A stretch of DNA of 49,124 bases, taken from the sequence record PZ715802.1. One strand, given 5' to 3'. The notes below the pieces were generated by a model. The model was not told where the DNA came from, made no database searches, and saw nothing but the letters and a program-made list of their open reading frames with translations. Both the position numbers and the translations under genes were made by a program. The DNA comes from a phage. This document shows, one piece after another, positions 1-49,124 of this stretch. Within the stretch, counting starts at the first letter, position 1, and each line of letters starts with the position of its first letter.

Positions 1-28
1 TGTCGAGACAAGCAAAGGAGAATGACAA

Positions 29-340
29 ATGAAAGTATTTACCACTGTTGGATTTAGAACTAACCATTATTACATTGTTAACGATGACGGCGTTATTTTT
101 GCTTCATCAAAACCGTTCTTTGATGGTGATAACTTTTTCAAGAGCGTGTTTCAATCGCCTGGTGTTTTGGTAAGTATGTGCAATCGTGGCTCGTTAGCGC
201 CTTACAACAAAGAGGCTAATGATTTTGTTAATAAGGCAAATGGCATCAAGAGCAAGCGAGAAATGAATAAAAACGTTATCGCCGTTATTGTTTGTGTGGC
301 AATTGCCGTTGGTTCTATTTTCATGGGGGTTTGGTCATGA
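29..340 (+). CDS. hypothetical early protein with C-terminal hydrophobic segment
   Basis: ORF track; ATG at 29 preceded by AAGGAG at 15-20; C-terminal VIAVIVCVAIAVGSIFMGVW looks like a TM helix. Confidence 0.5.
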   Translation: MKVFTTVGFRTNHYYIVNDDGVIFASSKPFFDGDNFFKSVFQSPGVLVSMCNRGSLAPYNKEANDFVNKANGIKSKREMNKNVIAVIVCVAIAVGSIFMGVWS

Positions 341-519
341 CGCTTGATAATAAATTAGAAACGCAAAAGACGATCAACTATTTACTCGCTCTTGCTGATG
401 CACTTGAAAAAGGCGAGGCAGCATTAAATGATGTTAGTATTGAGTCAAGAAATCACGGATGGACTCAGATCGAAGAAACATTAACCGTTCAATATTTTAA
501 GGTGAATAAAGATGGCTAA
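337..519 (+). CDS. hypothetical protein (60 aa)
   Basis: internal ATG of track ORF 292-519; ATGA overlap with stop of upstream gene; GGGGG RBS 8 nt upstream. Confidence 0.4.
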   Translation: MTLDNKLETQKTINYLLALADALEKGEAALNDVSIESRNHGWTQIEETLTVQYFKVNKDG

Positions 520-1087
520 AATTATCATCCTCAATGCGCCTCCTGGTGCTGGCAAAGACACTATCGGCAAGATGATTTCTTTCTATTCACCTGGTGAGCA
601 ATGCCGAATTATTAGCTTTAAAGAACCAATGTTTGATATTGCATTGGCTATCCTTGGCAAAGAGAACTATCAGCGCTTCATGCTGGCTTATGATGACAGA
701 GAGCAGAAAGAAAGGCCGCAAACATTCCTGATGGGTATGTCACCGCGTGAGTTCATGATCTGGATTAGCGAGGATGTAATCAAACCTAAATTCGGCAAGG
801 ATTATTTCGGCGTAAGGTTTAACCAGAAAGTAAAAGAGTGTGATGCTCCTGTTGTTTGCACTGATGGTGGTTTTCCAGATGAAATTATCGCTCTAATCAA
901 TGCTGGTAATGAGGTGAAGCTATGTCGCTTGCATCGCGACGGGTTCACGTTTGCAGGTGATAGCCGCAACTACATTCGAATCAATCCATATTACCAGAAA
1001 AACGGATATAGTGAGCACGATTACTTATTAACCAATGAAAAGCCGATGATTACAGTTAGCGAAATCATTCGCGATCACCTTAAATAG
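512..1087 (+). CDS. P-loop nucleotide kinase (dNMP kinase / polynucleotide kinase-like)
   Basis: N-terminal Walker A LNAPPGAGKDT resembling the start of T4-type dNMP kinases; stop codon is the TAG of the downstream box element. Confidence 0.55.
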   Translation: MAKIIILNAPPGAGKDTIGKMISFYSPGEQCRIISFKEPMFDIALAILGKENYQRFMLAYDDREQKERPQTFLMGMSPREFMIWISEDVIKPKFGKDYFGVRFNQKVKECDAPVVCTDGGFPDEIIALINAGNEVKLCRLHRDGFTFAGDSRNYIRINPYYQKNGYSEHDYLLTNEKPMITVSEIIRDHLK

Positions 1088-1127
1088 CACGAATTGCTAA
1101 AACTTGCGCAAGGCCATTTGTTATAGT
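1085..1127 (+). promoter_or_regulatory. composite box element: TAGCAcgaatTGCTA palindrome, 22 nt with hairpin aggcca/tggcct, TATAGT
   Basis: one of 17 copies; palindrome 1085-1099, -10-like hexamer 1122-1127, about 40 nt upstream of ATG 1168. Confidence 0.6.
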
Positions 1128-1167
1128 GGCCTTATTCAATAGAAGCAACCAATCATAGGAATAAACG

Positions 1168-1365
1168 ATGAAAATTAAATGCACCAAATCAAACACCATG
1201 AATCTGACAGTTGGCGCGATTTACCATATGGAGGAAGGTGTAAACGGGTTTAGCCCAACTGTAACGCATGAATACGGCGGTCACTTCTTCTTAAACGGTA
1301 AAGACGGATTATCTGTAAACGTTGGTTCTTTCGTACTTGCAGAATTTGAGATCGTGGAGGAATAA
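1168..1365 (+). CDS. hypothetical protein
   Basis: ORF track; AGGAA RBS; follows box element. Confidence 0.5.
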   Translation: MKIKCTKSNTMNLTVGAIYHMEEGVNGFSPTVTHEYGGHFFLNGKDGLSVNVGSFVLAEFEIVEE

Positions 1366-1367
1366 AA

Positions 1368-1535
1368 ATGTTCTGGATTCATTCGCCGCAAGGGTTGCTT
1401 TATGTGCCTGGCGTTGAATTGGAAGAACGACGCGACGGCGACACGGTAAACATCATAACGAAGGATTCAAAAGGCCATACTCTTAAAACGTATGTTTTTA
1501 ACACTCCGGTTAAGGTCGAAAAAGATGATTAGATT
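1368..1535 (+). CDS. hypothetical small protein (55 aa), not in ORF track
   Basis: ATG at 1368 with GGAGGA RBS at 1354-1359; fills gap between 1365 and 1525; below the track length cutoff. Confidence 0.35.
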
Positions 1536-1707
1536 TATTGGTTTTGTGGCATTGCTTATGTGCGGAATATTGCTTACTGATAATGACACTTGGCAAAGCG
1601 CTGTTGGCGGTTTACTTATTTTTCTTGCAGGTGGCATGGTTGGCAGTGATGACGCAGCAAACAAGAATAAACTTTCCGATCATTTACGCAGAGAGACAAA
1701 ACGATGA
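1525..1707 (+). CDS. small membrane protein
   Basis: internal ATG of track ORF 1492-1707 with AAGG upstream; hydrophobic FIGFVALLMCGILL and LLIFLAGGMVG segments. Confidence 0.4.
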   Translation: MIRFIGFVALLMCGILLTDNDTWQSAVGGLLIFLAGGMVGSDDAANKNKLSDHLRRETKR

Positions 1708-1949
1708 ATAGAAAAATGCTGGTACGCGCATTCGCAAAGATTGCTAAAAGATGGGGAGATTCTAACAAATCACCTTACACGTTTAGCCGCTACGGTTATA
1801 AAAATGCTCGCGCCTGGGGTCGCTGCATTGCGGATAACTACAACGCCGAAATGCTGGAAGATTTCGCAAAGTGGATTGATACGCCTTTGAAGGATTGGTG
1901 TCAATTTGACTATGACTATTTCGCAGAAGAAGAAATTTCTTGTTGGTAA
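1704..1949 (+). CDS. hypothetical protein
   Basis: ORF track; ATGA overlap with upstream stop. Confidence 0.45.
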   Translation: MNRKMLVRAFAKIAKRWGDSNKSPYTFSRYGYKNARAWGRCIADNYNAEMLEDFAKWIDTPLKDWCQFDYDYFAEEEISCW

Positions 1950-1961
1950 GGAGAATAAAAT

Positions 1962-2459
1962 ATGAAAGCTAAAAATGATTTTTATAACTACCTGACAAAA
2001 GGCCGTGACTATACCGTTTTGAATAGCATAGATACTCTTTACCTTGTTGTTGCTGATAATGGCGTTAGAGTTTGGCTTGATAAAACTCTTTTCGAAAGCG
2101 AGCACCTAAGCAACGCAAAGCGGATCGCAGATGAAGCAAGCGCATTAGCAGAGCGTGAACGAATTCGCGATATAGTATCGGAGCAGGTTAGAAATTCGTG
2201 CTTACCTGGTGGCGATATCTTCAAATCAATGCGCGGTGAAATGACGGTTGGAATTCAAGATCGCGTAATTTCAAAGTCAGTTGATTCTGTAATTGAGAAT
2301 GCGCGATTCAATGCGTTGATTAACTCAGAGCATAACGAATACGTCAAAGTATTAGAGCAACTGCGTGAAGTGCTGCGAGTGCCGGAAGGTGAAAATATAG
2401 TGACTCATGCAAAGGTTGTAAGAGCGTTGGCTGATGCGCTGATTGGTCTGCAAAAATAG
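1962..2459 (+). CDS. hypothetical protein
   Basis: ORF track; AAGGAGA RBS; stop codon TAG is part of the box palindrome at 2457. Confidence 0.55.
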   Translation: MKAKNDFYNYLTKGRDYTVLNSIDTLYLVVADNGVRVWLDKTLFESEHLSNAKRIADEASALAERERIRDIVSEQVRNSCLPGGDIFKSMRGEMTVGIQDRVISKSVDSVIENARFNALINSEHNEYVKVLEQLREVLRVPEGENIVTHAKVVRALADALIGLQK

Positions 2460-2499
2460 CACTTTTTGTTAAAACTTCCGCGAGGGCATTTGTTAAAGT
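2457..2499 (+). promoter_or_regulatory. composite box element: TAGCActtttTGTTA, 22 nt, TAAAGT
   Basis: palindrome 2457-2471; hairpin gagggca/tgtcctc flanks the -10-like hexamer 2494-2499; precedes ATG 2533. Confidence 0.6.
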
Positions 2500-2532
2500 G
2501 TCCTCATTGAAGCGAAACACGGAGATTTAAAA

Positions 2533-2736
2533 ATGGCTGTATACACTGGCAAGATGTTTGAAAGCGAAAACCCGATTTACGGCGGCACTTATGAGCTAAT
2601 CATTGATGAAGATCGCGTTATCCTGGCTGATGACGACAGCGAGGAATATTATGAAGTAGAGGCCGACAAATGGGATAACGACGTTATGTTTCTTGTTGAT
2701 AACAACCGCATCAAGTTTTACGCAGTGGAGGAATAA
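2533..2736 (+). CDS. hypothetical protein
   Basis: ORF track; GGAGA RBS. Confidence 0.5.
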   Translation: MAVYTGKMFESENPIYGGTYELIIDEDRVILADDDSEEYYEVEADKWDNDVMFLVDNNRIKFYAVEE

Positions 2737-2739
2737 CAG

Positions 2740-3045
2740 ATGATCGCAATCAACCTATCAGAAGAACAAGCGAAATCGTTGCTAATGTGCCTTGGTTGGC
2801 GCATGGGCGCAGGTAACGAGGCGGTTGTAAACATCAAAGAGGAAGTAGCAAAAGAGCTTTTTGTGCAGCTTGAGCATAAACTGATGCCAGCCTCAACAAG
2901 CGCGGCGGAGTTGGCAGTATGGCGGCATGAAAACGGCCTTAATGAAATGGACGTTGAGAAGTGGAAACGTAAAAACGGAAAAGCTGTTGATAAGGTTGGT
3001 TTTGTTTGTCGCTGTATTATGGTTAACGTGGAGAAGTTCAGATGA
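2740..3045 (+). CDS. hypothetical protein
   Basis: ORF track; GGAGGA RBS. Confidence 0.5.
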   Translation: MIAINLSEEQAKSLLMCLGWRMGAGNEAVVNIKEEVAKELFVQLEHKLMPASTSAAELAVWRHENGLNEMDVEKWKRKNGKAVDKVGFVCRCIMVNVEKFR

Positions 3046-3380
3046 TTTACATTCACTCTTACGGCGTTGGCAAGTTTGGCAGCAAGCAGATCAGAAACAT
3101 TCACGACACGTTAGAAGAAGCGCAAGCACAGCAACGCGTTTTAGGTGGAGTTGTTCAGGCGTTTGAGTCAGTGGAAAACTTAGAAAGCGAATGGATGGAT
3201 CGCGAGCATATAAAGGATCTGATTGTTGATGAGGTGTCATGCTTGATTGACGATCTCACAACTGACGCGCCAGGGTCGCCGCGAAACTATGAGCCAGGAT
3301 CAACGCAATGGGATTGCTGGAAGGTCAAAACGCTAGGCAACATCCGTGATATTCTGGACGGAAAATTTAACGAAAATTGA
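3042..3380 (+). CDS. hypothetical protein
   Basis: ORF track; ATGA overlap with upstream stop. Confidence 0.5.
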   Translation: MIYIHSYGVGKFGSKQIRNIHDTLEEAQAQQRVLGGVVQAFESVENLESEWMDREHIKDLIVDEVSCLIDDLTTDAPGSPRNYEPGSTQWDCWKVKTLGNIRDILDGKFNEN

Positions 3381-3391
3381 TAGCTTTTAAA

Positions 3392-3426
3392 GCGCCTCAA
3401 TCGCATTATAAGAGGCGCATTTTTTA
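3392..3426 (+). terminator. intrinsic terminator
   Basis: stem gcgcctc/gaggcgc with 13-nt loop followed by TTTTTT. Confidence 0.5.
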
Positions 3427-3439
3427 GGAAGGTGATTCT

Positions 3440-3568
3440 ATGCCTGAATACATAAAACCGTCTCAGTGGTGCGCACAGAAGCAAGAAGAAGCATTAGAGC
3501 GCGGCGACACTGACACAGCATTGCACTACTTTGAAATGTTTCAACTTTGGAAATCAAGAGGACTTTAA
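3440..3568 (+). CDS. hypothetical small protein (42 aa), not in ORF track
   Basis: ATG 3440 with GGAAGGTG RBS; ends 1 nt before next start. Confidence 0.3.
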   Translation: MPEYIKPSQWCAQKQEEALERGDTDTALHYFEMFQLWKSRGL

Positions 3569-3569
3569 A

Positions 3570-3797
3570 ATGTTTGGACTTAATGAGGCTGAATACAACA
3601 TTGTTAAACGTGCTGCAAAAGAGTGCATGAAGGATCTGAAAGTTGAAGTGACAAGCGGCAACAAATACGATCATATTGCGGCTGGCATTATAACCAAACA
3701 TCACGCGCCAATTTCTACCCTAATCACTCGAACAAAGTTTGTATGGCTTGCTGGCTATATAGCTGGTCGATGGGGTAAGCCTGGCGAGTACGAATAA
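3570..3797 (+). CDS. hypothetical protein
   Basis: internal ATG of track ORF 3531-3797 with AAGAGGA RBS. Confidence 0.45.
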   Translation: MFGLNEAEYNIVKRAAKECMKDLKVEVTSGNKYDHIAAGIITKHHAPISTLITRTKFVWLAGYIAGRWGKPGEYE

Positions 3798-3819
3798 TAA
3801 GCACTTGAATCAATGAAGG

Positions 3820-3848
3820 TTGACGGCGTGTTGTCTGATTGGTAGATT
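3820..3848 (+). promoter_or_regulatory. sigma70-like promoter candidate TTGACG-N17-TAGATT
   Basis: hexamers read directly at 3820-3825 and 3843-3848. Confidence 0.3.
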
Positions 3849-3979
3849 AAACGCCGTGAACATAAGAGGCTCAACAGAGCAAAGCTCGGCGCGTTAGCCG
3901 TAAAACTTAATCGGATTGGATCGCAAGGCGAATGACAATCGCGGGAACCGTAACCCGCAACCATTCAGGAGAATTCACG

Positions 3980-4141
3980 ATGCAAAACAAAGAAATCGCA
4001 AAGGTAACAATTATCGTTGAGCGTGACGGAAAGAAAACGCGATACAAGAAGCGATTTAAACAAGGCGAGGCGATGTTAGGCCGGATCGGTGATTTCATGG
4101 TGAAATTGCAAGAGGATAAGCCGGATGAAATTCAAGGTTAA
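3980..4141 (+). CDS. hypothetical protein
   Basis: internal ATG of track ORF 3932-4141 with AGGAGA RBS. Confidence 0.4.
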   Translation: MQNKEIAKVTIIVERDGKKTRYKKRFKQGEAMLGRIGDFMVKLQEDKPDEIQG

Positions 4142-4307
4142 GCTAACCATCCGTCGCATGGGTCGCAATTGCGGATCATGTAAACAAGATTTCGAATGCG
4201 AGGTTGAAGCGCTAAACAATGTTGATGCGGTTCAATGTGCTAAAGTTCTTTCAGGTGCTAACCCTGAAACACACCAATTTTCAATTAATTATGTGAGGGC
4301 TATATAA
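4125..4307 (+). CDS. hypothetical protein with Cys pairs
   Basis: ORF track; GAGGA RBS; CGSC...C...C pattern. Confidence 0.4.
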   Translation: MKFKVKLTIRRMGRNCGSCKQDFECEVEALNNVDAVQCAKVLSGANPETHQFSINYVRAI

Positions 4308-4537
4308 TGCTGATGTTCATTGCGGGTTTTGGTTTTTGTGCGATTATCTGTTTTTTTCTCTATCTTTGTGTTTCGTGGGGTGTACAGCGTTGCGTAAAAG
4401 ACAACGAATTAGTGATCGCCATTTACGAAAATAAAACTGATAAATGGAAGATTACTAAAAACTTTGAAAAGATTGCTGATGAAATTGCATTCCGTCGCAA
4501 GTTTGGCAAGCCTGGAAGCATTAAGTACATCGACTGA
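4307..4537 (+). CDS. small membrane protein
   Basis: ORF track; N-terminal hydrophobic MLMFIAGFGFCAIICFFLYLCV. Confidence 0.45.
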   Translation: MLMFIAGFGFCAIICFFLYLCVSWGVQRCVKDNELVIAIYENKTDKWKITKNFEKIADEIAFRRKFGKPGSIKYID

Positions 4538-4554
4538 TGCAACAGCAAAAAGAT

Positions 4555-4578
4555 AACCCGCCTTGAGCGGGTTTTTTT
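4555..4578 (+). terminator. intrinsic terminator at end of early gene block
   Basis: stem acccgc/gcgggt, loop cttga, then TTTTTTT. Confidence 0.6.
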
Positions 4579-4627
4579 GTGTCTGCAATTTAGCTATAAT
4601 CATGCCTCAACAATGGAGGATTCTATT

Positions 4628-5152
4628 ATGGCAAAAAAAACAGATGCGCCAGCGGCTGAAAGCCTGAATTTTAAGAAACTATGGAATAAGCAATATTCAG
4701 ATCTCATTGGCACTAAACTTGATAAGCGCACAACGCTAACGCCAGAGCAGGTTATGAATTTGATTGTTCAGTATTTTGAATGGGCTGAATCAAACGCTAT
4801 AAAAGCAGGTGAAACGGCAACATTTCAGGGGCGTGTTTATCAGGATACGATTCACAAGCCGCGCATTTTTACATGGGAAGCGTTGAAGTTGTTTTGTGGT
4901 TTTTCCGGCACAGCACTAGCGAAATGGAAATTAAAGCCTGGCTATGATGTTGTAATTGAATTTGCTGAATCTGTAATTAAAGAGCAGAAATACCAGTTAG
5001 CGGCAAACGGAATGATTAACAGCACCATGATCGCAAAAGAGCTTGGCATTGATAAGGGCGACACGTTCAATATTAGCGCTAACGCTGAAACGGAAGTTAA
5101 CACGGAAGAAGCAATGAAAAACGCCGTCGCAAGCGTTCTAAGCAAAATTTAA
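4628..5152 (+). CDS. terminase small subunit (by position)
   Basis: internal ATG of track ORF 4577-5152 with GGAGGA RBS; immediately upstream of large terminase. Confidence 0.5.
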   Translation: MAKKTDAPAAESLNFKKLWNKQYSDLIGTKLDKRTTLTPEQVMNLIVQYFEWAESNAIKAGETATFQGRVYQDTIHKPRIFTWEALKLFCGFSGTALAKWKLKPGYDVVIEFAESVIKEQKYQLAANGMINSTMIAKELGIDKGDTFNISANAETEVNTEEAMKNAVASVLSKI

Positions 5153-5154
5153 AG

Positions 5155-6735
5155 GTGAATGCTATGTTGATATGGGAAGATTTAAGCAAGCTGGAAAAGC
5201 TGGCTATTAAAGAATTGAGTACGCACGATTTTGATACTTTCGTTAAAATCTGGTTCCCGATCCAGCAAGGTGAAAAATGGATTCCTAACTGGCATCACCT
5301 TTATATCGCAAGAGCGATTGATGAAATTATTGAAGGTACACGGAAAGATACGATCTTTAATGTAACTCCAGGCTCAGGTAAGACGGAATTACTTTCTATC
5401 CATTTCCCGCCGTACTCTTATTTAAAACTTAATAAGGTGCGGAACCTAAATATTTCATTTGCCGATACGCTTGTTAAACGAAACAGTAAGCGTGTGCGTG
5501 ATCTGGTTAATTCTCGAGAATGGCAAGAGCTTTTCCCTGCAAAAACTGGTACAAGCAAAGATGATGAATTTCAGGTTTTAAATGACGCTGGCAAAGTTCG
5601 CCTGGAAATGATTAGTAAATCAATGGGCGGTCAGATTACTGGTAGCCGTGGCGGTTACATTACGCCTGGCGTTTATTCAGGTTGCGTAACGCTTGACGAT
5701 CCAGAAAAGCCAGATGATATGTTTTCGAAGGTAAAACGTGAGCGCGGTCAAATGATCGCAAAGAACACCATTCGATCACGTCGCGCACATTCAGAAACGC
5801 CAATTATCGTTATCCAACAGCGTTTACATGCGCAGGATATGACATGGTTTTTAATGAATGGCGGCATGGGTATAGAGTTTGATCAGATCTCTATTCCGGC
5901 GATGGTTACAGAAGAATACGGGAAATCGCTTCCTGATTGGTTGCAGCCGCACTTTGAAAAGGATGTGCTTTCGTCTGAATACATCGTTATTGATGGCGTG
6001 AAGTATTATTCTTTCTGGCCTAGCAAGGAAAGCATTCATGATCTTAAAGCGCTACGCGATGCGGATTTGTACACGTTCCTTTCTCAGTATCAGCAAGAGC
6101 CAATTGCTCTTGGCGGTAACGCAATTAACGTTGGATGGTTCCAGTATTACGGAACCGGAGAAAAATCAACGATGCCAAAACCGGATCGCTTTGATTATAC
6201 GTTTATTACAGCAGATACCGCTCAGAAAGAAGGTGAGCTAAACGACTACAGCGTTTTATGTTATTGGGGCATGTTCAAAGGCCGTATATATTTTATTGAC
6301 GGTGTGCGCGGAAAATGGGAAGCGCCAATGTTAGAAACGCAGTTTAAAGCGTTTGTTAAACAGTGCTGGAACCGTAACAAAGAATGCGGAAACTTGCGTA
6401 AAATTTACGTGGAAGATAAAGCGAGCGGTACAGGTTTGATCCAGAATTGCCGCAAAGCATTTCCGATAGAAATTACTCCAGTGCAACGCGATAAAGACAA
6501 AGTAACGCGCTGCATGGACGCACAGCCAGTGATCAAGAATGGTTATGTTGTATTGCCGGAATCGCATCACATGCTTGCTGAATTTCTGGCAGAGGCGGCG
6601 GCATTCACTTATGATGATAGCCATCCTCATGATGATATTATGGATAACCTTTTTGATGCGGTTAATATTGAGCTTAACCTTGCTGATAATGCGGTTGATA
6701 GAATGAAGCGTTTAGCTGGATTAGCGAAGCGTTAA
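5155..6735 (+). CDS. terminase large subunit
   Basis: 526 aa; Walker A TPGSGKT; C-terminal nuclease-like region; position before portal; track start is GTG at 5155, alternative ATG at 5164. Confidence 0.85.
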   Translation: MNAMLIWEDLSKLEKLAIKELSTHDFDTFVKIWFPIQQGEKWIPNWHHLYIARAIDEIIEGTRKDTIFNVTPGSGKTELLSIHFPPYSYLKLNKVRNLNISFADTLVKRNSKRVRDLVNSREWQELFPAKTGTSKDDEFQVLNDAGKVRLEMISKSMGGQITGSRGGYITPGVYSGCVTLDDPEKPDDMFSKVKRERGQMIAKNTIRSRRAHSETPIIVIQQRLHAQDMTWFLMNGGMGIEFDQISIPAMVTEEYGKSLPDWLQPHFEKDVLSSEYIVIDGVKYYSFWPSKESIHDLKALRDADLYTFLSQYQQEPIALGGNAINVGWFQYYGTGEKSTMPKPDRFDYTFITADTAQKEGELNDYSVLCYWGMFKGRIYFIDGVRGKWEAPMLETQFKAFVKQCWNRNKECGNLRKIYVEDKASGTGLIQNCRKAFPIEITPVQRDKDKVTRCMDAQPVIKNGYVVLPESHHMLAEFLAEAAAFTYDDSHPHDDIMDNLFDAVNIELNLADNAVDRMKRLAGLAKR

Positions 6736-6749
6736 TGTGTAAAATCAAA

Positions 6750-6774
6750 GGCTGGAATATTCCGGCCTTTTTTA
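6750..6774 (+). terminator. intrinsic terminator/attenuator between terminase and portal
   Basis: stem ggctggaat/attccggcc then TTTTTT; near-identical copy at 10433. Confidence 0.45.
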
Positions 6775-6788
6775 TTATGGGGGTATTT

Positions 6789-8087
6789 ATGAGTGACAAG
6801 GTAAAGGCCATTACTAAAGAAGATGGTTACAACGAAATTTTCGGATCTAAAGATGGAACGTTTAGGCCAAATGCTTTTTACATGCAAAGTGCGGCATTTA
6901 AAACGTTATCGCAATTTTATGAAGAAGATGGAATGGCTCGGCGCATTGTCGATGTTATTCCCGAAGAAATGGTAACGCCTGGTTTTAAAGTTGACGGCTT
7001 GAAAAATGAAAAGGCTTTTAAATCGCGTTGGGATGAATTGCGATTAAACGCTAAAATTATTGATGCGCTTTCATGGTCTCGTTTATTTGGCGGTTCTGCA
7101 ATTCTTGCTGTTGTTGCTGATAACAGAATGCTTAAATCACCTGTAAAGCCTGGAGCACAACTTGAAGATATTCGCGTATATGATCGCTATCAGATCACCA
7201 TTCAGGAACGTGAAACTAATGCGCGGAGTGTTCGTTACGGTGAGCCGAAACTTTATAAGATCTCACCTGGCGGAGATATACCGGAATTCTTTGTTCATTA
7301 CTCGCGTATTTGCATCATTGATGGTGAGCGCGTATCGAATGAAAAACGCCGTCAAAATGATGGTTGGGGCGCAAGCATTTTAAACAAGCGTTTGATTGAG
7401 GCGATTGTTGATTATAACTATTGCCAGGAATTAGCAACGCAATTGCTACGCCGAAAACAACAAGCAGTATGGAAAGCGCGTGATCTGGCTTTGATGTGCG
7501 ACGATGAAGAAGGGCGCTACGCGGCGCGTTTGCGTTTGGCTCAGGTTGATGACGAAAGCGGAGTTGGTAAGGCAATTGGTATTGATGCCACAGATGAAGA
7601 ATATGAGGTTCTCAATTCTGACGTTTCCGGCGTTCCAGAGTTCTTACAGGAAAAGATTGATCGAATTGTTGCCCTAACTGGCATTCATGAAATCATCCTT
7701 AAAAATAAGAACACTGGCGGAGTTTCAGCGAGTCAAAACACGGCGCTAGAGACTTTCTATAAGTTGATTGATCGCAAGCGCGTAGAGGATTACAAGCCGA
7801 TTCTTGAATTCCTTTTGCCGTTCATGATCTCAGAATCCGAATGGTCTATTGAATTCGAACCGTTAAGCGTTCCGAGCGATAAGGACAAAGCTGAAATTAT
7901 GGCTAAGAACGTTGAATCTGTTGTAAAATTGAAAGCTGAACAGGCAATTAATCTCAAAGAAACAAGAGACACTTTGCGATCCATTTGTCCAGATCTTAAA
8001 ATCATGGACAATGACAACATTGAATTGCCAGAGCCAGAAGAAGAACAGGAACCGGAACCAGGAACGGAGGAATTAAACAATGAATGA
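6789..8087 (+). CDS. portal protein
   Basis: internal ATG of track ORF 6735-8087 placed after the terminator hairpin; GGGGG RBS; size and position after large terminase. Confidence 0.7.
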   Translation: MSDKVKAITKEDGYNEIFGSKDGTFRPNAFYMQSAAFKTLSQFYEEDGMARRIVDVIPEEMVTPGFKVDGLKNEKAFKSRWDELRLNAKIIDALSWSRLFGGSAILAVVADNRMLKSPVKPGAQLEDIRVYDRYQITIQERETNARSVRYGEPKLYKISPGGDIPEFFVHYSRICIIDGERVSNEKRRQNDGWGASILNKRLIEAIVDYNYCQELATQLLRRKQQAVWKARDLALMCDDEEGRYAARLRLAQVDDESGVGKAIGIDATDEEYEVLNSDVSGVPEFLQEKIDRIVALTGIHEIILKNKNTGGVSASQNTALETFYKLIDRKRVEDYKPILEFLLPFMISESEWSIEFEPLSVPSDKDKAEIMAKNVESVVKLKAEQAINLKETRDTLRSICPDLKIMDNDNIELPEPEEEQEPEPGTEELNNE

Positions 8088-8820
8088 TGTCTCATGGAGA
8101 TTTCCAGAGGCAACGAGGCGCGACGTTGATCGCGCCTTACAATTGCTTGTGAGGGATCTTGTTGTAAGAATGCGCCGTAACACAAAGCGCCTTAAATTTG
8201 ATGATCAGGTTAGTGAGGCGGCGGCAGATAATGAATCATACGCAGAGGAATTAATTTCCGCATTCATTGCGCTACTGCCAACTTTCGCGCTATCCATCTA
8301 TAAATTCAACTCAAAGGAATTTATCAGGATCGCAAATAAGACTGGAGGCAAGAATAATTTAGCCGTCCTGTTGCTGATTGGTCGAGGGGCTAACGCTGGT
8401 GAATCGTGGTACGCTCCTAAATATCACGTATGGCGGCAAATGGTGCGCGACTCTATCAGAAAGATGGTTGACAATATTCTTGACGATTGGGAAATGCAAG
8501 TAAGGTTAGCCGAATTGCACGAAGCGGATCAGAAAAGATTAAACGCAATTATCGAAAGGCGATTTAAGGTCTATAAAAATTGGGCGTCACGTCGCACTTC
8601 TGGTATAGTTGGCGCTTGGAATAGCGTGTTAATGTATCAGCGTTGTGTTGATGCTGGCGTTACCCATTATATTTGGCGCGGTCAGTTAGATGATCGCGAG
8701 CGTGAAAAACATTTGATGTGGGAAAAGAAACGGATCGCCTTAACATCTAATCACGTTTTTCCTGGTGAGGAATTTAATTGTCGTTGTTGGGCGCAACCGG
8801 ATTGGGAGACAGCAAAATGA
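8080..8820 (+). CDS. head morphogenesis / minor head protein
   Basis: ORF track; GGAGGA RBS; position after portal. Confidence 0.5.
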   Translation: MNDVSWRFPEATRRDVDRALQLLVRDLVVRMRRNTKRLKFDDQVSEAAADNESYAEELISAFIALLPTFALSIYKFNSKEFIRIANKTGGKNNLAVLLLIGRGANAGESWYAPKYHVWRQMVRDSIRKMVDNILDDWEMQVRLAELHEADQKRLNAIIERRFKVYKNWASRRTSGIVGAWNSVLMYQRCVDAGVTHYIWRGQLDDREREKHLMWEKKRIALTSNHVFPGEEFNCRCWAQPDWETAK

Positions 8821-9926
8821 AAAAGGTGCAACGTTTTGATAGCGTAAGAGTAAAGGCGCATTTTGATGAACATGGTTTTTTAGTTGATCGGCCTATTGTA
8901 GCGCGGATTGGTTTGCAGATTTACCAAACGCCATTTGGAGAGCGTAGAGAGTTCAGGCCAGCAAGTGAAGTATTCAAGGCTGATTCACTGGCAACCTATG
9001 CAGGAAAACCAATCACAGTAGGTCACGTCACCGTAACGCCGGAAAATGCGCGTAATGTTGTTGTTGGTACTTGTTCAGGCGCTGGCATTCCAAATGGGAT
9101 CGGAGTTGAAGCGCCTTTGAATATTTACGCAAAGGATGCAATTGAAAGCGCGAAGAAAAAACAAACGGCTGAAATCAGCGTTGGCTATACTTCAATTGAT
9201 ATTGATAAGCCAGGTTGGGGGTCTAATGAAACGGGCGAATACATCTTTGAAGAAGATCTAAAAGATGGTGAGCAGCCGCCGAAAGATTGGGTTAAGTTTG
9301 ATGCGCTACAAACAAACATTAGCGTAAACCATATCGCGCTTGTTTTTAAAGGTCGTGCCGGAATTGCAAAATTGAATCTTGATAGCGAGCAGGAATTCCC
9401 GTATGATACTGACGTTAAATTAAATAAAGAGGACGAAGTTATGACCGTTAAAATTAAACTGGATGGTGCTGTTGAATTTGACGTACCAAAAGAGGTTGCT
9501 ACCTTTATCGAAACCGTAAAGGCAGATGCTGAAAAAGCCAAAACCAAAGCCGACAGCCTGGAGGCAGAGCGTGACGCGCTACAGTCGAAAGTTGACGGCA
9601 TTCCGGCGCAGATTGAAGAAGCAGTGAAAAAAGCAAAAGCTGACGCTGATGAACATGCCGCACTGGTCGCTACCGCTTCCGAAGTTGGCGTAAAATGCGA
9701 CGGACTAACAGCAAAAGAAATTAAGATCGCATATGTGAAAGAGGTCATGGGTAATGACATTAGCGCAAAGGCTGATGCATATATTGATACCGCTTTTGAT
9801 ATCGCGAAAGAATCTGATAAAATGGCGGCTCAACGTATTGCACTGAAAGGCGATTCAGCAAAAGAAAAAGAAGATGGCGCGGATTCTGTTTTAAATCCTT
9901 CCGCACGTCTGAACAAAGCTAAATAA
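8817..9926 (+). CDS. prohead scaffold / protease-like protein
   Basis: internal ATG of track ORF 8778-9926 in ATGA overlap with upstream stop; C-terminal coiled-coil-rich AEKAKTKADSLEAERDALQSK region; position before capsid. Confidence 0.45.
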   Translation: MKKVQRFDSVRVKAHFDEHGFLVDRPIVARIGLQIYQTPFGERREFRPASEVFKADSLATYAGKPITVGHVTVTPENARNVVVGTCSGAGIPNGIGVEAPLNIYAKDAIESAKKKQTAEISVGYTSIDIDKPGWGSNETGEYIFEEDLKDGEQPPKDWVKFDALQTNISVNHIALVFKGRAGIAKLNLDSEQEFPYDTDVKLNKEDEVMTVKIKLDGAVEFDVPKEVATFIETVKADAEKAKTKADSLEAERDALQSKVDGIPAQIEEAVKKAKADADEHAALVATASEVGVKCDGLTAKEIKIAYVKEVMGNDISAKADAYIDTAFDIAKESDKMAAQRIALKGDSAKEKEDGADSVLNPSARLNKAK

Positions 9927-9938
9927 GGAGAAAATATT

Positions 9939-10427
9939 ATGGCTCAGATTTCAGCAAGTTATCATGTTGCAATGGCTCGCGCCTTGCCTGGTCAAGTTTC
10001 CGACACTTCCGCGTATAACATCGACGGAGCTTGTGTTCTTGAGAATGCAGCAGGCAATCAGAATAAGCCTGTTTTTGTTGGTGTGGCGGTCCAGCATGGC
10101 GGCGTTGATGCCATGGGCAATAAGCTGATTAAGCCGATGGAGGCAAGCGGCAAGGCTTACGGCGTTGCTATTCGATCCAACTTCCAGACCACATCTAAAG
10201 ATGGTCGCATGGTTTATGAGGCTGGTAGCGGAATTAACGTAATGACTAAAGGGCGCGTTTGGATGTTATCTGTAGAGTCGGAAGCGCCAGCATTCAAAAC
10301 AGCTATCAAACTTGATGATTCAGGACAGGTTGATTTAACGTCTGGATTAATTGAAACCACTTGGATCGCAACTGGAGACTTTACGGAATTCCAAGGTCTA
10401 AAACTCGTTGAGGTTCAACTGGTATAA
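9939..10427 (+). CDS. structural protein, paralog A of a tandem pair
   Basis: AAGGAGA RBS; shares YNIDG, NV.T.GR.W and C-terminal ..VQL with 10471-10911. Confidence 0.5.
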   Translation: MAQISASYHVAMARALPGQVSDTSAYNIDGACVLENAAGNQNKPVFVGVAVQHGGVDAMGNKLIKPMEASGKAYGVAIRSNFQTTSKDGRMVYEAGSGINVMTKGRVWMLSVESEAPAFKTAIKLDDSGQVDLTSGLIETTWIATGDFTEFQGLKLVEVQLV

Positions 10428-10432
10428 TAATA

Positions 10433-10457
10433 AGGCCGGATTATTCCGGCCTTTTAT
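10433..10457 (+). terminator. intrinsic terminator/attenuator
   Basis: stem aggccgga/tccggcct, loop ttat, then TTTTA; near-identical to hairpin at 6750. Confidence 0.5.
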
Positions 10458-10470
10458 ATATGGTGGTTTT

Positions 10471-10911
10471 ATGTCTGATTACGGTTCTATAATAGGTATA
10501 GTTGAAAATGGGTGCTTGGTAGATTCAAGCCTTTATAATATAGATGGCTCGCCAGTTATGGATGTTTCAGCCGTGATAGGTAAGGCCGTATGTGTTGATC
10601 GCATATCTTGCGGTTACAAAATAATCAGCCACAATTTTAATGAAAACTCAAAGCATTACGGAATCGTTACGCGTGATTATATGGATTTTTGCAAAGAATA
10701 TTACGACGCCGGAGATCCTGTTAACGTAATAACTCATGGTAGAATTTGGGTAATCACTCAGGACGAACAGGATATTCCATCGTATAAAGATCCTGTTTTT
10801 GTTAAAGACAATGGCTCTATATCAACAAGTGGATTTCCTACTAGTTGGTTTTTTACTGGCGAATACGTAAGATATTCACACGGATATATTTTACTATCAG
10901 TTCAGTTGTAG
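10471..10911 (+). CDS. structural protein, paralog B of a tandem pair
   Basis: internal ATG of track ORF 10408-10911 placed after the terminator; protein similarity to 9939-10427. Confidence 0.5.
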   Translation: MSDYGSIIGIVENGCLVDSSLYNIDGSPVMDVSAVIGKAVCVDRISCGYKIISHNFNENSKHYGIVTRDYMDFCKEYYDAGDPVNVITHGRIWVITQDEQDIPSYKDPVFVKDNGSISTSGFPTSWFFTGEYVRYSHGYILLSVQL

Positions 10912-11000
10912 CGTGCTAACACAAAAAACACTTGAACGTTTAACAAAAAATGCTATATTAAAGCCGTTATTGTGACGGCTTTTCTATGAGGGGAAATATT

Positions 11001-11978
11001 ATGTCTAAAGAAAAAATTAAATTTGATGAATTTGAAGCGTCTGTGATTTCTAATCACCTGCAACTGCAAGGCGCTAAAAACGATGCGTCTGATATGGGTA
11101 TTTGGACGGCTCAAGAGCTACACAAAATTAAGTCTCAGGCTTATGAGAAAGAATATCCGGCAGGTTCCGCACTGCGTGTATTCCCTGTAACGTCAGAGCT
11201 TTCCGATACTGATAAAACTTTTGAATACCAGACTTTCGACAAAGTAGGTCACGCAAAAATCATCGCTGATTATACTGATGATCTGCCAACTGTTGACGCG
11301 ATGATGACTTCTGAATTTGGTAAAGTGTTCCGCCTGGGTAATGCGTTCCTGATTTCCATTGACGAAATCAAAGCAGGTCAACGCACTGGCAAGAGCCTTT
11401 CCGCTCGCAAGGCAAACGCCGCACAGAATGCGCATGATCAGCTTGTCAATCACCTGGTTTTCAAAGGCTCTAAGCCGCACAAAATTATCAGTGTGTTTGA
11501 ACATCCGAACATCACAACTATCACCTCCGCAGGTTGGAACAACGCCGCAGGTACTGGTAAAAAGCCGGAAACAGCACAGGATGAATTAGAGCAAGCGATT
11601 GAAAAAATCGAAACGCTGACCAACGGGCAGCACCGCGCTACTCACATTCTGATCCCGCCGTCAATGCGTAAGGTTTTGAGCGTTCGTATGCCGGAAACCA
11701 CCATGAGCTATCTTGATTACTTCAAGCAGCAGAATGGAGGTATCACTATCGAATCCATTTCCGAGCTTGAAGATATCGACGGCGCAGGGACTAAAGCGGC
11801 GCTGGTTTACGAAAAAGATCCGATGAACATGAGCATTGAGATTCCAGAAGCGTTTAACATGCTGACCGCGCAACCTAAAGACCTGCATTTCAAAGTGCCT
11901 TGCACCTCTAAATGTACTGGCCTGACGATTTACCGTCCGTTGACGCTGGTTCTGATTAAAGGTCTTGTAGTAGGCTGA
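11001..11978 (+). CDS. major capsid protein (by position and size)
   Basis: internal ATG of track ORF 10986-11978 with GAGGGG RBS; about 325 aa; strong terminator immediately downstream. Confidence 0.6.
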   Translation: MSKEKIKFDEFEASVISNHLQLQGAKNDASDMGIWTAQELHKIKSQAYEKEYPAGSALRVFPVTSELSDTDKTFEYQTFDKVGHAKIIADYTDDLPTVDAMMTSEFGKVFRLGNAFLISIDEIKAGQRTGKSLSARKANAAQNAHDQLVNHLVFKGSKPHKIISVFEHPNITTITSAGWNNAAGTGKKPETAQDELEQAIEKIETLTNGQHRATHILIPPSMRKVLSVRMPETTMSYLDYFKQQNGGITIESISELEDIDGAGTKAALVYEKDPMNMSIEIPEAFNMLTAQPKDLHFKVPCTSKCTGLTIYRPLTLVLIKGLVVG

Positions 11979-11994
11979 TAATTCAATTAATATA

Positions 11995-12021
11995 GGGAAC
12001 CGTTAAAAGGTTCCCTTTTTT
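11995..12021 (+). terminator. intrinsic terminator
   Basis: stem gggaacc/ggttccc then TTTTTT. Confidence 0.65.
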
Positions 12022-12039
12022 ATATATGGAGAAAAACAA

Positions 12040-12312
12040 ATGGCTAAAGAAAAAGAAATTACACTGGTTAACACTGGCGTTGCACTGATTATTATTGATC
12101 GCATTGACGTTATGCCAGGTAAGGAAATTACCGTTGCGGAAAGCGTGTTAGAGCGGCAAGGCACTAAAGCACTTATGGCAGAAGGTAAGCTAACAATCAA
12201 AGATAACAGCGATCTCAATGCTGAAATCGTTGAAGCGTTTAAGAGCAAGCGCAAAAAAGATCCGAACGAAGGCAAGACAAAAAAAGAGCTTGAGGACGGC
12301 GGCGAGTATTAA
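12040..12312 (+). CDS. hypothetical head-associated protein
   Basis: ORF track; GGAG RBS; flanked by terminators. Confidence 0.45.
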   Translation: MAKEKEITLVNTGVALIIIDRIDVMPGKEITVAESVLERQGTKALMAEGKLTIKDNSDLNAEIVEAFKSKRKKDPNEGKTKKELEDGGEY

Positions 12313-12319
12313 TTAATAA

Positions 12320-12344
12320 AGGCGCTTATTTAGCGCCTTTTTTA
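12320..12344 (+). terminator. intrinsic terminator
   Basis: stem aggcgct/agcgcct then TTTTTT. Confidence 0.65.
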
Positions 12345-12357
12345 TTGGGGGTAAATC

Positions 12358-12762
12358 ATGAATGATATTGAGATCTTAGAGCAGATTTATAAACTTGCTC
12401 CAGCATTTAAAAAAGTAGATCCTGAATTGATTCAGGCATGGATCGAATTAGCAAAAGATTTCGTTTGCGTTAACCACTTCAAAGACAAGTACAATCGCGC
12501 TGTTGCTCTTTATACGTTGCACCTGATGACTCTTGACGGCGCAATGAAACAGGAAGGTGAAAGCGTAGAAAGCTACTCGCATCGTATAGCGTCATTTTCC
12601 CTGACTGGTGAGTTTTCTCAGACATTCAGCAAAGTTAGTGACGACACAAGCGGTAACACGTTGCGCCAAACGCCGTGGGGTAAAATGTATGAAGTTCTTA
12701 ACAAGAAAAAAGGCGGCGGATTTGGCCTTACAACTGCCTTTCGTCGGAGGTGCTCACGATGA
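12358..12762 (+). CDS. head-tail connector (gp6-like) protein
   Basis: ORF track; position; ALYTLHLM-type motif recalled from head-tail connector families. Confidence 0.45.
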
Positions 12763-13130
12763 ATTATGAACAAATCAGATCTATGGCATCGGCTGGAATT
12801 AATTTTTTTAGCGATGGAACTGGTGAATTTGATTGCATTACTCAACCTGGAAGCGTTGAAATTGTTGGCGGTATTGAGGTTGAAAAACCTGAAATAAAGG
12901 TGAAGATTAAAGGTCTTGTGAGAGCACCACGGACGCGAGAAGTTGACGGAGAGACAATTAGAGTTACCGACAAGTTAGGCGTTTTTAATGCTGATGTAGA
13001 GCTTAAAAACGGATATCAGATTGATATCGACGGCGAGCGTTATGTTATGGTTGAAACAAGACCAATCAGACCAACAAGCATTACCGTTGCTTACCGTCCA
13101 ATAATGCGGAGGGTTGCGGTTCATGGCTGA
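12759..13130 (+). CDS. neck / head closure protein
   Basis: internal ATG of track ORF 12750-13130 with GGAGGTG RBS; position. Confidence 0.4.
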
Positions 13131-13563
13131 TTATTCGATCCGAGAATTTCATGGCAATGTTGATAAATGGATCGAGCAAGTAGAAAGCGGATTGAATGAC
13201 GTGATTCAGATTTTTGGTGAAAAGGTTCACGGCGCATTAGTTGATATTGCGCCAGTGGACACAGGACGATTCAAAGCAAATATGCAGATCACAGCAAACA
13301 AGCCACCTCTTTACGCGCTCAATCAATATGATCCTGATGGTGAGAAAACAAAGGCGGAAGGTCGCAGGACGCTTTATGCTTTATTGCATGGCGGCGGCGC
13401 TATTAAATCAATATACTTTTCCAATATGCTGATTTACGCTAATGCTCTTGAATATGGTCATTCAAAGCAAGCGCCAGCGGGGGTATTTGGTATCGTTGCG
13501 ATCCGGTTGCGCTCTTACATGGCGGAAGCGATAAGGGAGGCGAGAAAGAAAAATGCACTATGA
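13123..13563 (+). CDS. HK97 gp10-like neck/tail component
   Basis: internal ATG of track ORF 13114-13563 with GGAGGG RBS; PVDTGRF motif. Confidence 0.45.
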   Translation: MADYSIREFHGNVDKWIEQVESGLNDVIQIFGEKVHGALVDIAPVDTGRFKANMQITANKPPLYALNQYDPDGEKTKAEGRRTLYALLHGGGAIKSIYFSNMLIYANALEYGHSKQAPAGVFGIVAIRLRSYMAEAIREARKKNAL

Positions 13564-13945
13564 ATTATCTGTTGCGGCAAGAATGGCGCTGGCTCAAGAA
13601 TACGAAAGCGAATATATGATCGCTTATGAAAACGTTGAATTTACGCCACCAAAAGGCGGAGGCATTTGGCTTAAATATGACTACAAAGAAGCAGATACAA
13701 TAATTCATGATCTGAAAAGGAAATGCATTAGCTATATTGGAATGGTTCAGATCGGAATTGAATTCCCGCCAGGTTCAGGAATTGATAAGGCTCGCAAGCT
13801 GGCAAAAAATATTGCTGATTTCTTTGAAGATGGTAAAATGCTTTCGAATGGCTATATTTCAGAAGGTGCAAAAGTGCATCCAGTTCAGAAATCAGAATCA
13901 GGCTGGTTTTATCCAGTACGTTTTTATGTTCGTTATGATGGTTAA
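13553..13945 (+). CDS. tail terminator / completion protein (by position)
   Basis: ORF track; position before major tail protein. Confidence 0.35.
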   Translation: MHYELSVAARMALAQEYESEYMIAYENVEFTPPKGGGIWLKYDYKEADTIIHDLKRKCISYIGMVQIGIEFPPGSGIDKARKLAKNIADFFEDGKMLSNGYISEGAKVHPVQKSESGWFYPVRFYVRYDG

Positions 13946-13959
13946 TAAAGGGGGCTATT

Positions 13960-14622
13960 ATGCACTTACCTAACGGAGCACAGATTTTTATTGAGAATAC
14001 TCGCGCACAGGCAGTAAGCGCAACCAACGTTAGCAACGCTGAAAAACCGGAGTTCACTGTTGCAAGTGGCGGAACTGACTTTAAAAAGGGTGATTACATT
14101 ATCGTTACCGCCTCAAGTTGGGGTAAATTGCTTGATCGCGTTCTGCGTGTGACGGCGGCTGAAGAAACTAAGGTTACTGTTGAAGGTATCGACACAACCG
14201 ATACTAACGTTTTCCCTGCTGGCGCTGTAACTGCGAGCTTTGCGAAAATCAACGGTTGGACAGAGATCCCATGCGTACAGGACTTGGGGCAGGACGGAGG
14301 CGAGCAACAGTATTACAATTACCAGTGCTTGAGCGATGACCAGGAGCAGCAGTTACCAACCTATAAAAGCGCGGTATCACTGACTTACACATTTGCGCAT
14401 GAATACGATAACCCGATTTATCCGCTATTGCGTAAGGCTGACGAATCCGGCGACGTTAAAGCATTGCGCATGTATGTACCAAAAGCGAAAGAAATGCGCC
14501 TTTGGGCTGGTGTGCTTTCTTTCAACGAGATCCCACAAACGGCGGTAAACGAAATGGAAACCGTTTCTTTGTCGGTATCCCTGAAAGGTCGCTTTACTTT
14601 CCTCCCTGCTAACCAGGATTAA
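13960..14622 (+). CDS. major tail protein (by position)
   Basis: ORF track; AAGGGGG RBS; followed by terminator and then the frameshifting chaperone gene. Confidence 0.55.
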   Translation: MHLPNGAQIFIENTRAQAVSATNVSNAEKPEFTVASGGTDFKKGDYIIVTASSWGKLLDRVLRVTAAEETKVTVEGIDTTDTNVFPAGAVTASFAKINGWTEIPCVQDLGQDGGEQQYYNYQCLSDDQEQQLPTYKSAVSLTYTFAHEYDNPIYPLLRKADESGDVKALRMYVPKAKEMRLWAGVLSFNEIPQTAVNEMETVSLSVSLKGRFTFLPANQD

Positions 14623-14628
14623 TATTAA

Positions 14629-14651
14629 GGGGCGCATTGCGTCCCTTTTTT
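14629..14651 (+). terminator. intrinsic terminator
   Basis: stem ggggcgc/gcgtccc (one G-U) then TTTTTT. Confidence 0.6.
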
Positions 14652-14699
14652 ATTTGATGTAATATCACCTCAATATTTAACCACTCAGGAGAAATGACA

Positions 14700-15014
14700 A
14701 TGGCTAAAATGAAATTGACTCTTGCCCCGCTTCCAGATTTCAAACTTCCAGTTAAATTTGTATTGCCGGATGGTAACGAGCAAAAAATTGTGTTTACCGT
14801 TAAGCATAAAAAGGCCAGCGAGATTCAAGAGCTTTACCAGAAAGAAGGTATTAAAGATCCTGAATTCATCATGAATGTTGCCGTGGGTTGGGATCTGGAG
14901 GAAGAATTCAACGAAGAAAACGCGCAACTGTTAGTTGATTATTATCCTGGCGCGGCGCTGGCTCTTATGGGATCTTATTTAAGTGCGCTGGCAGGGCAAC
15001 GCGTAAAAAACTAA
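14700..15014 (+). CDS. tail assembly chaperone, G-like short product
   Basis: track ORF 14694-15014; AGGAG RBS favours ATG 14700; lies between major tail protein and tape measure protein. Confidence 0.6.
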   Translation: MAKMKLTLAPLPDFKLPVKFVLPDGNEQKIVFTVKHKKASEIQELYQKEGIKDPEFIMNVAVGWDLEEEFNEENAQLLVDYYPGAALALMGSYLSALAGQRVKN

Positions 15015-15331
15015 AACGGGCGGTTTATCTGTATTATCAGAAACCGCCGACAGATGCAGAATTGCAAGCCGTAGGATTAACCCGCGCAGACTATGAAGGA
15101 GAAGATCCGCCAGAGGTCATATTTGATGAAAGTATGATGCAATCATGGGATATATTTTGCGCGATGGGTACACAGTGGCGTAGTGCTGGCGCTGGTGCTT
15201 ACGGTTTTGATTATAATGTTTTGCCTATGTTATTCAGAATCTATAAAATAGACGATGAAGAAATGGCCTTAAATGACTTGCGCATCATGGAACAAAAAGC
15301 ACTGGAAATGATGCAAGCAAATAACAAATAA
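14700..15331 (+). CDS. tail assembly chaperone, GT-like product via -1 frameshift at 15005-15011
   Basis: slippery heptamer A_AAA_AAC just before the stop; -1 frame is open from 15011 through track ORF 15062-15331. Confidence 0.55.
15005..15048 (+). other. programmed -1 ribosomal frameshift signal
   Basis: heptamer A_AAA_AAC 15005-15011, 7-nt spacer, perfect 8-bp stem ggcggttt/aaaccgcc at 15019-15048. Confidence 0.6.
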
Positions 15332-15353
15332 AGCGCCTACGGGCGCTTTTTTT
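15332..15353 (+). terminator. intrinsic terminator
   Basis: stem agcgcc/ggcgct, loop tacg, then TTTTTTT. Confidence 0.6.
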
Positions 15354-15368
15354 ATGAGGGTAAAATAT

Positions 15369-18278
15369 ATGGCTGAACAATTTGCAGGTTTAACACTTGG
15401 CGTTAACGTCGAGCAGTTAAACAAAGCTGTTAAGTCGTTACAGGACTTTAAAAAAGCCAACGACGAAGCAAAGAAAGGCGTTGAGAGCTTTGTTAACGAG
15501 GAAGAAGTTGCAAAGCAAAAGGCTAAACAGTTAGCCGATGAATTAGCGAAACAGAGCCGTGAATTTAAGAGAATTCAGGATACAGTTGATCCGACAGCGG
15601 CAAAAATGCGCAAGCTGTCACAGGCAGCAAGTGATCTTGATAAGCTATGGCAAAAAGGGATTGTACCTGATGAAACATTCTTCCAATTAGGGAGCATGTT
15701 GGAAACTCAGATCAGTAAATTGGAGCGCAACAAAAAGGCGCTTACGGAAGAAGGCCGCGCAGCGTTGGAAGAATCACGCACCAAAGAGAAAGCAGCGGCA
15801 GCAGGAAAGAGCTTCCTTGCGGATCTAGAATCACAAGCGGCTGCTCTTGGAAAAACCAAATCTGAATTACTGGAAATGAAAGCCGCGCAACTTGGCGTAA
15901 GTGCTCAGGCCGCGCCATTCATTGCACAGCTTAAAGCGCAAGAGCGCCAGATGAAATTAACCGGAATTAGCGCGGGGCAATATAACCAGGCAATGCGACA
16001 ACTTCCGGCTCAGATCACTGACGTTGTAACGTCGCTGGCTTCCGGCATGCCTGTTTGGTTGGTTGCAATCCAGCAGGGTGGGCAGATTAAAGATTCTTTC
16101 GGCGGCGTTGGTAATACGTTTAAAGTGCTGTTGTCGTTTCTTAATCCGGTAAACGTTGGCCTTGCCGCATTAGCCGTTTCAATGGGTGCTCTTGTTAAGG
16201 CTGGTTATGATGCGTATAAGTCGCAACGTGACTTGCAAGAGGCGTTAGTGATGACTGGTGGATATGCTGGCACAAACGGCGCACAGTTTGACAAGATGGC
16301 GCAGGATATTAATAACAGCACTGATGCGACCATTGGCAGCATTCGCGGCATTGCAACAGAGCTTGCAAAATCTGGAAAATACACCATTGATCAGATTAAA
16401 GCCATTACGAAAACTACCGCTCAGTGGTCAACTGTAACGGGTGAATCAAGCGATAAGATTACTGGTTACTTTGATAAGATTGCTGGCGATCCGGTTAAAG
16501 GTCTTGCAGAGCTAAACGAGCAATTCAACTTTTTAAGCGAAGGGCAGTTAACTTATATTGCAGACCTGGAGAAAACGAAAGGAAAAACGGAAGCAGTGAC
16601 GGCGGCGACAAAGTTATTTGCTGATGTTATGGATCAGAGATTAGCTAAACTGGCAGACTCCGCAACGCCATTAGAAAAGATGTGGACGAACATTAAAAAA
16701 TGGGCGTCAGATGCTTGGGGATGGGTTGGAGATCACACGCTGGCGGCGCTTAACCTGATTATCGACGTTGTAGCCGGAACGGTTGAGCAGGTCAGATACT
16801 TGCTTAATCAGGGTGATATTCTCATTGGTGAATTTATTGTGTCGGCAACTAAGACGATGCAAAAAATCCCAGGTCTTGATAATGTTGGCGATTCTGTAAT
16901 TTCGCAACAACAGAAGATCATTAATAACGCCAAAGAGAACAACAAGGAGCTATTAAAATCAATTGCAGAACGTAACGAGCGAGTCAAAAAAGGCGAGCAG
17001 GGTTACATTGACATGATGAAAAATCGTGCGGCGGTTGAACAGCAATATGCGACAAAAACAAAAGAGAATATCAGGAAGGAAGCCGAGGAATTAGCCAAAC
17101 GCGATAAAAAGCAAAAGGCTGAAAAAGTTAAGGTATCGGCTGGCGATAAGCTGGAAGAACAATATCAGCGTGATATCCTGGCGTTAGAAACTCAATTAAG
17201 AGTATTGAAAGAGCACAAGACGATCACAGATACCATAAGCCAGCAACGTAAATCTTTATGGGCTGAACAAGCTAAAATTCAGATTTTGCAAGAAGCCTCA
17301 ACAAAACGGCAACTTACTGATGAAGAAAAAAGCATTTTAGCCAACAAAGATAAGATCCTGGCGATGGCTGAACAAAAAGCTATTTTAGGAGATCAGATTG
17401 TTGCACAAACGCGCCTTAATCAGTTGCAAGATAGCTCAATCAAGTTTATCCAGCAGCAGAAAGCAGCAACAGAAGCACTAGCCAAAACCAGAGGGTTAAG
17501 TGAACGTGAAGCAGCAAGAGCGGCGGAACGTGCAAAGGTTGAGGCTGATTATCTTGCCAAAGGAGGTAAGGAAGGAGATCCGCAACTCACCGCCATGATG
17601 GATGAATTAGACAACCGCTATAAAGAGGAAGATGCTAAACGTGCTGATTGGTTATCTGGTGCAAAACATGCCTTTGCGGAGTACGGCGAAGAAGCAATGA
17701 ACATGTATGATAATATCGGCAACATTGCGAGCCAGGCGTTAAACGGCCTATCGCAACAAATGGCTGATTTCTTGACTACTGGACAAGCAAACTTCAAAGA
17801 CTTTGCAAAATCGATCATTAGCCTTATTGTTCAGATGATCACAAAGATGGTTATCTTCAATAGCATTTCCGGCATGATGGGCGGCTCAACCTGGACGCTT
17901 GGAAGCCTTTTAAGCGGTGCTGGTTTTGCTAGCGGCGGTTATACTGGCGACGGTGGCAAATATGATCCGGCTGGCGTTGTTCATAAGGGTGAGTTTGTTT
18001 TCACCAAAGAGGCAACGCAAAGAATCGGAGCTAAAAACCTGTATCGCATGATGCGAGGTTATGCAAACGGCGGTCAAGTAGGAAGCGTGACAACTGGCGG
18101 TGCTGGCATCAATCGCGGTGCATCGCAATTTGCATTTGGTGATATCAACGTTAACATTGACAACGGTCAAGATCCAAAAGGGATGGAAACTGGTATCAAG
18201 ATGATTTTCACTGAAATGATTCAACGGTCATGCTCGCAAGGTGGCGAGGTTTATAATTTTGTTCATGGGAGGGCTTAA
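15369..18278 (+). CDS. tail tape measure protein
   Basis: internal ATG of track ORF 15354-18278 with GAGGG RBS; about 970 aa, Ala/Gln/Lys-rich helical sequence; position after chaperone. Confidence 0.8.
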   Translation: MAEQFAGLTLGVNVEQLNKAVKSLQDFKKANDEAKKGVESFVNEEEVAKQKAKQLADELAKQSREFKRIQDTVDPTAAKMRKLSQAASDLDKLWQKGIVPDETFFQLGSMLETQISKLERNKKALTEEGRAALEESRTKEKAAAAGKSFLADLESQAAALGKTKSELLEMKAAQLGVSAQAAPFIAQLKAQERQMKLTGISAGQYNQAMRQLPAQITDVVTSLASGMPVWLVAIQQGGQIKDSFGGVGNTFKVLLSFLNPVNVGLAALAVSMGALVKAGYDAYKSQRDLQEALVMTGGYAGTNGAQFDKMAQDINNSTDATIGSIRGIATELAKSGKYTIDQIKAITKTTAQWSTVTGESSDKITGYFDKIAGDPVKGLAELNEQFNFLSEGQLTYIADLEKTKGKTEAVTAATKLFADVMDQRLAKLADSATPLEKMWTNIKKWASDAWGWVGDHTLAALNLIIDVVAGTVEQVRYLLNQGDILIGEFIVSATKTMQKIPGLDNVGDSVISQQQKIINNAKENNKELLKSIAERNERVKKGEQGYIDMMKNRAAVEQQYATKTKENIRKEAEELAKRDKKQKAEKVKVSAGDKLEEQYQRDILALETQLRVLKEHKTITDTISQQRKSLWAEQAKIQILQEASTKRQLTDEEKSILANKDKILAMAEQKAILGDQIVAQTRLNQLQDSSIKFIQQQKAATEALAKTRGLSEREAARAAERAKVEADYLAKGGKEGDPQLTAMMDELDNRYKEEDAKRADWLSGAKHAFAEYGEEAMNMYDNIGNIASQALNGLSQQMADFLTTGQANFKDFAKSIISLIVQMITKMVIFNSISGMMGGSTWTLGSLLSGAGFASGGYTGDGGKYDPAGVVHKGEFVFTKEATQRIGAKNLYRMMRGYANGGQVGSVTTGGAGINRGASQFAFGDINVNIDNGQDPKGMETGIKMIFTEMIQRSCSQGGEVYNFVHGRA

Positions 18279-18625
18279 TGTTAGATGAATTTACCTGGTG
18301 TACGCAGATTCAGAGCGGCGGAGGTGTAATGACAACTACCAATAACGACAGGGAAGTTGTTTTTGGTAACGGCTATCGCCAAAAGGCATCTTCTGGATTT
18401 AACACGGAAAGGAGGGAGTTTTCTATTGTATATGTTGGCAATGATTATAAGGCTGTTAAAGCATTTATGACGGATCACAGGTTAAAGCCTTTCTTGTGGA
18501 AAACTCCAGACGGTAGTTTTGGGTTGTTTACCGTAAAAGCCGGAACGGTTGGACTAACGCCAATTAGCCGAACCGCTCAGGAAGTCAAAGCAACTTTTAC
18601 GGAAGAATTTACATCAATGCGATAA
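18278..18625 (+). CDS. minor tail protein (lambda M-like)
   Basis: ORF track; GGGAGGG RBS; size and position. Confidence 0.6.
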   Translation: MLDEFTWCTQIQSGGGVMTTTNNDREVVFGNGYRQKASSGFNTERREFSIVYVGNDYKAVKAFMTDHRLKPFLWKTPDGSFGLFTVKAGTVGLTPISRTAQEVKATFTEEFTSMR

Positions 18626-18630
18626 ATCAA

Positions 18631-18653
18631 AGCCGCCTTGTGCGGCTTTTTTA
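18631..18653 (+). terminator. intrinsic terminator
   Basis: stem agccgc/gcggct then TTTTTT. Confidence 0.6.
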
Positions 18654-18691
18654 TTGTGTCTATAATGGTGCTTTATTGGAGGGCATAAAAT

Positions 18692-19450
18692 ATGGCTGAA
18701 AAACAGATCAAAAAGACTTTTGAAAATTGTCTGCAATCGCTTTTTCCTGGTGAGATTATTACTCTTGTCGAGGTTGACGGCACAAAATTTGGTGCTCAGG
18801 TTTACCGCTTTCATGCTGAAAATATCGCGTACACGCCAGAGGAATTAATGAAAGCGCGTGAAACTGGAATATTGCCGCCTAAAGACATTAAATTCCGTGG
18901 CGAGGTTTACGGGGCGCGTCCTTTTGGGATTACTGGCATAGGATTTACAAGTAACGGAAAGGCAGAGAAACCACAATTAGCGCTTTCAAATTTAGATAGC
19001 CGCGTATCTGCATTAATCAGATCATATAATGGCATGATGCAAGCCAAAGTAACAATTTGGGTTACATCGGCTGATTTAATTGATGATGAAGGTAATGTGG
19101 AGGACGGCGCATATAGAAAACTGGTTTATTATATTGAGCGTCCAAATTTTGTTAATCAGACGGTTGCACGTTTTGAATTAACATCCCCTTATGATATGGA
19201 TGGAATTATGATCCCGCCGCGACTCACTCAAAGCGTTTGTTATTGGGCGCAACGCGGATGGTATAGAAGCGGTAAAGGTTGCGGATATAACGGATCAGCA
19301 ATGTTTGATAAAGACAATAATCCGGTAACAGATCCGAGTAAGGATTATTGCGCCGGAACGGTAACAGCTTGCAAATTGCGCTTTGGCGCTCAAAATGAAT
19401 TAGACTTTGGCGGTTGCGCGGTTGCATCACTATTGAGGAAAAACCAATGA
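18692..19450 (+). CDS. minor tail protein (lambda L-like)
   Basis: ORF track; GGAGGG RBS; C-terminal Cys cluster; position. Confidence 0.65.
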   Translation: MAEKQIKKTFENCLQSLFPGEIITLVEVDGTKFGAQVYRFHAENIAYTPEELMKARETGILPPKDIKFRGEVYGARPFGITGIGFTSNGKAEKPQLALSNLDSRVSALIRSYNGMMQAKVTIWVTSADLIDDEGNVEDGAYRKLVYYIERPNFVNQTVARFELTSPYDMDGIMIPPRLTQSVCYWAQRGWYRSGKGCGYNGSAMFDKDNNPVTDPSKDYCAGTVTACKLRFGAQNELDFGGCAVASLLRKNQ

Positions 19451-20169
19451 TTAACGCAAAAATTAAACTTGAAATTATGCGCCATGCCAATGACGTTTAT
19501 CCTAATGAATGTTGTGGCCTGGTAACTCAAAAATCACGCGTACAGAAGTATCACCGGATCGACAACGTGAGCAAGGAGCCGGAAAAGCATTTTGAAATGG
19601 ATGCTGAACAATATGCAGAAGTTGAGGACGGCGGCGCAGATATCATCGCGATAGTTCATAGCCATACAGGTGAGGGAGCAACAACAATCCCTAGCGCACA
19701 CGATTTGTGCATGTGTGATGAAACTGGTGTTTCTTGGGTTATAGTTTCGATACCAGAAGGAGACATGAGAATCATAGAGCCACAATCACGGCCTTTGATT
19801 GGTCGCCCCTGGTCGCTTGGCGCTTATGATTGTTGGGGGCTTATTATGGCCTGGCATAAAGAGCAAGGCGTGATCCTGAATGATTTCCGTAAGCCGTATG
19901 AATGGTGGAAGCCGGAACATGGTGAAAACCTTTATCAAGATAATTACTTGAAAGAAGGTTTTATAGAAACAGGAGAGCCACCAAAGCCAGGTGATATGAT
20001 CATAATGCAGTTGCAAGCTCCAGTATGGAACCACGCCGGAATTTATTTAGGCAACAATCAACTATTGCATCATGCATTCGGCAAGTTGTCGCGAGTTGAT
20101 TTATATTCTGGATGGTATCAGGAACACACAACAATGATTTGCAGACATAAGGATCTGAAAAATGAATAA
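19447..20169 (+). CDS. tail tip assembly protein (lambda K-like: JAB/MPN plus NlpC/P60)
   Basis: internal ATG of track ORF 19414-20169 in ATGA overlap; JAMM-like HSHTGEGATTIPSAHD; C-terminal Cys/His YDCWGL...H. Confidence 0.75.
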   Translation: MINAKIKLEIMRHANDVYPNECCGLVTQKSRVQKYHRIDNVSKEPEKHFEMDAEQYAEVEDGGADIIAIVHSHTGEGATTIPSAHDLCMCDETGVSWVIVSIPEGDMRIIEPQSRPLIGRPWSLGAYDCWGLIMAWHKEQGVILNDFRKPYEWWKPEHGENLYQDNYLKEGFIETGEPPKPGDMIIMQLQAPVWNHAGIYLGNNQLLHHAFGKLSRVDLYSGWYQEHTTMICRHKDLKNE

Positions 20170-20761
20170 GGTTATCAACGTAAAATTATCAGGCTCACTA
20201 GGTCGCCGCTTTGGTGTTTTCCATAAATACGCCGTTGAGAGTTGGCCTGAATGCGTAAGGGCATTATCAAGCCAGGTTGAAGGATTCAAAGAATTTATGC
20301 AAAGTGAAATCGGATCAAAGATGAAATTTGCAATTTTCGTTGATGGTAAAAATGTTGGTCTGAATAATGATAGCGCATGGCGTTGCGCTCGCGAGGTTCG
20401 AATTGTTCCGGTTCCAACAGGTTCAAAATCTGGCGGTTTATTTCAGGTTGTTTTGGGTGCTGTTATTATGGTCACTGCGTTTTTCACTGGTGGTGCATCG
20501 CTGGCGGCTATGGGCGCGTTTTCATCGGCTGCATTTATGATGGGTGGTGCAATGGCTCTTGGAGGTGTGATGCAGATGATTAGCCCACAACAAGGGGGAA
20601 TGAGAATGGAGAGCCAAAGCGCAGCAAATAAACCATCATATGCGTTTGGGGGTGCTGTTAATACTACGGCGGCAGGTTATCCGGTATGTTTGCCATATGG
20701 TTATAGAACTGTTGGCGGCGCTGTATTCAGTGCTGGCTCATACGCAGAAGATAAACTTTAA
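20162..20761 (+). CDS. tail assembly protein (lambda I-like)
   Basis: ORF track; position; Gly/Ala-rich hydrophobic C-terminal half. Confidence 0.6.
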   Translation: MNKVINVKLSGSLGRRFGVFHKYAVESWPECVRALSSQVEGFKEFMQSEIGSKMKFAIFVDGKNVGLNNDSAWRCAREVRIVPVPTGSKSGGLFQVVLGAVIMVTAFFTGGASLAAMGAFSSAAFMMGGAMALGGVMQMISPQQGGMRMESQSAANKPSYAFGGAVNTTAAGYPVCLPYGYRTVGGAVFSAGSYAEDKL

Positions 20762-20769
20762 TTATATAA

Positions 20770-20793
20770 ACCCGCCGTTGCGCGGGTTTTTTG
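20770..20793 (+). terminator. intrinsic terminator
   Basis: stem cccgc/gcggg then TTTTTT. Confidence 0.6.
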
Positions 20794-20842
20794 TTACATG
20801 TACAATGGCAGCACGTTTAAATAGCACAAAAGGTTAAAAGCT

Positions 20843-23800
20843 ATGATCAAAAATATGATAACTGGCAGTAAGGGCGGTTCTTCAAAGCCTCATACACCTG
20901 TTGAAATGGAAGATAACCTAATTTCAATTAACAGGATCAGAATTCTTTTAGCCGTTTCTGATGGTGAAGTTGATCCAGACTTTTCATTGAAAGATTTATA
21001 TTTTGATGACGTTCCGGTTATGAATCAGGATGGTTCACTAAACTTTCAGAATGTTAAGGCAGAATTCAGACCAGGGACGCAAACGCAGGATTATATTCAG
21101 GGGTTTACTGATACAGCCAGCGAAATTACAGTTGCTCGCGATCTGACAGCCGCAACGCCTTATATTATTTCCGTGACTAATAAAAACCTTTCCGCGATCC
21201 GTATTAAAATTTTAATGCCGCGAGGGTTTACGCAGGAGGATAACGGAGATTTAACAGGTGTTCGCGTTGAATATGCTGTTGATATGGCTGTTGATGGTGC
21301 TGAATATAAAGAGGTTTTGCATGATGTAATTGAAGGTAAAACAATGAGCGGTTACGACAGAAGCCGACGAATTGATTTGCCTGCTTTTAATGAGCGTGTT
21401 TTATTGCGCGTCCGTCGCCTGGCAGATAGCACGTCAGCAAGGGTAACGGATCTGATTAAAATGCAAAGCTATGCGGAAGTTGTAGACGCTAAATTTCGTT
21501 ACCCCTTGACTGGTTTAGTATATGTTGAGTTTGACAGCGAATTATTCCCTAATGCGTTGCCGAATATCAGCATTAAGAAAAAATGGAAAATCATTAATGT
21601 TCCGTCAAATTATGATCCTATTTCCCGCACTTACTCAGGGTCATGGGATGGAACATGGAAAAAGGCATGGAGTAATAACCCTGCTTTTGTTCTGTATGAT
21701 TTGATTACCAATCAGCGTTACGGACTCGATCAAAGAGAATTAGGCATCGCGCTTGATAAATGGAGCATTTACGAATGTGCGCAGTATTGCGATCAGATGG
21801 TTCCAGACGGTAAAGGCGGAACAGAGCCGCGCTATCTTTGCGACGTTGTGATCCAGAGTCAAGTAGAGGCTTATCAGCTTGTGCGTGATATTTGTTCAAT
21901 CTTCCGTGGCATGAGCTTTTGGAATGGTGAGAGCCTTTCAATCGTGATCGATAAGCCTCGCGATGCGTCATACATCTTTACTAATGACAACGTGGTTAAC
22001 GGCGATTTCAGCTACACGTTTGCCAGCGAGAAAAGCATGTACACGCAATGCAACGTGACTTTCGACGACGAACAAAACATGTATCAACAGGACGTTGAGG
22101 GAGTTTTCGAAACGGAGGCGGCGTTACGATTTGGATATAACAGCACGTCAATTACTGCGATTGGATGCACACGACGCAGTGAGGCTAATCGCCGTGGTCG
22201 CTGGATTCTAAAAACCAACGTTAAGAGCACAACAGTTAACTTTGCTACTGGCCTGGAAGGTATGATCCCAACAATAGGTGATGTTATTGTTGTATCTGAT
22301 AACTTCTGGTCAAGTGCTCTAACGCTGAATCTATCAGGTCGCGTGATGGAGGTTAGCGGGTTGCAGGTGTTCACGCCGTTTAAGGTTGACGCAAGAGCAG
22401 GTGATCGCATTCTGGTAAATAAGCCAGATGGTAAGCCAGTTGGTCGAACCATTGCGCGTGTAAGTGATGACGGTAAAACGCTAACGCTAAACACGACATT
22501 TGGCTTTGACGTTCAGCCGGATACCATTTTTGCAATTGAGCGAACAGATATTGCACAGCAACGATATGTTGTAACCGGAATCACTAAGGGTGACGGTGAT
22601 GAAGAATTTACCTACAACATAACGGCTGTTGAATACGATCCTAACAAATACGATGAAATTGATTATGGCGTAAACATTGATGACCGTCCGACTTCAATCG
22701 TGCAGCCTGACATTTTGCCAGCACCGCAAAACGTCAAGATCGAATCTTATTCGCGAGTTGTTCAGGGTGCGAGCGTGGAAACAATGCACGTTTCATGGGA
22801 TAAGGTTGAATATGCAAGCCTTTATGAAATGCAGTGGAGAAAAGATAATGGCAACTGGAACAACACGCCGCGCACAGCCAACAAGGAAACGGAAGTTGAA
22901 GGTATTTACGCAGGAAACTATCACGTAAGGGTTAGATCTGTTGCAGCTAATGGTTCAGCGTCTGGATGGTCAGCAATTGTTAGCGCCGGATTAACTGGCA
23001 AAGTTGGCGAGCCAGAAAAGCCGATTAACCTTACAGCGTCTGACAATGAGGTTTTCGGCATTCGCGTAAAATGGGGTATGCCGGAGGGTTCTGGTGATAC
23101 AGCTTACATAGAGTTGCATCAAGCGCCGAACGGTGCTGATGGTCATCCTATTGTTGATGAAGCAACGCTCTTAACGCTGATACCGTTCCCGCAATATGAG
23201 TATTGGCATTCAATACTGCCAGCGGGTCATGTTGTCTGGTACAAGGCAAGGGCAGTTGACAAAATCGGGAATGTGTCTGATTGGACTGACTTTGTGCGCG
23301 GCATGGCTTCCGACGATACGAGCATTATCACGGATCATATTAAGGTCGATATTGAAAATTCTGATGGATATAAGTGGTTACAGGAAAACGCAATAAAGGC
23401 CAATGATAAGATCCACAGCACAGCGGAATCAGTGATTGAAAACGCATTAGCGAATGATAAAGATGTGCGACGTATGCGAGTTGAAAACGGCAAGCGTAAA
23501 GCGGAGTTCTTGCAATCGCTGAAACTCATTGCAGACGAAACAGAAGCAAGGGTAACGCAGGTCACTCAAATGAGTGCGCAATTTGACGAGAAATTAACGG
23601 CTCAAAATAGCGAATTGAGAGAGGTAATTGCTAACAGCACTGAAACCATTAGCCAAAGGATTGATCAGCTTACAGCTACGTTTGAGAGCGAAATTGATGG
23701 TGTTAAGCAGGATATCAAAGCACAGATAACTGATGTTAACCAGGCAATCACCAATGAAGCGGAAGCGCGAGCGTCAGCGGATAGGGCGTTATCAACTCAG

Positions 23801-24619
23801 ATTGGTGATACCCAATCAGCGGTGAATCAGAAACTTGATTCTTGGGTTAATGCCGATAGCGTTGGTACGATGTACGGCGTTAAGTTGGGGATCAGGTATA
23901 ACGGGCAGGAATATAGCGCAGGTATGGCGCTTTCTCTTGTCGCTGATGGTAGCGGAGTTAAATCACAATTCCTGTTTGATGCTGGACGATTTGCGATCAT
24001 CAATAATGCTCAAAGCGGAGCCTTTACATTGCCGTTTGTCGTTGAAAATAATCAGGTGTTTATCAATAGCTTACTTGTTAAAAATGGTTCTATCGGTAAT
24101 GCACAGATTGCAGATCAGATAAACTCTAACAACTGGAGTAGCGGCGCGGCTGGCTGGATGATTAATAAGAATGGTTATGCTGAATTTAACCAGGTAACTG
24201 TAAGGGGTGGCGTTTACGCATCATATGGTTCATTCACCGGAAGCGTTTACGCGCAAGATGGTTGGTTTAGGGGTACTGTTTACGCCGAAAAAATTGAGGG
24301 TGACGTTGCAAAGGCTGTTGTTCTTCCGTTTAACGGATCGGTTCACATTCCGGCGGTTAACTACAACAGACATCTTGTGATCCCTTATGTTGGTATTCAT
24401 GGGTACACATATTCAGGTGGTACATGGGGCGGCGGTACTGTTTGGGTTGATTCAACATATGGCGGTCGCCTTGCTAACGTTCAGGCAACTGCAATGCATG
24501 GCGGATCAAGTGGTTATGTTCTGTTGCCAGCAGGTAACGCAACTACGCTTTCATATGGTGGAAATCTAAACCACGCAAACGCAGTACCGATCTTAACAGT
24601 TCTGCTATTCAAAGCATAA
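20843..24619 (+). CDS. central tail fibre / host specificity protein (lambda J-like)
   Basis: 1258 aa; N-terminus GSKGGSSKPHTP and central PSNYDPISRTYSGSWDGTWK...YCDQMVPDGKGGTEPRY match lambda J as recalled. Confidence 0.85.
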   Translation: MIKNMITGSKGGSSKPHTPVEMEDNLISINRIRILLAVSDGEVDPDFSLKDLYFDDVPVMNQDGSLNFQNVKAEFRPGTQTQDYIQGFTDTASEITVARDLTAATPYIISVTNKNLSAIRIKILMPRGFTQEDNGDLTGVRVEYAVDMAVDGAEYKEVLHDVIEGKTMSGYDRSRRIDLPAFNERVLLRVRRLADSTSARVTDLIKMQSYAEVVDAKFRYPLTGLVYVEFDSELFPNALPNISIKKKWKIINVPSNYDPISRTYSGSWDGTWKKAWSNNPAFVLYDLITNQRYGLDQRELGIALDKWSIYECAQYCDQMVPDGKGGTEPRYLCDVVIQSQVEAYQLVRDICSIFRGMSFWNGESLSIVIDKPRDASYIFTNDNVVNGDFSYTFASEKSMYTQCNVTFDDEQNMYQQDVEGVFETEAALRFGYNSTSITAIGCTRRSEANRRGRWILKTNVKSTTVNFATGLEGMIPTIGDVIVVSDNFWSSALTLNLSGRVMEVSGLQVFTPFKVDARAGDRILVNKPDGKPVGRTIARVSDDGKTLTLNTTFGFDVQPDTIFAIERTDIAQQRYVVTGITKGDGDEEFTYNITAVEYDPNKYDEIDYGVNIDDRPTSIVQPDILPAPQNVKIESYSRVVQGASVETMHVSWDKVEYASLYEMQWRKDNGNWNNTPRTANKETEVEGIYAGNYHVRVRSVAANGSASGWSAIVSAGLTGKVGEPEKPINLTASDNEVFGIRVKWGMPEGSGDTAYIELHQAPNGADGHPIVDEATLLTLIPFPQYEYWHSILPAGHVVWYKARAVDKIGNVSDWTDFVRGMASDDTSIITDHIKVDIENSDGYKWLQENAIKANDKIHSTAESVIENALANDKDVRRMRVENGKRKAEFLQSLKLIADETEARVTQVTQMSAQFDEKLTAQNSELREVIANSTETISQRIDQLTATFESEIDGVKQDIKAQITDVNQAITNEAEARASADRALSTQIGDTQSAVNQKLDSWVNADSVGTMYGVKLGIRYNGQEYSAGMALSLVADGSGVKSQFLFDAGRFAIINNAQSGAFTLPFVVENNQVFINSLLVKNGSIGNAQIADQINSNNWSSGAAGWMINKNGYAEFNQVTVRGGVYASYGSFTGSVYAQDGWFRGTVYAEKIEGDVAKAVVLPFNGSVHIPAVNYNRHLVIPYVGIHGYTYSGGTWGGGTVWVDSTYGGRLANVQATAMHGGSSGYVLLPAGNATTLSYGGNLNHANAVPILTVLLFKA

Positions 24620-24741
24620 AAAGGAGGTAAATCAATGCCCTGGCTTAACGGTCGGGGCATTTTGTTTTCTTTTGTTCTACGGTGTTCACAACTTAATCCG
24701 GCGTAGAATTGAGAACGTTATGACAACAAAAAGAACAAATT

Positions 24742-24799
24742 AAATATCTATATAATACATACACTTAGAGTTTAATTATTATTATATATATCTATTTGT
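24742..24799 (+). repeat. AT-rich repeat copy A (AAATATCTATATAATACAT ... TAATTATTATTATATAT)
   Basis: direct sequence match to second copy at 45514-45570. Confidence 0.6.
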
Positions 24800-25024
24800 A
24801 TCCTTCTTGTTTCCATTGTTCTATATGGTTTGTGGTGGTTGTGTGTTTTGTATTGGTTGATGGTTATATATCACATGGTATGTATTTATATATGGTATGC
24901 GGCTTAAATGCGTGAACAATGGAACACTAAAACAACAACTAGTAAAATCATAAACTTACGATGTGATTTTGTTGTCAACGCTAGTTGTAAACGTATGCAA
25001 AACAAAAAGAACGCTTAAATGGTA

Positions 25025-25052
25025 TTGACTACATGAAACATTCACATATAAT
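25025..25052 (+). promoter_or_regulatory. sigma70 promoter TTGACT-N16-TATAAT
   Basis: near-consensus hexamers 25025-25030 and 25047-25052, about 30 nt upstream of exonuclease ATG. Confidence 0.5.
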
Positions 25053-25080
25053 GCAGACATACCAACGAGAGGATGACTAA

Positions 25081-26136
25081 ATGAGCGATTTTAAAGTTTA
25101 CACCTTTGACCAGTTAACCAACGGTGAATATCACGATCCGAAAGGCTGGTCGGCTGAATACGTTAGCGGTTCAAGCCTAGCAGAAATCTTTGCAAGTTGT
25201 CCGGCAGCATGGAAATACAGACCACGCGAGGAAAGCAAAGCGCTTGTTTTCGGTACGCAGTCACACACAAACTTCCAGAGTAGTGAGCTATTCGCAAAAG
25301 AGTACCGCAGAGCGCCAGCGCCGGAAGATTATGAAAACCTGATTACGAGCCAGGCAGCATTGGCAGCGAAATTAAAATCTTTTGGCCTGACTGGTACAAG
25401 CGGGAAAACGTATCCAGATCTGATTAAGATGATGGTTGATTGTGGTGAGGATCTAAATGTGCAATGGCTCATTGAAATGATCGCAGAAAGCCAAGCGCGA
25501 GCGGATAACGTTGAATTGGTTCCGGCTAAAGATTACGACGCTTGCGTTTCTATGCGCCGTGTTCTTGAGGCAATACCAGAGCACAACGCTTGCATGAATA
25601 GCCCAACAGCACAACGCGAGCTATCAATTTTCGGCACTATAAAAGGCGTGAAAGTCAAAGTAAGGCTTGACCATGTTGATATTTGCAAGGATGTGCTTGC
25701 AACGGTAATTTCCGGCTATGACGGTGAAGGGAATCCGGTTTATGAAACAACGCGATTTGATGAAGCGATTGTGATCACTGATTACAAAACAACGTCAAGC
25801 GCTAACCCAACGGAGTTTTCACGGCTGGCATTTAATCATGGTTACTACTTAAAAATGGCATTGCAGCACGACCTATTCAAGAAAGCGTATCCAGAAGAAA
25901 AACGACCTGTTGTTGTTCGACTTCTGGCGCAAGAAAAGAAAGAGCCGTTTTTACCTATCGCATACCGAATGACAGACGAGCAATTGAAGATCGGACGTCT
26001 GCAATACATGAGCGTTATCAACCAGTTTGCAGAATGCCAGGCTAATGACGTTTGGCCTTCATATGCAAACGGTGAGCCGGAAATTGACCTGCAAACGCCT
26101 GATTGGGTACGCAGACAATACAAAGGTTTTTTATAA
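25081..26136 (+). CDS. PD-(D/E)XK recombination exonuclease
   Basis: ORF track; GAGAGGA RBS; ITDYKTT motif; sits directly upstream of Erf and SSB. Confidence 0.6.
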   Translation: MSDFKVYTFDQLTNGEYHDPKGWSAEYVSGSSLAEIFASCPAAWKYRPREESKALVFGTQSHTNFQSSELFAKEYRRAPAPEDYENLITSQAALAAKLKSFGLTGTSGKTYPDLIKMMVDCGEDLNVQWLIEMIAESQARADNVELVPAKDYDACVSMRRVLEAIPEHNACMNSPTAQRELSIFGTIKGVKVKVRLDHVDICKDVLATVISGYDGEGNPVYETTRFDEAIVITDYKTTSSANPTEFSRLAFNHGYYLKMALQHDLFKKAYPEEKRPVVVRLLAQEKKEPFLPIAYRMTDEQLKIGRLQYMSVINQFAECQANDVWPSYANGEPEIDLQTPDWVRRQYKGFL

Positions 26137-26137
26137 A

Positions 26138-26179
26138 TAGCACTTTTTGCTAAAACAGCCATTCGATGCGTGGTATACT
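26138..26179 (+). promoter_or_regulatory. composite box element: TAGCActtttTGCTA, 21 nt, TATACT
   Basis: palindrome 26138-26152; -10-like hexamer in loop of gcgtg/cacgc hairpin. Confidence 0.55.
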
Positions 26180-26211
26180 ACACGCATCAACCAACAAGAG
26201 AGGAAATAAAA

Positions 26212-26502
26212 ATGGAACAGCAATTCAATGAACAAGACACTCAAGACGTTCGCGATCATGTAGGCGGATTTGTAAACGCATTAGGCATTATGCAACGCCA
26301 GTTCTTACGAGTAATTGATCCAAGCGAATCACCGGAAACTCTTGAATACGTTCGCAAGGTTGCATATTCGATTGATAACGTTGTGTTAACAGTTCTTCAA
26401 ATGGAGAATAACGAAGAACACCGCAAGATGATTAATCAGGCAAGTGAAATCATGATCCAGAATTTGATTGATTATCACAACGAGAACAAAGAAAAGCATT
26501 AA
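26212..26502 (+). CDS. hypothetical protein
   Basis: internal ATG of track ORF 26170-26502 with AGAGGA RBS; track start would lie inside the box element. Confidence 0.45.
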   Translation: MEQQFNEQDTQDVRDHVGGFVNALGIMQRQFLRVIDPSESPETLEYVRKVAYSIDNVVLTVLQMENNEEHRKMINQASEIMIQNLIDYHNENKEKH

Positions 26503-26548
26503 TTAACACGGCGGCGCAAGCCGCCATTATTAAACCGGAGTCAATGAA

Positions 26549-27211
26549 ATGAAATTTTCCGATCAAAACGCAAACGTAATTAAGGCATTGTTTGAGGCGC
26601 GTCAGTTATTCACAAAAGTAAAAAAGGATAAGCAAAACACGCACCTTAAAAACAAATATGCAACTCTTGACAGCGTTCTTGATGCTATTATGCCTGGCCT
26701 TACTGATAAGGGTTTATTCCTTACTCAAGATCAGAAAGTTGGCGAAGATTTGAAATCAATGACGGTTTTAACTCGCTTCATTCACGTTGAATCAAATGAA
26801 TGGGTTGAATATAGTTTCACGTTGCCAATGCAGAAATTAGATCCACAAGGCGGCGGCTCAACAAACAGCTATGCGAGACGTTATGCTCTTTGCACGGCTC
26901 TTGGCCTTGCAACGGCTGACGATGACGCAAATCTTGCCACCAAAAACGCGCAGGATTGGAAAAAAGATCTTGATGCTTGCGATAACCTTACAGACTTACA
27001 AGAAACGTTTAAAACGGCTTACAAGCAATCTGACGCGGCTAACAGGAGAATCATTAAAGAGCATTACGACAAGCTAAAAGCAAAAATGGAAATCGGAAAG
27101 GCTCGCGGTTTTAATCCGGCAGCGCCAGCGGCTAATGTTGCGAAGAAGGAAAATGTTGAAAACGAGCCGCAACAGGAAGTAAAATCTCAATCTATCACAG
27201 ACTTTGAATAA
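26549..27211 (+). CDS. erf: Erf-family single-strand annealing protein
   Basis: ORF track; CCGGAG RBS; sequence around SYARRYALCTALGLA matches Erf family as recalled; adjacent to exonuclease and SSB. Confidence 0.7.
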   Translation: MKFSDQNANVIKALFEARQLFTKVKKDKQNTHLKNKYATLDSVLDAIMPGLTDKGLFLTQDQKVGEDLKSMTVLTRFIHVESNEWVEYSFTLPMQKLDPQGGGSTNSYARRYALCTALGLATADDDANLATKNAQDWKKDLDACDNLTDLQETFKTAYKQSDAANRRIIKEHYDKLKAKMEIGKARGFNPAAPAANVAKKENVENEPQQEVKSQSITDFE

Positions 27212-27249
27212 ATTAACGTGGGGCGGTAACGCCCCAATAAGGATTAAGA

Positions 27250-27675
27250 ATGCACGTAATCACCGGAGAAATTCGCAAAGAGCCATTTGTAAAGCAAGGC
27301 GCAAACGGCACATTATACATCGTTGAGCTTTCGGAGTCATTTAAAGATCGTGAAGGTAATCGACAATACACCAATTACAAATTCTTCTTTAATGCTAAAA
27401 GCGACGGCATGAATAATTGGTATCGTGAAGCATTTCAGCAGGGTAAAGTTATTTCTGTATCATGCGATCAGTTACGCATTGATAGCCAGGAATACAACGG
27501 GCAGATTTATAACACATTGACGGCGGCGGGCTTTCCTAATCTTTTATTCAGTCAACGCGGAGAAGGGCAAGCGCCACAACAGCAGCAACCTCGACAGCAA
27601 CAACAATCGCCACGCCAGCAAGCGCCTCAAAACAACGAGCCGCCTATGGATTTTGACGACGATATTCCATTCTGA
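27250..27675 (+). CDS. ssb: single-stranded DNA-binding protein
   Basis: ORF track; Gln/Pro-rich linker and acidic C-terminal tail DFDDDIPF. Confidence 0.8.
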   Translation: MHVITGEIRKEPFVKQGANGTLYIVELSESFKDREGNRQYTNYKFFFNAKSDGMNNWYREAFQQGKVISVSCDQLRIDSQEYNGQIYNTLTAAGFPNLLFSQRGEGQAPQQQQPRQQQQSPRQQAPQNNEPPMDFDDDIPF

Positions 27676-27677
27676 TA

Positions 27678-27707
27678 AAAGAAAAGGAGCCGAAAGGCTC
27701 CTTTTTT
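27678..27707. terminator. bidirectional intrinsic terminator between convergent genes
   Basis: palindrome aaaaggagcc-gaa-ggctcctttt with A-run and T-run on either side. Confidence 0.65.
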
Positions 27708-27708
27708 A

Positions 27709-30072
27709 TTACTTAGCAATCTGAACAAACATTGCTTGCATTTCCGCAATTGCGGCTTTCATTTCTGCGATCTCGTTTTTCAACTCTTTAATTTCCTCCT
27801 GTTGTTTCTCTATTTTTTCTTTCTGCTCTTTGAATGCGTTAACCAAAAGAGCTACAACGCCATTATAGTTAATGCCTTTGATTGCCTCGCCTTTTGGATC
27901 TAGCTGACCATCATTATTCAAAGAATGAACCGCTTCCGGCAAAACCCTTTCAACATCTTGTGCGATCAATCCAGCCTCAATACTATAAACGCTGTTTTCA
28001 TCTTCAATTAGATTGTTGCGCTTGTAGTAAGTATAACCAGTTAGATAATCAATTTTGTCGGATGCCGTTTCGATCTCTTTTAGATGTGCTTTCATCCTTA
28101 TGTCAGATGTGCTGATCCATTGGTTACAACTTGCATTTCCGGCGTGATTAAATATAAATTGCGCTCCCTTAACATAAAGATGTGTTTCAGCACCGCCACT
28201 CGACCAGTTAACGGCATCCATTCCAGTAATCCAAGAATCACCCCAATGAACAACCTTAAATACGTTAACGGCTGCGTCTTTTGCTGTAATCTCGCAAAGC
28301 ATTCCAGCACCACGATCACGCCAGGCATCAAAAGCGCCTTCCTGAATTTGACCGCCAATCATGGCATTTGCCCCACCAGACCTAATGCCAGCAACCCTAA
28401 TGCCGTTTGCATCGTCACTAATAGGCCATATACTCAATAACCCGTACATGTTAAAATCATTAGCTTGGCATGTTGCAATATTTCTACCGTTGCACATTAC
28501 TTGCAAAATGCCATCACCGCCCCACTTAAAACCTGTGTCAGTGTCACCAATTACTAACGCATTACTTCCAAGCGCATTACCAATACCCCTACCGATAACT
28601 ATTGAATTGTAATTTAGCGCGTTACCGCTTTCATCAAATTGATAATAGTTTGTATCACCTCCTTCCCTAGTGACTTGTATTGTTGATTTTGCTAATCCAC
28701 CTTGAATTTCGTTGTAAATTCTTGAGTATGAAAGCTGTACATTTTCTGGACTTTTGTTTATTAAATAAAGAATTCCAGAGTTTGCAGAGTTTTTTTCTGT
28801 TAGGCTTATCCCTCTAAAAACAGGAATGTCAGTTTCACCAATGCCAAAGTTATTCCTTGCTTGGCTTACGTTTGCTGCACCTGTGCCGCCCTGTAGAATT
28901 CCAAGAGGAATATACTGTTGCGATGCGATATTCCAGTAACCCCAACCATCGTTACCAACTGTAAGGTATTTGATCTTATCCGGCGACCGAATAAACGTTT
29001 CACCATCGCCCTGATCAAATCGGTCAATCTGGAAATTAATTCTTGCTTGCGTTACGTTTTCCGCACCAGTACCGCCAGCACCAACAGAAAGAGCGGATGT
29101 GCTGTTATCGCTATTTCTTGCAACTCGCCACTCGCCGTTGTTTGCGATCCGTAATTCATAAGTCCATGCAGGGTTACGAAATGAGTTATAATCACCTGGA
29201 TTTTGACCCTTAACTGAATTAACAGCCTCAACTTTCAGCGCCTCCCTTGCTAAATCTTTATTAGCAAGATCATTAAGATTCTGATCCTTATGCAGAAGGT
29301 TTTCAGGGTTAACTTGTTGTGCCCATTGGCGAGCTTCATCACGCGCAGTTTCAGCGCCTTGTTTAGCGTTTCCGGCTGCAACCTTTGATTGTTCAGCCAG
29401 ATCACGAGCTTCCACGGCTTCATCACGAGCGTTGAAAGCCTCCTGCTTAATGGCTTCCGTTTCTCTAACAGCAGCGTCTTTAATGCCTTGCGTTTGCGTC
29501 TTTATTGCGTCAGTGTCTGCCTTAATCTGATTGGTTTCATAAACAGCAGCATCCTTAATCCGTTGAGTTTCTGCAATCGCAGTATCTTTAATTTGCGTAG
29601 TCTCAGAAACAGCGGCATCCTTAATAGCTTGCGTGTCGTTTTTTAATTGCTCAGTTGCGGCGCGATCTGCATCCGTTTTTTGTGCGGAAGACTCAGCGCG
29701 AGCAACAAGATCCTGTAATGTTTTAAGGTCAAAGTTTTTGAAGAATTCAATTGCTTCCTCAATAACCGTTTCTTTACTTTGGTAATATCTCAGCGTTTCC
29801 GCAACATCTTGCGCCATTCCATCTACCGTTAAAGAGTCATTCAACAGGATCACATAATTTCCGTTTTCTACTGGCTCGCCGTCAGTCTGGATCGCTTTCA
29901 TTTCCGTGTCGCTTACAATATCGCTAATCACAGCCAATTTAAGAGGCGATGTGAGAAATACGATTGTTGCGCCAGTGCGGATAAGAGAAAGCGGCTCACG
30001 CCATTTTGTGCCAGTACCAGTGATAACGCCTTGTGCGTCCATTGCAGCCGTACCAGTGCGATATAAAGCCAT
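27709..30072 (-). CDS. side tail fibre with C-terminal intramolecular chaperone domain
   Basis: 787 aa; internal tandem IKDAAV.ET repeats; C-terminus DYLTGYTYY...IEAGLIAQDVERVLPEAV typical of self-cleaving chaperone domains. Confidence 0.8.
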   Translation of the reverse strand: MALYRTGTAAMDAQGVITGTGTKWREPLSLIRTGATIVFLTSPLKLAVISDIVSDTEMKAIQTDGEPVENGNYVILLNDSLTVDGMAQDVAETLRYYQSKETVIEEAIEFFKNFDLKTLQDLVARAESSAQKTDADRAATEQLKNDTQAIKDAAVSETTQIKDTAIAETQRIKDAAVYETNQIKADTDAIKTQTQGIKDAAVRETEAIKQEAFNARDEAVEARDLAEQSKVAAGNAKQGAETARDEARQWAQQVNPENLLHKDQNLNDLANKDLAREALKVEAVNSVKGQNPGDYNSFRNPAWTYELRIANNGEWRVARNSDNSTSALSVGAGGTGAENVTQARINFQIDRFDQGDGETFIRSPDKIKYLTVGNDGWGYWNIASQQYIPLGILQGGTGAANVSQARNNFGIGETDIPVFRGISLTEKNSANSGILYLINKSPENVQLSYSRIYNEIQGGLAKSTIQVTREGGDTNYYQFDESGNALNYNSIVIGRGIGNALGSNALVIGDTDTGFKWGGDGILQVMCNGRNIATCQANDFNMYGLLSIWPISDDANGIRVAGIRSGGANAMIGGQIQEGAFDAWRDRGAGMLCEITAKDAAVNVFKVVHWGDSWITGMDAVNWSSGGAETHLYVKGAQFIFNHAGNASCNQWISTSDIRMKAHLKEIETASDKIDYLTGYTYYKRNNLIEDENSVYSIEAGLIAQDVERVLPEAVHSLNNDGQLDPKGEAIKGINYNGVVALLVNAFKEQKEKIEKQQEEIKELKNEIAEMKAAIAEMQAMFVQIAK

Positions 30073-30109
30073 AATTTCACCTCATTTACTTGATTAAAAT
30101 AGTGTAGTG

Positions 30110-30138
30110 ATTATGCGATATTGCTATGTTACATGCAA
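30110..30138 (-). promoter_or_regulatory. sigma70-like promoter TTGCAT-N17-CATAAT for tail fibre gene
   Basis: read on minus strand; -35 at 30133-30138, -10 at 30110-30115. Confidence 0.4.
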
Positions 30139-30140
30139 TA

Positions 30141-30164
30141 AAAAACCCGCCGTAGCGGGTTTCG
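30141..30164 (-). terminator. intrinsic terminator after primase gene
   Basis: minus-strand stem acccgc/gcgggt then T-run. Confidence 0.5.
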
Positions 30165-30226
30165 TCAACAACAACGAGAAGTCAATGAAACAGATTCATC
30201 GAAAAGTGTTAGTAGCAGGATGAATA

Positions 30227-31153
30227 TTATAATAAGTCACTTGCCTTGTAAAGCCTCCGCTCTATTCCATTTTTGAATTTACCGTTAATTGGTAGCATTA
30301 CGTCTAATTCTCGATCATCAGCAGCAATCAAAGTGTCGCGATCATTAGCATGGCACACAACGCGCATTTTGCGATCTCCTTTGTATCTGTATGCAACAAT
30401 TTCAAGATTTGAAGGTGAAAAACACGCCCATACTTCTTGCCCCGTCGCCATGTGTATATGTTGCGCATCAATCCAATCAACGCAAAGGTAAATTGTTTTG
30501 TCAGTCTTGCCAGTTACTGCAACGCTTCCGCGCGTGTAATCTTTCGCGTAAAAACTGCTTTTACCTTCCTCATTGACGAAAAGAATATTGCACATGTCAT
30601 CATCCAATTCATCACTATGCACCAGGTGGCAAGGAATAGCGTGTATATGCTCGCAATATCCATTTTCATGAGTTTTTACGCCCACTTGATACGATTCGCC
30701 GTCTAATGGATAAAACGCCTCAAAAACGCTTAGATTTGTTATTTCCATGCGTTCAGTTTTATCCATAACCTCAACACATTTTTCATGAGGCGCTTGAGAT
30801 CCGAAGTTGTAACCGGAATCACGCTTTGCCGCTTTGTTAGCCTTGTTGACAACCTCAACCGGAACCAGGTTTAACCATTCGCCTAGCGTGTCGATTGCTT
30901 CACTGTAATTTTCACCACGTATGCGCATGAATAATCCGATCCCTGAATCATTCCCGCATTGGTTGCAAATGTTTCCGCCGTCGCCTTTCTCGTTGATTTT
31001 GTCAGTCCAACGAAAGCGATCTTTACCGCCGCAATAAGGGCAAGGCTGATGCTTTCCGTTAAAGGTTAATTGAGGAATATCACAAAGTTTCATCAATGCC
31101 GCTTGCCACATGCCGCGCATCTTTGGGATCACTTCTTCTTTTTGATAATGCAT
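30227..31153 (-). CDS. DNA primase (zinc-ribbon type)
   Basis: ORF track; GGAGG RBS; CPYCGGKDRFRW...CNQCG zinc-ribbon motif. Confidence 0.55.
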   Translation of the reverse strand: MHYQKEEVIPKMRGMWQAALMKLCDIPQLTFNGKHQPCPYCGGKDRFRWTDKINEKGDGGNICNQCGNDSGIGLFMRIRGENYSEAIDTLGEWLNLVPVEVVNKANKAAKRDSGYNFGSQAPHEKCVEVMDKTERMEITNLSVFEAFYPLDGESYQVGVKTHENGYCEHIHAIPCHLVHSDELDDDMCNILFVNEEGKSSFYAKDYTRGSVAVTGKTDKTIYLCVDWIDAQHIHMATGQEVWACFSPSNLEIVAYRYKGDRKMRVVCHANDRDTLIAADDRELDVMLPINGKFKNGIERRLYKASDLL

Positions 31154-31165
31154 TTCTCAACCTCC

Positions 31166-31203
31166 AAATAAAAAACCTGGCACGATGATAAACCATGCCA
31201 GGC
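31166..31203 (-). terminator. hairpin terminator between HTH gene and primase
   Basis: minus-strand stem cctggca/tgccagg followed by TTTTTT. Confidence 0.4.
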
Positions 31204-31211
31204 CGGAATTT

Positions 31212-31820
31212 TTAGCAATCAGTGCTATCGACGGAAATCACAACGCGTTTCTTCTGATTGGCTTCCTTTGCTTTGCGCCGTTCTTCTTTCGCCTTGTCGC
31301 GTTCAGCTTTGCGCCGCGCTTTCTCCTTCTCGCGTTCTTCTGGAGTCATAGACCGTAACGGATCGTAAGGCCGGACAAATCCCCTTGCTTCCGCTTCCTC
31401 TTTGGTTACAAATCGCATTAGCTTTCTGTTGCTGCAACGATTCTCTAATGGCTTGCCGTTATTATCAAATTTGATATCTGGACGGCAATATGAAGCGCGG
31501 AAGCCGTTAAAACCTTTGCGTCGGTAATCTTTCTGGATCAGTTCAGCGCCTTTAGTTGAAATCATGCCGCGCTCTTTCCATCCCCATACTGTTTTAAGGT
31601 TAACGCCAATTTCACGCGCCAGGGCAGCGCAACCGCCGTAAGCGTTGACAACTTCATCAAGCCGCGCTTTTAATCCGGCTCTTACTTCTTCCTTTAATAC
31701 AAGATAACCGCTAACAGGTGCGCGACGTTTACGATCTTTACCACGTCTTACGCCGTTGTTACCATTGATTGTGCGTTTGTCGATTTCGCCAGTTGATGCA
31801 GCAATTTTGATTTCGCTCAT
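31212..31820 (-). CDS. HTH DNA-binding protein (Cro/YdaS-like) with basic C-terminal tail
   Basis: ORF track; helix-turn-helix-like CAALAREIGVNLKTVWGWK; Lys/Arg/Glu-rich C-terminus; weak RBS. Confidence 0.55.
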   Translation of the reverse strand: MSEIKIAASTGEIDKRTINGNNGVRRGKDRKRRAPVSGYLVLKEEVRAGLKARLDEVVNAYGGCAALAREIGVNLKTVWGWKERGMISTKGAELIQKDYRRKGFNGFRASYCRPDIKFDNNGKPLENRCSNRKLMRFVTKEEAEARGFVRPYDPLRSMTPEEREKEKARRKAERDKAKEERRKAKEANQKKRVVISVDSTDC

Positions 31821-31831
31821 ATTTTTATATA

Positions 31832-31873
31832 TAGCACTTTTTGCTAAAAAACTTGATTAAGTTTGTGTATGAT
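31832..31873 (+). promoter_or_regulatory. composite box element: TAGCActtttTGCTA, 21 nt, TATGAT
   Basis: palindrome 31832-31846 upstream of helicase ATG 31909. Confidence 0.55.
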
Positions 31874-31897
31874 ATGCCGCAAATGGCATTTAGTCAA
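31869..31897 (-). promoter_or_regulatory. sigma70-like promoter TTGACT-N17-TATCAT for HTH gene, face-to-face with box element
   Basis: read on minus strand; its -10 (31869-31874) overlaps the + strand -10 (31868-31873). Confidence 0.45.
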
Positions 31898-31908
31898 AAG
31901 GATAAAAA

Positions 31909-33882
31909 ATGATTCCTAACATTGAAAAGCAGATTGCAGATCTGGGAGAGGAAAGGATTAAGGCAATCCAGAAGCGTTTCACGGTTGGTGAGATTGTCCC
32001 GTATGAATACCAATGCGTTGCTTACGCTGAAATTGCAAAGCGCTTGAGTAAGTATGTTGATCCGTTTTTCGTTAAAGCGGCGGTGTCGGCAGGTAAAACA
32101 ATCATCTTTGCTATGGTTGCGGCTCAGTGCAGGAAAATGGGATTGAAAGCGTTATTTCTGGCGCGTCAATCTGAAATTGTGGATCAGGATTCAAAAGAGA
32201 TTAGCGCCTTTGGTGTTCCGAATTCCGTTTATTGCGCTGGCCTGAATACCAAAAGCGCTTATTTCCCGATTGTTGTAGGATCGGAAGGTACTGTAATTGG
32301 CGGATTGAATAAGGCGTTAGGTGATTACGTCCCACAGGTTTTAGGTATAGATGAATGTCATCAAGTCAACTGGAATGATATTGTTGAAGCCGAGGAAAAC
32401 GGCGAAAGCATAGAGCAAATGATGACACCGAAAGGTGAACCAGTTGAAGGGAATCCGTTGCTGATTGGTTCAGGCCGCGCACAATACACCATTATCATTG
32501 CAGAAATGCGCCGCCGTTGCCTTGAGACTTACGGTCATCAGTTGCGCATATTTGGAATGACAGGATCGGAATATCGCGGAATTGAGCCGATACTTGTCGA
32601 AGATAAAAGAATTCCTGGGTTTTGGCGTGAGCAGATCACAAACATTGATACTGATTACCTGGTAAAATTTGGTTCAGTTGTTCCCACTTATTTTGGCAAT
32701 GTTGGTGATTTGGGTTACGACTTATCAGAATTTACGCCAGTACATGAATTTGGCGTTGCTGATTATGACCAGAAGCAATTAAAGGCAATGAGTGACAAGA
32801 TTCACAAATCAGGAACCATGACGCAGAAAATAATGCAGATGGTTCATGAGGTGATGAAAAACCGCTTGTGCGCTCTTGTTACTTGCGCTGACGAAAGGCA
32901 CTGTAAAGAGGCGGCGGCGGCGCTTCCTCCTGGCACGAAATATCACATTATCACCGGAAAAACTGGAGAGAAACAGAGGCGCTTATGGCTTGAGGATGCT
33001 TATGAAGGCAGGGTGAAATATATTTTTCAGGTTCAGGCGCTAACAACTGGCGTGAACGTGCCGCCGTGGGATACTTCTGTTATTTTGCGTAAGATCGGAA
33101 GTCTAACGCTATTAACTCAGCTTTTGGGGCGTGGTATGCGTCAATTAAAAACATACCATAAAGAAGTATTGGGGATGCACAAAACGGATCACCTTGTTTT
33201 GGATTTTTCAGGCACGATGTTTGAAATGGGTAATTTGTATTTCGATCCGATGTTAGAGCAAGCGCAATTCCAGTTACGTAAATCACAGGACAAAGATCCG
33301 AAATATTGCCCGATTTGCGGTACAGAAAACTCATTCTATGCTCGCCGTTGCATTAATGAGGATGAAAACGGAAATCGTTGTGAACATTTCTGGACGTTCC
33401 AGGAATGTGAGGATCAGATTGATGACCGCACAAAGAAAGTTATTGTAAAAGGTTGCGGCGCAAAAAATGACGTTGCGGCGCGTGTATGCCGTTGCTGTAA
33501 TGTTCAGTTACGCGATCCAAATGATAACTTATCCGGCAAGATGTACCGTAAAAACGATTGGTGCGACGTGTTAGATTTTAATGTGACGCTGACAAAAAAC
33601 CAGGCTGGCGTAATATTCTGCTACACGTTACGTGATAGTGGCGGCGTAGAATTCAGGGCATACGAAAAATATTTCCCTGAATCAGAACACAAGATATGTA
33701 AAACTCTTTGGACAAAGGCGGTTAGAACACACGTTATAGATCGCCAGGCCGCAAACTTTATGATCACTTGCAGAAATGCAATTAAGATCATGAGTTATGC
33801 TGGGCAAATATTGCCACCAAAACGTGTTACCCATCGCAAGAACACAAAGAAAGAAGATTTGATCGCACAGAAGGAGTTTTAA
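31909..33882 (+). CDS. superfamily 2 DNA helicase with C-terminal Cys-rich region
   Basis: ORF track; Walker A SAGKT; DECH box; CPICG...C...C and CRCC clusters. Confidence 0.8.
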   Translation: MIPNIEKQIADLGEERIKAIQKRFTVGEIVPYEYQCVAYAEIAKRLSKYVDPFFVKAAVSAGKTIIFAMVAAQCRKMGLKALFLARQSEIVDQDSKEISAFGVPNSVYCAGLNTKSAYFPIVVGSEGTVIGGLNKALGDYVPQVLGIDECHQVNWNDIVEAEENGESIEQMMTPKGEPVEGNPLLIGSGRAQYTIIIAEMRRRCLETYGHQLRIFGMTGSEYRGIEPILVEDKRIPGFWREQITNIDTDYLVKFGSVVPTYFGNVGDLGYDLSEFTPVHEFGVADYDQKQLKAMSDKIHKSGTMTQKIMQMVHEVMKNRLCALVTCADERHCKEAAAALPPGTKYHIITGKTGEKQRRLWLEDAYEGRVKYIFQVQALTTGVNVPPWDTSVILRKIGSLTLLTQLLGRGMRQLKTYHKEVLGMHKTDHLVLDFSGTMFEMGNLYFDPMLEQAQFQLRKSQDKDPKYCPICGTENSFYARRCINEDENGNRCEHFWTFQECEDQIDDRTKKVIVKGCGAKNDVAARVCRCCNVQLRDPNDNLSGKMYRKNDWCDVLDFNVTLTKNQAGVIFCYTLRDSGGVEFRAYEKYFPESEHKICKTLWTKAVRTHVIDRQAANFMITCRNAIKIMSYAGQILPPKRVTHRKNTKKEDLIAQKEF

Positions 33883-33884
33883 AG

Positions 33885-34292
33885 ATGGTTACTGACAAAG
33901 GCGATTATCTGGAGTATTACAACAAATCAGATCCAGACGATAGGAAGGAGGAAGCGCACCAGGTTGATTCTTATTCATGGCTAACATATGAGTTTCCAAT
34001 GTGGCTTGTTTGGCACACTAAAAACGAGGGGAAGAAAACCATAGGCACAGCCGTAAAGGATCAGCAAGCGGGTGTGAAGAAGGGAGTTAGCGACATTCTA
34101 ATCCTGACTGGTTTTATTGGCTGCAAGTATTCATTTATAGCCATTGAGCTTAAACGCGCCAACAAGAAAGGCACGAAGGTAAGCGACGAACAAAAGGAAT
34201 TCTTGCGACGTGTCAGAGAGTGCGGAGGGTTTGCCGCCGTATGCTATGGAGTAGAGCAAGTAAAATTGGCTATCGCAGACGCTACAAAATAG
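33885..34292 (+). CDS. VRR-NUC domain nuclease
   Basis: ORF track; AAGGAG RBS; D..ELK and EQKEFLRRVRECGG motifs; stop codon is TAG of box. Confidence 0.55.
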   Translation: MVTDKGDYLEYYNKSDPDDRKEEAHQVDSYSWLTYEFPMWLVWHTKNEGKKTIGTAVKDQQAGVKKGVSDILILTGFIGCKYSFIAIELKRANKKGTKVSDEQKEFLRRVRECGGFAAVCYGVEQVKLAIADATK

Positions 34293-34332
34293 CACTTTTT
34301 GTTAAAACAGGCGCAACGGAATGCGCCATAAT
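34290..34332 (+). promoter_or_regulatory. composite box element: TAGCActtttTGTTA, 22 nt, CATAAT
   Basis: palindrome 34290-34304; hairpin ggcgca/tgcgcc in spacer. Confidence 0.6.
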
Positions 34333-34363
34333 GCACCCATCAGAACGAAACGGAGAAATCAAA

Positions 34364-34690
34364 ATGAAAAAGCTTTTAGCAGCAATCTTATTATCAGCAA
34401 GCTTTTCAGTAAATGCAGACTCTTGCAACAATATCATTCTTTATGCAATGAATAACGCAAAAGATAATTGGGGTTCAGAAGCAAGATTAGTTTCTCAACC
34501 TATGCATGTATCAATTTACAAGGATACATGCAAGACAGCAATAACAGCAAAAGGTGTTATAAGCAAAGATGACTTTTACGAAGGAATAAAAAACGGATCA
34601 AGCGCGGTGCTTGAAAAGCATGGTTATATTGATGCGGCAGATGTAAATTCTTTGGTAGCAAAAATTTCATACGATTTCGCAACAGAATAA
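34364..34690 (+). CDS. secreted small protein with signal peptide
   Basis: internal ATG of track ORF 34220-34690 with GGAGAAA RBS; N-terminus MKKLLAAILLSASFSVNA then DSC. Confidence 0.5.
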   Translation: MKKLLAAILLSASFSVNADSCNNIILYAMNNAKDNWGSEARLVSQPMHVSIYKDTCKTAITAKGVISKDDFYEGIKNGSSAVLEKHGYIDAADVNSLVAKISYDFATE

Positions 34691-34704
34691 GAGGCAAGAT
34701 AAAA

Positions 34705-35445
34705 ATGGCTAAAGATATTCAGGACGTAGCAACTATTGACACTTTCGAGCCGGAAATGGATTTTCATGAATTGCAATACGGAAAATATTCAGATATTGCA
34801 TTGCGCTCAGGTGGTCATTATCAGCCAGTTAGAGAAAACCCATTATTTAAGGTTAGCGGCAACCGTTATGCAGGAAGTAAAACGCCGGACGTTGTTCGCG
34901 ATTTGTGGGAAACGCCAGATGAAATTGTTGATTATCTTGCTGAACGTTACGGCAAATATGATCTTGATGCAGCCGCAACGGAAGATAATAAAAAATGCGA
35001 TAAGTTTTACAGCAAAGAAACAAACTGCTTAAAGCGCTGGTGGGGTAGCAATAAGCACGTTTGGTTAAATCCACCATACAGCAATCCAGATCCATTTATC
35101 AAAAAAGCAATTGAGCAGATGGAACACGGAAACCAGATTGATATTTTACTTCCGGCTGATAATTCAACTGCATGGTTTAGTGACGCACAAAAACACGCGG
35201 CAGAAATTATCTGGATTACTGGTGAAACCTGGAAGGATGAAGAAGGTCGCGAATATTCCAGAACTGGTCGAGTAGCGTTTATTTCTGGCATGACAGGTGA
35301 ACAAGTACAGGGCAACAATAAAGGCAGCGTGATTTTTATCATGCGCCAACTTAAAGAAGGTGAGCAACAGCAAACTCACTATGTGAAGATTAGCGACATT
35401 TGCCCTTCCGTAAAAAATAAACGAGCCAAAGCGCGGAGCATTTAA
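34705..35445 (+). CDS. dam: DNA N6-adenine methyltransferase (phage Dam type)
   Basis: ORF track; AGAGG RBS; catalytic NPPY motif in WLNPPYSNP. Confidence 0.8.
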   Translation: MAKDIQDVATIDTFEPEMDFHELQYGKYSDIALRSGGHYQPVRENPLFKVSGNRYAGSKTPDVVRDLWETPDEIVDYLAERYGKYDLDAAATEDNKKCDKFYSKETNCLKRWWGSNKHVWLNPPYSNPDPFIKKAIEQMEHGNQIDILLPADNSTAWFSDAQKHAAEIIWITGETWKDEEGREYSRTGRVAFISGMTGEQVQGNNKGSVIFIMRQLKEGEQQQTHYVKISDICPSVKNKRAKARSI

Positions 35446-35446
35446 A

Positions 35447-35677
35447 ATGAGCATTCGATTAGCCGATCACATGAAATGGGATTTATTTGTTGGTATGACA
35501 ATTCGCTTACTTGATAAGCATGGTTATAACGCTGATAAAATGGAGTTGATAAACTGCCTGGATATGACATTTGACGAAATAAAAGTTGCGCCTTTGTACA
35601 TGTGGGAAAGAAAAATTGAGCACGACCTGATACAATACAAACGCAGAGAGGGCGCACGATTTTTCAATGTGAAATAG
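35447..35677 (+). CDS. hypothetical protein
   Basis: ORF track; stop codon is TAG of box. Confidence 0.45.
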   Translation: MSIRLADHMKWDLFVGMTIRLLDKHGYNADKMELINCLDMTFDEIKVAPLYMWERKIEHDLIQYKRREGARFFNVK

Positions 35678-35717
35678 CACTTTTTGTTAAAACCCGCTTC
35701 GGCGGGTTTTGTATTAT
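35675..35717 (+). promoter_or_regulatory. composite box element: TAGCActtttTGTTA, 22 nt, TATTAT
   Basis: palindrome 35675-35689; spacer hairpin cccgc/gcggg followed by TTTT also looks terminator-like. Confidence 0.55.
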
Positions 35718-35747
35718 GTGCTTAACGGAGAACAAGAGGATTCAAAA

Positions 35748-35912
35748 ATGAAAATTGTAAACGTTGAATACTTAAAAGATGCGCAATGGCTGGCTAAAGA
35801 ATCATTGTTTATGCTTGATCGCAAACATCCAAAAGTAATTGCACAAATACTTTGGAATGACGCAATGGAGTTACTTAAAAAGGCTTACGGTTATGAAAGT
35901 GACAAAAGGTAA
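35748..35912 (+). CDS. hypothetical small protein
   Basis: internal ATG of track ORF 35709-35912 downstream of box and AGAGGA-like RBS. Confidence 0.4.
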   Translation: MKIVNVEYLKDAQWLAKESLFMLDRKHPKVIAQILWNDAMELLKKAYGYESDKR

Positions 35913-36135
35913 AAAGGAAACTTGGGAGTTAGCGAAAAAAGGCGGTCTTGATGAAGGGATCGCCAAAATAGCGCAATATTTCGATATCAAAGACGTGTGC
36001 GTTATTGTCGGTGATGAAATGGCATATGTGGATGAAAAGCCGCACAAGGTTCATCGCGTTCCGGCAATTCCGACAACAATCGACTATAAAGAAGTGATCA
36101 ACAAAACAAAAGAGCAAAGGAAATATTACAAGTGA
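35893..36135 (+). CDS. hypothetical protein (start uncertain)
   Basis: track ORF 35839-36135; chosen ATG overlaps previous gene by 20 nt; weak RBS. Confidence 0.3.
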   Translation: MKVTKGKKETWELAKKGGLDEGIAKIAQYFDIKDVCVIVGDEMAYVDEKPHKVHRVPAIPTTIDYKEVINKTKEQRKYYK

Positions 36136-36228
36136 AAACAATTAAATTCATGTTTGCTGTTATCTTGCCGCCAATGCTGGCATGGTTTATGATGTACGCC
36201 GTTGTTATGAAATAAGAGGATTTGTGAA

Positions 36229-37344
36229 ATGAGTGCAGCAAAAATTACTGACGAACAACTTATAGCAGAAAGGGCGGCAGGTTTAAAACTGCGTGAGATT
36301 GCGGAAAAATACGGAATGAGCTTGCGCCAGGTTGAGCACCGTCACAGCAAATTGGCTAAGCGTGGCGAAATCTCAACTATCGGATCACCTGGATTTGCTG
36401 TAATTGGTGAATCACAGCTTAAACGTGCAAATGGTGAGGTTGTAATGACCTGGACTAAAACGCACAAAGACAAAGCGCAATTAGATGCAATAATGCAAGC
36501 GGCTATGGCTGCATTTTCGGAAGAATTGCCACGAGTAGAACCGCAACCGGAAAAGATTGTTGACTATTCGAAAACTCTTGCGCTATATCCGATCTTTGAT
36601 ATTCACATTGGCGCAATGGCGCACAAGCATGAAAGCGGTGAGAATTACGACACGGCGACGGCAGAAAAGATCATGAATGAATTCTTTGATTATGCCGTCG
36701 ATAAAGCACCGAATAGCGAAAAGGCTGTATTGCTGATTGGTGGTGATATGATTCACAGTGACGGTCTGGAGGCTGTAACACCTGCAAGCGGTCACGTTTT
36801 GGATCAGGATTCGCGATATGCGAAACTTGTTTATGTTGCCATTCGAGCCACGCGCAGAGCAGTAAGCCGAATGCTGGAAAAACATAAAGAGGTTGAATTG
36901 CAGATCATTGAAGGTAATCACGACCAATCAGGAATGATCTGGCTACGTGCTGCAATGGCGGCGGCGTATGAGAATGAGCCACGCGTAAAGGTTGATGTTT
37001 CTCCGCGCGTCGTGCATCACACTCAATATGGTAAAACTTTCCTAGCTTATCATCATGGTCACACTGTACGCAAGCCAGAAACGCTTTTAATGATGTGTGC
37101 AGCGGATTGGCGGGAAGATTTCGGAAACTCCAATTCAATGTATGCGCATGTAGGGCATTGGCATCACCAGACTGTTACAGAAACGAGCCTTGGCATTGTT
37201 GAGGTGCATAACACTATGGCAGCAAAAGACGCTTACGCCGCGCGTGGTGGCTGGCGTTCACGTCGCAGGGCGGCGGTAATTATTTATGATAAGGAATATG
37301 GCGAAATAGGGCGGTTTATGTTTTACCCCGAAATGATTGCTTAA
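36229..37344 (+). CDS. metallophosphoesterase (calcineurin-like) with N-terminal HTH
   Basis: ORF track; AGAGGA RBS; N-terminal LKLREIAEKYGMSLRQV; phosphoesterase motifs DIHIG, GGDMIHSD, GNHD, HHGH. Confidence 0.6.
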   Translation: MSAAKITDEQLIAERAAGLKLREIAEKYGMSLRQVEHRHSKLAKRGEISTIGSPGFAVIGESQLKRANGEVVMTWTKTHKDKAQLDAIMQAAMAAFSEELPRVEPQPEKIVDYSKTLALYPIFDIHIGAMAHKHESGENYDTATAEKIMNEFFDYAVDKAPNSEKAVLLIGGDMIHSDGLEAVTPASGHVLDQDSRYAKLVYVAIRATRRAVSRMLEKHKEVELQIIEGNHDQSGMIWLRAAMAAAYENEPRVKVDVSPRVVHHTQYGKTFLAYHHGHTVRKPETLLMMCAADWREDFGNSNSMYAHVGHWHHQTVTETSLGIVEVHNTMAAKDAYAARGGWRSRRRAAVIIYDKEYGEIGRFMFYPEMIA

Positions 37345-37357
37345 TTAAATTATCAAG

Positions 37358-37392
37358 AAAAAGGCTGGCTAAGTGCTGGCCTTTTTTTGTTT
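37358..37392 (+). terminator. hairpin terminator candidate
   Basis: aaaaaggc...gccttttttt inverted repeat with 13-nt loop. Confidence 0.4.
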
Positions 37393-37455
37393 TTGTGGTT
37401 AACATATTCACACTAATTTTGGCATTGACATTTTAATTTAATTGAGGATCAGATT

Positions 37456-37680
37456 ATGAGAGACTTTCTTTTAATGGCGCAAAACTCTTTCGGAGGTGCA
37501 ACGGTAGTTGGATCTTTTACTGGTGAGTTTTTGCTTGCACTTGCTACGTTTATTTTGTTCGCTATTTTCGGCTGTTGGGGCGCATGGCTGAAATGGCGTG
37601 ATAGTAAAGCGATCCGAGAGGCTTTAGATTCAGGGGATTTAAAAACGGCGCTTAATCTACGGCAGAAAGAGAGGGTATAA
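37456..37680 (+). CDS. holin (by position and hydrophobicity)
   Basis: ORF track; GAGGA RBS; TM segment [21 protein letters not shown]; immediately upstream of endolysin. Confidence 0.55.
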
Positions 37681-38171
37681 TGACAATCAAGAAAGGTATA
37701 GCCGCCACCGTCACAGGGGCGGCTTTAATGTTGGCATCGCCTTTGATTGAAGAAATTGAAGGCGTAAAGTATAAGCCTTACAAGGATATTGCGGGGATCT
37801 GGACTGTATGCCACGGCATTACAGGAAAGGATGTGATTCTTGGAAAGGAATATACCAGGCGAGAATGTGACGCGCTATTAGCAAAGCATATGAAAGTAGC
37901 GGCTGACGCTGTTGATAAGGCGGTTAAGGTTGAAATTCCTTTATCAATGCGAGCGGCTCTATACTCATTCACTTTTAATGCTGGTACTGGCGCGTTTCGT
38001 AAGTCAACCATGCTGAAAAAGATCAACAATGGTGATCTATGGGGCGGTTGTGGTGAGCTATGGAACTGGACATATTACCGTAACCCTAAAACTGGTAAAA
38101 AGGAAAAATCAAGAGGATTGAAGAACCGCCGCGCCGTCGAATATAAATATTGCGTAAGGGATCTTAAATGA
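37680..38171 (+). CDS. SAR endolysin (T4-type lysozyme)
   Basis: start overlaps holin stop; N-terminal weakly hydrophobic [18 protein letters not shown]; E-x8-D-x5-T catalytic spacing. Confidence 0.8.
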
Positions 38172-38557
38172 AAAAGAAATTAATGGCTGTTTTGATGTGC
38201 GTTATGCTTTCCGGTTGTTCTGCGTCGAGCTTGTTACCTGGCCTGATTGGTAGCAAGCCCGATATAACAGCACAGGCAGGATCTGAAAATGTGAAACAAA
38301 CTGTTGGTGTAACTGCAAAGCATGATACATCAAGCAATCAGGAAACCACATTTAAAGAATCGGCTGTTGGAAAGGTTGACACGTCGAATAAAAAACAGGT
38401 GAGCACTTCAAGCATTAAGGCAGATAACATCACAGCGGAAAGAATAGAGATCCGAAACAATGATGGTCTTAATGTTCCGGCAATCGCAATGGGTATATTG
38501 ATGTTTATTGCTGGTATGCTGGCAGGGTGGGCACTTAAACGTAACAAGGCGGCATAA
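38168..38557 (+). CDS. unimolecular spanin
   Basis: ATGA overlap with endolysin; lipobox LSGC at N-terminus and C-terminal [21 protein letters not shown], the architecture described for T1 gp11. Confidence 0.75.
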
Positions 38558-38573
38558 GCCGCCTTTTCTTTTA
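38547..38573. terminator. hairpin terminator at junction of convergent blocks
   Basis: stem aaggcggc/gccgcctt followed by TTCTTTT. Confidence 0.5.
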
Positions 38574-38792
38574 AAAAATATTGTTCATTAAGTCTTGGAA
38601 ACTATTACCGCTATAATCCTTTTCCTCAATAATGTGAGCGCCTTTCTTTTTTATATCCCACAGCATTTTTTCATATTCGCAGCGGTTAATGCCAAACGTA
38701 CTACCATCATCAACATATGCGGTTCCTTTGTTGTTGAAAACGTCAAATGTAACATTAACAACGCGAATTGTTTTGATAGTGCATTTTAACAT
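38571..38792 (-). CDS. hypothetical protein
   Basis: ORF track; AAAGGA RBS; box element upstream. Confidence 0.45.
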   Translation of the reverse strand: MLKCTIKTIRVVNVTFDVFNNKGTAYVDDGSTFGINRCEYEKMLWDIKKKGAHIIEEKDYSGNSFQDLMNNIF

Positions 38793-38828
38793 TTTGTTTT
38801 CCTTTTGTTGCTACGTTTCGTTAAAGCA

Positions 38829-38871
38829 AATATACCCGATACAAGATCGGGTGTTTTAACAAAAAGTGCTA
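38829..38871 (-). promoter_or_regulatory. composite box element (minus): TAGCActtttTGTTA, 22 nt, TATATT
   Basis: palindrome 38857-38871; spacer hairpin cccgat/atcggg. Confidence 0.55.
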
Positions 38872-39066
38872 TTCAAAGCGCCTGACGTGAATTAGTAGTT
38901 CACCGTCATCATTTGTTAACTGGTGCTCATTATCTTCAAACGCTCGCATATCACTGTAAAGCAACAACATTAGTGCATAGACAAAATCATCATGCGAAAT
39001 TTGCATTGCTGAACTTTCTTTCAAAATAAGATCTATCAAATGCTGGCTTGCTGAATAATTCTTCAT
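38869..39066 (-). CDS. hypothetical protein (overlaps 38990-39382; status uncertain)
   Basis: track ORF; stop codon coincides with TAG of the box, as for several other genes. Confidence 0.3.
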   Translation of the reverse strand: MKNYSASQHLIDLILKESSAMQISHDDFVYALMLLLYSDMRAFEDNEHQLTNDDGELLIHVRRFE

Positions 39067-39382
39067 CGCTCATTTTCTCAATGTTCATCATCTCCCACAC
39101 ATAACGATTGGAATCACCTTCCAGGCTATGCAACTCAAAATTAAACGGCCTTTTCATCTTGTTTTTGCACCAGTACACGCAATGAACGCCGTCAAGATAT
39201 CCATAACCCATCATTCGCGCTATAAACTCTTTGCTTGAGCTTGAAGCGAAATAGCGGGGCGTTACCCCCGCATTTTTGGCGAGCCTTTCACATTCACGGT
39301 GACGGAATATAAATCTTGCTAACTCTTGGCGGTTGAATTTCTCGCGAGACTCGCAAAAGCGATACAGATCTAATAAGAACAT
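38990..39382 (-). CDS. hypothetical protein
   Basis: ORF track; GGGG RBS. Confidence 0.45.
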   Translation of the reverse strand: MFLLDLYRFCESREKFNRQELARFIFRHRECERLAKNAGVTPRYFASSSSKEFIARMMGYGYLDGVHCVYWCKNKMKRPFNFELHSLEGDSNRYVWEMMNIEKMSDEELFSKPAFDRSYFERKFSNANFA

Positions 39383-39384
39383 GA

Positions 39385-40965
39385 TTACCCCATTAACGCC
39401 GGATTTACATAAACAAATTTACCAACGCTGCAAACATAATTCTTTTCTTCAAGCATTGGCAATAATTGTTCCTCAATTCGTTTCATCACGCCTGATTGAC
39501 CTGTAAACGGCTTAACCTTACGCGCACTTTCATAGATAGCTCTTGCATTGGTAACGCCTTTATTTTGACGTGAGATCTTAATGATTATTTCAATTAACTT
39601 GCTCATTTCTGCATCATCGCCAGCGTGACCGGAAGCATTCGCGGCGTTGATATATGTTTTGCTTAATTCGCTGAACATCACCAAAGCCTCTTGCATTGTC
39701 TCAACTTCAATTTCTCGCGACTTTTGCGGCGTACCGTTTGGATTAAACCAATTGCGGATCGTGTGCAATACTGACGCAATGCGGATCACTTGCTTATCCA
39801 TTTTGCCCAAAGCACCACGCAACATTGTATGTGAATATTTCCCGCCGTCTGCTAAATCTGGCTCTAATTGCTGGCGAGCAATATTAAGAACACGCATTGC
39901 AGAACGTGACGGCTTCAATACAACATTTTGCTCAGTCATGATGTTATGAATCAACTGGAAATATTGCGCCTTTAATTCTTTATCAACTGGCGTGTAATCA
40001 AGATCACCATTTTCATCAATAAATACACGCTCGCCTAACATTGTTTTTTCACGTACAAGTAAGAAACGTTCACTAACACCGATACCACGCGCCCCTGCAT
40101 CCATGATCCCTTTTATCGTTTCATCCTGGGCAATTACGCTCATGCAGCCCAACGCAACAAAACTCATATTGTTTTCAGAGTTGGCGCGAGCTATTGAAAC
40201 GTGTCCGGCGTCCCATGCTTTTAGAACCAATTCGCTGTTAGTCTTGCGATCACTATTAGCGTAAGTCAATCCGAGTAAGCTGTTGATGCTTGTTGCTTCA
40301 TCGGAAATAACAGCAAAGTTACCCTGGCGATTGTTGATCTTTGCTAACCCTTCCGGCGTGGTGTCTGATACCGGAAAAACGATATCGCACATTTTTTCTA
40401 ACTTTTCCTCTAATTCCTCCTTTTCCTCAAACAACGCAGCTAACTCAGTGCCGGAACGTTCAGCTTTCAATTCCTTTTCAACGCCTTTTAATTTCGCTGC
40501 GATCTTCTTTCGCTCTTTCTTGCGTTGTTCGTTGATGCGCTCAACTTCACAGACCATTGGCGCAATAGCCAGGCTGTTGATTGCTGATTTACCAGTTGAT
40601 GGCGGCTGACTGGTTACAACGTAAAGCGCCGTTGGTTGTTCAGTGCCGTGGTACTCAACTTGGAAGCGTCCAACCATAGCGGCGGAAACGCAACCTATGA
40701 AATGCATATAGGCCGATGATTCAGGAAATTGAACAGATTGCGCAATGCTACGTGACAGTTTACCCACAACATCAACATCATTACCCAAAGAGATCACAGG
40801 ATAACGGTCATTAGCGCCGTTGATATCCTTCACAGGTTCCCAAAAGCTGGACGATTGGCGGTAGCCGTTCGACTGAATAGCAACGCGAAGCGGCGATGTT
40901 CCCTGCGATTCTGCAATGGCTATAACTTGTTGAGGTGTCAATTTGTTGGTGTCAAAGTCAAACAT
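39385..40965 (-). CDS. Walker-A ATPase, possibly replication-associated
   Basis: 526 aa; AAGGAGA RBS; SQPPSTGKSA P-loop-like motif; box element upstream. Confidence 0.5.
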   Translation of the reverse strand: MFDFDTNKLTPQQVIAIAESQGTSPLRVAIQSNGYRQSSSFWEPVKDINGANDRYPVISLGNDVDVVGKLSRSIAQSVQFPESSAYMHFIGCVSAAMVGRFQVEYHGTEQPTALYVVTSQPPSTGKSAINSLAIAPMVCEVERINEQRKKERKKIAAKLKGVEKELKAERSGTELAALFEEKEELEEKLEKMCDIVFPVSDTTPEGLAKINNRQGNFAVISDEATSINSLLGLTYANSDRKTNSELVLKAWDAGHVSIARANSENNMSFVALGCMSVIAQDETIKGIMDAGARGIGVSERFLLVREKTMLGERVFIDENGDLDYTPVDKELKAQYFQLIHNIMTEQNVVLKPSRSAMRVLNIARQQLEPDLADGGKYSHTMLRGALGKMDKQVIRIASVLHTIRNWFNPNGTPQKSREIEVETMQEALVMFSELSKTYINAANASGHAGDDAEMSKLIEIIIKISRQNKGVTNARAIYESARKVKPFTGQSGVMKRIEEQLLPMLEEKNYVCSVGKFVYVNPALMG

Positions 40966-40992
40966 CTAAAAATCTCCTTCTTGTTGCCGCTA

Positions 40993-41035
40993 ATTATAAC
41001 GGCAACATTCTACAGCCTTTTAGCAATTCGTGCTA
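40993..41035 (-). promoter_or_regulatory. composite box element (minus): TAGCAcgaatTGCTA, 22 nt, TATAAT
   Basis: palindrome 41021-41035; -10-like hexamer in loop of gttgccg/cggcaac hairpin. Confidence 0.6.
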
Positions 41036-41281
41036 TTTGATCGGCTCAACCCTGGCTAATAACTTTCCGTCTATAATGCTATGACATTCAAGAGTTTTAG
41101 GATCGAACGCAAGCGAACGATGGAACGTATGACCAATCAGCAAATATGAATGCTTATCCCTGATGCGATAGACCGTTTCACCTTCCTTTAATGACGATAT
41201 CGCACTAAAAACAACCTTGTAACGATATTTTTGCATAGCCTCAGAACGGTGAGGAATGTAATCTTTTTCCGGTAAACTCAT
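41033..41281 (-). CDS. hypothetical protein
   Basis: ORF track; ATGA overlap; stop is TAG of box. Confidence 0.45.
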   Translation of the reverse strand: MSLPEKDYIPHRSEAMQKYRYKVVFSAISSLKEGETVYRIRDKHSYLLIGHTFHRSLAFDPKTLECHSIIDGKLLARVEPIK

Positions 41282-41640
41282 GAGTATTTGGCCTCAAACA
41301 GATAAGCACCGCCAGCGGCTGAAAATCCAACTTCTTCCCGATACAGAGTGAAACGGTCTCCGTTTTCGTCGAAAACATATCCAGCAACAGCACCTAACAC
41401 GCGGCCTTGTTCGATCTGGTAACGCTTATCGGCTTTGAAAGTTTTCTTGATCTGCATGGAGTGGTTTACCCATGTGCATTTAATGGTTTTGGTCTTAACA
41501 TTTCGGAATGTTAATCCGGTTAAGTTGGCGTGAATCCATTTCCCATCTAACTTAACGAAAGTATCATCATTTTCGTCTACCCGCGCTTTGTATAGGCGGT
41601 TATCAGATCCGATAAGTTTGATTGATTTGAATTTAGCCAT
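41278..41640 (-). CDS. hypothetical protein
   Basis: ORF track; AAAGGAGA RBS. Confidence 0.5.
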   Translation of the reverse strand: MAKFKSIKLIGSDNRLYKARVDENDDTFVKLDGKWIHANLTGLTFRNVKTKTIKCTWVNHSMQIKKTFKADKRYQIEQGRVLGAVAGYVFDENGDRFTLYREEVGFSAAGGAYLFEAKYS

Positions 41641-41673
41641 TTGATTTATCTCCTTTTGTTTTCGTTGAAAGCA

Positions 41674-41715
41674 TTATGCCGGATACGTGATCCGGCGTTT
41701 TAACAAAAAGTGCTA
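41674..41715 (-). promoter_or_regulatory. composite box element (minus): TAGCActtttTGTTA, 21 nt, CATAAT
   Basis: palindrome 41701-41715; spacer hairpin gccggatc/gatccggc. Confidence 0.55.
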
Positions 41716-42408
41716 TTTCTGATTTGCCAGGCATACAGCAAGCGCAAAGCCGCGCGGAGTGAGTGAGCGGATCAGCTTTGTTCGCTTAGACTTGCCGCCG
41801 AGCTTTTGCCAGCCTGGATTGTTGTTCCCTGTTGGCAATACTGCGTTTGTATCCGGCATTACAAAGCCGTTACCCGTCCAAAGACAAGTTTTTTTGGTGT
41901 ACGCATCGCGAGCGGGAATGATTTCAGGAAAGTGAGGATGTTTATCATCTTCCGGCAACAGACCTCCAAACGCGCAAGGATGAAAGATAAAATCAGGTTG
42001 CCGCCACATTGACGACAGAACACTAACAGGATTCTCAATCATGTATGGAACGTTAAACCGATCCGCAATATTGGCAGCAATCTTTGCCGTTTCAACCGCC
42101 TTTTTCTGGAAGTCTGGATCACGTTCACGCTTTGCGGCAAAGTGACGCGATCCACTAACAGCTAAATCAGTGCATGGAGGGAATGCAATAATAAAATCTG
42201 GAGTGCCAAAGACGCGCATCATTGCGTTATGCTGGAATGATAATCCGATCCACTCATTCAAATAAACTATGTTGGGATGAGTCACGCGCACTGATTGGTA
42301 ATCACCATGATCAGCACCGTCGAAATTAAAGCACAGCACTTTGTGACCACGTTCAGCCCACGGCAACGCAGCATAACCAGAACCATCAAATAGTGAGAAA
42401 ATAAGCAT
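41713..42408 (-). CDS. compact DNA cytosine-5 methyltransferase-like protein
   Basis: internal ATG of track ORF 41713-42462 with AAAGGA RBS; motif I LFDGSG, motif IV FPPC, motif VI ENP with spacing as in M.HhaI-type enzymes; only about 231 aa. Confidence 0.5.
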   Translation of the reverse strand: MLIFSLFDGSGYAALPWAERGHKVLCFNFDGADHGDYQSVRVTHPNIVYLNEWIGLSFQHNAMMRVFGTPDFIIAFPPCTDLAVSGSRHFAAKRERDPDFQKKAVETAKIAANIADRFNVPYMIENPVSVLSSMWRQPDFIFHPCAFGGLLPEDDKHPHFPEIIPARDAYTKKTCLWTGNGFVMPDTNAVLPTGNNNPGWQKLGGKSKRTKLIRSLTPRGFALAVCLANQK

Positions 42409-42516
42409 GTTTAAATCCTTTCTGTATGACCTTGTAAGGCGTTTTGTTTGTAGGTGTGACAATCGTATTAGTTACGGCCTGAAATCGCGACATAATGCGA
42501 AACAGGCCGCTATTTT

Positions 42517-42594
42517 TTACTTACAGAATGGGCATGTTGTTTTATTCCCGCTTCCGCCGTGTTTTGGACAGCAAATTTTTTCGATAGGTGTCAT
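42517..42594 (-). CDS. Cys-rich mini-protein (25 aa), not in ORF track
   Basis: ATG with GGAG RBS; MTPIEKICCPKHGGSGNKTTCPFCK. Confidence 0.25.
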   Translation of the reverse strand: MTPIEKICCPKHGGSGNKTTCPFCK

Positions 42595-42606
42595 TTTAAA
42601 TACTCC

Positions 42607-42831
42607 TTAGAATGGGAAACAACGCTTGCAAGATGGATCGAAGTTACAACCGCAATCATTGATTATTGCGTTAGGATCAGCAAGCATCACGCTACTTTCT
42701 TGATCCATATCCATAGCGCCTAATGCGTCATCAAGCGTTATTTCAAGATAGGCAACTTTAAGCGCCCATTCCTTGTTGAGTCCAGCCGCATCCGCTTCAT
42801 GTAGGCGAGCAAAGAAAGCATCTTGAACCAT
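42607..42831 (-). CDS. hypothetical protein with C-terminal Cys cluster
   Basis: track ORF 42607-42849 begins with TTG; first ATG at 42831. Confidence 0.4.
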   Translation of the reverse strand: MVQDAFFARLHEADAAGLNKEWALKVAYLEITLDDALGAMDMDQESSVMLADPNAIINDCGCNFDPSCKRCFPF

Positions 42832-42832
42832 A

Positions 42833-43054
42833 TCAACCCCACTTCTCAATAAACATGCTCATTTCGTCAATCATCGCGTAAGCATCGCTTTCAGTCATGC
42901 GACGGATTCTTCCGCCTGGGTGTTCGCCAACAGCGTAACCAGTTTTTACGCGGGTAATCGTTAACTGATGGAATCCAGAGTCGCGATCCATTTTCAAAAC
43001 TACTTTCCCGTGAGCTTTGACAATGTTCATGATGGATTCAGTTTTCAGTTTCAT
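42833..43054 (-). CDS. hypothetical protein
   Basis: ORF track; GGAGA RBS. Confidence 0.45.
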   Translation of the reverse strand: MKLKTESIMNIVKAHGKVVLKMDRDSGFHQLTITRVKTGYAVGEHPGGRIRRMTESDAYAMIDEMSMFIEKWG

Positions 43055-43085
43055 TTTTGATTCTCCATTTTGTTTATGTGAAAGT

Positions 43086-43128
43086 ATGATACCAATCAGA
43101 GCGTTATCGTTTTTAGCAATTCGTGCTA
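43086..43128 (-). promoter_or_regulatory. composite box element (minus): TAGCAcgaatTGCTA, 22 nt, TATCAT
   Basis: palindrome 43114-43128. Confidence 0.55.
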
Positions 43129-43280
43129 TTTACGGCGATAAACGGATATCCTGTTAAATCTGCATTTCTATAACGTGCAGACCTAACCCAACAGCCGCCT
43201 TTGCTCATAATTAAAGCGTTTTTATGGCGAATATTCACGCGGTAAATTCTTCCGGTTTTTATGTTTTTGAAGTAGGTCAT
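43113..43280 (-). CDS. hypothetical small protein (55 aa), not in ORF track
   Basis: ATGA overlap with stop of 43277-43510; reads through the box and stops within it. Confidence 0.3.
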   Translation of the reverse strand: MTYFKNIKTGRIYRVNIRHKNALIMSKGGCWVRSARYRNADLTGYPFIAVNSTNC

Positions 43281-43510
43281 AATTTAACCTCATGATACTC
43301 TATAAACTCTTGCACATATGCGCATTCGCGCGGCGACTCCTGGCCTTTTATCACCTCACAGCCACCATTAAACAGATAGCAGTGCTGGCAAAGGTTGCCA
43401 CCTGCGTTTTCCTCAGCGATCTGAATTCCGGTACACAAACCGCCACCAAACCTATGAGGAAAATCGTAAGCATGGCAGCGGCACGTTGCTTGATTCCGCT
43501 TACGTTTCAT
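43277..43510 (-). CDS. Cys-rich hypothetical protein
   Basis: ORF track; eight Cys residues. Confidence 0.45.
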   Translation of the reverse strand: MKRKRNQATCRCHAYDFPHRFGGGLCTGIQIAEENAGGNLCQHCYLFNGGCEVIKGQESPRECAYVQEFIEYHEVKL

Positions 43511-43791
43511 TAGATGTTCTCGCTAATAAACTGGATAACCTGGCGAAGATGTTTTTCATCTTTAATTAATGCTGGCAATTCTTCCATAACTTCTTTTTTA
43601 AGATAAATGTTTGCATTCCATGTGAATGAGCCATCACCATTTACGCGGTAAGAGCAAAGCCATTCGCAATCATTATCAGATTCCCAAATGCACAGCGTTT
43701 CAAATTCTTCAAACTTGTTGTAACCCGTTTCAATGCTTAACTCAATGCCACGTTTGCCAGCGAAGTTAGTAGTTGTTTTTGATACCATCAT
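43510..43791 (-). CDS. hypothetical protein
   Basis: ORF track; GGAGA RBS. Confidence 0.45.
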   Translation of the reverse strand: MMVSKTTTNFAGKRGIELSIETGYNKFEEFETLCIWESDNDCEWLCSYRVNGDGSFTWNANIYLKKEVMEELPALIKDEKHLRQVIQFISENI

Positions 43792-43823
43792 TTTAAAATT
43801 CTCCGGTTCGTTTCGATGAATGC

Positions 43824-43866
43824 ATTATGCCAAAACAAACCGGATCGCTTTTAACAAAAAGTGCTA
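43824..43866 (-). promoter_or_regulatory. composite box element (minus): TAGCActtttTGTTA, 22 nt, CATAAT
   Basis: palindrome 43852-43866. Confidence 0.55.
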
Positions 43867-43968
43867 TTTAATTAAAATACTAATACCTTTTCGCACGCTT
43901 TCCGTCGCCTCCGTAATGGTCATTAGCAACAGCAAGAATCCAAGCGTTAGGAATAAAAAATAGCTTCA

Positions 43969-44163
43969 TTAATCACTCTCCATGACAATTACAGGCTCCA
44001 GGCGCTCAAGCACCACTTTGAAATCGGAGTAAAAAGTGGGGCGACATTTTGTTAATTCCTCATATGTATCAGTTGCCAGGCAAGCGCGATCACCTTCATA
44101 GCACACAACTCGCTTACCATTTGCGCGACTGATTGCAACGACGCGATAAGTATTATTGATCAT
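43969..44163 (-). CDS. hypothetical protein
   Basis: ORF track; start overlaps upstream stop. Confidence 0.4.
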   Translation of the reverse strand: MINNTYRVVAISRANGKRVVCYEGDRACLATDTYEELTKCRPTFYSDFKVVLERLEPVIVMESD

Positions 44164-44396
44164 TTCATCACCTCAATTGAATAAATACTTTCAACGCCTG
44201 GCGCGTATAACCGATCTCCATCTTCAGTTATGCAAAGGCAAAGTGCAAGGCCGCGATTGTCTAAAATATGCAAGTCATTTTGTCTATCCATCAAAATTTC
44301 ATATTCGCGATCTTCATCAAATCGCCAAACGCTTAACATGCACTTTCCAGATGATTTAACTTTTACTTTCTTTCCGGCGAAATTTAAACGACTCAT
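44160..44396 (-). CDS. hypothetical protein
   Basis: ORF track; ATGA overlaps at both ends. Confidence 0.45.
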   Translation of the reverse strand: MSRLNFAGKKVKVKSSGKCMLSVWRFDEDREYEILMDRQNDLHILDNRGLALCLCITEDGDRLYAPGVESIYSIEVMK

Positions 44397-44611
44397 TGCG
44401 CCACCTCCACAGTTTCAAATACGGTATTGAATGCCAGAAGTTTAAATTTCTTGCCAGGCTCAACCACTGCGATATTCCAGGTAATGCCGCCGTGATATGC
44501 AACCATATCATCAATATCAACAGTAACCTCAGTACCTTTTTTGAACAATCCTTTTTCGTGGCTCGCATCGCGTACAGTAACCACAGTTTCGAATTGAGTT
44601 TGAATTTCCAT
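44393..44611 (-). CDS. hypothetical protein
   Basis: ORF track; AGGAGA RBS. Confidence 0.45.
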   Translation of the reverse strand: MEIQTQFETVVTVRDASHEKGLFKKGTEVTVDIDDMVAYHGGITWNIAVVEPGKKFKLLAFNTVFETVEVAQ

Positions 44612-44642
44612 CGTTAATCTCCTGATTGGTTTCGATGGGGTA

Positions 44643-44685
44643 ACTATATCAAGATACCCCGATCCGGTTTTAACAAAAAATGCTA
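44643..44685 (-). promoter_or_regulatory. composite box element (minus): TAGCAtttttTGTTA, 22 nt, TATAGT
   Basis: palindrome 44671-44685. Confidence 0.55.
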
Positions 44686-44686
44686 T

Positions 44687-45121
44687 TTACAGCCATTCGC
44701 CGGAAACAATGAAATCAGTGAAATCGTCATGATCCAAAATGCTGTGATAGCCAGTGCAATAATCATTTTTAACCATGTTACCACGCAAACGCACATAATC
44801 AGCCTTTCGATCCGTAATCCAACGAATAAAGCGAGCGTTACGTTGTGGTATCGTTCCGGCGTAAGCCTCTTTGAATCCAATGTGTGCGATGAATGCCACA
44901 AAGCGGATTTGCAAGCCTGGATTGTCTTTCTTTGCCTCGTTAACCAGGTCGCGGAAGTTTTCACGCGTTGGCTTGACCGGAACCAATTCGCCTAACTCGA
45001 TCATGCGGTTGAAGTCTGAAACACTGGAAGATGATTCCATAAACAGCCCATCGCTACCAAACATCACAACGCCGCTTTCGATGAAGTAAGTGTGTCCGTT
45101 GTATTTGTTGGTGTATTTCAT
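44687..45121 (-). CDS. hypothetical protein
   Basis: internal ATG of track ORF 44687-45157 with GAGGA RBS; first gene after the minus-strand box at 45153-45195. Confidence 0.5.
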   Translation of the reverse strand: MKYTNKYNGHTYFIESGVVMFGSDGLFMESSSSVSDFNRMIELGELVPVKPTRENFRDLVNEAKKDNPGLQIRFVAFIAHIGFKEAYAGTIPQRNARFIRWITDRKADYVRLRGNMVKNDYCTGYHSILDHDDFTDFIVSGEWL

Positions 45122-45152
45122 CGTGAATTCCTCATTTCGTTTCGATGAAGTA

Positions 45153-45195
45153 ATCATAGCAATTCGCGTCTGATTGGTTTTAACAAAAAGTGCTA
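45153..45195 (-). promoter_or_regulatory. composite box element (minus): TAGCActtttTGTTA, 22 nt, TATGAT
   Basis: palindrome 45181-45195; first promoter of the minus-strand block. Confidence 0.55.
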
Positions 45196-45205
45196 TTCAT
45201 GCAAT

Positions 45206-45233
45206 AGACCGATTGGTCTAGACCGTTTGGTCT
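45206..45233. promoter_or_regulatory. operator-like tandem 14-bp palindromic repeats AGACCGATTGGTCT / AGACCGTTTGGTCT
   Basis: two adjacent copies differing at one base; includes perfect 10-bp palindrome GGTCTAGACC. Confidence 0.45.
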
Positions 45234-45269
45234 AATGAACGCATCGTTTTGTGTATCGAACGCATTCAT

Positions 45270-45297
45270 GATCCTGTTACGTGATCGTTATATGATC
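45270..45297. repeat. cluster of three GATC sites within 28 bp
   Basis: GATC at 45270, 45283, 45294 inside a non-coding region; the phage encodes a Dam-type methyltransferase. Confidence 0.4.
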
Positions 45298-45513
45298 AGA
45301 TGATGATTGATGTGTGAGATTTTGTGATTGAAATTGATTTGATTTGATTAGATTTGAGTAGTGAGTGAGTAGAAATAATCACACCTTGCCGATCAGTGAA
45401 AACTTTTCCCGCAAAACATCACTCCATGCTCCGCGCGTTTCGTTTTGTTCCTCGTTGTTTTCCGCCAGACCTTCCGCAGTTTAGCGCAACGTTACACAAC
45501 ACGTATAACAACA

Positions 45514-45570
45514 AAATATCTATATAATACATTGAAAAGTAAGATAATTATTATTATATATCTATATTGT
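45514..45570 (+). repeat. AT-rich repeat copy B
   Basis: matches copy A at 24742-24799. Confidence 0.6.
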
Positions 45571-45784
45571 TATATAACTTGTTTTGCTTGTTTCTTGTGA
45601 TATTGATACCCATTTGCGGATTGATAGAGTATAAAATTATAAGATAGGTGCTCTTATTTATTATGGGTGATGCTGATTTTTTGCGAAATAGTGTAACGAT
45701 TTAGAACACCGTTGATTTGAAAGGATAAATTTTCAAATCCTGTTATATTGCGTGATGTTTTTGTTGCCTAATCAAAAATAACAC

Positions 45785-45812
45785 TTGACGCATAAGCCAG
45801 GTTTGCTAAGAT
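45785..45812 (+). promoter_or_regulatory. sigma70-like promoter TTGACG-N16-TAAGAT
   Basis: hexamers at 45785-45790 and 45807-45812, about 35 nt upstream of ATG 45847. Confidence 0.45.
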
Positions 45813-45846
45813 TTCTGCATCGAGCAACAACGGAGGATAACCAATC

Positions 45847-46134
45847 ATGGTAAGGGGCAAAATCGTAAAGCGTGACCTATCCATAGTTGATGCAACGCCA
45901 GAAGATGCAACCAAAGATATCATGCGCCTAATGTACATAGCGCGGATAATTGAGGCGGCAAAACCAAACAGGCTGTATTACATCGACGTTAAGGCATCCG
46001 GTCGAGATGTTAACTCATTGCGCCAGGCAATAAACACGATTGCGAAAGAGGATCGCAGAACCATTAAAACAATAACCACTGATAACGGCTATATCGGCTT
46101 TGTTATCATCGACGTTAAAGAAGCGTTTGTGTAA
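45847..46134 (+). CDS. hypothetical protein
   Basis: ORF track; GGAGGA RBS. Confidence 0.5.
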   Translation: MVRGKIVKRDLSIVDATPEDATKDIMRLMYIARIIEAAKPNRLYYIDVKASGRDVNSLRQAINTIAKEDRRTIKTITTDNGYIGFVIIDVKEAFV

Positions 46135-46145
46135 AGAGGTGAATC

Positions 46146-46589
46146 ATGGAACAAATGACAAGTAAAGAGTTTTGCGATAAATTGCGCGAAGCTGCAAGAG
46201 CCGCTGCAACAGGTGAAGTGATCAAGTTGCCAGTTGCCTATATCACAATGCACGTTCAGGCAGAGGACGCAAAGAAACTAAATTCATCATACATCCGCAC
46301 GATCATGAATCGCGTACCGGAAGTAAAAGAGGTTGGATCTGTAAGTGTCAAGAAAAAGACAAGTGATGACGGCGCGGAGTATTACGAGATCGCAATCAAC
46401 CGCGACACAAAACGCCGCATAGTGACAACTAATGACCTTCCGGCAATCAAAGAGCATGAGCGCGAAAAGCTGGTTGAAAAGATTATGCGCATATCGCCAG
46501 ACTTCTCACACCTGGACGATGAAAAGGCACTTGTTGCAATGCGAGCGGTTGCCACGTTCAAAGATCTGATTAAGGAGATCTCAAAGTGA
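46146..46589 (+). CDS. hypothetical protein
   Basis: ORF track; AGAGGTG RBS. Confidence 0.5.
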   Translation: MEQMTSKEFCDKLREAARAAATGEVIKLPVAYITMHVQAEDAKKLNSSYIRTIMNRVPEVKEVGSVSVKKKTSDDGAEYYEIAINRDTKRRIVTTNDLPAIKEHEREKLVEKIMRISPDFSHLDDEKALVAMRAVATFKDLIKEISK

Positions 46590-46822
46590 AAGCATTCGCC
46601 TTTGTCGCTGCAATGTGGTGTGTCGTTATTGATAGTCCTGGCGTGGCGCTGGTTGTTCTTGGCTTGATATTGTTGGGGGCGTTTGATGAATAAGAAACTT
46701 TTAGATCATGCCGTGGTGTTCTTTATCGCTGCTGCTGGATTTTCGCTGTTGTCAATTGCTTTTTCAATCCTTGCTTTTGCTGTGTCAATGCTGAAATGAC
46801 GGATTACATCCTGATTGGTAAA

Positions 46823-46865
46823 TAGCACTTTTTGTTAAAACTCGATTGGGGTAGTTTGGCATAAT
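46823..46865 (+). promoter_or_regulatory. composite box element: TAGCActtttTGTTA, 22 nt, CATAAT
   Basis: palindrome 46823-46837; spacer hairpin ggggta/tacccc. Confidence 0.6.
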
Positions 46866-46897
46866 TACCCCATCGAAACGAAACGAGGAAAACACAA

Positions 46898-47056
46898 TGA
46901 CTACATTAATCACCTGGGAACACGAAGCAAGCCAGCCAGTAACCCGCGAGTTTGAAACTCTTAGCCAGGCTTATTTGCTGGCGGCGAATGGCGGTTATTA
47001 CAAGGCTCAAGTCATTGATGAAATGGGGGTGATTGTTTATGAGTTTAAAGCGTGAT
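46898..47056 (+). CDS. hypothetical small protein (52 aa), not in ORF track
   Basis: ATG 46898 with ACGAGGAAA RBS immediately downstream of box. Confidence 0.35.
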
Positions 47057-47239
47057 GTAGCCTACCAGAGTGCATACGGTACGCGCCAATACAAATGGGA
47101 CGGCTTGCACGTTTGGACGCGCGGATTCCCTGGCGAAATCTGGCGGCTGGCGGCTGGCTGGCCTCAGCCTCAGATGTCAAAGCGCGATCTTGAATATTAT
47201 GTGAACAAAGGCGAATTTAAGGAGTGGGATAATGTTTGA
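47039..47239 (+). CDS. hypothetical protein
   Basis: first ATG of track ORF 47033-47239, which begins with TTG. Confidence 0.4.
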   Translation: MSLKRDVAYQSAYGTRQYKWDGLHVWTRGFPGEIWRLAAGWPQPQMSKRDLEYYVNKGEFKEWDNV

Positions 47240-47489
47240 ACTGAAACGCGTAACTGTTGAGATCCTGAATGATGGCTCTTACGATGGAATGAAACACTTA
47301 ACCTTCCCGATCCGCATTGAGAATTGCATTGATTACGGTATTGAAGTTGGCATGGTTGACGTTCCTCTTGATGCACTTATCGCGGCTGGCTATGACAAAG
47401 AGAAAGGCCAATGCGCCGATATACCGGATAGCTATGAAAGCGACACACATTTTCCGTTCACCTATGGCGAATGCCGGATTGTTGATTGA
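47232..47489 (+). CDS. hypothetical protein
   Basis: ORF track; AAGGAG RBS. Confidence 0.5.
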   Translation: MFELKRVTVEILNDGSYDGMKHLTFPIRIENCIDYGIEVGMVDVPLDALIAAGYDKEKGQCADIPDSYESDTHFPFTYGECRIVD

Positions 47490-47563
47490 GGTTATAAAAT
47501 GAGCAGTTGGCACAATGAGCACGTAATGCAATTCTACCGCCACAGAATAAAGAAAATGATCAA

Positions 47564-47606
47564 TAGCACGAATTGCTAAAACAGAATCCTGGGGTTGCGG
47601 TATAGT
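47564..47606 (+). promoter_or_regulatory. composite box element: TAGCAcgaatTGCTA, 22 nt, TATAGT
   Basis: palindrome 47564-47578; spacer hairpin ggggtt/aacccc. Confidence 0.6.
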
Positions 47607-47638
47607 AACCCCACACCAAACGAAAGAAGGAAATCAAA

Positions 47639-47962
47639 ATGGAATTAGCACGTAACGCAATTTATGGCTTACACCTCAAAGGCGGTAAAGGTTCAACCTA
47701 TGTTCACCTTTTTCATGTGAATGAGCGCAACCAGGTTGATATTGCGATGTATACAGATCAGTTTCTGGTAAAAGGTGAAATGGGCGATAGGTTTAATCCG
47801 CAATTCGTCGAACAAGATCCAACGTATAGCCATGACCATTGGGTTTGTGATGATTACTATAATTTCATCATGGTTGATAGTCACGTTACGGACACGCGGA
47901 AAATAACAGTTAGCGACTATAAGCGCATGACTCGAAAAGTATTGAAGCATAAAGCGCAATAG
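47639..47962 (+). CDS. hypothetical protein
   Basis: ORF track; AAGGAA RBS; stop is TAG of the next box. Confidence 0.5.
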   Translation: MELARNAIYGLHLKGGKGSTYVHLFHVNERNQVDIAMYTDQFLVKGEMGDRFNPQFVEQDPTYSHDHWVCDDYYNFIMVDSHVTDTRKITVSDYKRMTRKVLKHKAQ

Positions 47963-48002
47963 CACAAAATGTTAAGCGGTCATGTGTCCTGATGGGTATA
48001 AT
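47960..48002 (+). promoter_or_regulatory. composite box element, variant: TAGCAcaaaaTGTTA, 22 nt, TATAAT
   Basis: palindrome 47960-47974; spacer hairpin gcggtcat/atgaccgc. Confidence 0.5.
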
Positions 48003-48034
48003 GACCGCATCAACCAACCAAAGGAGAAGTAAAA

Positions 48035-48142
48035 ATGTCTAAAGAGTCTATCAAGCAGTTTCTGAAATACGGTTCTATGATTGTGCTCGCTACCGTTGTG
48101 CTGGCTGGCATCGCGTATAGCATTATTGAGTTTGCGGGGTAA
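48035..48142 (+). CDS. small membrane peptide (35 aa), not in ORF track
   Basis: ATG with AAAGGAGAAG RBS; hydrophobic MIVLATVVLAGIAYSII. Confidence 0.3.
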   Translation: MSKESIKQFLKYGSMIVLATVVLAGIAYSIIEFAG

Positions 48143-48145
48143 TTG

Positions 48146-48709
48146 ATGTTTACGATCAACTTGTGGGGAAGGGATTATGTTAATCCCTATGTTGCGACAA
48201 AACAGCGTTTCGTTATTTTCGACCTAGACGGCACATTGTCAAATGGTGAGCACCGCTTGCACCTGTTGCCAACGGTTGATTTGCATCTTACTGAAAGCTG
48301 GAGTGAGTTTAATCGCGCCGCAAAGGATGATTCACCATTCAGCAATAACATTTCCGTGTGCAACGCCATGTTTGACGCCGGATACCTGGTTATCATCCTA
48401 ACAGGACGTAGTGATGAAGTTGAAGCAGAAACGCGAGCCTGGTTAGCTGAAAACGGCGTTTCTTTCGATTGGCTAATTATGCGCCGCGCGGAGGACAACC
48501 GGAAAGATACAGTAATCAAAGAGGAAGTTTTACGGACTATCGGACTAGATCGCATTGTCGCATGTTGGGATGACTCACCAAACGTTATTGCACACCTGCG
48601 CGGCCTGGGCTTGACTGTTTACCAGGTAATTGACTACGGCGAGCAGTTACACGATCACTTAAAATCTCACGGCGTGGAGGAATTGAGCGATGACAGCAAA
48701 GATAATTGA
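48146..48709 (+). CDS. HAD-superfamily phosphatase
   Basis: track ORF 48143-48709 begins with TTG; ATG at 48146; DxDGT motif in FVIFDLDGTL. Confidence 0.55.
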   Translation: MFTINLWGRDYVNPYVATKQRFVIFDLDGTLSNGEHRLHLLPTVDLHLTESWSEFNRAAKDDSPFSNNISVCNAMFDAGYLVIILTGRSDEVEAETRAWLAENGVSFDWLIMRRAEDNRKDTVIKEEVLRTIGLDRIVACWDDSPNVIAHLRGLGLTVYQVIDYGEQLHDHLKSHGVEELSDDSKDN

Positions 48710-48878
48710 AGATCGGCATGGTGATAACGTGCTTATTTACATCGAAGGGAAATCGGTGTGGATTGACTGCAAATACGAGGATGACACACATTTGCAGTTT
48801 CGCGGAATCTTTGACAAGAAAGGCGCGTTAGAGTTAGCAGAACACATCAAGCGGCTTGCGGAAGAATTACCGGAATAG
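48690..48878 (+). CDS. hypothetical protein
   Basis: ORF track; overlaps end of upstream gene. Confidence 0.4.
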   Translation: MTAKIIEDRHGDNVLIYIEGKSVWIDCKYEDDTHLQFRGIFDKKGALELAEHIKRLAEELPE

Positions 48879-49074
48879 AGTATTTATTATGTTGACTTTT
48901 ATCTTGATCGCTATCGTTTTAATTCTGTATGTTTGCGGCGCTTTCCTGATGCGAGCGCTACTAAAAGAGGCTGACGCTGATGACAAGGATAGTTGGAAGC
49001 CGATTGTTTTGTGGCCTGGCTATATCATCGTGCCAATTTACGAGCTAATCCGCGATGGTGAGTTTAAATGGTAA
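48856..49074 (+). CDS. small membrane protein (start uncertain, 48856 or 48890)
   Basis: ORF track; hydrophobic MLTFILIAIVLILYVCGAFLM. Confidence 0.4.
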   Translation: MRKNYRNRVFIMLTFILIAIVLILYVCGAFLMRALLKEADADDKDSWKPIVLWPGYIIVPIYELIRDGEFKW

Positions 49075-49117
49075 ATAGCACTTTTTGCTAAAACTTGCTA
49101 AGGCACATTTGATAAAG
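49075..49117 (+). promoter_or_regulatory. composite box element: TAGCActtttTGCTA, 22 nt, TAAAGT; no downstream gene inside the window
   Basis: palindrome 49075-49089; spacer hairpin aggcaca/tgtgcct; would drive the gene at 29 if the ends are joined. Confidence 0.55.
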
Positions 49118-49124
49118 TGTGCCT

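What the first reader, a model, noticed from the sequence alone, without database searches (positions are those of the whole stretch)
15005..15048. Programmed -1 frameshift in the tail assembly chaperone gene with a downstream stimulatory hairpin
The chaperone ORF ends with slippery heptamer A_AAA_AAC (15005-15011) directly before its stop codon. The -1 frame is open from there to 15331, and a perfect 8-bp stem (15019-15026 with 15041-15048) starts 7 nt after the heptamer. This is the conserved G/GT-type arrangement of long-tailed phages and explains the apparent gap between track ORFs 14694-15014 and 15062-15331.
Basis: partly seen in the sequence, partly recalled or inferred. Interest (0 to 1): 0.5.

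Follow-up and report, generated by a model that had tools for sequence, protein, structure and literature searches.

The report
Known tail-chaperone frameshift of T1-like phage
This is the ordinary, already annotated -1 ribosomal frameshift that lets a T1/TLS-like phage make a short and a long version of its tail assembly chaperone from one gene pair, here with a real but unproven helper hairpin.

Summary
A_AAA_AAC (15005-15011) is in register with the chaperone ORF and is followed at once by TAA. The -1 frame is open to 15331. A hairpin starts 7 nt downstream; the perfect 8-bp stem folds best as 7 bp, a 2-nt bulge and 4 bp, at -16.1 kcal/mol.

The ORFs are Phage_TAC_4 and DUF1799, lying between the tail tube and tape measure genes. 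Across 39 distinct relatives, the most variable codon position switches from the 0 frame to the -1 frame exactly at the heptamer. The first 42 conserved codons of the second ORF have no conserved start codon.

It is not new. The window is 100% identical here to Citrobacter phage Stevie (Tlsvirus, Drexlerviridae). Stevie, TLS, U136B, Sazh and Pocis76 already carry a two-piece joined CDS, and the deposited 210-aa Stevie product equals a fusion made inside this A-run. The Stevie genome paper mentions the conserved frameshift.

The stimulatory role of the hairpin is only plausible. It is among the 1.65% most stable local folds and is conserved in T1- and TLS-like lineages. It shows no convincing covariation and is absent from several lineages that keep the heptamer and the adjacent stop.

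Interest is low.

The parts
14687..14691 (+). Shine-Dalgarno AGGAG for the chaperone gene
   Evidence: Read. It lies 8 nt before ATG 14700 and only 2 nt before ATG 14694. The identical Stevie record annotates it as the ribosome binding site.
14700..15014 (+). G-type tail assembly (tape measure) chaperone ORF, 104 aa plus stop. The in-frame ATG at 14694 would give 106 aa.
   Evidence: Pfam Phage_TAC_4 PF08748, E = 2.3e-37. The start MAK[MF]K is conserved in relatives. Annotated in Stevie, U136B and Sazh.
15005..15011 (+). Slippery heptamer A_AAA_AAC in the 0-frame register
   Evidence: It is the only in-register heptamer in the overlap. It is present in all 48 anchorable loci of the first set, which span five Drexlerviridae groups and G identity down to 38%; one further locus has A5. 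It is also present in nearly all of 79 further loci.
15012..15014 (+). 0-frame stop TAA directly after the heptamer, a possible 'shifty stop' component
   Evidence: The stop is always adjacent to AAAAAAC in relatives, and is TGA in two loci.
15019..15048 (+). RNA hairpin 7 nt after the heptamer: 7 bp, a 2-nt bulge, 4 bp and a 6-nt loop.
   Evidence: -16.1 kcal/mol, z = -3.78; lowest 1.65% of local folds. Conserved in T1-like and TLS-like loci. No Rfam family reaches its gathering score anywhere in 14600-15400.
15011..15331 (+). T-type extension read in the -1 frame (106 codons plus stop), made only as the C-terminal part of the GT fusion
   Evidence: Pfam DUF1799 PF08809, E = 1.2e-12. Matches positions 109-213 of phrog_17368. 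Third-position variability is in the -1 frame from 15011 onward. No conserved start codon before 15134.
13960..14622 (+). Upstream neighbour: major tail (tube) protein
   Evidence: Pfam Phage_tail_3, E = 5e-67.
15354..18278 (+). Downstream neighbour: tape measure protein. Stevie annotates the start at 15369.
   Evidence: Pfam TMP_2, E = 2.2e-64, and Tape_meas_lam_C, E = 1.5e-21. Stevie annotation.
14627..14656 (+). Terminator-like hairpin plus T-run between the tube gene and the chaperone gene
   Evidence: Annotated as a terminator in Stevie and Sazh.
15330..15356 (+). Terminator-like hairpin plus T-run between the T extension and the tape measure gene
   Evidence: Annotated as a terminator in Stevie and Sazh.

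Best explanation
This is a programmed -1 ribosomal frameshift in the tail assembly (tape measure) chaperone gene of a TLS/T1-like siphophage. Most ribosomes translate 14700-15011 and stop at TAA 15012, making the 104-aa chaperone (G-type, Phage_TAC_4). A small fraction slip back one base on A_AAA_AAC and continue in the -1 frame from 15011 to 15331. That makes a 210-aa fusion (GT-type) whose C-terminal DUF1799 part is not made on its own.

By analogy with lambda gpG/gpGT, the G parts of both proteins would coat the tape measure protein, and the T part would recruit the tube protein. This function is inferred, not shown here.

The heptamer is a weak shifter in E. coli. The adjacent stop codon and the hairpin 7 nt downstream probably raise or tune the rate by pausing the ribosome over the slip site. 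That step is also inferred.
For: Shown here.
1. Heptamer, register, stop, open -1 frame and hairpin are all as described.
2. The gene order matches lambda V-G-T-H-M-L-K: tail terminator, tube, G, T, tape measure, then M-, L- and K-like genes.
3. G is Phage_TAC_4 (E = 2e-37) and T is DUF1799 (E = 1e-12). The 213-position profile phrog_17368 is matched at positions 1-107 by G and at 109-213 by T, so that family consists of full-length fusions.
4. Over 39 distinct relatives, the most variable codon position is the 0-frame third base upstream of 15005 (1.47 against 0.65 and 0.52 bits). Downstream of 15011 it is the -1-frame third base (0.98 against 0.41 and 0.32 bits). The switch falls at the heptamer.
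5. The peptide LKRAVYL.YQKPPTD.EL..GL, encoded from 15011 on, is conserved. TTG 15062 is absent in many relatives, and the first conserved ATG is at 15134.
6. AAAAAAC plus an adjacent stop is present in T1, TLS, Rtp-like, Eclunavirus and Webervirus relatives.
7. phiEB49-like phages replace the heptamer with GCA_AAG_GTC_TAA, which carries the A_AAG shifty tetramer, and keep the T part in the -1 frame.
8. Identical or near-identical records (Stevie, TLS tfmS, U136B, Sazh, Pocis76) annotate a two-piece joined CDS. The 210-aa fusion ...QRVKK-LKRAVY... equals the deposited AIX12284.1 exactly.
9. [quoted passage not shown]

From the literature. A_AAA_AAC is the proven -1 frameshift motif of IS1 in E. 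coli (PMC4066793). The role of lambda G/GT and their 30:1 ratio are reviewed in PMC5009743.
Against: No protein-level evidence for this phage or its close relatives was found in the searchable literature.

In E. coli reporter constructs AAAAAAC shifts at only 0.16% without a stimulator, 0.19% with the IS911 stimulators and 0.74% with the IS3 pseudoknot (supplement of PMC4066793). The achieved GT level is therefore unknown and could be well below lambda's roughly 3%.

Evolutionary support for the hairpin is weak. 79% of cells are paired, but only 3 pairs change on both sides, and a register slid by one column scores as well on covariation. Synonymous-site constraint gives p = 0.15 over all sequences and p = 0.045 only in a subset chosen for having the hairpin. 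Pairwise codon-identity tests are mostly not significant. The hairpin is absent in lineages L022-24/L074, L062, L094, L110-L127, Eclunavirus and Webervirus F20.
Confidence: 0.93

Rival explanations
1. Transcriptional slippage. RNA polymerase adds one A in the A6 run (15005-15010), giving a minority mRNA in which G and T are in frame. The product would be ...VKK-LKR..., which is the deposited sequence.
For: There is a run of six A at the junction. The deposited fusion has K rather than N at the junction, which is what an A7 transcript would encode. That K probably reflects only where the annotators placed the join.
Against: The same A6C motif in IS1 is listed as a proven case of -1 frameshifting. 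phiEB49-like relatives have only AAAGG at this position and still need the -1 frame, which fits ribosomal A_AAG slippage but not polymerase slippage. The C at heptamer position 7 and the adjacent stop are invariant, and these are features of a translational signal.
Confidence: 0.03
2. There is no recoding. The second ORF is translated on its own from TTG 15062 or ATG 15134, or by termination-reinitiation after TAA 15012. The heptamer and hairpin are coincidental.
For: the ORF listing gives a stand-alone ORF at 15062..15331. Many records annotate stand-alone DUF1799 ORFs of 48 to 104 aa (T1; Ec_L1).
Against: The annotated stand-alone starts disagree from record to record. TTG 15062 is CTT or TTA in many relatives, and no Shine-Dalgarno sequence precedes it. 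Codons 15011-15061 evolve as coding in the -1 frame and encode a conserved peptide, yet contain no ATG, GTG or TTG back to the -1-frame stop at 14936. The heptamer and adjacent stop persist at synonymous sites that vary freely just upstream.
Confidence: 0.03
3. The frameshift is real, but the hairpin is not a stimulator. It would be a by-product of codon choice for the conserved peptide R-A-V ... K-P-P, and the heptamer plus the adjacent stop would be the whole signal.
For: There is no convincing covariation. Synonymous constraint is not significant. Several lineages keep the peptide, heptamer and stop but break the stem through synonymous changes, for example CGC GCC GTC ... AAG CCG CCT in L022. 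The IS1 A_AAA_AAC site has no established stimulator.
Against: The stem begins at the canonical 5-8-nt spacing. The fold is in the top 1.65% of local stabilities and z is -3 to -4.9 in every T1-like and TLS-like sequence. Rtp-like phages lack this hairpin. They instead have a different extended stem of about 75 nt (-31 to -35 kcal/mol, z -3.6 to -5.0) whose 5' arm starts at the same place, as expected if structure at that spot is selected.
Confidence: 0.4

Closest known systems
Annotated frameshift of the Tlsvirus tape measure chaperones (Citrobacter phage Stevie CPT_Stevie15/16; phage TLS tfmA/tfmS; U136B_045/046; Sazh_046/047)
   Same: The DNA is identical (Stevie, 100% over 14600-15400) or at least 97.6% identical. 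The same two ORFs are annotated, with a two-piece joined CDS. The deposited 210-aa product AIX12284.1 equals a fusion made within this A-run.
   Different: Nothing of substance differs. The deposited product has Lys at the junction (...VKK-LKR...), whereas classical tandem slippage after decoding AAC predicts Asn (...VKN-LKR...). The records do not annotate the hairpin.
Phage lambda gpG/gpGT -1 frameshift (Levin, Hendrix and Casjens 1993; Xu, Hendrix and Duda 2004, 2013, 2014, as reviewed in PMC5009743)
   Same: Two overlapping ORFs lie between the major tail and tape measure genes. The -1 shift occurs near the end of the first ORF. The long product carries an extra C-terminal domain, and the downstream tail genes are lambda-like (M, L, K).
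   Different: The slip site is A_AAA_AAC followed directly by a stop, where lambda has G_GGA_AAG. The protein families differ (Phage_TAC_4 and DUF1799). A stable hairpin sits 7 nt downstream.
IS1 insA-insB' -1 frameshift at A_AAA_AAC in E. coli
   Same: It uses the same heptamer in the same host group and operates at low efficiency. It is listed as a proven case (PMC4066793).
   Different: It makes a transposase, not a tail chaperone. It has no established stimulator, and no hairpin is reported.
E. coli dnaX and IS911/IS3-type -1 frameshift signals (heptamer plus downstream stem-loop or pseudoknot)
   Same: The architecture is a slippery A-rich heptamer with a downstream structure after a short spacer.
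   Different: Those use the highly shifty A_AAA_AAG (4-39% with stimulators, against 0.2-0.7% for AAAAAAC). dnaX and IS911 also have an upstream Shine-Dalgarno-like stimulator. No conserved one is seen here: GCAGGG in this window is GCCGGA in T1.

Membership tests
G/GT-type tail assembly chaperone frameshift of long-tailed phages | Two ORFs located between the major tail (tube) gene and the tape measure gene | tested here: met
   Phage_tail_3 at 13960-14622, then the two ORFs, then TMP_2/Tape_meas_lam_C at 15354-18278.
G/GT-type tail assembly chaperone frameshift of long-tailed phages | The second ORF overlaps the end of the first in another frame and lacks its own conserved start | tested here: met
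   The -1 frame is open from 14939 to 15331. There is no ATG, GTG or TTG before 15062. TTG 15062 is not conserved, and the first conserved ATG is at 15134.
G/GT-type tail assembly chaperone frameshift of long-tailed phages | A slippery sequence in the overlap, in register, conserved among relatives | tested here: met
   A_AAA_AAC is the only in-register heptamer in the overlap. It is present in all 48 anchorable loci of the first set, which gave 39 distinct sequences, and in nearly all of 79 further loci. phiEB49-like phages replace it with the A_AAG motif.
G/GT-type tail assembly chaperone frameshift of long-tailed phages | The coding signal continues across the junction in the shifted frame | tested here: met
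   Codon-position variability switches frame at the heptamer. The profile phrog_17368 is collinear with the fusion.
G/GT-type tail assembly chaperone frameshift of long-tailed phages | Both the short and the long product are made, at a fixed low ratio | not testable with these tools
   This needs a western blot, mass spectrometry or a reporter assay. No such data for T1/TLS-like phages were found.
G/GT-type tail assembly chaperone frameshift of long-tailed phages | Both products are required for tail assembly and are absent from virions | not testable with these tools
   This needs genetics and virion proteomics.
Pfam Phage_TAC_4 (PF08748) | Score above the curated gathering cut-off over the full-length profile | tested here: met
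   128.4 bits against a cut-off of 21.1, covering profile positions 1-124 of 124.
Pfam DUF1799 (PF08809) | Score above the curated gathering cut-off | tested here: met
   48.3 bits against a cut-off of 26, covering profile positions 2-80 of 80.
Heptamer-plus-downstream-structure -1 PRF signal | A stable structure starting 5-9 nt after the heptamer | tested here: met
   7-nt spacer, -16.1 kcal/mol, z = -3.78. The fold is in the top 1.65% of local folds.
Heptamer-plus-downstream-structure -1 PRF signal | The structure is maintained by selection (covariation or synonymous constraint) and raises frameshifting | tested here: inconclusive
   Covariation is weak. Synonymous constraint gives p = 0.15, or 0.045 in a circularly chosen subset, and pairwise tests are mostly not significant. 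The hairpin is absent in several lineages and is replaced by a different stem in Rtp-like phages. A functional effect cannot be tested here.

The most novel reading that the evidence does not exclude
A_AAA_AAC is a very weak shifter in enterobacteria, at 0.16-0.74% in reporters. Drexlerviridae may therefore set the G:GT ratio through accessory elements that turn over between lineages. Those seen here are the always-adjacent stop codon; the 30-nt hairpin in T1- and TLS-like phages; a stem of about 75 nt in Rtp-like phages; no evident structure in Webervirus and Eclunavirus; and a switch to the A_AAG motif in phiEB49-like phages. This would be a natural series for studying how frameshift efficiency is tuned. 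Neither the hairpin nor the adjacent stop appears as a feature in the five records inspected here, and the Stevie genome paper, the only genome paper found here to mention this frameshift, does not describe them.
Probability: 0.35. Interest if true: 0.25.

Novelty: already known. Interest (0 to 1): 0.1.

Why it matters
It matters mainly for annotation. The gap between the two ORFs is not a missing gene, and the second ORF should be annotated as the frameshift extension of the first. Many T1-like records, including T1 itself, still annotate two stand-alone hypothetical proteins. RefSeq and PHROGs label all three products 'tail length tape measure protein'. Scientifically it adds nothing to the established G/GT paradigm. 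The modest exception is the set of accessory signals, which vary between lineages and could be tested in a frameshift reporter.

Tried and rejected
- **Stop-codon readthrough.** The 0 frame beyond TAA closes after 18 codons, and the T part is in the -1 frame. Rejected.
- **Other slip sites.** No other in-register heptamer and no other homopolymer run of 4 or more bases exists in the overlap 14939-15014.
- **Upstream Shine-Dalgarno-like stimulator, as in dnaX.** GCAGGG at 14991-14996 is not conserved; T1 has GCCGGA. Rejected.
- **Rfam.** No family reaches its gathering score in 14600-15400. The only hits are sub-threshold matches to sRNA terminators at 15330-15356.
- **Solved structures.** No sequence relative of the 210-aa fusion in the PDB at E up to 1.
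- **Literature.** Searches for experimental evidence in T1-like phages returned only genome announcements.
- **Salmonella phage 36.** I first thought its A5 variant (L025) fused G and T. A one-base deletion in fact shifts reading to the +1 frame, so it is most likely a homopolymer sequencing error.
- **Covariation and synonymous-constraint tests of the hairpin.** Inconclusive.
- **Not attempted.** Structure prediction and large protein-database searches, because the Pfam, PHROG and GenBank evidence was already decisive.

Full report
**1. The observation**

The ORF 14694..15014 ends ...CGC GTA AAA AAC TAA. AAAAAAC at 15005-15011 is therefore in the X_XXY_YYZ register A_AAA_AAC, and the stop (15012-15014) follows at once.

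The -1 frame is open from 14939 (upstream stop TGA at 14936-14938) to the stop at 15329-15331. It is in phase with the listed ORF 15062..15331.

GGCGGTTT (15019-15026) is the exact reverse complement of AAACCGCC (15041-15048), and the spacer is 7 nt. RNAfold prefers 7 bp, a 2-nt bulge, 4 bp and a 6-nt loop. This gives -16.1 kcal/mol and z = -3.78, and none of 200 shuffles folds as well.

How this compares with chance:
- The heptamer as a bare word is not enriched in the window (21 copies, 27 expected).
- It is the only in-register slippery heptamer in the 24-codon stretch where a -1 shift can join the two ORFs, and 0.08 are expected there.
- Only 1.65% of 49-nt windows on this strand fold as stably as the hairpin.

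**2. What it is**

The window is a TLS/T1-like siphophage. Positions 14600-15400 are 100% identical to Citrobacter phage Stevie (Tlsvirus, Drexlerviridae) and 99.1% identical to phage TLS.

The first ORF is Phage_TAC_4 (E = 2.3e-37) and the second-frame segment is DUF1799 (E = 1.2e-12). They lie between the tube protein (Phage_tail_3) and the tape measure protein (TMP_2, Tape_meas_lam_C). Upstream is a tail terminator; downstream are lambda M-, L- and K-like genes. This is the lambda V-G-T-H-M-L-K order.

The 213-position profile phrog_17368 is matched at positions 1-107 by the first ORF and at 109-213 by the second. Members of that family are therefore full-length fusions.

**3. Comparative evidence for the shift**

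I collected 39 and then 79 related loci from IMG/VR, plus T1, Pocis76, an Rtp-like phage, Ec_L1 and F20.

- *Conserved signal.* AAAAAAC followed directly by a stop is present in all 48 loci of the first set that could be anchored, which gave 39 distinct sequences. These include relatives with G identity down to 38%. It is also present in nearly all of the second set, where two loci have TGA in place of TAA.
- *Frame switch.* Column entropy over the 39 distinct sequences shows the most variable codon position moving at the heptamer. Upstream it is the 0-frame third base (1.47 against 0.65 and 0.52 bits). Downstream it is the -1-frame third base (0.98 against 0.41 and 0.32 bits).
- *No independent start.* The peptide encoded from 15011 (LKRAVYL.YQKPPTD.EL..GL) is conserved. 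TTG 15062 is absent in many relatives, and the first conserved ATG in that frame is at 15134. Forty-two conserved codons therefore have no start of their own. Stand-alone annotations of the second ORF range from 48 to 104 aa, which reflects the lack of a real start.
- *A natural control.* phiEB49-like phages have GCA_AAG_GTC_TAA at this position, while the 94%-identical Sd1 keeps AAAAAAC. The heptamer has been replaced by A_AAG, which the review cited above treats as an established -1 shift site in E. coli (PMC5009743). The T part remains in the -1 frame. This argues for ribosomal slippage, not polymerase slippage.

**4. The start codon**

AGGAG at 14687-14691 lies 8 nt before ATG 14700 and only 2 nt before ATG 14694. 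Relatives begin MAK[MF]K, and only the TLS group has the extra Met-Thr. The likely products are G = 104 aa and GT = 210 aa.

**5. Already known**

Stevie, TLS (tfmS), U136B, Sazh and Pocis76 all annotate a two-piece joined CDS here. U136B and Sazh note it as the 'frameshift product'.

An exact look-up shows that the 210-aa fusion MAKM...QRVKK-LKRAVY... is the deposited Stevie/LL5 protein AIX12284.1. The version with Asn at the junction, which classical tandem slippage would give, is not deposited.

[quoted passage not shown] The general phenomenon is reviewed in PMC5009743.

**6. Mechanism**

A_AAA_AAC is the proven IS1 frameshift motif in E. coli (PMC4066793), but it is weak. Reporter values from the supplement of that paper:

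| Heptamer | No stimulator | IS911 stimulators | IS3 pseudoknot |
|---|---|---|---|
| AAAAAAC | 0.163% | 0.189% | 0.739% |
| AAAAAAG | 0.29% | 4.3% | 39% |

A low GT:G ratio is therefore expected. Lambda's is about 1:30. Accessory elements may matter here.

The element that is always present is the stop codon directly after the heptamer. It could act as a 'shifty stop' by slowing A-site occupancy. That idea rests on Weiss et al. 1987, which I recall from memory; I saw only the citation, not the text.

Both routes give the same protein apart from the junction residue. The routes are tandem P/A-site slippage, or slippage of the P-site tRNA with the stop in the A site.

**7. The hairpin**

It is real, stable and correctly spaced. 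It is conserved with z of about -3 to -4.9 in all T1-like and TLS-like sequences.

Tests for selection on it are inconclusive:
- 79% of cells are paired, but only three pairs change on both sides, and a register slid by one column scores as well on covariation.
- Synonymous entropy in the hairpin codons is lower (0.42 against 0.68). The test gives p = 0.045 only in a subset chosen for having the hairpin, and p = 0.15 overall.
- Pairwise codon-identity tests against T1-like and other relatives are mostly not significant.

Several lineages keep the peptide, heptamer and stop but break the stem through synonymous changes: L022-24/L074, L062, L094, L110-L127, Eclunavirus Ec_L1 and Webervirus F20.

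Rtp-like phages lack this hairpin. They instead have a different extended stem of about 75 nt (-31 to -35 kcal/mol, z -3.6 to -5.0) whose 5' arm begins 5-6 nt after the heptamer. That is what one would expect if structure at that spot is selected.

My estimate is about 0.6 that the hairpin stimulates frameshifting in this phage. No Rfam family reaches its gathering score in this region.

**8. Rivals**

- Readthrough is excluded, because the 0 frame closes after 18 codons.
- Independent initiation or reinitiation conflicts with the conserved stretch that has no start codon.
- Transcriptional slippage on A6 is unlikely given the short run and the phiEB49 variant, but sequence alone cannot exclude it.

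**9. Verdict**

The feature is already annotated and published for identical sequence, so novelty is 'already known' and interest is low. The remaining open points are the junction residue, the actual frameshift rate, and whether the hairpin and the adjacent stop act as stimulators.

Noticed in passing
window 14627-14656 and 15330-15356: Terminator-like GC hairpins with T-runs bracket the chaperone gene pair. One lies between the tube gene and G, the other between T and the tape measure gene. The second also scores on the minus strand. Stevie and Sazh annotate both as terminators. They may step down transcription from the abundant tube protein to the chaperones and tape measure.
   Followed up: partly
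L082, L086, L088, L090, L091 (phiEB49-like), about position 1000-1015 of each locus; compare L078 (Shigella phage Sd1): These phages have GCA_AAG_GTC_TAA where all the others have GCA_AAA_AAC_TAA. The heptamer is replaced by the A_AAG shifty tetramer, with the stop one codon further on, and the T part is still in the -1 frame. Sd1 is 94% identical and keeps AAAAAAC.
   Followed up: partly
L079-L081, L083-L085, L087, L089; also L026 and L046 (Rtp-like, Braunvirinae), 5-80 nt after the heptamer: In place of the 30-nt hairpin, these loci have an extended stem of about 75 nt starting 5-6 nt after the heptamer (-31 to -35 kcal/mol, z -3.6 to -5.0). It uses the same 5' arm position but a distant 3' partner.
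   Followed up: partly
L066 and L069, the stop codon after the heptamer: Two metagenomic relatives have TGA in place of TAA directly after AAAAAAC (CTA to CTG, synonymous in the -1 frame). The position of the stop is conserved; its identity is not.
   Followed up: no
L025 / L077 (Salmonella phage 36, KR296690): The A-run is A5 instead of A6, which would throw the chaperone ORF into the +1 frame. This is most likely a homopolymer sequencing error in a 41-kb record whose annotation is otherwise poor.
   Followed up: partly
window 14694-14702: Two in-frame ATGs. The Shine-Dalgarno spacing and conservation in relatives favour 14700 (MAKMKL...) over 14694 (MTMAKMKL...), which TLS and the ORF listing use.
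   Followed up: yes
GenBank/RefSeq records hit; PHROG families: RefSeq and PHROGs (phrog_17368, 569, 680) label the chaperone, its extension and the fusion all as 'tail length tape measure protein', which is a propagated misnomer. T1 (MK213796) and Ec_L1 still annotate two separate hypothetical proteins with no join.
   Followed up: no
records MG065671, MG065669 ('Campylobacter phage A120/A123') and OR786094 ('Streptococcus phage MBBL140'): Records named for Campylobacter and Streptococcus hosts carry sequence 87-99.6% identical to this enterobacterial T1/TLS-like phage. The host labels look doubtful, suggesting contamination or mislabelling.
   Followed up: no

What the first reader, a model, noticed from the sequence alone, without database searches (positions are those of the whole stretch)
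24620..25080. 460-bp non-coding AT- and GT-rich region between the tail and recombination modules
This gap contains a weak hairpin after the J gene, one copy of a conserved AT-rich repeat (24742-24799), a GT-rich low-complexity stretch (24820-24900, repeated TGGT and ATGGTATG) and a near-consensus sigma70 promoter (25025-25052) for the exonuclease-Erf-SSB operon. No ORF of 60 aa or more is present, unusual in so compact a genome. It is a candidate origin, packaging signal or regulatory hub.
Basis: partly seen in the sequence, partly recalled or inferred. Interest (0 to 1): 0.55.

Follow-up and report, generated by a model that had tools for sequence, protein, structure and literature searches.

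The report
Duplicated origin-like module in T1-like phage
The 460-bp gap is one of two ancient copies of a non-coding DNA module (short helically spaced repeats around the most easily melted DNA of the genome, ending in a host-type early promoter). It is the best candidate so far for the unknown replication origin of T1-like phages, but no experiment has tested this.

Summary
The window is a Tlsvirus (T1-like, Drexlerviridae) genome.

The "AT-rich repeat" is the tip of something larger. The whole gap (24664-25080, module A) is paralogous to 45437-45845 (module B), which lies about 120 bp right of the pac site mapped in phage TLS. The same A/B pair occurs in phage T1 and in 13 of 14 other Drexlerviridae genomes checked.

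Each module contains 5-6-nt iterons (WWACA/TGTWW) spaced 9-10 bp apart. They are strictly oriented and converge on an AT core, which is the least stable duplex in the genome. Further elements are GC boxes, a C-poor GT spacer, IHF-like boxes, and a promoter-proximal iteron pair abutting a sigma70 promoter. Iteron sequence changes between lineages while the layout persists.

The module is under purifying selection and is neither coding nor a structured RNA.

The phage encodes an MCM-like helicase with a C-terminal winged helix, resembling SaPI Rep and SCCmec Cch, plus a P4-alpha-type primase.

Best reading (confidence about 0.45): a self-loading-helicase origin coupled to an early promoter. The main rival is an early-promoter control array. 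A packaging signal is not supported for module A.

The parts
24634..24676 (+). Intrinsic terminator of the tail (J) operon: hairpin 24634-24661 followed by a T-run. It forms the left boundary of the module.
   Evidence: free energy -18.3 kcal/mol, z -4.5. Annotated as a terminator in phage Stevie.
24663..24690 (.). Left outer iteron set: TGTT at 24663, 24673 and 24683, exactly 10 bp apart. The last copy reads TGTTCAC.
   Evidence: Conserved across genera. Orientation map over 19 modules.
24698..24709 (.). GC box 1, CCGGCGTAGAAT. Related CCGCAG or CGGCGTAG boxes occur at the same place in nearly all modules.
   Evidence: Read from the module sequences. Also present in the distant phage L185.
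24723..24739 (.). Forward iteron pair ACAACAAAAAGAACAAA (AACA at 24725 and 24734), pointing toward the AT core.
24740..24799 (.). AT core, a candidate DNA-unwinding element. It contains the 19-mer 24742-24760 and TAATTATTATTATATATATCTAT at 24773-24795.
   Evidence: One of the two least stable 100-bp duplex windows of the genome: -103.9 kcal/mol against a mean of -135 +/- 6.5. It is the most conserved block across genera, with nucleotide diversity 0.035 within Tlsvirus.
24806..24822 (.). Inverted iteron pair CTTGTTTCCATTGTTCT (TGTT at 24808 and 24817), pointing back toward the AT core.
24823..24898 (+). GT-rich, C-poor spacer that ends in a second small AT patch. The composition is conserved in Tempevirinae modules while the sequence is not.
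   Evidence: C is 3 of 79 bases. Nucleotide diversity 0.033 within Tlsvirus. Variable between genera.
24899..24912 (.). GC box 2, GCGGCTTAAATGCG.
24912..24939 (.). Right forward iteron set GTGAACAATGGAACACTAAAACAACAAC (AACA at 24915, 24923, 24931 and 24934).
24944..24974 (.). Conserved box AAAATCATAAACTTACGATGTGATTTTGTTG. It is IHF-like (AATCATAAACTTA is one mismatch from WATCAANNNNTTR) and has weak dyad symmetry.
   Evidence: Perfect IHF cores occur at this position in other genera: 20 in all modules against 2.1 +/- 1.4 in shuffles. Nucleotide diversity 0.027. As an RNA hairpin it is not significant, z -0.8.
24999..25013 (.). Promoter-proximal A-rich box AAAACAAAAAGAACG (AACA at 25001, then GAACG), a near repeat of the forward pair 24723-24739. 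Other modules have a full iteron pair at this place.
25025..25052 (+). Sigma70 promoter TTGACT-16-TATAAT for the recE-erf-ssb operon. It is an integral part of the module.
   Evidence: 11 of 12 positions. Equivalent to TLS promoter P51. The -35 and -10 are conserved in all genera.
45437..45845 (+). Module B, the paralogue of the whole gap. AT core at about 45504-45603, promoter TTGACG-16-TAAGAT at 45785-45812 heading the left-end early operon. It lies about 120 bp right of the position equivalent to the TLS pac site (~45317).
39385..40965 (-). Candidate trans factor (inferred): the DUF3987 protein, an MCM-like AAA+ helicase with a C-terminal winged helix at residues 449-519.
30227..31153 (-). 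Candidate trans factor (inferred): a primase homologous to the N-terminal primase domain of P4 alpha.
   Evidence: BLASTP E 2e-14. Pfam Zn_Ribbon_Prim.

Best explanation
The gap is module A of a pair of paralogous, about 420-bp, non-transcribed DNA modules that act as nucleoprotein assembly sites. They are most likely replication origins of the self-loading-helicase type, each physically coupled to a host-type early promoter.

Proposed mechanism:
- A phage protein binds the 5-6-nt iterons, which sit on one face of the helix and converge on the AT core from both sides. The best candidate is the MCM-like DUF3987 helicase acting through its C-terminal winged helix.
- IHF-type bending and the negative supercoiling generated behind the divergently firing early promoter help melt the AT core, the least stable duplex of the genome.
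- The helicase loads there, and the P4-alpha-type primase and host Pol III start synthesis.
- The C-poor GT-rich strand next to the core may be a strand-specific loading or priming zone.

Shown here: the paralogy, the anatomy, the statistics, the conservation, the lack of coding or RNA signal, and the fold of the helicase.

Inferred: who binds the iterons, that the core melts, and that replication starts here.
For: Paralogy and distribution
- Module A aligns with module B over its whole length, score 165 against 55 +/- 9 for shuffles.
- The same pair occurs in T1, score 175 against 73 +/- 10. All six genomic copies of TGTAACA in T1 lie inside its two modules.
- The pair is found in 13 of 14 other Drexlerviridae contigs, scores 129-246 against about 45 +/- 8.

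Iteron arrangement
- Across 19 non-redundant modules, AACA/TGTT occurs 276 times against 103 +/- 9 in shuffles.
- Same-orientation spacing peaks at 9-10 bp, 68 cases against about 1.2 expected.
- Orientation is fixed: TGTT, then AACA, then the AT core, then TGTT, then the spacer, then AACA.
- In the window alone, module A has 6 helically spaced pairs against 0.44 expected (P < 0.001). This is the top-scoring place in the genome.

Melting and host-factor sites
- The two AT cores are the two least stable 100-bp duplexes, about 5 SD from the genome mean.
- IHF cores sit at two fixed positions in other genera, 20 against 2.1 expected.

Selection and exclusion of coding or RNA function
- Nucleotide diversity is 0.058 in the module against 0.144-0.175 at third codon positions of the flanking genes.
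- There is no ORF, the small-ORF start codon is not conserved, and indels are not multiples of three.
- There is no Rfam hit and no RNA structure on the + strand.

Lineage-specific iterons in a constant layout
- Variants are GAACA, ATAACA, TAAACA, GTAACA, TGTAAT, GTATAC and TACGC, GGTAAG, CGGAGG and CCCCC.
- In the distant phage L185 the module lies directly upstream of the DUF3987 helicase gene.

Trans factors
- The helicase is MCM-like with a C-terminal winged helix and resembles SCCmec Cch and a SaPI Rep.
- That winged helix is its fastest-evolving domain within Drexlerviridae.
- SaPI Reps use a C-terminal winged helix to bind penta- or hexanucleotide iterons, with at least two on each side of a central AT-rich region pointing in opposite directions (PMC9371898). 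This is the arrangement seen around the AT core here.
- The primase is homologous to that of P4 alpha. P4 origin iterons are TGTTCACC or TGTTCACA, and the module contains TGTTCAC and GTGAACA.

Literature
- The 2024 TLS paper reports that no origin could be identified.
Against: - There are no experimental data on replication, binding or melting.
- The modules are not next to the helicase gene. Module B is 4.5 kb away and module A about 14 kb away, unlike SaPI origins.
- Modules A and B of a single genome can carry different iteron variants, for example AGAACA against ATAACA. One binder would have to accept WWACA.
- L100 and L185 share GGTAAG iterons, yet their winged helices are no more alike than the rest of the protein.
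- The predicted recognition helix is rather acidic.
- The promoter is an integral, invariant part of every module. The promoter-proximal iteron pair abuts the -35, which equally suits a transcriptional role.
- Cumulative GC skew simply follows gene orientation and shows no feature at module A.
- There is no enrichment of DnaA boxes or GATC sites.
Confidence: 0.45

Rival explanations
1. The module is an early-promoter control region. The iterons are operators or enhancer sites for a phage or host regulator that activates, or later shuts off, the two module-linked sigma70 early promoters. IHF bending and the AT core build a repressosome- or enhanceosome-like complex. Replication does not start here.
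For: - Every module ends in a sigma70 promoter with an iteron pair abutting the -35.
- Modules A and B carry two of the only three intergenic sigma70 promoters reported for TLS.
- The forward pair plus TTAAAT plus TATAAT in the AT core mirrors the promoter-proximal pair plus CTTAAAT plus the real promoter. This suggests a duplicated promoter unit.
- Module B and the first genes downstream of it are exchanged together between close relatives. TLS and the window have identical helicases, but their B modules are about 50% identical and their DUF7174 proteins 40% identical.
Against: - The third sigma70 promoter (P57, window 31869-31897) has no iterons, so iterons are not a general early-promoter feature.
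- About 360 bp of constrained upstream DNA, with the genome's melting minimum 270 bp from the promoter, is more than promoter control usually needs.
- The only obvious regulator, the Cro-like HTH protein, fits the palindromic 21-nt repeat better than direct 5-mers do.
- No -35 accompanies the TATAAT in the AT core. The spacer to AGAACA is only 13 nt.
Confidence: 0.3
2. The module is a terminase recognition or packaging region, comparable to lambda cosB or SPP1 pacL/pacR. In this reading module B is the true pac recognition site and module A a secondary or vestigial one.
For: - Module B starts about 120 bp from the position equivalent to the TLS pac site.
- TLS pac was placed only by restriction mapping plus resemblance to a P22 hexamer.
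- Helically phased short repeats with IHF sites are typical of terminase small-subunit sites (own knowledge of lambda cosB).
Against: - Module A is 20.7 kb from pac.
- TLS and T1 show a single packaging series starting at the left end (the T1 record's terminal repeat is 1-2800).
- Module A is more conserved than module B.
- The pac-proximal TTGAT repeats at 45334-45361 are absent from module A.
- In L185 the module sits upstream of the helicase gene, not near packaging genes.
Confidence: 0.07
3. The module is passive structural DNA. Phased A/T-tracts give intrinsically curved, easily melted DNA that binds host nucleoid proteins (IHF, Fis, H-NS or an OmpR/ArcA-type winged-helix regulator) and merely boosts or insulates strong early promoters.
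For: - AACAAAAAGAACAAA-type tracts are phased at 9-10 bp.
- IHF cores are enriched.
- WWACA resembles half-sites of OmpR/PhoB-family regulators (own knowledge, not tested).
Against: - In related phages the iterons are GC-rich or unrelated (CCCCC, GGTAAG, CGGAGG) in the same layout. Curvature or a single host factor does not explain this.
- Strict orientation rules are not needed for curvature.
Confidence: 0.1
4. The gap encodes a small protein or a non-coding RNA.
For: - Some records annotate 36-aa ORFs here (YSP2, LL5, BubbaBully).
- A conserved TATAAT lies in the AT core.
Against: - The ATG of the 36-aa ORF is ATC in other genera, and indels are not multiples of three.
- There is no Rfam match.
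- The + strand RNA fold has z = 0.18.
- The spacer sequence is not conserved between genera.
- The region lies between a strong terminator and the promoter.
Confidence: 0.03

Closest known systems
Replication origins of SaPI pathogenicity islands and their self-loading Rep helicases, with the related SCCmec Cch helicase
   Same: - Penta- or hexanucleotide iterons, at least two on each side of a central AT-rich region, pointing in opposite directions (PMC9371898). The AT core here has the same arrangement.
- The element encodes an AAA+ helicase with a C-terminal winged helix and a separate primase.
- Iterons are lineage-specific.
   Different: - SaPI origins lie immediately downstream of rep. 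Here the modules are 4.5 kb and about 14 kb from the helicase gene.
- There are two modules per genome.
- Each module is about 420 bp and carries extra outer iteron sets, GC boxes, a C-poor spacer, IHF-like boxes and an integral sigma70 promoter.
- Binding has not been tested.
Satellite phage P4 ori plus crr, bound by the alpha primase-helicase
   Same: - Two separated cis elements carry the same short iterons at helical spacing around AT-rich DNA (record annotation).
- The P4 iteron TGTTCACC or TGTTCACA shares its core with the window's TGTTCAC (24683-24689) and GTGAACA (24912-24918).
- The primases are homologous, E 2e-14.
   Different: - No homologue of the alpha C-terminal origin-binding domain is present.
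- The helicase belongs to a different clade (MCM-like rather than SF3).
- The window has only single copies of the full heptamer, and its general iteron is the looser WWACA.
- P4 ori is not fused to an early promoter.
Bacillus phage SPP1 oriL and oriR (own knowledge, not tested here)
   Same: Two origins per virulent-phage genome, far apart, each with initiator boxes next to an AT-rich region.
   Different: The SPP1 initiator G38P and its boxes are unrelated, and oriL lies inside the initiator gene.
Iteron-plasmid origins such as pSC101 and R6K (own knowledge; reviews listed)
   Same: Iterons, an AT-rich unwinding element, an IHF site, and inverted iterons overlapping a promoter.
   Different: - Plasmid iterons are 17-22 bp and are bound by RepA-type winged-helix initiators.
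- DnaA boxes are present in plasmids but not enriched here.
- The plasmid promoter drives rep, not recombination genes.
T4 ori(uvsY) and oriF: promoter plus unwinding element (own knowledge)
   Same: An origin physically coupled to a promoter and an easily melted element.
   Different: In T4 the unwinding element lies downstream of the promoter and an R-loop primes synthesis. Here the AT core is 270 bp upstream and transcription runs away from it.

Membership tests
Self-loading-helicase origin (SaPI Rep / SCCmec Cch type) | At least two short (5-6 nt) iterons on each side of a central AT-rich region, in opposite orientation | tested here: met
   AACA at 24725 and 24734, then the AT core 24740-24799, then TGTT at 24808 and 24817. 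The same orientation map holds over 19 modules.
Self-loading-helicase origin (SaPI Rep / SCCmec Cch type) | The central AT-rich region is a plausible melting site | tested here: met
   The two modules hold the two least stable 100-bp duplex windows of the genome, -102.7 and -103.9 kcal/mol against a mean of -135 +/- 6.5.
Self-loading-helicase origin (SaPI Rep / SCCmec Cch type) | The element encodes an AAA+ helicase-initiator with a C-terminal winged-helix domain | tested here: met
Self-loading-helicase origin (SaPI Rep / SCCmec Cch type) | The origin lies immediately next to the rep (helicase) gene | tested here: not met
   The helicase gene is at 39385-40965. Module B is 4.5 kb away and module A about 14 kb away. 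The feature is met only in the distant phage L185.
Self-loading-helicase origin (SaPI Rep / SCCmec Cch type) | The helicase binds the iterons specifically, melts the origin, and the origin supports replication | not testable with these tools
   Needs gel-shift or footprinting, permanganate probing, and plasmid-amplification or marker-frequency experiments.
P4 ori/crr | Arrays of the octamer TGTTCACC (type 1 iterons) | tested here: inconclusive
   P4 iterons were verified from the record. The window has one TGTTCAC and one GTGAACA. The other sites are the looser TGTTY or RAACA.
P4 ori/crr | An alpha protein with a C-terminal origin-binding domain | tested here: not met
   tblastn of the alpha C-terminus against the window gives nothing below E 0.6. 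Only the primase domain is homologous.
Lambda-type or plasmid iteron origin | Iterons of 17-22 bp and DnaA boxes | tested here: not met
   The repeats are 5-6 nt at 9-10 bp spacing. One DnaA-like box with one mismatch occurs in module A against 0.99 expected, and none in module B.
pac site / terminase recognition region | Coincides with the mapped start of headful packaging | tested here: not met
   TLS record position 1, the mapped pac site, maps to window ~45317. Module A is 20.7 kb away. Module B is adjacent but distinct.
Sigma70 promoter | -35 and -10 hexamers with a 16-18 nt spacer, conserved in relatives | tested here: met
   TTGACT-16-TATAAT, 11 of 12 positions. Conserved in all genera. 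Listed as P51 in TLS.
Intrinsic terminator | A stable GC-rich hairpin followed by a U-run | tested here: met
Any Rfam RNA family | A covariance-model match at or near the gathering score | tested here: not met
   No hit at gathering threshold. The only hit at the relaxed threshold is rimP, E 0.6, lying over the terminator.

The most novel reading that the evidence does not exclude
T1-like phages (Drexlerviridae) and more distant relatives replicate from a previously unrecognised class of origin. It is a conserved AT-rich melting core flanked by lineage-specific 5-6-nt iterons, recognised by a phage MCM-like self-loading helicase. In Drexlerviridae it is duplicated into two origins, each fused to one of the host-type early promoters, so that early transcription and origin firing are coupled. 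This would give the first origin(s) of replication for one of the classical T phages and a bacterial-virus example of MCM-type origin licensing.
Probability: 0.4. Interest if true: 0.7.

Novelty: new variant of a known kind. Interest (0 to 1): 0.6.

Why it matters
T1 is one of the seven classical T phages, and its relatives are common therapy candidates and laboratory contaminants. Their origin of replication has never been located. The 2024 re-annotation of the archetype TLS states that no origin-like repeats were found anywhere in the genome.

This analysis gives two precise candidate loci that are conserved across the family, and it names candidate trans factors. The question becomes directly testable.

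If confirmed, three things would follow:
- DUF3987 proteins would be shown to be MCM-like initiator-helicases.
- A SaPI-like origin logic would be shown to operate in virulent enterobacterial phages.
- A handle would exist for engineering, for example origin-based plasmid amplification or replication-defective phages.

If the modules instead control early promoters, they would still define the early regulatory switch of this family.

Tried and rejected
- **Small protein.** The 36-aa ORF at 24908-25018 is annotated in some records. Its start codon and reading frame are not conserved.
- **Structured RNA.** There are no Rfam hits, and the + strand fold has z 0.18. The z of -4.3 on the minus strand comes from pairing between regions of the module that carry the inverted iterons, so it is not evidence for an RNA.
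- **Tandem repeats.** Tandem Repeats Finder finds none in the gap. ATGGTATG occurring twice is not significant.
- **oriC-like features.** DnaA boxes are not enriched, and the gap contains no GATC.
- **GC skew.** It follows gene orientation only.
- **P4 alpha origin-binding domain.** No homologue is present, and the helicase is not similar to alpha by BLASTP.
- **The Cro-like HTH protein next to the primase as iteron binder.** Its fold is plain Cro. It fits the palindromic core TAGCA-N6-TGCTA of the 21-nt repeat better, so it was set aside.
- **Co-variation of the winged helix with iteron type.** L100 and L185 share GGTAAG iterons without extra winged-helix similarity, so the result is inconclusive.
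- **Scanning IMG/VR for the AT-core 20-mer.** Hits were mostly chance matches in AT-rich giant viruses.
- **Concerted evolution of A and B.** Not seen. A modules group with A modules of other genomes.
- **Literature searches** for T1-like transcriptomes or origin mapping found nothing relevant.

Full report
**What the window is.** The 49-kb window is a complete or nearly complete Tlsvirus genome (Drexlerviridae, T1-like). It is 98.6% identical to Salmonella phage phSE-2 across the region. The finding is the gap between the J-like tail-tip gene (20843-24619) and the recE-like exonuclease gene (25081-26136).

**Observation check.**
- The hairpin at 24634-24661 with its T-run is a strong intrinsic terminator, not a weak hairpin. 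Its free energy is -18.3 kcal/mol, z -4.5, and phage Stevie annotates it as a terminator.
- The promoter TTGACT-16-TATAAT at 25025-25052 matches 11 of 12 positions. It corresponds to P51, one of only three intergenic sigma70 promoters found in phage TLS.
- The GT-rich stretch has 3 C in 79 bases. Its "repeats" are not significant.
- The longest ORF is 39 aa.

**The repeat is a whole-module paralogy.**
- The 19-mer AAATATCTATATAATACAT is exact at 24742 and 45514, with 0.03 matches expected. These are the only two 60-nt windows of at least 82% A+T in the genome.
- Beyond that, 24664-25080 (module A) aligns end to end with 45437-45845 (module B), score 165 against 55 +/- 9 for shuffles.
- Module B is the right part of the large divergent intergenic region. 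Position 1 of the TLS record, which its authors placed at the mapped pac site, corresponds to window ~45317, about 120 bp left of module B.
- Both modules end in a sigma70 promoter and the ribosome-binding site of a rightward early operon.
- Phage T1 has the same pair, score 175 against 73 +/- 10. All six copies of TGTAACA in the T1 genome lie inside its two modules.
- In 13 of 14 further Drexlerviridae contigs where both loci could be recovered, module A aligns with a module B, scores 129-246 against about 45 +/- 8.
- A modules are orthologous across genera, with median identity 0.6. B modules are far more variable, at 0.46-0.5, and there is no concerted evolution of A and B.

**Anatomy, left to right**.
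1. Terminator.
2. Three TGTT iterons exactly 10 bp apart (24663, 24673, 24683).
3. GC box CCGGCGTAGAAT.
4. A forward AACA pair (24725, 24734).
5. The AT core (24740-24799).
6. An inverted TGTT pair (24808, 24817).
7. The C-poor GT spacer, ending in a small AT patch.
8. A second GC box.
9. Three to four forward AACA iterons (24915-24934).
10. A conserved IHF-like box, AAAATCATAAACTTACG...ATTTTGTTG.
11. A promoter-proximal A-rich box with AACA at 25001, followed by the -35. Other modules have a full iteron pair at this place.

**Statistics.**
- Over 19 non-redundant modules, AACA/TGTT is 2.7-fold enriched (276 against 103 +/- 9). Same-orientation spacing is sharply peaked at 9-10 bp (68 against about 1.2 expected), and orientation relative to the AT core is fixed.
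- In the window alone, module A has 6 helically spaced pairs against 0.44 expected. This is the top-scoring place in the genome.
- The two AT cores are the two least stable 100-bp duplexes, -102.7 and -103.9 kcal/mol against -135 +/- 6.5.
- Perfect IHF cores occur at two fixed positions in many modules, 20 against 2.1 +/- 1.4. In the window's own modules the best site has one mismatch.

**Constraint, and what the module is not.**
- Within Tlsvirus, nucleotide diversity is 0.058 in the module. It is 0.144-0.175 at third codon positions of the flanking genes and 0.02-0.035 at first and second positions.
- The module is not coding. The start codon of the small ORF is lost in other genera and indels are not multiples of three.
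- It gives no RNA signal.
- It lies between a strong terminator, or in other genera a divergent promoter, and its own promoter. This points to a DNA-level function.

**Iterons change while the layout stays.**
- The dominant hexamer, present in both orientations, differs by lineage and sometimes by module. Examples are GAACA, ATAACA, TAAACA, GTAACA (T1), TGTAAT, and GTATAC or GTAAC.
- Rtp-like and other Drexlerviridae use TACGC or GTATAC, GGTAAG, or CGGAGG.
- Two distant phages share only the helicase module, at 38-39% identity. Each has one module with the same plan: CCCCC iterons in L113 and GGTAAG iterons in L185.
- In L185 the module sits directly upstream of the helicase gene.
- The AT core motif (TTA)n(TA)nTCTAT is retained throughout.
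- This pattern argues for sequence-specific proteins with evolving specificity. It argues against intrinsic curvature or a single host factor.

**Trans factors.**
- That winged helix is the protein's fastest-evolving domain within Drexlerviridae.
- The primase is homologous to the P4 alpha primase domain.
- P4 origin iterons are TGTTCACC or TGTTCACA, which share their core with the window's TGTTCAC and GTGAACA. No homologue of the alpha origin-binding domain exists in the window.
- The HTH protein next to the primase is a plain Cro fold. It more plausibly reads the palindromic core of the known 21-nt repeat.

**Interpretation.**
- The central arrangement is at least two 5-6-nt iterons on each side of an AT-rich centre, in opposite orientation, together with a helicase carrying a C-terminal winged helix and a separate primase. 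This is what is described for SaPI origins and their self-loading Rep helicases (PMC9371898).
- I therefore favour a replication-origin function, coupled to an early promoter whose divergent transcription could aid melting. Confidence is 0.45.
- Binding, melting and initiation are all inferred.
- The main rival, at 0.3, is an early-promoter control array. The promoter and the iteron pair abutting it are integral to every module. Against this, the third sigma70 promoter lacks iterons.
- A packaging role is unlikely for module A (0.07). Passive curved DNA or a host-factor site (0.1) and a small gene or RNA (0.03) are disfavoured.

**Novelty.** Neither the T1 or TLS records nor the stretch of the Stevie record examined annotates anything here beyond the terminator. 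The 2024 TLS paper states that no origin-like repeats exist in the genome. The module pair and its iteron grammar therefore appear to be undescribed. The kind of element (iterons plus an unwinding element) is known. The variant is new in being duplicated, fused to a promoter, about 420 bp long, carrying a C-poor spacer, and associated with an MCM-like helicase.

Noticed in passing
window, about 20 copies, e.g. 26133-26155, 31827-31849, 35670-35692, 46818-46840; minus-strand copies at 38852-38873, 41697-41718, 43849-43869, 45176-45197: A 21-nt repeat, AAATAGCACTTTTTGYTAAAA, lies upstream of many genes and always in the direction of transcription. It is already described for TLS with unknown function. 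Its core is an imperfect palindrome (TAGCA-N6-TGCTA), which would suit a dimeric Cro-like protein such as the HTH protein at 31212-31820 (Cro fold). The TTGCTA part could serve as a -35.
   Followed up: partly
window 45205-45234: Two tandem 14-bp palindromic units (TAGACCGATTGGTC, TAGACCGTTTGGTC) lie between the leftward promoter repeat and the pac-equivalent position. They look like an operator.
   Followed up: no
window 45325-45361: A TTGAT / TTGATTAGAT short tandem array lies at the position equivalent to the start of the TLS record, the mapped pac site (AGATTT). It is absent from module A, so it is a better candidate for the actual pac recognition or cleavage region.
   Followed up: partly
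window 39385-40965 (-): The DUF3987 'helicase' of T1-like phages is structurally an MCM-like AAA+ protein with a C-terminal winged helix. No solved structure is detectable by sequence.
   Followed up: yes
window 31869-31897 (-): The third host-type promoter (TTGACT-17-TATCAT) drives the Cro-like gene and the primase. Its -35 context, TTGACTAAAYGC, also occurs at the recE promoter of other genera.
   Followed up: partly
public records OR786094.1, MG065643.1 and related entries: A 'Streptococcus phage MBBL140' record is about 94% identical to this Tlsvirus region. Several 'Campylobacter phage' records carry Drexlerviridae-like sequence. These host assignments are probably wrong, or the records are contaminated.
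   Followed up: no
window 45847-46589 compared with TLS 589-1038: Module B and the first downstream genes behave as an exchangeable cassette. TLS and the window have identical helicases, yet their B modules are about 50% identical and their DUF7174 proteins 40% identical.
   Followed up: partly
other genera (L003, L006, T1 29623-29850): In other Drexlerviridae a cor-like superinfection-exclusion gene on the opposite strand lies between J and module A. In W011D and vojen its 21-nt promoter repeat occupies the place that the J terminator has in Tlsvirus. Tlsvirus lacks cor here.
   Followed up: no

What the first reader, a model, noticed from the sequence alone, without database searches (positions are those of the whole stretch)
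24742..45570. Two copies of a roughly 58-bp AT-rich repeat, 20 kb apart, each at a transcription-unit boundary
24742-24799 and 45514-45570 share AAATATCTATATAATACAT, then about 12 variable bp, then TAATTATTATTATATAT(AT)CTAT(T/A)TTGT. Both sit in the only two long non-coding regions of the genome. They contain a TATAAT hexamer but no recognisable -35 or box palindrome, so they may be promoters for a modified polymerase, architectural-protein sites or replication elements.
Basis: seen in the sequence. Interest (0 to 1): 0.6.

Follow-up and report, generated by a model that had tools for sequence, protein, structure and literature searches.

The report
Paired AT-rich cores, candidate T1-phage origins
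The two AT-rich repeats are real: they are the easiest-to-melt cores of a ~450-bp non-coding module that every T1-like phage examined carries twice, which makes them the best current candidates for the still-unmapped replication origins of this classical phage family.

Summary
24742-24799 and 45514-45570 share an exact 19-mer and an exact 17-mer, separated by a 12-bp spacer that differs. Nothing else in the window matches.

The window is a complete Tlsvirus genome (a T1-like phage, Drexlerviridae). The 58-bp repeat is the core of a larger feature: a ~400-450-bp non-coding module present twice per genome. One copy lies upstream of recE, the other upstream of the first pac-proximal early gene. 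I found both copies in eight genera or lineages covering four subfamilies (Tempevirinae, Tunavirinae, Braunvirinae, Rogunavirinae).

- **Stability:** in all seven full genomes tested, the two cores are the two least stable duplex stretches (z about +4.2 to +5.9; next best about +3.8 or less).
- **Selection:** the boxes are under purifying selection and the spacer is not.
- **Co-evolution:** the two copies in one genome co-evolve.
- **Flanks:** short lineage-specific repeats (TGTTC / TGTAAC) and IHF-consensus sites surround the cores, and each module ends in a consensus sigma-70 early promoter reading away from the core.

No sigma-70 promoter, Rfam RNA, stable hairpin, DnaA box or pac-type sequence explains the core.

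Best reading (about 0.42): the cores are DNA-unwinding elements of paired replication origins, or of an origin plus an enhancer. The main rival is an architectural or regulatory upstream element of the immediate-early promoters. No paper I could search describes these modules, and two T1-like genome papers (TLS 2024, SU57 2020) state that no origin was found.

The parts
24634..24661 (+). Intrinsic terminator of the tail-tip J gene. It forms the left boundary of module A.
   Evidence: 12-bp stem followed by a T run. It is invariant among 7 Tlsvirus genomes and is annotated as a terminator in phage Stevie.
24670..24706 (+). Module A, left flank. Contains TTGTTC and GTGTTCAC (two TGTTC-type repeats 10 bp apart) followed by CCGGCGTAG.
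   Evidence: These blocks are conserved in the 18-module alignment. TGTTC occurs 6 times in module A against 1.1 expected.
24723..24739 (+). A-rich block ACAACAAAAAGAACAAA just upstream of the core. The same motif recurs upstream of the recE promoter at 24999-25013.
24742..24799 (+). Copy A of the reported repeat: box 1 (24742-24760), variable spacer (24761-24772), box 2 (24773-24799). It contains an internal direct repeat ATATCTA at 24744 and 24788.
   Evidence: Variable sites among 7 Tlsvirus genomes: box 1 0/19, spacer 4/12, box 2 2/27. It is the second least stable duplex window of the genome.
24800..24877 (+). G+T-rich tract (75-79% G+T on the + strand) with TGTT-N7-TGTT at its start. Its length varies between phages.
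   Evidence: It is the top G+T window of the genome; see also the alignment.
24878..24927 (+). A second (TA)n tract (GTATGTATTTATATATGG), followed by the tandem inverted-orientation repeats GTGAACA and TGGAACA.
   Evidence: The repeat sequence changes with lineage: GTTAACA x2 in W011D, TGTAAC x2 in JohannLBurckhardt, CGATTAACA x3 in T1.
24946..24958 (+). IHF-consensus-like site AATCATAAACTTA (1 mismatch to WATCAANNNNTTR).
   Evidence: The site is perfect or has 1 mismatch at the homologous position in most of the 18 modules.
24999..25052 (+). A-rich upstream block followed by the consensus sigma-70 promoter TTGACT-16-TATAAT of the recE-recT-ssb operon. It reads away from the core.
   Evidence: 11 of 12 consensus positions. 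It corresponds to promoter P51 in TLS Supplementary Table S1.
45380..45513 (+). Module B, left flank: the counterparts of the module A left-flank blocks, at 45443-45463, 45470-45479 and 45494-45515.
45514..45570 (+). Copy B of the reported repeat: box 1 (45514-45532), spacer (45533-45544), box 2 (45545-45570). It contains an internal direct repeat ATATCTATAT at 45516 and 45558.
   Evidence: It is the least stable duplex window of the genome. The sequence is identical in phages Punny and F115.
45571..45812 (+). Module B, right part, a diverged allele. It holds an AT tract (45651-45666), GTGTAAC and TAGAACA repeats (45683-45709), an A-rich block (45770-45784) and the promoter TTGACG-16-TAAGAT (45785-45812) of the first early gene (ATG at 45847).
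   Evidence: The equivalent promoter in TLS is P01.
45176..45372 (.). Left half of intergenic region B, which is not duplicated elsewhere. It holds a leftward 21-nt-repeat promoter region (45176-45197, minus strand), tandem palindromes AGACCGATTGGTCT / AGACCGTTTGGTCT (45206-45233), three GATC sites within 28 bp (45270-45297) and a TGATT-rich tract. Position 1 of the TLS record (its assigned pac site) corresponds to 45317.
   Evidence: PMC11447400.

Best explanation
The 58-bp repeat is the DNA-unwinding core of a ~450-bp intergenic module that T1-like phages carry twice. I read the two modules as the phage's replication origins, or as an origin plus a distant enhancer in the manner of P4 ori/crr.

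Proposed mechanism:
1. A phage-specific DNA-binding factor recognises the conserved boxes and/or the short flanking repeats (TGTTC-type in Tlsvirus, TGTAAC-type in T1).
2. Host IHF bends the DNA at the conserved WATCAA-N4-TTR sites.
3. The strong early promoter at the module's right end reads away from the core. In most genera a leftward promoter sits on the other side as well. This transcription leaves negative supercoils behind it.
4. Those supercoils open the (TA)n-rich core, which is the least stable duplex in the genome.
5. The phage helicase(s) and primase load there, and host Pol III takes over.

Shown here: the repeat, the module, its two-copy synteny across the family, the stability minima, purifying selection on the boxes, co-evolution of the two copies, repeat enrichment, the IHF-like sites and the promoter arrangement.

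Inferred: any protein binding, melting in vivo, and initiation of replication.
For: 1. **Stability.** The two cores rank first and second for duplex instability in all 7 full genomes tested: the window, TLS, U136B, T1, JohannLBurckhardt, Rtp and Rogue1. This holds at window sizes of 40, 60 and 100 bp. Their z is +4.2 to +5.9, and the next-best site is about +3.8 or less.
2. **Two copies, same places.** Module pairs lie at the same two syntenic positions in genera of four subfamilies. blastn with one module hits 212 phage records. Nothing similar occurs in plasmids or E. coli genomes. A core profile built without the target genus finds exactly the two cores in five genomes; in T1 they are still the top two hits but are not significant (E 1.3 and 4.9).
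3. **Selection.** Among 7 Tlsvirus genomes, intergenic region A is 13.5% variable, against 36% at third codon positions of the adjacent J gene. Box 1 has 0/19 variable sites, box 2 has 2/27, and the spacer has 4/12.
4. **Co-evolution.** The A and B cores of one genome are more alike than cores paired across genera; only 2-7 of 720 permutations reach the observed value. In Punny and F115 the A core matches B in exact runs of 20 and 24 bp.
5. **Flanking repeats.** In T1, TGT[AT]AC occurs 12 times against 0.5 expected in module A and 4 against 0.45 in module B, and all 6 genomic TGTAACA lie in the two regions. TGTTC occurs 6-7 times against about 1.2 expected in Tlsvirus A modules and in the TLS and U136B B modules.
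6. **IHF sites.** IHF-consensus sites sit at homologous positions.
7. **Setting.** Both cores lie in untranscribed gaps. Each is next to one of the only three consensus sigma-70 promoters reported for TLS (P01, P51), and that promoter reads away from the core.
8. **Need.** The phage needs a cis-acting origin. It has a primase and two helicases but no polymerase, and no origin was found by the authors of the TLS (PMC11447400) or SU57 (PMC7718038) genome papers. The 526-aa DUF3987 protein models as an MCM-like AAA+ ATPase with a C-terminal winged helix, which makes it a plausible initiator-helicase.
Against: - There is no experimental evidence of any kind. I found no transcript, replication-intermediate or binding data for any T1-like phage.
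- The flanking 'iterons' are short (5-7 bp), were chosen after looking at the data, and differ between lineages and even between the A and B modules of one genome.
- The window's own copy B module shows no TGTTC enrichment (2 observed, 1.1 expected).
- There are no conserved DnaA boxes, and GATC is nearly absent from the modules, unlike oriC.
- Low duplex stability is also typical of upstream promoter regions and of H-NS targets.
- Each module is tied to a strong early promoter, so a purely transcriptional role fits about as well.
- The winged helix of the helicase is generic, and a specific match to the P4 alpha origin-binding domain was not found.
Confidence: 0.42

Rival explanations
1. The modules are upstream architectural or regulatory regions of the immediate-early promoters. 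The AT-rich core and IHF sites would bind nucleoid proteins (IHF, H-NS, Fis) and/or a phage regulator such as the Cro-like HTH protein encoded next to the primase. That binding would boost, time or shut off transcription of the two early operons, with no role in replication.
For: - Each module ends in one of only three consensus sigma-70 promoters reported for TLS (P01, P51).
- The A-rich block ACAAAAAGAAC sits at UP-element distance from the recE -35 and recurs upstream of box 1.
- IHF-like sites lie about 65 bp upstream of the -35.
- (TA)n-rich DNA is a classic H-NS nucleation target (my own knowledge).
- Co-evolution of the two copies fits a shared regulator equally well.
- An HTH protein is encoded by the operon of the third promoter, P57.
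Against: - The core lies 225-265 bp upstream of the -35, far beyond usual activator or UP-element range.
- The third consensus promoter (P57) works from an 88-bp gap with no such module.
- Repressor sites normally overlap the promoter, whereas here the repeats lie 98-115 bp (module A) and 76-102 bp (module B) upstream of the -35.
- H-NS silencing of its own early promoters would harm a virulent phage.
- This reading does not explain why these two stretches are the two most meltable in the genome in 7 of 7 genomes.
Confidence: 0.28
2. Box 1 is a -10-only or otherwise unusual promoter. It would make a short non-coding or primer RNA reading rightwards into the G+T-rich tract. The RNA would either be a regulator or form an R-loop primer, as at T4 oriF/oriG, T7 or ColE1. 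The primer version overlaps with the origin hypothesis.
For: - A perfect TATAAT is present in both copies, preceded by an A-rich block.
- TATAAT is also present in T1 A and B, W011D B, JohannLBurckhardt A and all Tlsvirus B alleles.
- In Tlsvirus the non-template strand downstream is G+T-rich, which would favour R-loops.
Against: - There is no -35, no extended -10, and no promoter call in either core on either strand.
- The hexamer loses its key final T in Hanrivervirus, W011D A and JohannLBurckhardt B (TATAAA, TATATA, TATACA).
- There is no Rfam match.
- Fold energies are like those of shuffled sequence in three of four cases.
- The downstream tract varies in length and sequence and is not G+T-rich in T1 or Rtp.
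- No terminator follows.
Confidence: 0.1
3. The core is an accessory part of the DNA-packaging (pac) signal, or a conserved recombination or mosaic-junction sequence.
For: - The assigned pac site of TLS lies about 200 bp left of copy B. It was placed only approximately, by restriction mapping plus resemblance to the P22 pac site.
- Several GenBank records start within 20-130 bp of the B core.
- B-module alleles with different downstream genes meet at the core.
Against: - Copy A lies 20.8 kb from pac and has none of the unique GATC-cluster / TGATT sequence of the pac region.
- Only one submolar pac fragment is reported for TLS.
- A duplicated pac specificity element would start a second packaging series.
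Confidence: 0.06
4. The sequence has no specific function. It would be AT-rich spacer DNA kept similar by gene conversion between two intergenic regions.
For: The phage encodes RecE/RecT, and the copies co-evolve. The sequence is of low complexity.
Against: - The boxes are under strong purifying selection while the spacer drifts.
- Box sequences are retained across four subfamilies, for example TATTATTATTATTATATAT in Rtp and Rogue1.
- The positions are always syntenic.
Confidence: 0.08

Closest known systems
Bacillus phage SPP1 oriL / oriR (my own knowledge: Pedre et al. 1994; Missich et al. 1997)
   Same: SPP1 is also a pac-type siphovirus that uses the host polymerase. It has two distant, similar cis regions, each combining short repeated boxes for a phage initiator with an adjacent AT-rich stretch.
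   Different: In SPP1 the boxes are defined binding sites of G38P, and oriL lies inside gene 38. Here both sites are intergenic, the binding protein is unknown, and there is no sequence similarity to SPP1. Function is untested.
Satellite phage P4 ori + crr (type I iteron TGTTCACC bound by the alpha primase-helicase; my own knowledge)
   Same: P4 has two cis elements kilobases apart that share short repeats in both orientations. The Tlsvirus repeat TGTTCAC equals the core of the P4 iteron. The T1 record annotates its primase as similar to P4-type alpha proteins.
   Different: In T1-like phages the primase and helicases are separate genes. The C-terminal winged helix of the DUF3987 helicase gave only generic winged-helix matches, and the P4 origin-binding domain was not among the top 50. 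The repeat differs in other genera (TGTAAC, GTTAAC). P4 crr has no AT-rich core like this one.
T4 oriF/oriG and the T7 primary origin (a promoter plus a downstream AT-rich unwinding element; my own knowledge)
   Same: An AT-rich unwinding element is coupled to transcription by host or phage RNA polymerase, and a lytic phage has several origins.
   Different: In T4 and T7 the promoter reads into the unwinding element to make a primer. Here the only credible promoters read away from the core, and no promoter is detectable within it.
The 21-nt direct repeat of T1-like phages, aaATAGCACnnnTTGnTAAAA (PMC11447400)
   Same: It is also a repeated intergenic element of the same genomes, also of unknown function, and it lies near both modules (for example at 45176-45197).
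   Different: It is a different sequence, with about 18-20 copies per genome, each about 76 nt upstream of a start codon and oriented with transcription. The 58-bp repeat has exactly two copies and is not associated with a nearby start codon.

Membership tests
Iteron/DUE-type replication origin (lambda ori, P4 ori/crr, SPP1 oriL/oriR type) | An AT-rich DNA-unwinding element of minimal helical stability | tested here: met
   The two cores rank first and second for instability in 7 of 7 full genomes at three window sizes.
Iteron/DUE-type replication origin (lambda ori, P4 ori/crr, SPP1 oriL/oriR type) | Several copies of an initiator-binding repeat next to the unwinding element | tested here: inconclusive
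   Short motifs are enriched. In T1, TGT[AT]AC occurs 12 times against 0.5 expected (p 2e-13). In Tlsvirus A modules, TGTTC occurs 6-7 times against 1.2 expected (p about 1e-3). However, the motifs are 5-7 bp, were picked after looking at the data, vary between the A and B modules, and are not enriched in the window's copy B.
Iteron/DUE-type replication origin (lambda ori, P4 ori/crr, SPP1 oriL/oriR type) | Host accessory sites (IHF and/or DnaA boxes) | tested here: inconclusive
   IHF-consensus sites are conserved at homologous positions. No conserved DnaA box was found, and GATC is depleted.
Iteron/DUE-type replication origin (lambda ori, P4 ori/crr, SPP1 oriL/oriR type) | Replication initiates at the site, or the site supports replication when the initiator is supplied in trans | not testable with these tools
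   This needs marker-frequency sequencing, 2D gels or plasmid origin assays.
Iteron/DUE-type replication origin (lambda ori, P4 ori/crr, SPP1 oriL/oriR type) | A phage-encoded initiator that binds the repeats | not testable with these tools
   Only candidates can be named. One is the 526-aa MCM-like AAA+ protein with a C-terminal winged helix. The other is the 202-aa Cro-like HTH protein.
Sigma-70 promoter | A -10 hexamer with a -35 hexamer 16-18 bp upstream (or an extended -10) | tested here: not met
   TATAAT is present, but no -35 or TGn motif accompanies it. The consensus scan calls nothing in either core on either strand.
Sigma-70 promoter | Conservation of the key -10 positions (A2, T6) in orthologues | tested here: not met
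   The hexamer becomes TATAAA, TATATA or TATACA in Hanrivervirus, W011D A and JohannLBurckhardt B.
21-nt T1-like direct repeat (aaATAGCACnnnTTGnTAAAA) | A match to the consensus, with many copies about 76 nt upstream of start codons | tested here: not met
   The sequence is different, there are exactly two copies, and they lie 282-334 nt from the next start codon.
pac site of headful-packaging phages | A unique site at the start of the packaging series | tested here: not met
   The element is duplicated 20.8 kb away. The TLS pac assignment maps to window position 45317, about 200 bp left of copy B, in sequence that is not duplicated.
Structured non-coding RNA (Rfam family or new) | A covariance-model match, or a fold more stable than shuffled sequence | tested here: not met
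   There is no Rfam hit at gathering threshold, and the relaxed search gave only chance-level hits. Fold z-scores are +1.0, -0.7 and -0.9. Only the minus strand of copy A reaches -2.8.
Cruciform or hairpin DNA element | An inverted repeat whose hairpin is more stable than chance | tested here: not met
   The arms are 70-74% complementary. DNA fold z-scores run from -0.73 to +0.28 in six cores.

The most novel reading that the evidence does not exclude
T1-like phages (Drexlerviridae) start replication at two co-evolving, sequence-specific origin modules per genome. Each is a (TA)n-rich bipartite core flanked by lineage-specific short repeats and IHF sites, and each is opened by supercoiling from immediate-early promoters that read outwards. 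The two may work as an obligate pair (origin plus enhancer, like P4 ori/crr), recognised by a still-unidentified phage protein whose specificity has drifted along with the repeats.
Probability: 0.3. Interest if true: 0.7.

Novelty: new member of a known kind. Interest (0 to 1): 0.6.

Why it matters
T1 is one of the seven classical T phages, and its relatives are common laboratory contaminants and phage-therapy candidates. Their replication origin has never been located. The 2024 re-annotation of the type phage TLS states that no origin-type repeats were found anywhere in the genome.

This analysis turns a two-copy AT-rich repeat into a defined, family-wide pair of about 450-bp modules with precise coordinates and conserved sub-elements. 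Deletion, plasmid origin assays and marker-frequency sequencing can test them directly.

If the modules are origins, they would also:
- explain the only two long non-coding regions of these compact genomes;
- give a handle for engineering T1-like phages and for identifying their initiator protein.

If they are instead control regions of the immediate-early promoters, they would define how these phages organise their first transcription.

Tried and rejected
- **Sigma-70 promoter inside the core:** none on either strand, and the TATAAT is not conserved across genera.
- **Known RNA family or structured RNA:** no Rfam hit at gathering threshold, only chance-level hits in the relaxed search, and fold z-scores that are mostly insignificant.
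- **Cruciform or hairpin:** the dyad symmetry is weak, and DNA fold energies equal those of shuffled sequence.
- **DnaA boxes or oriC-like GATC clustering:** absent; the modules are in fact GATC-poor.
- **Identity with the known 21-nt T1-like repeat:** rejected, the sequences differ.
- **pac site:** the pac region is the non-duplicated left half of intergenic region B.
- **P4-alpha-like origin-binding domain in the DUF3987 helicase:** sequence searches of the PDB found nothing. The C-terminal domain is a generic winged helix, with an MCM4 winged-helix domain as top match at E 0.03 and the P4 domain not in the top 50.
- **Relatives in plasmids or E. coli chromosomes:** none. IMG/VR returned mostly the same isolates.
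- **Published transcriptome or origin data for a T1-like phage:** none found. The RNA-seq in PMC13250531 is for a T5-like phage.
- **Papers not accessible:** the Rtp genome paper is not held, and I did not look up the T1 genome paper (Roberts et al. 2004), so I cannot exclude that they mention these regions.
- **A-versus-B orthology in the core:** no clear signal. Between-genus identities are A-A 56%, B-B 56% and A-B 54%.

Full report
**What the window is.** The 49,124-bp window is a complete genome of a T1-like phage. It belongs to the genus Tlsvirus (Drexlerviridae, Tempevirinae). In the two intergenic regions compared it is 95.5-98.7% identical to Salmonella phages phSE-2 and PCST1, and intergenic region A is 97.8% identical to Escherichia phage U136B.

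**The observation.**
- Box 1 (AAATATCTATATAATACAT) is identical at 24742-24760 and 45514-45532.
- Box 2 (TAATTATTATTATATAT) is identical at 24773-24789 and 45545-45561.
- The 12-bp spacer has the same length in both copies but shares only 2 of 12 bases.
- With up to three mismatches each box has only these two hits. Shuffled genomes give 0.03 and 0.33 hits on average.
- The two sites lie in the two longest non-coding gaps, 24620-25080 and 45158-45846. The annotated relatives show the same.
- Copy A lies between the terminator of the tail-tip J gene (24634-24661) and a consensus promoter for recE (25025-25052).
- Copy B lies between a leftward gene block and a rightward early block with its own promoter (45785-45812).

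**The repeat is the core of a much larger duplicated module.** In TLS, U136B and Stevie, the region corresponding to copy B is a different allele. That allele aligns with the whole of intergenic region A over about 400-450 bp. I aligned 18 modules (A and B copies) from five genera: Tlsvirus, Henuseptimavirus, Hanrivervirus, Changchunvirus and Tunavirus (T1 itself). The alignment shows the same ordered blocks in all of them:
1. TTGTTC..GTGTTCAC;
2. CCGGCGTAG;
3. an A-rich block;
4. the AT-rich bipartite core;
5. TGTT-N7-TGTT;
6. a tract of variable length;
7. a second (TA)n tract;
8. tandem GTGAACA-type repeats;
9. an IHF-like site;
10. ATTTTGTT;
11. a second A-rich block and a consensus sigma-70 promoter.

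Rtp (Braunvirinae) and Rogue1 (Rogunavirinae) carry the pair as well. Their box 2 is nearly the same as here, TATTATTATTATTATATAT. blastn with one module finds 212 phage records, and nothing in plasmids or E. coli genomes.

A profile of the core built without the target genus recovers exactly the two cores, and nothing else, in the window, TLS, U136B, JohannLBurckhardt and Rtp. In T1 the two cores are still the top two hits but are not significant (E 1.3 and 4.9). So the pair is a hallmark of Drexlerviridae. One copy is always upstream of recE, and the other is upstream of the first gene to the right of the pac region.

**Evidence of function.**
- *Selection.* Among seven Tlsvirus genomes, intergenic region A has 13.5% variable sites, against 36% at third codon positions of the adjacent J gene. 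Box 1 has 0/19 variable sites, box 2 has 2/27, and the spacer has 4/12. Orthologues therefore show the same 'two boxes plus free spacer' pattern that the two paralogues show.
- *Co-evolution.* The A and B cores of one genome resemble each other more than cores of other genera. Mean identity is 0.60-0.62 against 0.50, and only 2-7 of 720 permutations reach the observed value. A cores are no closer to other A cores than to B cores. In Punny and F115 the A core has shifted towards the B sequence, giving exact runs of 20 and 24 bp. This points to gene conversion, to a shared trans-acting factor, or to both.

**Physical and sequence properties.**
- *Stability.* By nearest-neighbour energies, the two cores are the first and second least stable duplex windows of the whole genome in all seven full genomes. 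This holds at 40, 60 and 100 bp. Their z is +4.2 to +5.9, and the next site is about +3.8 or less.
- *Rare words.* (TA)n heptamers are almost confined to the modules: 18 of 20 TATATAT in T1. All four ATATCTA in the window lie in the cores, two per core and 42-44 bp apart.
- *Flanking repeats.* Short repeats in both orientations are enriched around the cores and vary by lineage. In T1, TGT[AT]AC occurs 12 times against 0.5 expected and 4 against 0.45, and all six genomic TGTAACA lie in the two regions. TGTTC occurs 6-7 times against about 1.2 expected in Tlsvirus A modules and in the TLS and U136B B modules. The window's B allele shows no such enrichment.
- *IHF sites.* The IHF consensus WATCAANNNNTTR is perfect inside the core of Hanrivervirus and Henuseptimavirus in both copies. 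A second site is perfect or off by one base at a homologous position in most modules; in the window it is at 24946-24958.
- *Absent features.* There are no conserved DnaA boxes. GATC is abundant in the genome (284 sites) but nearly absent from the modules.

**Transcription context.** The TLS re-annotation found only three consensus sigma-70 promoters: P01, P51 and P57. P01 and P51 are the promoters at the right ends of modules B and A. Both read away from the core. In most genera a leftward gene with the 21-nt-repeat promoter region sits on the other side of each module. The core is then bracketed by divergent transcription, which is the arrangement that builds up negative supercoiling. P57 sits in an 88-bp gap with no such module, so the module is not a general requirement of consensus promoters.

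**What the core is not.**
- Not a recognisable sigma-70 promoter. The TATAAT is lost in several genera.
- Not an Rfam family or a convincingly structured RNA.
- Not a cruciform.
- Not the known 21-nt repeat.
- Not the pac site. Per the TLS paper, pac maps about 200 bp to the left of copy B, in sequence that is not duplicated.

**Most likely mechanism.** I think the modules are replication origins, or an origin plus a distant enhancer, with the 58-bp repeat as the unwinding element.

These phages have a primase and two helicases but no polymerase. Two genome papers state that no origin was found. The modules are the only sizeable non-coding DNA in the genome. They combine minimal duplex stability, flanking short repeats, IHF sites and outward-reading early promoters.

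A candidate initiator-helicase exists. The 526-aa DUF3987 protein models with pLDDT 89 as an MCM-like AAA+ ATPase (Foldseek E 9e-6) with a C-terminal winged helix. That domain gave only generic winged-helix matches, so a specific link to the P4 alpha origin-binding domain is not supported. The similarity of TGTTCAC to the P4 iteron TGTTCACC remains a lead, not a result.

All binding, melting and initiation steps are inferred. I put this reading at about 0.42.

**Rivals.**
- *Upstream architectural or regulatory element of the immediate-early promoters (about 0.28).* It explains the link to P01 and P51 and the IHF sites. It does not easily explain a core 225-265 bp upstream of the -35, or the stability minima.
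- *An unusual promoter for a primer or non-coding RNA (about 0.10).*
- *A pac accessory or recombination junction (about 0.06).*
- *Conserved spacer without specific function (about 0.08).*

**Novelty.** The searchable literature describes the 21-nt repeat but not these modules. The Rtp genome paper is not held and I did not look up the T1 genome paper, so an earlier mention there cannot be excluded. If the modules are origins, they are a new member of a known kind. The nearest analogues are SPP1 oriL/oriR and P4 ori/crr.

**Verdict.** The finding is real and much broader than reported, and it is directly testable.

Noticed in passing
window, about 20 sites, e.g. 1080-1102, 2454-2475, 26133-26155, 31827-31849, 34287-34308, 35672-35693, 46818-46840, 49071-49093 (+) and 38852-38873, 41697-41718, 43849-43869, 44665-44687, 45176-45197 (-): A 21-22-nt repeat, AAATAGCACnnnTTGnTAAAAC, lies upstream of many genes and is oriented with transcription. 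It is often followed by a short GC-rich hairpin-like segment and a conserved leader. This is the direct repeat already described for TLS, and its function is still unknown.
   Followed up: partly
window 45206-45233: Two adjacent 14-bp palindromes, AGACCGATTGGTCT and AGACCGTTTGGTCT, lie just upstream of the leftward promoter region of intergenic region B. They look like operators for a dimeric DNA-binding protein. They are present in TLS and Stevie but replaced by unrelated sequence in U136B.
   Followed up: partly
window 45270-45372: Three GATC sites within 28 bp are followed by a C-poor, TGATT/GTGAG-rich tract. Position 1 of the TLS record (its assigned pac site, AGATTT) corresponds to 45317. 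Other GenBank records of relatives start at different points of this region (45321, 45382, 45484), so the true packaging cut seems poorly defined.
   Followed up: partly
window 45571-45846 compared with L006:290-587 and L004:290-588: The right part of module B and the first early gene exist as at least three alleles within the genus Tlsvirus (window type, U136B/Stevie type, TLS type). The AT-rich core sits at the junction, which is a mosaic boundary.
   Followed up: partly
the 21 modules analysed (window 24620-25085, 45381-45850 and their counterparts in L004, L006, L018-L026, L031, L032): GATC is strongly depleted in the modules (0-1 per ~470 bp, 8 in about 10 kb), although the genome is GATC-rich (284 in 49 kb) and the phage encodes a Dam-like methylase.
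   Followed up: no
window 39385-40965 (-): The 526-aa DUF3987 'helicase' is predicted with high confidence to be an MCM-like AAA+ ATPase with a C-terminal winged-helix domain. It has no sequence-level relative in the PDB.
   Followed up: partly
window 29447-29637 (-) within the 787-aa tail-fibre gene: Four copies of a repeat about 50 nt long, three of them at 33-nt spacing, lie inside the lateral tail-fibre gene. This implies an 11-residue periodic protein repeat.
   Followed up: no
GenBank records MG065663, MG065665, MG065667 and others ('Campylobacter phage A1xx'), and OR786094 ('Streptococcus phage MBBL140'): Records labelled as Campylobacter or Streptococcus phages carry these modules (93% identical in MBBL140, about 74-79% in the Campylobacter-labelled records) and have T1-like genome sizes. 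They are probably mislabelled or contaminant coliphage genomes.
   Followed up: no
window 24800-24880: This is the most G+T-rich 80-nt window of the genome on the + strand (79%). The equivalent tract is G+T-rich in other Tempevirinae modules but not in T1 or Rtp, and its length and sequence vary.
   Followed up: partly

What the first reader, a model, noticed from the sequence alone, without database searches (positions are those of the whole stretch)
31832..31897. Face-to-face overlapping promoters between the HTH gene and the helicase gene
On the + strand the box element 31832-31873 precedes the helicase gene. On the - strand a good sigma70 promoter (TTGACT-N17-TATCAT, 31869-31897) precedes the HTH protein gene 31212-31820, and the two -10 hexamers overlap. 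The HTH transcript also carries the box palindrome in its leader. This arrangement suggests mutual interference or autoregulation, and makes the HTH protein a candidate factor acting on the box family.
Basis: inference. Interest (0 to 1): 0.55.

Follow-up and report, generated by a model that had tools for sequence, protein, structure and literature searches.

The report
Two-way phage promoter with host-type marbox
Between a regulator gene and the helicase gene of this T1-like phage sits one shared two-way promoter, and its repeated "box" looks exactly like the binding site of the bacterial stress activators MarA/SoxS/Rob, so the phage may run most of its genes on a host protein rather than on its own regulator.

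Summary
The window is a Tlsvirus (T1-like, Drexlerviridae). At 31831-31897 a leftward sigma70 promoter (TTGACT-N17-TATCAT) for the regulator gp57 and a rightward box promoter for the helicase share one -10 heptamer, TATGATA. This is the known "bidirectional promoter" geometry, with -10 positions 2 and 6 base-pairing. The transcripts diverge, so "face-to-face" is a misnomer. Both elements are already listed for phage TLS as P57 and DR11, with the repeat's function left open. The node is conserved in 80 of 80 related loci.

- **The box is a marbox.** It matches the MarA/SoxS/Rob site gcannwwntgnnaaa at 10 of 10 positions, in forward orientation.
- **The geometry is class II.** It sits N18/19 from an extended -10, as in the class II micF promoter.
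- **gp57 does not fit the box.** It is a single-HTH Cro-like protein, and its recognition helix varies between genera while the box does not.
- **No phage MarA.** The phage encodes no MarA-like protein.

Most likely a host MarA/SoxS/Rob-type activator turns RNA polymerase rightward and thereby shuts off gp57, as SoxS does at E. coli PacrA/acrR. Nothing here is experimentally tested, and a Keio screen with a near-identical phage found no rob, marA or soxS requirement.

The parts
31212..31820 (-). Gene for gp57, a 202-aa Cro-like single-HTH protein annotated as 'transcriptional regulator' (TLS gp57)
   Evidence: ORF. 96-99% identical to the TLS/LL5 regulator. PHROG 2856, E=1e-75. Weak Pfam YdaS/P22_Cro HTH match. 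AF2 model with pLDDT 83.5; best folds are Xfaso1 Cro, N15 Cro and C.Esp1396I.
31821..31862 (-). Predicted 42-nt leader of the gp57 mRNA. It carries the box complement, and its Shine-Dalgarno is lost in this phage.
   Evidence: The start site is inferred as 7 nt after the -10 (an A at 31862 on the - strand). RNA fold is not significant, z=-0.76. Relatives read AGGUG where the window reads AUAUA.
31831..31850 (+). Box, equal to TLS direct repeat DR11: ATAGCACTTTTTGCTAAAAA. It is a forward marbox-type site at -50 to -31 in the register of the box family (this copy sits 1 nt closer to its -10), and at +13 to +32 of the leftward promoter.
   Evidence: 18 copies against 0.09 expected. 10/10 match to gcannwwntgnnaaa. 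Shares 13 of 14 bases (CACnTTTTGCTAAA) with the E. coli mar marbox. Listed as DR11 in the TLS paper.
31851..31867 (+). Spacer of the helicase promoter. The full spacer is 18 nt, counted from the end of TAAAA at 31849; it is 19 nt in most box promoters. It has no -35 and contains the local inverted repeat AACTT-GATT-AAGTT (31851-31864).
   Evidence: Alignment of the 18 box promoters. Position matrix of 43 promoters.
31868..31874 (.). Shared -10 heptamer TATGATA: + strand TATGAT (31868-31873) for the helicase, - strand TATCAT (31874-31869) for gp57
   Evidence: A TAnnnTA heptamer sits at this place in 80 of 80 related loci: TATTATA in 68, TATGATA in 11, TAGTATA in 1. The geometry is the one described for bidirectional promoters.
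31892..31897 (-). -35 hexamer TTGACT of the leftward promoter (TLS P57). It lies inside the helicase 5' UTR, next to the helicase Shine-Dalgarno.
   Evidence: Listed as P57, one of only three sigma70-type intergenic promoters in TLS. A TTGnnn/TTAnnn hexamer 16-17 nt from the heptamer recurs in most related loci.
31874..31889 (.). Inverted repeat ATGCC-N6-GGCAT in the P57 spacer, at the 5' end of the helicase mRNA. Probably not functional.
   Evidence: Read from the sequence. The stem is broken in close relatives that carry an identical gp57 HTH (L015, L016).
31909..33882 (+). Helicase gene helA (657 aa), first gene of the rightward unit
   Evidence: ORF. Pfam ResIII and Helicase_C. TLS helA.
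31210..31228 (-). Second box (TLS DR10), overlapping the gp57 stop codon. It is the box of the primase promoter; N19 further on lies TATCAT (31190-31185).
31174..31204 (-). Terminator hairpin T57, which ends the gp57 transcript. Its loop holds the -10 of the primase box promoter.
   Evidence: 13-bp stem followed by a T-run. Listed as T57, -17.1 kcal/mol, in the TLS paper. Fold z=-4.4.

Best explanation
The 31831-31897 stretch is one bidirectional promoter node conserved throughout the T1-like family Drexlerviridae.

- Leftward arm: a self-sufficient sigma70 promoter (-35 TTGACT, 17 bp, -10 TATCAT) makes a short monocistronic transcript for the Cro-like protein gp57. That transcript ends at its own terminator.
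- Rightward arm: the helicase promoter has no -35. It consists of a -10 plus the box, which is a forward marbox overlapping the -35 position, as in class II MarA/SoxS/Rob(/RamA)-dependent promoters such as micF.

The two -10 hexamers share 5 bp, so RNA polymerase can sit in only one orientation. When a marbox-binding activator recruits polymerase rightward, helicase transcription rises and gp57 transcription falls through polymerase competition. The most likely activator is a host one, and abundant, stable Rob is the prime candidate. This is the same logic as SoxS at E. coli PacrA/acrR.

Shown here: the sequence anatomy, its conservation, the fit to the marbox and to micF geometry, and the fold of gp57.
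Inferred: the start sites, the identity of the activator, and the interference itself.
For: Anatomy:
- establish the elements at their coordinates.
- The shared -10 has positions 2 and 6 paired across strands, which is the most common bidirectional arrangement, with start sites 18 bp apart.

Conservation:
- 80 of 80 IMG/VR loci and 8 genera plus T1 keep box, N18-19 (N20 in one locus), TAnnnTA, N16-17 (N18 in one locus) and a minus-strand hexamer that is TTGnnn or TTAnnn in most loci (weaker, 3/6 to TTGACA, in a few). The spacers between these elements diverge freely.

The box is a marbox:
- 17 of 18 copies match gcannwwntgnnaaa at 10/10 positions.
- 19 exact matches in the window against 1.84 +/- 1.33 expected.
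- It contains the A site GCAC and the B site YAAA.
- It shares 13 of 14 bases with the mar marbox.

The geometry is class II:
- micF reads GTCAAAA-N19-TAGAAT and the phage reads GYTAAAA-N19(18)-hexamer. Relative to the -10 this places both sites at the same position; micF is centred at -41.5 from its mapped start, the phage box at -40.5 from a predicted one.
- Every copy that has a -10 hexamer downstream is in forward orientation relative to its gene.
- The -35 window reads AAAACn, at most 2-3 of 6 matches, as reported for class II promoters.
- G at -14 is present in 39 of 43 promoters, an extended -10.

Other support:
- No AraC/MarA-like protein is encoded in the window (best tblastn E=0.17).
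- SoxS at PacrA/acrR activates one arm and silences the regulator arm by polymerase competition alone.
- TLS has only three sigma70-type intergenic promoters, and the function of its direct repeats is stated to be unknown.
Against: - There are no transcription start data, and no binding or reporter data, for any T1-like phage in the searchable literature.
- A Keio single-deletion screen with LL5 recovered only receptor/LPS genes plus secB and ppiB, not rob, marA or soxS. LL5's node is 96.5% identical to the window's. Redundancy among the three activators, or basal activity of extended -10 promoters, could hide an effect.
- This copy has N18 rather than N19.
- Positions 3 and 15 of the box are invariant although the marbox consensus leaves position 3 free and allows either pyrimidine at position 15. 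This gives a TAGCA-N5-TGYTA pseudo-dyad that a dimeric phage protein could also read.
- From general knowledge, Rob is largely sequestered and inactive without inducers.
Confidence: 0.6

Rival explanations
1. gp57, made first from its activator-independent promoter, binds the box as a dimer (pseudo-dyad TAGCA-N5-TGYTA). It activates all box promoters from about -42 and, by binding the box in its own leader or by redirecting polymerase, shuts itself off.
For: - gp57 is the only annotated regulator, and it has one of only three canonical sigma70 promoters plus its own terminator. That fits an immediate-early activator.
- The half-sites lie one helical turn apart and the site centre is near -42.
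- Cro/C-protein-like folds bind such dyads.
- gp57 and the boxes co-occur in 831 phage records.
- The Keio screen found no host activator requirement.
Against: - Box conservation is asymmetric. G4 is invariant, but its dyad partner is C in 23 and T in 20 of 43 promoters. The invariant 3' AAAA has no 5' TTTT mirror.
- The fit to the marbox and to micF spacing would then be a coincidence of about 4e-6 per register.
- The recognition helix differs (NLKTVWGW in Tlsvirus, SNQTVQGW in Tunavirus) while the box is identical.
- The window phage has lost the gp57 Shine-Dalgarno.
Confidence: 0.15
2. A dual-use site. Host MarA/SoxS/Rob activates the box promoters early. Later gp57 binds the superimposed pseudo-dyad and competes the activator off, acting as a Cro-like global shut-off of early transcription. 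This is close to the 'stoperator' idea of the TLS authors.
For: - Positions 3 (A) and 15 (T) are invariant beyond what the marbox consensus requires, and they are what complete the dyad.
- The gp57 fold resembles Cro and R-M controller proteins.
- The TLS authors raised a repressor-site reading.
Against: - The same asymmetry and helix-variation arguments apply as for the model above.
- The two extra invariant positions could simply optimise activator binding; micF also has A at position 3.
- No conserved operator was found.
Confidence: 0.1
3. No protein factor. The box is an intrinsic upstream element (UP-like, or a bend) that helps RNA polymerase at extended -10 promoters. The overlap with P57 is genome compaction without regulatory consequence.
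For: - An extended -10 is conserved (G at -14 in 39 of 43 promoters).
- The TLS authors suggested UP-like enhancers.
- No host activator gene turned up in the Keio screen.
Against: - The box spans -50 to -31, not the UP position.
- Its invariant core is G/C-specific (GCAC, TG), not an A/T tract.
- A 20-bp sequence held invariant across genera while neighbouring bases drift points to base-specific protein reading.
Confidence: 0.12

Closest known systems
E. coli PacrA/acrR bidirectional promoter controlled by SoxS/MarA (Warman et al., NAR 2026, PMC12825309)
   Same: - Divergent genes share a -10.
- One arm encodes an HTH regulator and the other an operon that is switched on.
- The Mar/Sox site lies on the regulator side.
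- Activating one arm silences the regulator arm by polymerase competition, without roadblocking.
   Different: - The acrA site is upstream of a recognisable -35 and acts by pre-recruitment; the phage box overlaps the -35 position (class II).
- AcrR is a TetR-type auto-repressor with a known operator, whereas gp57 is Cro-like with an unknown target.
- The phage case is untested.
Class II MarA/SoxS/Rob/RamA promoters, with micF as the paradigm
   Same: - Forward marbox with a GCAC A site and a YAAA B site.
- The same distance from box to -10: 19 nt after the A-run.
- No -35, and a good -10.
   Different: - The phage carries about 17 near-identical, near-consensus copies, whereas host sites are degenerate.
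- Most copies carry a hairpin between the box and the start site.
- Binding by the host proteins has not been shown.
Symmetric -10 bidirectional promoters (Warman et al., bioRxiv 10.1101/2020.01.31.928960)
   Same: -10 hexamers lie on opposite strands and are offset so that positions 2 and 6 pair. The predicted starts are about 18 bp apart.
   Different: Most described cases are host or horizontally acquired DNA with low basal activity. Here the arrangement is conserved across a whole phage family.
TLS direct repeats DR1-18 and promoter P57 (PMC11447400)
   Same: These are the same elements: DR11 is this box, P57 is the leftward promoter, and T57 is the terminator.
   Different: That paper treats the repeats as being of unknown function (stoperator, enhancer site or UP-like). 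It does not note the fixed N19 spacing to a -10, the marbox identity, or the shared -10 with P57.
Phage Mu Mor/C and lambda cI at PRM: dimeric phage activators centred near -42 to -43 (from general knowledge)
   Same: A phage activator bound next to a promoter that has a -10 but lacks a -35.
   Different: Those sites are dyads read by phage dimers. The box here is asymmetric and host-like.

Membership tests
Bidirectional sigma70 promoter (shared symmetric -10) | -10 hexamers on opposite strands overlap so that positions 2 and 6 base-pair | tested here: met
   + TATGAT at 31868-31873 and - TATCAT at 31874-31869. Definition taken.
Bidirectional sigma70 promoter (shared symmetric -10) | Divergent transcription start sites 7-25 bp apart (mode 18), both active | not testable with these tools
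   Predicted starts are 31862 and 31880/31881. No 5'-end data for T1-like phages were found.
Class II MarA/SoxS/Rob (marbox) promoter | Sequence matches the marbox consensus (A site GCAC, B site YAAA, gcannwwntgnnaaa) | tested here: met
   10/10 defined positions in this copy and in 17 of 18 copies. 19 exact matches against 1.84 expected.
Class II MarA/SoxS/Rob (marbox) promoter | Forward orientation, centred near -41, overlapping the -35 position | tested here: met
   Box at -50 to -31 relative to the predicted start in the family register. Box-to-hexamer distance equals that of micF: N19, and N18 in this copy.
Class II MarA/SoxS/Rob (marbox) promoter | No recognisable -35; canonical -10 | tested here: met
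   The -35 window reads AAAACn. The -10 is TAtaaT with G at -14 in 39 of 43 promoters.
Class II MarA/SoxS/Rob (marbox) promoter | Bound and activated by MarA, SoxS, Rob or RamA | not testable with these tools
   Needs EMSA, in vitro transcription or mutant hosts. The Keio single-deletion screen with LL5 was negative.
AraC/XylS (MarA-like) activator encoded by the phage | Protein with two HTH motifs homologous to MarA/SoxS/Rob | tested here: not met
gp57 has one HTH and no AraC match by Pfam, by PDB profile or by Foldseek.
Cro/cI-type HTH regulator (gp57) | Single all-alpha HTH domain related to Cro proteins | tested here: met
   Profile hit to Xfaso1 Cro at E=5e-4. Foldseek TM-score 0.70 on the target. 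Homologues carry Pfam P22_Cro and YdaS domains.
Cro/cI-type HTH regulator (gp57) | Dimer binding a palindromic operator at its own promoter | tested here: inconclusive
   The only local inverted repeat in the P57 spacer is not conserved among close relatives with an identical HTH. The box pseudo-dyad remains possible.
UP element | A/T-rich tract at about -40 to -60 read by the alpha C-terminal domain | tested here: not met
   The box lies at -50 to -31 and has invariant G/C-specific positions.
L5-type stoperator | Asymmetric repressor sites within transcribed regions, not tied to a promoter | tested here: not met
   17 of 18 boxes sit at a fixed N18/19 from a -10 and about 70-76 nt from a start codon. 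They are oriented with transcription, as stoperators are.
sigma54 promoter (TGGCAC-N5-TTGCW) | GG and GC dinucleotides 11 nt apart | tested here: not met
   The box reads TAGCAC-N3-TTGC: AG in place of GG, and 9 nt in place of 11. The consensus is from general knowledge.

The most novel reading that the evidence does not exclude
A whole family of virulent phages (Drexlerviridae, including classical T1) has wired almost its entire transcription programme to the host Mar/Sox/Rob stress regulon. It does so through some 12-20 (17 in this window) near-consensus class II marboxes per genome.

The regulator/helicase node would then be an activator-sensing toggle. With free activator, polymerase faces the replication genes. 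As replicating phage DNA titrates the activator, polymerase flips to the Cro-like gp57. For TLS-type phages the same regulon also raises the receptor TolC.
Probability: 0.45. Interest if true: 0.8.

Novelty: new member of a known kind. Interest (0 to 1): 0.6.

Why it matters
How T1-like phages transcribe their genomes is an open question. They have no polymerase or sigma factor of their own, and the 2024 TLS re-annotation found only three sigma70-type intergenic promoters and left the repeats unexplained.

Reading the repeats as class II marbox promoters gives a concrete hypothesis that can be tested in a week with existing reagents: purified MarA, SoxS or Rob, the standard mar sox rob triple deletion strain, and reporter fusions.

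If it holds, three things follow:
- Host stress state (bile salts, oxidants, salicylate, antibiotics) would tune the productivity of a very common group of coliphages and Klebsiella phages now being used for therapy.
- The regulator/helicase node would be a natural, family-wide example of the polymerase-competition switch recently shown at acrA/acrR.
- The box-terminator-(-10) cassettes would be compact, insulated and inducible promoter parts.

No paper in the searchable library links the marbox to T1-like phages.

Tried and rejected
- **sigma54 reading of TAGCAC-N3-TTGC.** Rejected on spacing and on AG in place of GG.
- **UP element and stoperator.** Rejected on position, base composition and the fixed spacing to a -10.
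- **A phage-encoded MarA-like protein.** None found by tblastn. gp57 is not AraC-like by Pfam, PDB profile, or AF2 plus Foldseek.
- **RNA hairpin of the box in the gp57 leader as a regulatory structure.** The fold is not significant, z=-0.76.
- **The inverted repeat ATGCC-N6-GGCAT (31874-31889) as a gp57 operator or a 5' stabiliser.** It is broken in close relatives with an identical HTH.
- **Transcriptome or start-site data for T1-like phages.** None found. One search was badly framed and wasted.
- **Original marbox papers.** Zhang 2008 and Duval 2013 are not held. The 20-nt Martin consensus AYnGCACnnWnnRYYAAAYn and the '18-19 bp' rule are therefore cited from memory only. The tested claims rest on the consensus printed and on the micF and mar sequences themselves.
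- **Boxes outside Drexlerviridae.** The IMG/VR scan returned essentially only ~50-kb T1-like contigs plus single chance hits. It could not separate the host-factor and phage-factor models.
- **Table S3 of the MarA paper.** It holds no site sequences, so no position matrix of host sites was built.

Full report
**What the window is.** The region 30200-34300 is 97-99% identical to Tlsvirus phages: Citrobacter phage ElisaCorrea, phage TLS and others. These belong to Drexlerviridae, the T1-like siphoviruses. The window is 49,124 nt, close to the ~49.5-49.9 kb genomes of these relatives. The finding lies between a 202-aa 'transcriptional regulator' (TLS gp57; 31212-31820, minus strand) and the helicase helA (31909-33882, plus strand).

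**Checking the observation.**
- The string 31832-31873 is found once.
- Its core ATAGCACTTTTTGYTAAAA has 18 copies on both strands at up to 3 mismatches, against 0.09 expected.
- The minus-strand promoter TTGACT (31897-31892), N17, TATCAT (31874-31869) scores 10/12.
- The plus-strand -10 TATGAT (31868-31873) and the minus-strand -10 overlap by five bases.
- The minus-strand leader, predicted from 31862 to 31821, runs through the box.

A 10/12 match is not rare in itself. Five occur in 22-42 kb, a stretch that is actually depleted of promoter-like sites (27 found against 42.6 +/- 6.0 in shuffles). What matters is the position and the conservation described below.

The term 'face-to-face' is not right. 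The predicted starts (31862 leftward, 31880/31881 rightward) are 18-19 bp apart and point outward, so the RNAs do not overlap.

**What is already published.** The 2024 re-annotation of TLS lists the leftward promoter as P57, one of only three sigma70-type intergenic promoters found in that genome. It lists this box as direct repeat DR11, one of 18 intergenic repeats with consensus aaATAGCACnnnTTGnTAAAA, and it lists the terminator after gp57 as T57. The authors say the repeats lie about 76 nt upstream of start codons and in the direction of transcription. They leave the function open: stoperators, enhancer-binding sites or UP-like elements. They say similar repeats exist in T1, Rtp and Rogue1. 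They do not mention a -10 at fixed distance, the overlap of P57 with a box promoter, or any similarity to a host site.

**The boxes are promoters.** I aligned the 18 copies by the box. In 17 of them a -10 hexamer (TATAGT, TATAAT, CATAAT, TATCAT and the like) follows the final TAAAA after exactly 19 nt. The gap is 18 nt in two copies, including this one. A Shine-Dalgarno and a start codon follow about 30-35 nt further on.

A matrix of 43 such promoters from the window, T1 and Klebsiella phage KpV522 shows three things:
- A at the second and T at the sixth hexamer position in 40 of 43.
- G at -14 in 39 of 43, an extended -10.
- AAAACn where a -35 would be.

One caveat: several box positions in that matrix were fixed by the search pattern. 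The unforced positions 1, 2, 18 and 19 are nevertheless 84-98% conserved.

**The box is a marbox.** The Grainger laboratory defines the MarA/SoxS/Rob site as 5'-gcannwwntgnnaaa-3'.
- 17 of the 18 copies match all ten defined positions and the remaining one matches nine.
- The pattern occurs 19 times in the window against 1.84 +/- 1.33 expected.
- The box contains both recognition elements named for SoxS and MarA: GCAC and (C/T)AAA, seven bases apart.
- Against real E. coli sites, it shares 13 of 14 bases (CACnTTTTGCTAAA) with the mar marbox that was co-crystallised with MarA.
- It shares 14 of 20 bases with the micF marbox.

The geometry also matches. At micF, the class II paradigm solved by cryo-EM with SoxS and RamA and centred at about -41/-41.5, the sequence reads GTCAAAA-N19-TAGAAT. 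The phage promoters read GYTAAAA-N19-hexamer.

Class II sites are defined as forward-oriented, clustered near -41, overlapping the -35, and lacking a recognisable -35. All of these hold here. For one fixed register and orientation, a ten-position match has a chance of about 4e-6.

No paper in the searchable library links marboxes to T1-like phages.

**What gp57 is.**
- Homologues occur in 831 phage records, essentially all Drexlerviridae.
- Pfam gives a weak YdaS/P22_Cro HTH match, and PHROGs calls the family a transcriptional regulator.
- An AlphaFold model built from 37 sequences has mean pLDDT 83.5, and above 90 for residues 40-140. It shows one helix-turn-helix domain.
- A profile search of the PDB and a Foldseek search both return Cro proteins (Xfaso1, P22, N15) and restriction-modification controller proteins. 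Neither returns AraC-family proteins.
- tblastn with MarA, SoxS and the Rob N-domain finds nothing in the window, best E 0.17.

So the phage encodes no MarA look-alike.

1. Box conservation is asymmetric. G4 is invariant, but its dyad partner is C in 23 and T in 20 of 43 promoters. The invariant 3' AAAA has no mirror on the 5' side.
2. The presumed recognition helix differs between genera (NLKTVWGW in Tlsvirus, SNQTVQGW in Tunavirus, SIQVVQQW in Webervirus) while the box is the same.
3. The window differs from ElisaCorrea, LL5 and TLS across the 141-nt intergenic stretch at just three clustered bases. These convert the gp57 Shine-Dalgarno from AGGUG to AUAUA. The variant has no exact match in IMG/VR.

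**Conservation of the node.**
- In eight genera the regulator-helicase intergenic region keeps the same order: start codon, Shine-Dalgarno, box, N18/19, a TAnnnTA heptamer, N16/17, and a -35-like hexamer on the opposite strand. HCF1 carries a duplication. T1 has the same arrangement at 36446.
- In 80 IMG/VR loci carrying a gp57 relative (53 distinct sequences), all 80 have the box and the heptamer: TATTATA in 68, TATGATA in 11 and TAGTATA in 1.
- TATTATA gives TATTAT rightward and the consensus TATAAT leftward.
- The spacers between these elements differ freely between genera, so the elements themselves are under selection.

**How it most likely works.** The shared heptamer puts the node in the class of bidirectional promoters described by Warman and colleagues. 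In that class positions 2 and 6 of opposed -10 hexamers pair and the starts lie 18 bp apart.

Their 2026 study shows that basal activity is usually too low for interference, but that strong activation of one direction represses the other. At PacrA/acrR, SoxS switches on acrA and completely silences the divergent regulator gene acrR. It does so through polymerase competition and not by roadblock.

The phage node has the same parts: a regulator gene on one arm, an operon on the other, and a Mar/Sox-type site on the regulator side. Here that site lies at +13 to +32 of the leftward transcript.

I therefore propose the following. Polymerase alone uses the complete leftward promoter and makes the short gp57 message, which stops at T57. 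A marbox-binding activator recruits polymerase to the -35-less rightward promoter, raising helicase expression and lowering gp57.

The activator is most likely a host protein. From general knowledge, MarA and SoxS are unstable while Rob is abundant and stable. That makes Rob the natural candidate in a cell whose own gene expression is being shut down.

All of this is inference from sequence and from published analogues.

**Evidence that cuts the other way.**
- A Keio screen with LL5 recovered only tolC, LPS-core genes, secB and ppiB. LL5 is a Tlsvirus, and its node is identical to the window's except at the three Shine-Dalgarno bases, one base in the P57 spacer and one in the gp57 coding flank. 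Redundancy among three activators, basal activity of extended -10 promoters, and the admitted noise of that screen could each explain the negative result. It still lowers confidence in a strict host requirement.
- gp57 having one of the few activator-independent promoters fits an early-activator role.
- Positions 3 and 15 of the box are invariant although the marbox consensus leaves position 3 free and allows C or T at position 15. They are what complete a TAGCA-N5-TGYTA pseudo-dyad. gp57 could therefore bind the same site, as activator or as a late competitor of the host protein.

**Side observations on the box promoters.**
- The 35 nt from the box to about +4 fold far better than shuffled controls: mean z = -3.0 over 42 promoters, with 79% below -1.5.
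- The hairpins come in two forms. In one, the -10 sits in the hairpin loop. In the other, a GC hairpin is followed by the -10 acting as the U-tract.
- Several of these hairpins are the annotated terminators of TLS (T57, T62) and T1.
- They look like terminator-promoter fusions that insulate successive small transcription units.
- The helicase promoter is one of the few without such a hairpin (z=-0.45). This is plausibly because its -10 region must serve both directions.

**Verdict.** Its two elements are already catalogued for TLS, and the shared -10 arrangement belongs to a known class. The assignment of the HTH protein as the box factor is not supported.

The new and testable point is that the repeat family of T1-like phages is a set of class II marbox promoters. 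This places the node next to acrA/acrR mechanistically, and it suggests that a classical phage family depends on, or listens to, the host Mar/Sox/Rob regulon.

Noticed in passing
window 31826-31829: Three clustered substitutions are unique to this phage: relatives read CATATTTTCACCTATAGCAC and the window reads CATATTTTTATATATAGCAC. They destroy the Shine-Dalgarno of the gp57 regulator gene. These three, plus one base in the P57 spacer (LL5) and one or two bases in the gp57 coding flank (LL5, TLS), are the only differences between the four phages over 141 nt (ElisaCorrea differs only at the three). There is no exact match in IMG/VR.
   Followed up: partly
window, all box promoters (e.g. 1103-1137, 26156-26190, 46841-46875); L010 and L011: Strong covarying hairpins lie between the box and about +4 (mean z=-3.0 over 42 promoters). 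Either the -10 sits in the loop, or a GC stem is followed by the -10 acting as U-tract. Several coincide with annotated terminators. They look like terminator-promoter fusions.
   Followed up: partly
window 31174-31228 (-): A box overlaps the gp57 stop codon. The gp57 terminator hairpin carries the -10 of the primase box promoter in its loop, so gp57 is a self-contained unit of promoter, gene and terminator.
   Followed up: yes
window 10938-10956 (-): An orphan box lies antisense within the late structural region, with no usable -10 at N18/19. It is conserved at the equivalent place in TLS (DR7), T1 (about 15084) and KpV522 (about 13944).
   Followed up: no
window, leaders of box transcripts (e.g. 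46870-46885, 44640-44625): A recurrent A/C-rich leader motif (ATCGAAACGAAAC / CCAAACGAAAG) lies between the predicted start site and the Shine-Dalgarno in many box-driven transcripts. It is also present in T1 and KpV522.
   Followed up: no
window 22000-41999: sigma70-type promoter-like sites are fewer than in shuffled sequence (27 against 42.6 +/- 6.0). The only other high-scoring site that corresponds to a promoter catalogued for TLS is 25025-25052 (TTGACT-16-TATAAT, 11/12), which by sequence is TLS P51.
   Followed up: no
window 20822-20840 (+): A degenerate box (TAGCACAAAAGGTTAAAAG, TLS DR8) has no -10 at the family spacing.
   Followed up: no
public records hit: Records named Campylobacter phage (20 records) and Streptococcus phage MBBL140 carry near-identical Tlsvirus/T1-like sequence. 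Their host labels look doubtful.
   Followed up: no
window 29447-29637: Direct repeats spaced 33 nt apart (one interval of 75 nt) lie inside the tail-fibre gene (family D6). This is probably a coiled-coil or collagen-like protein repeat.
   Followed up: no
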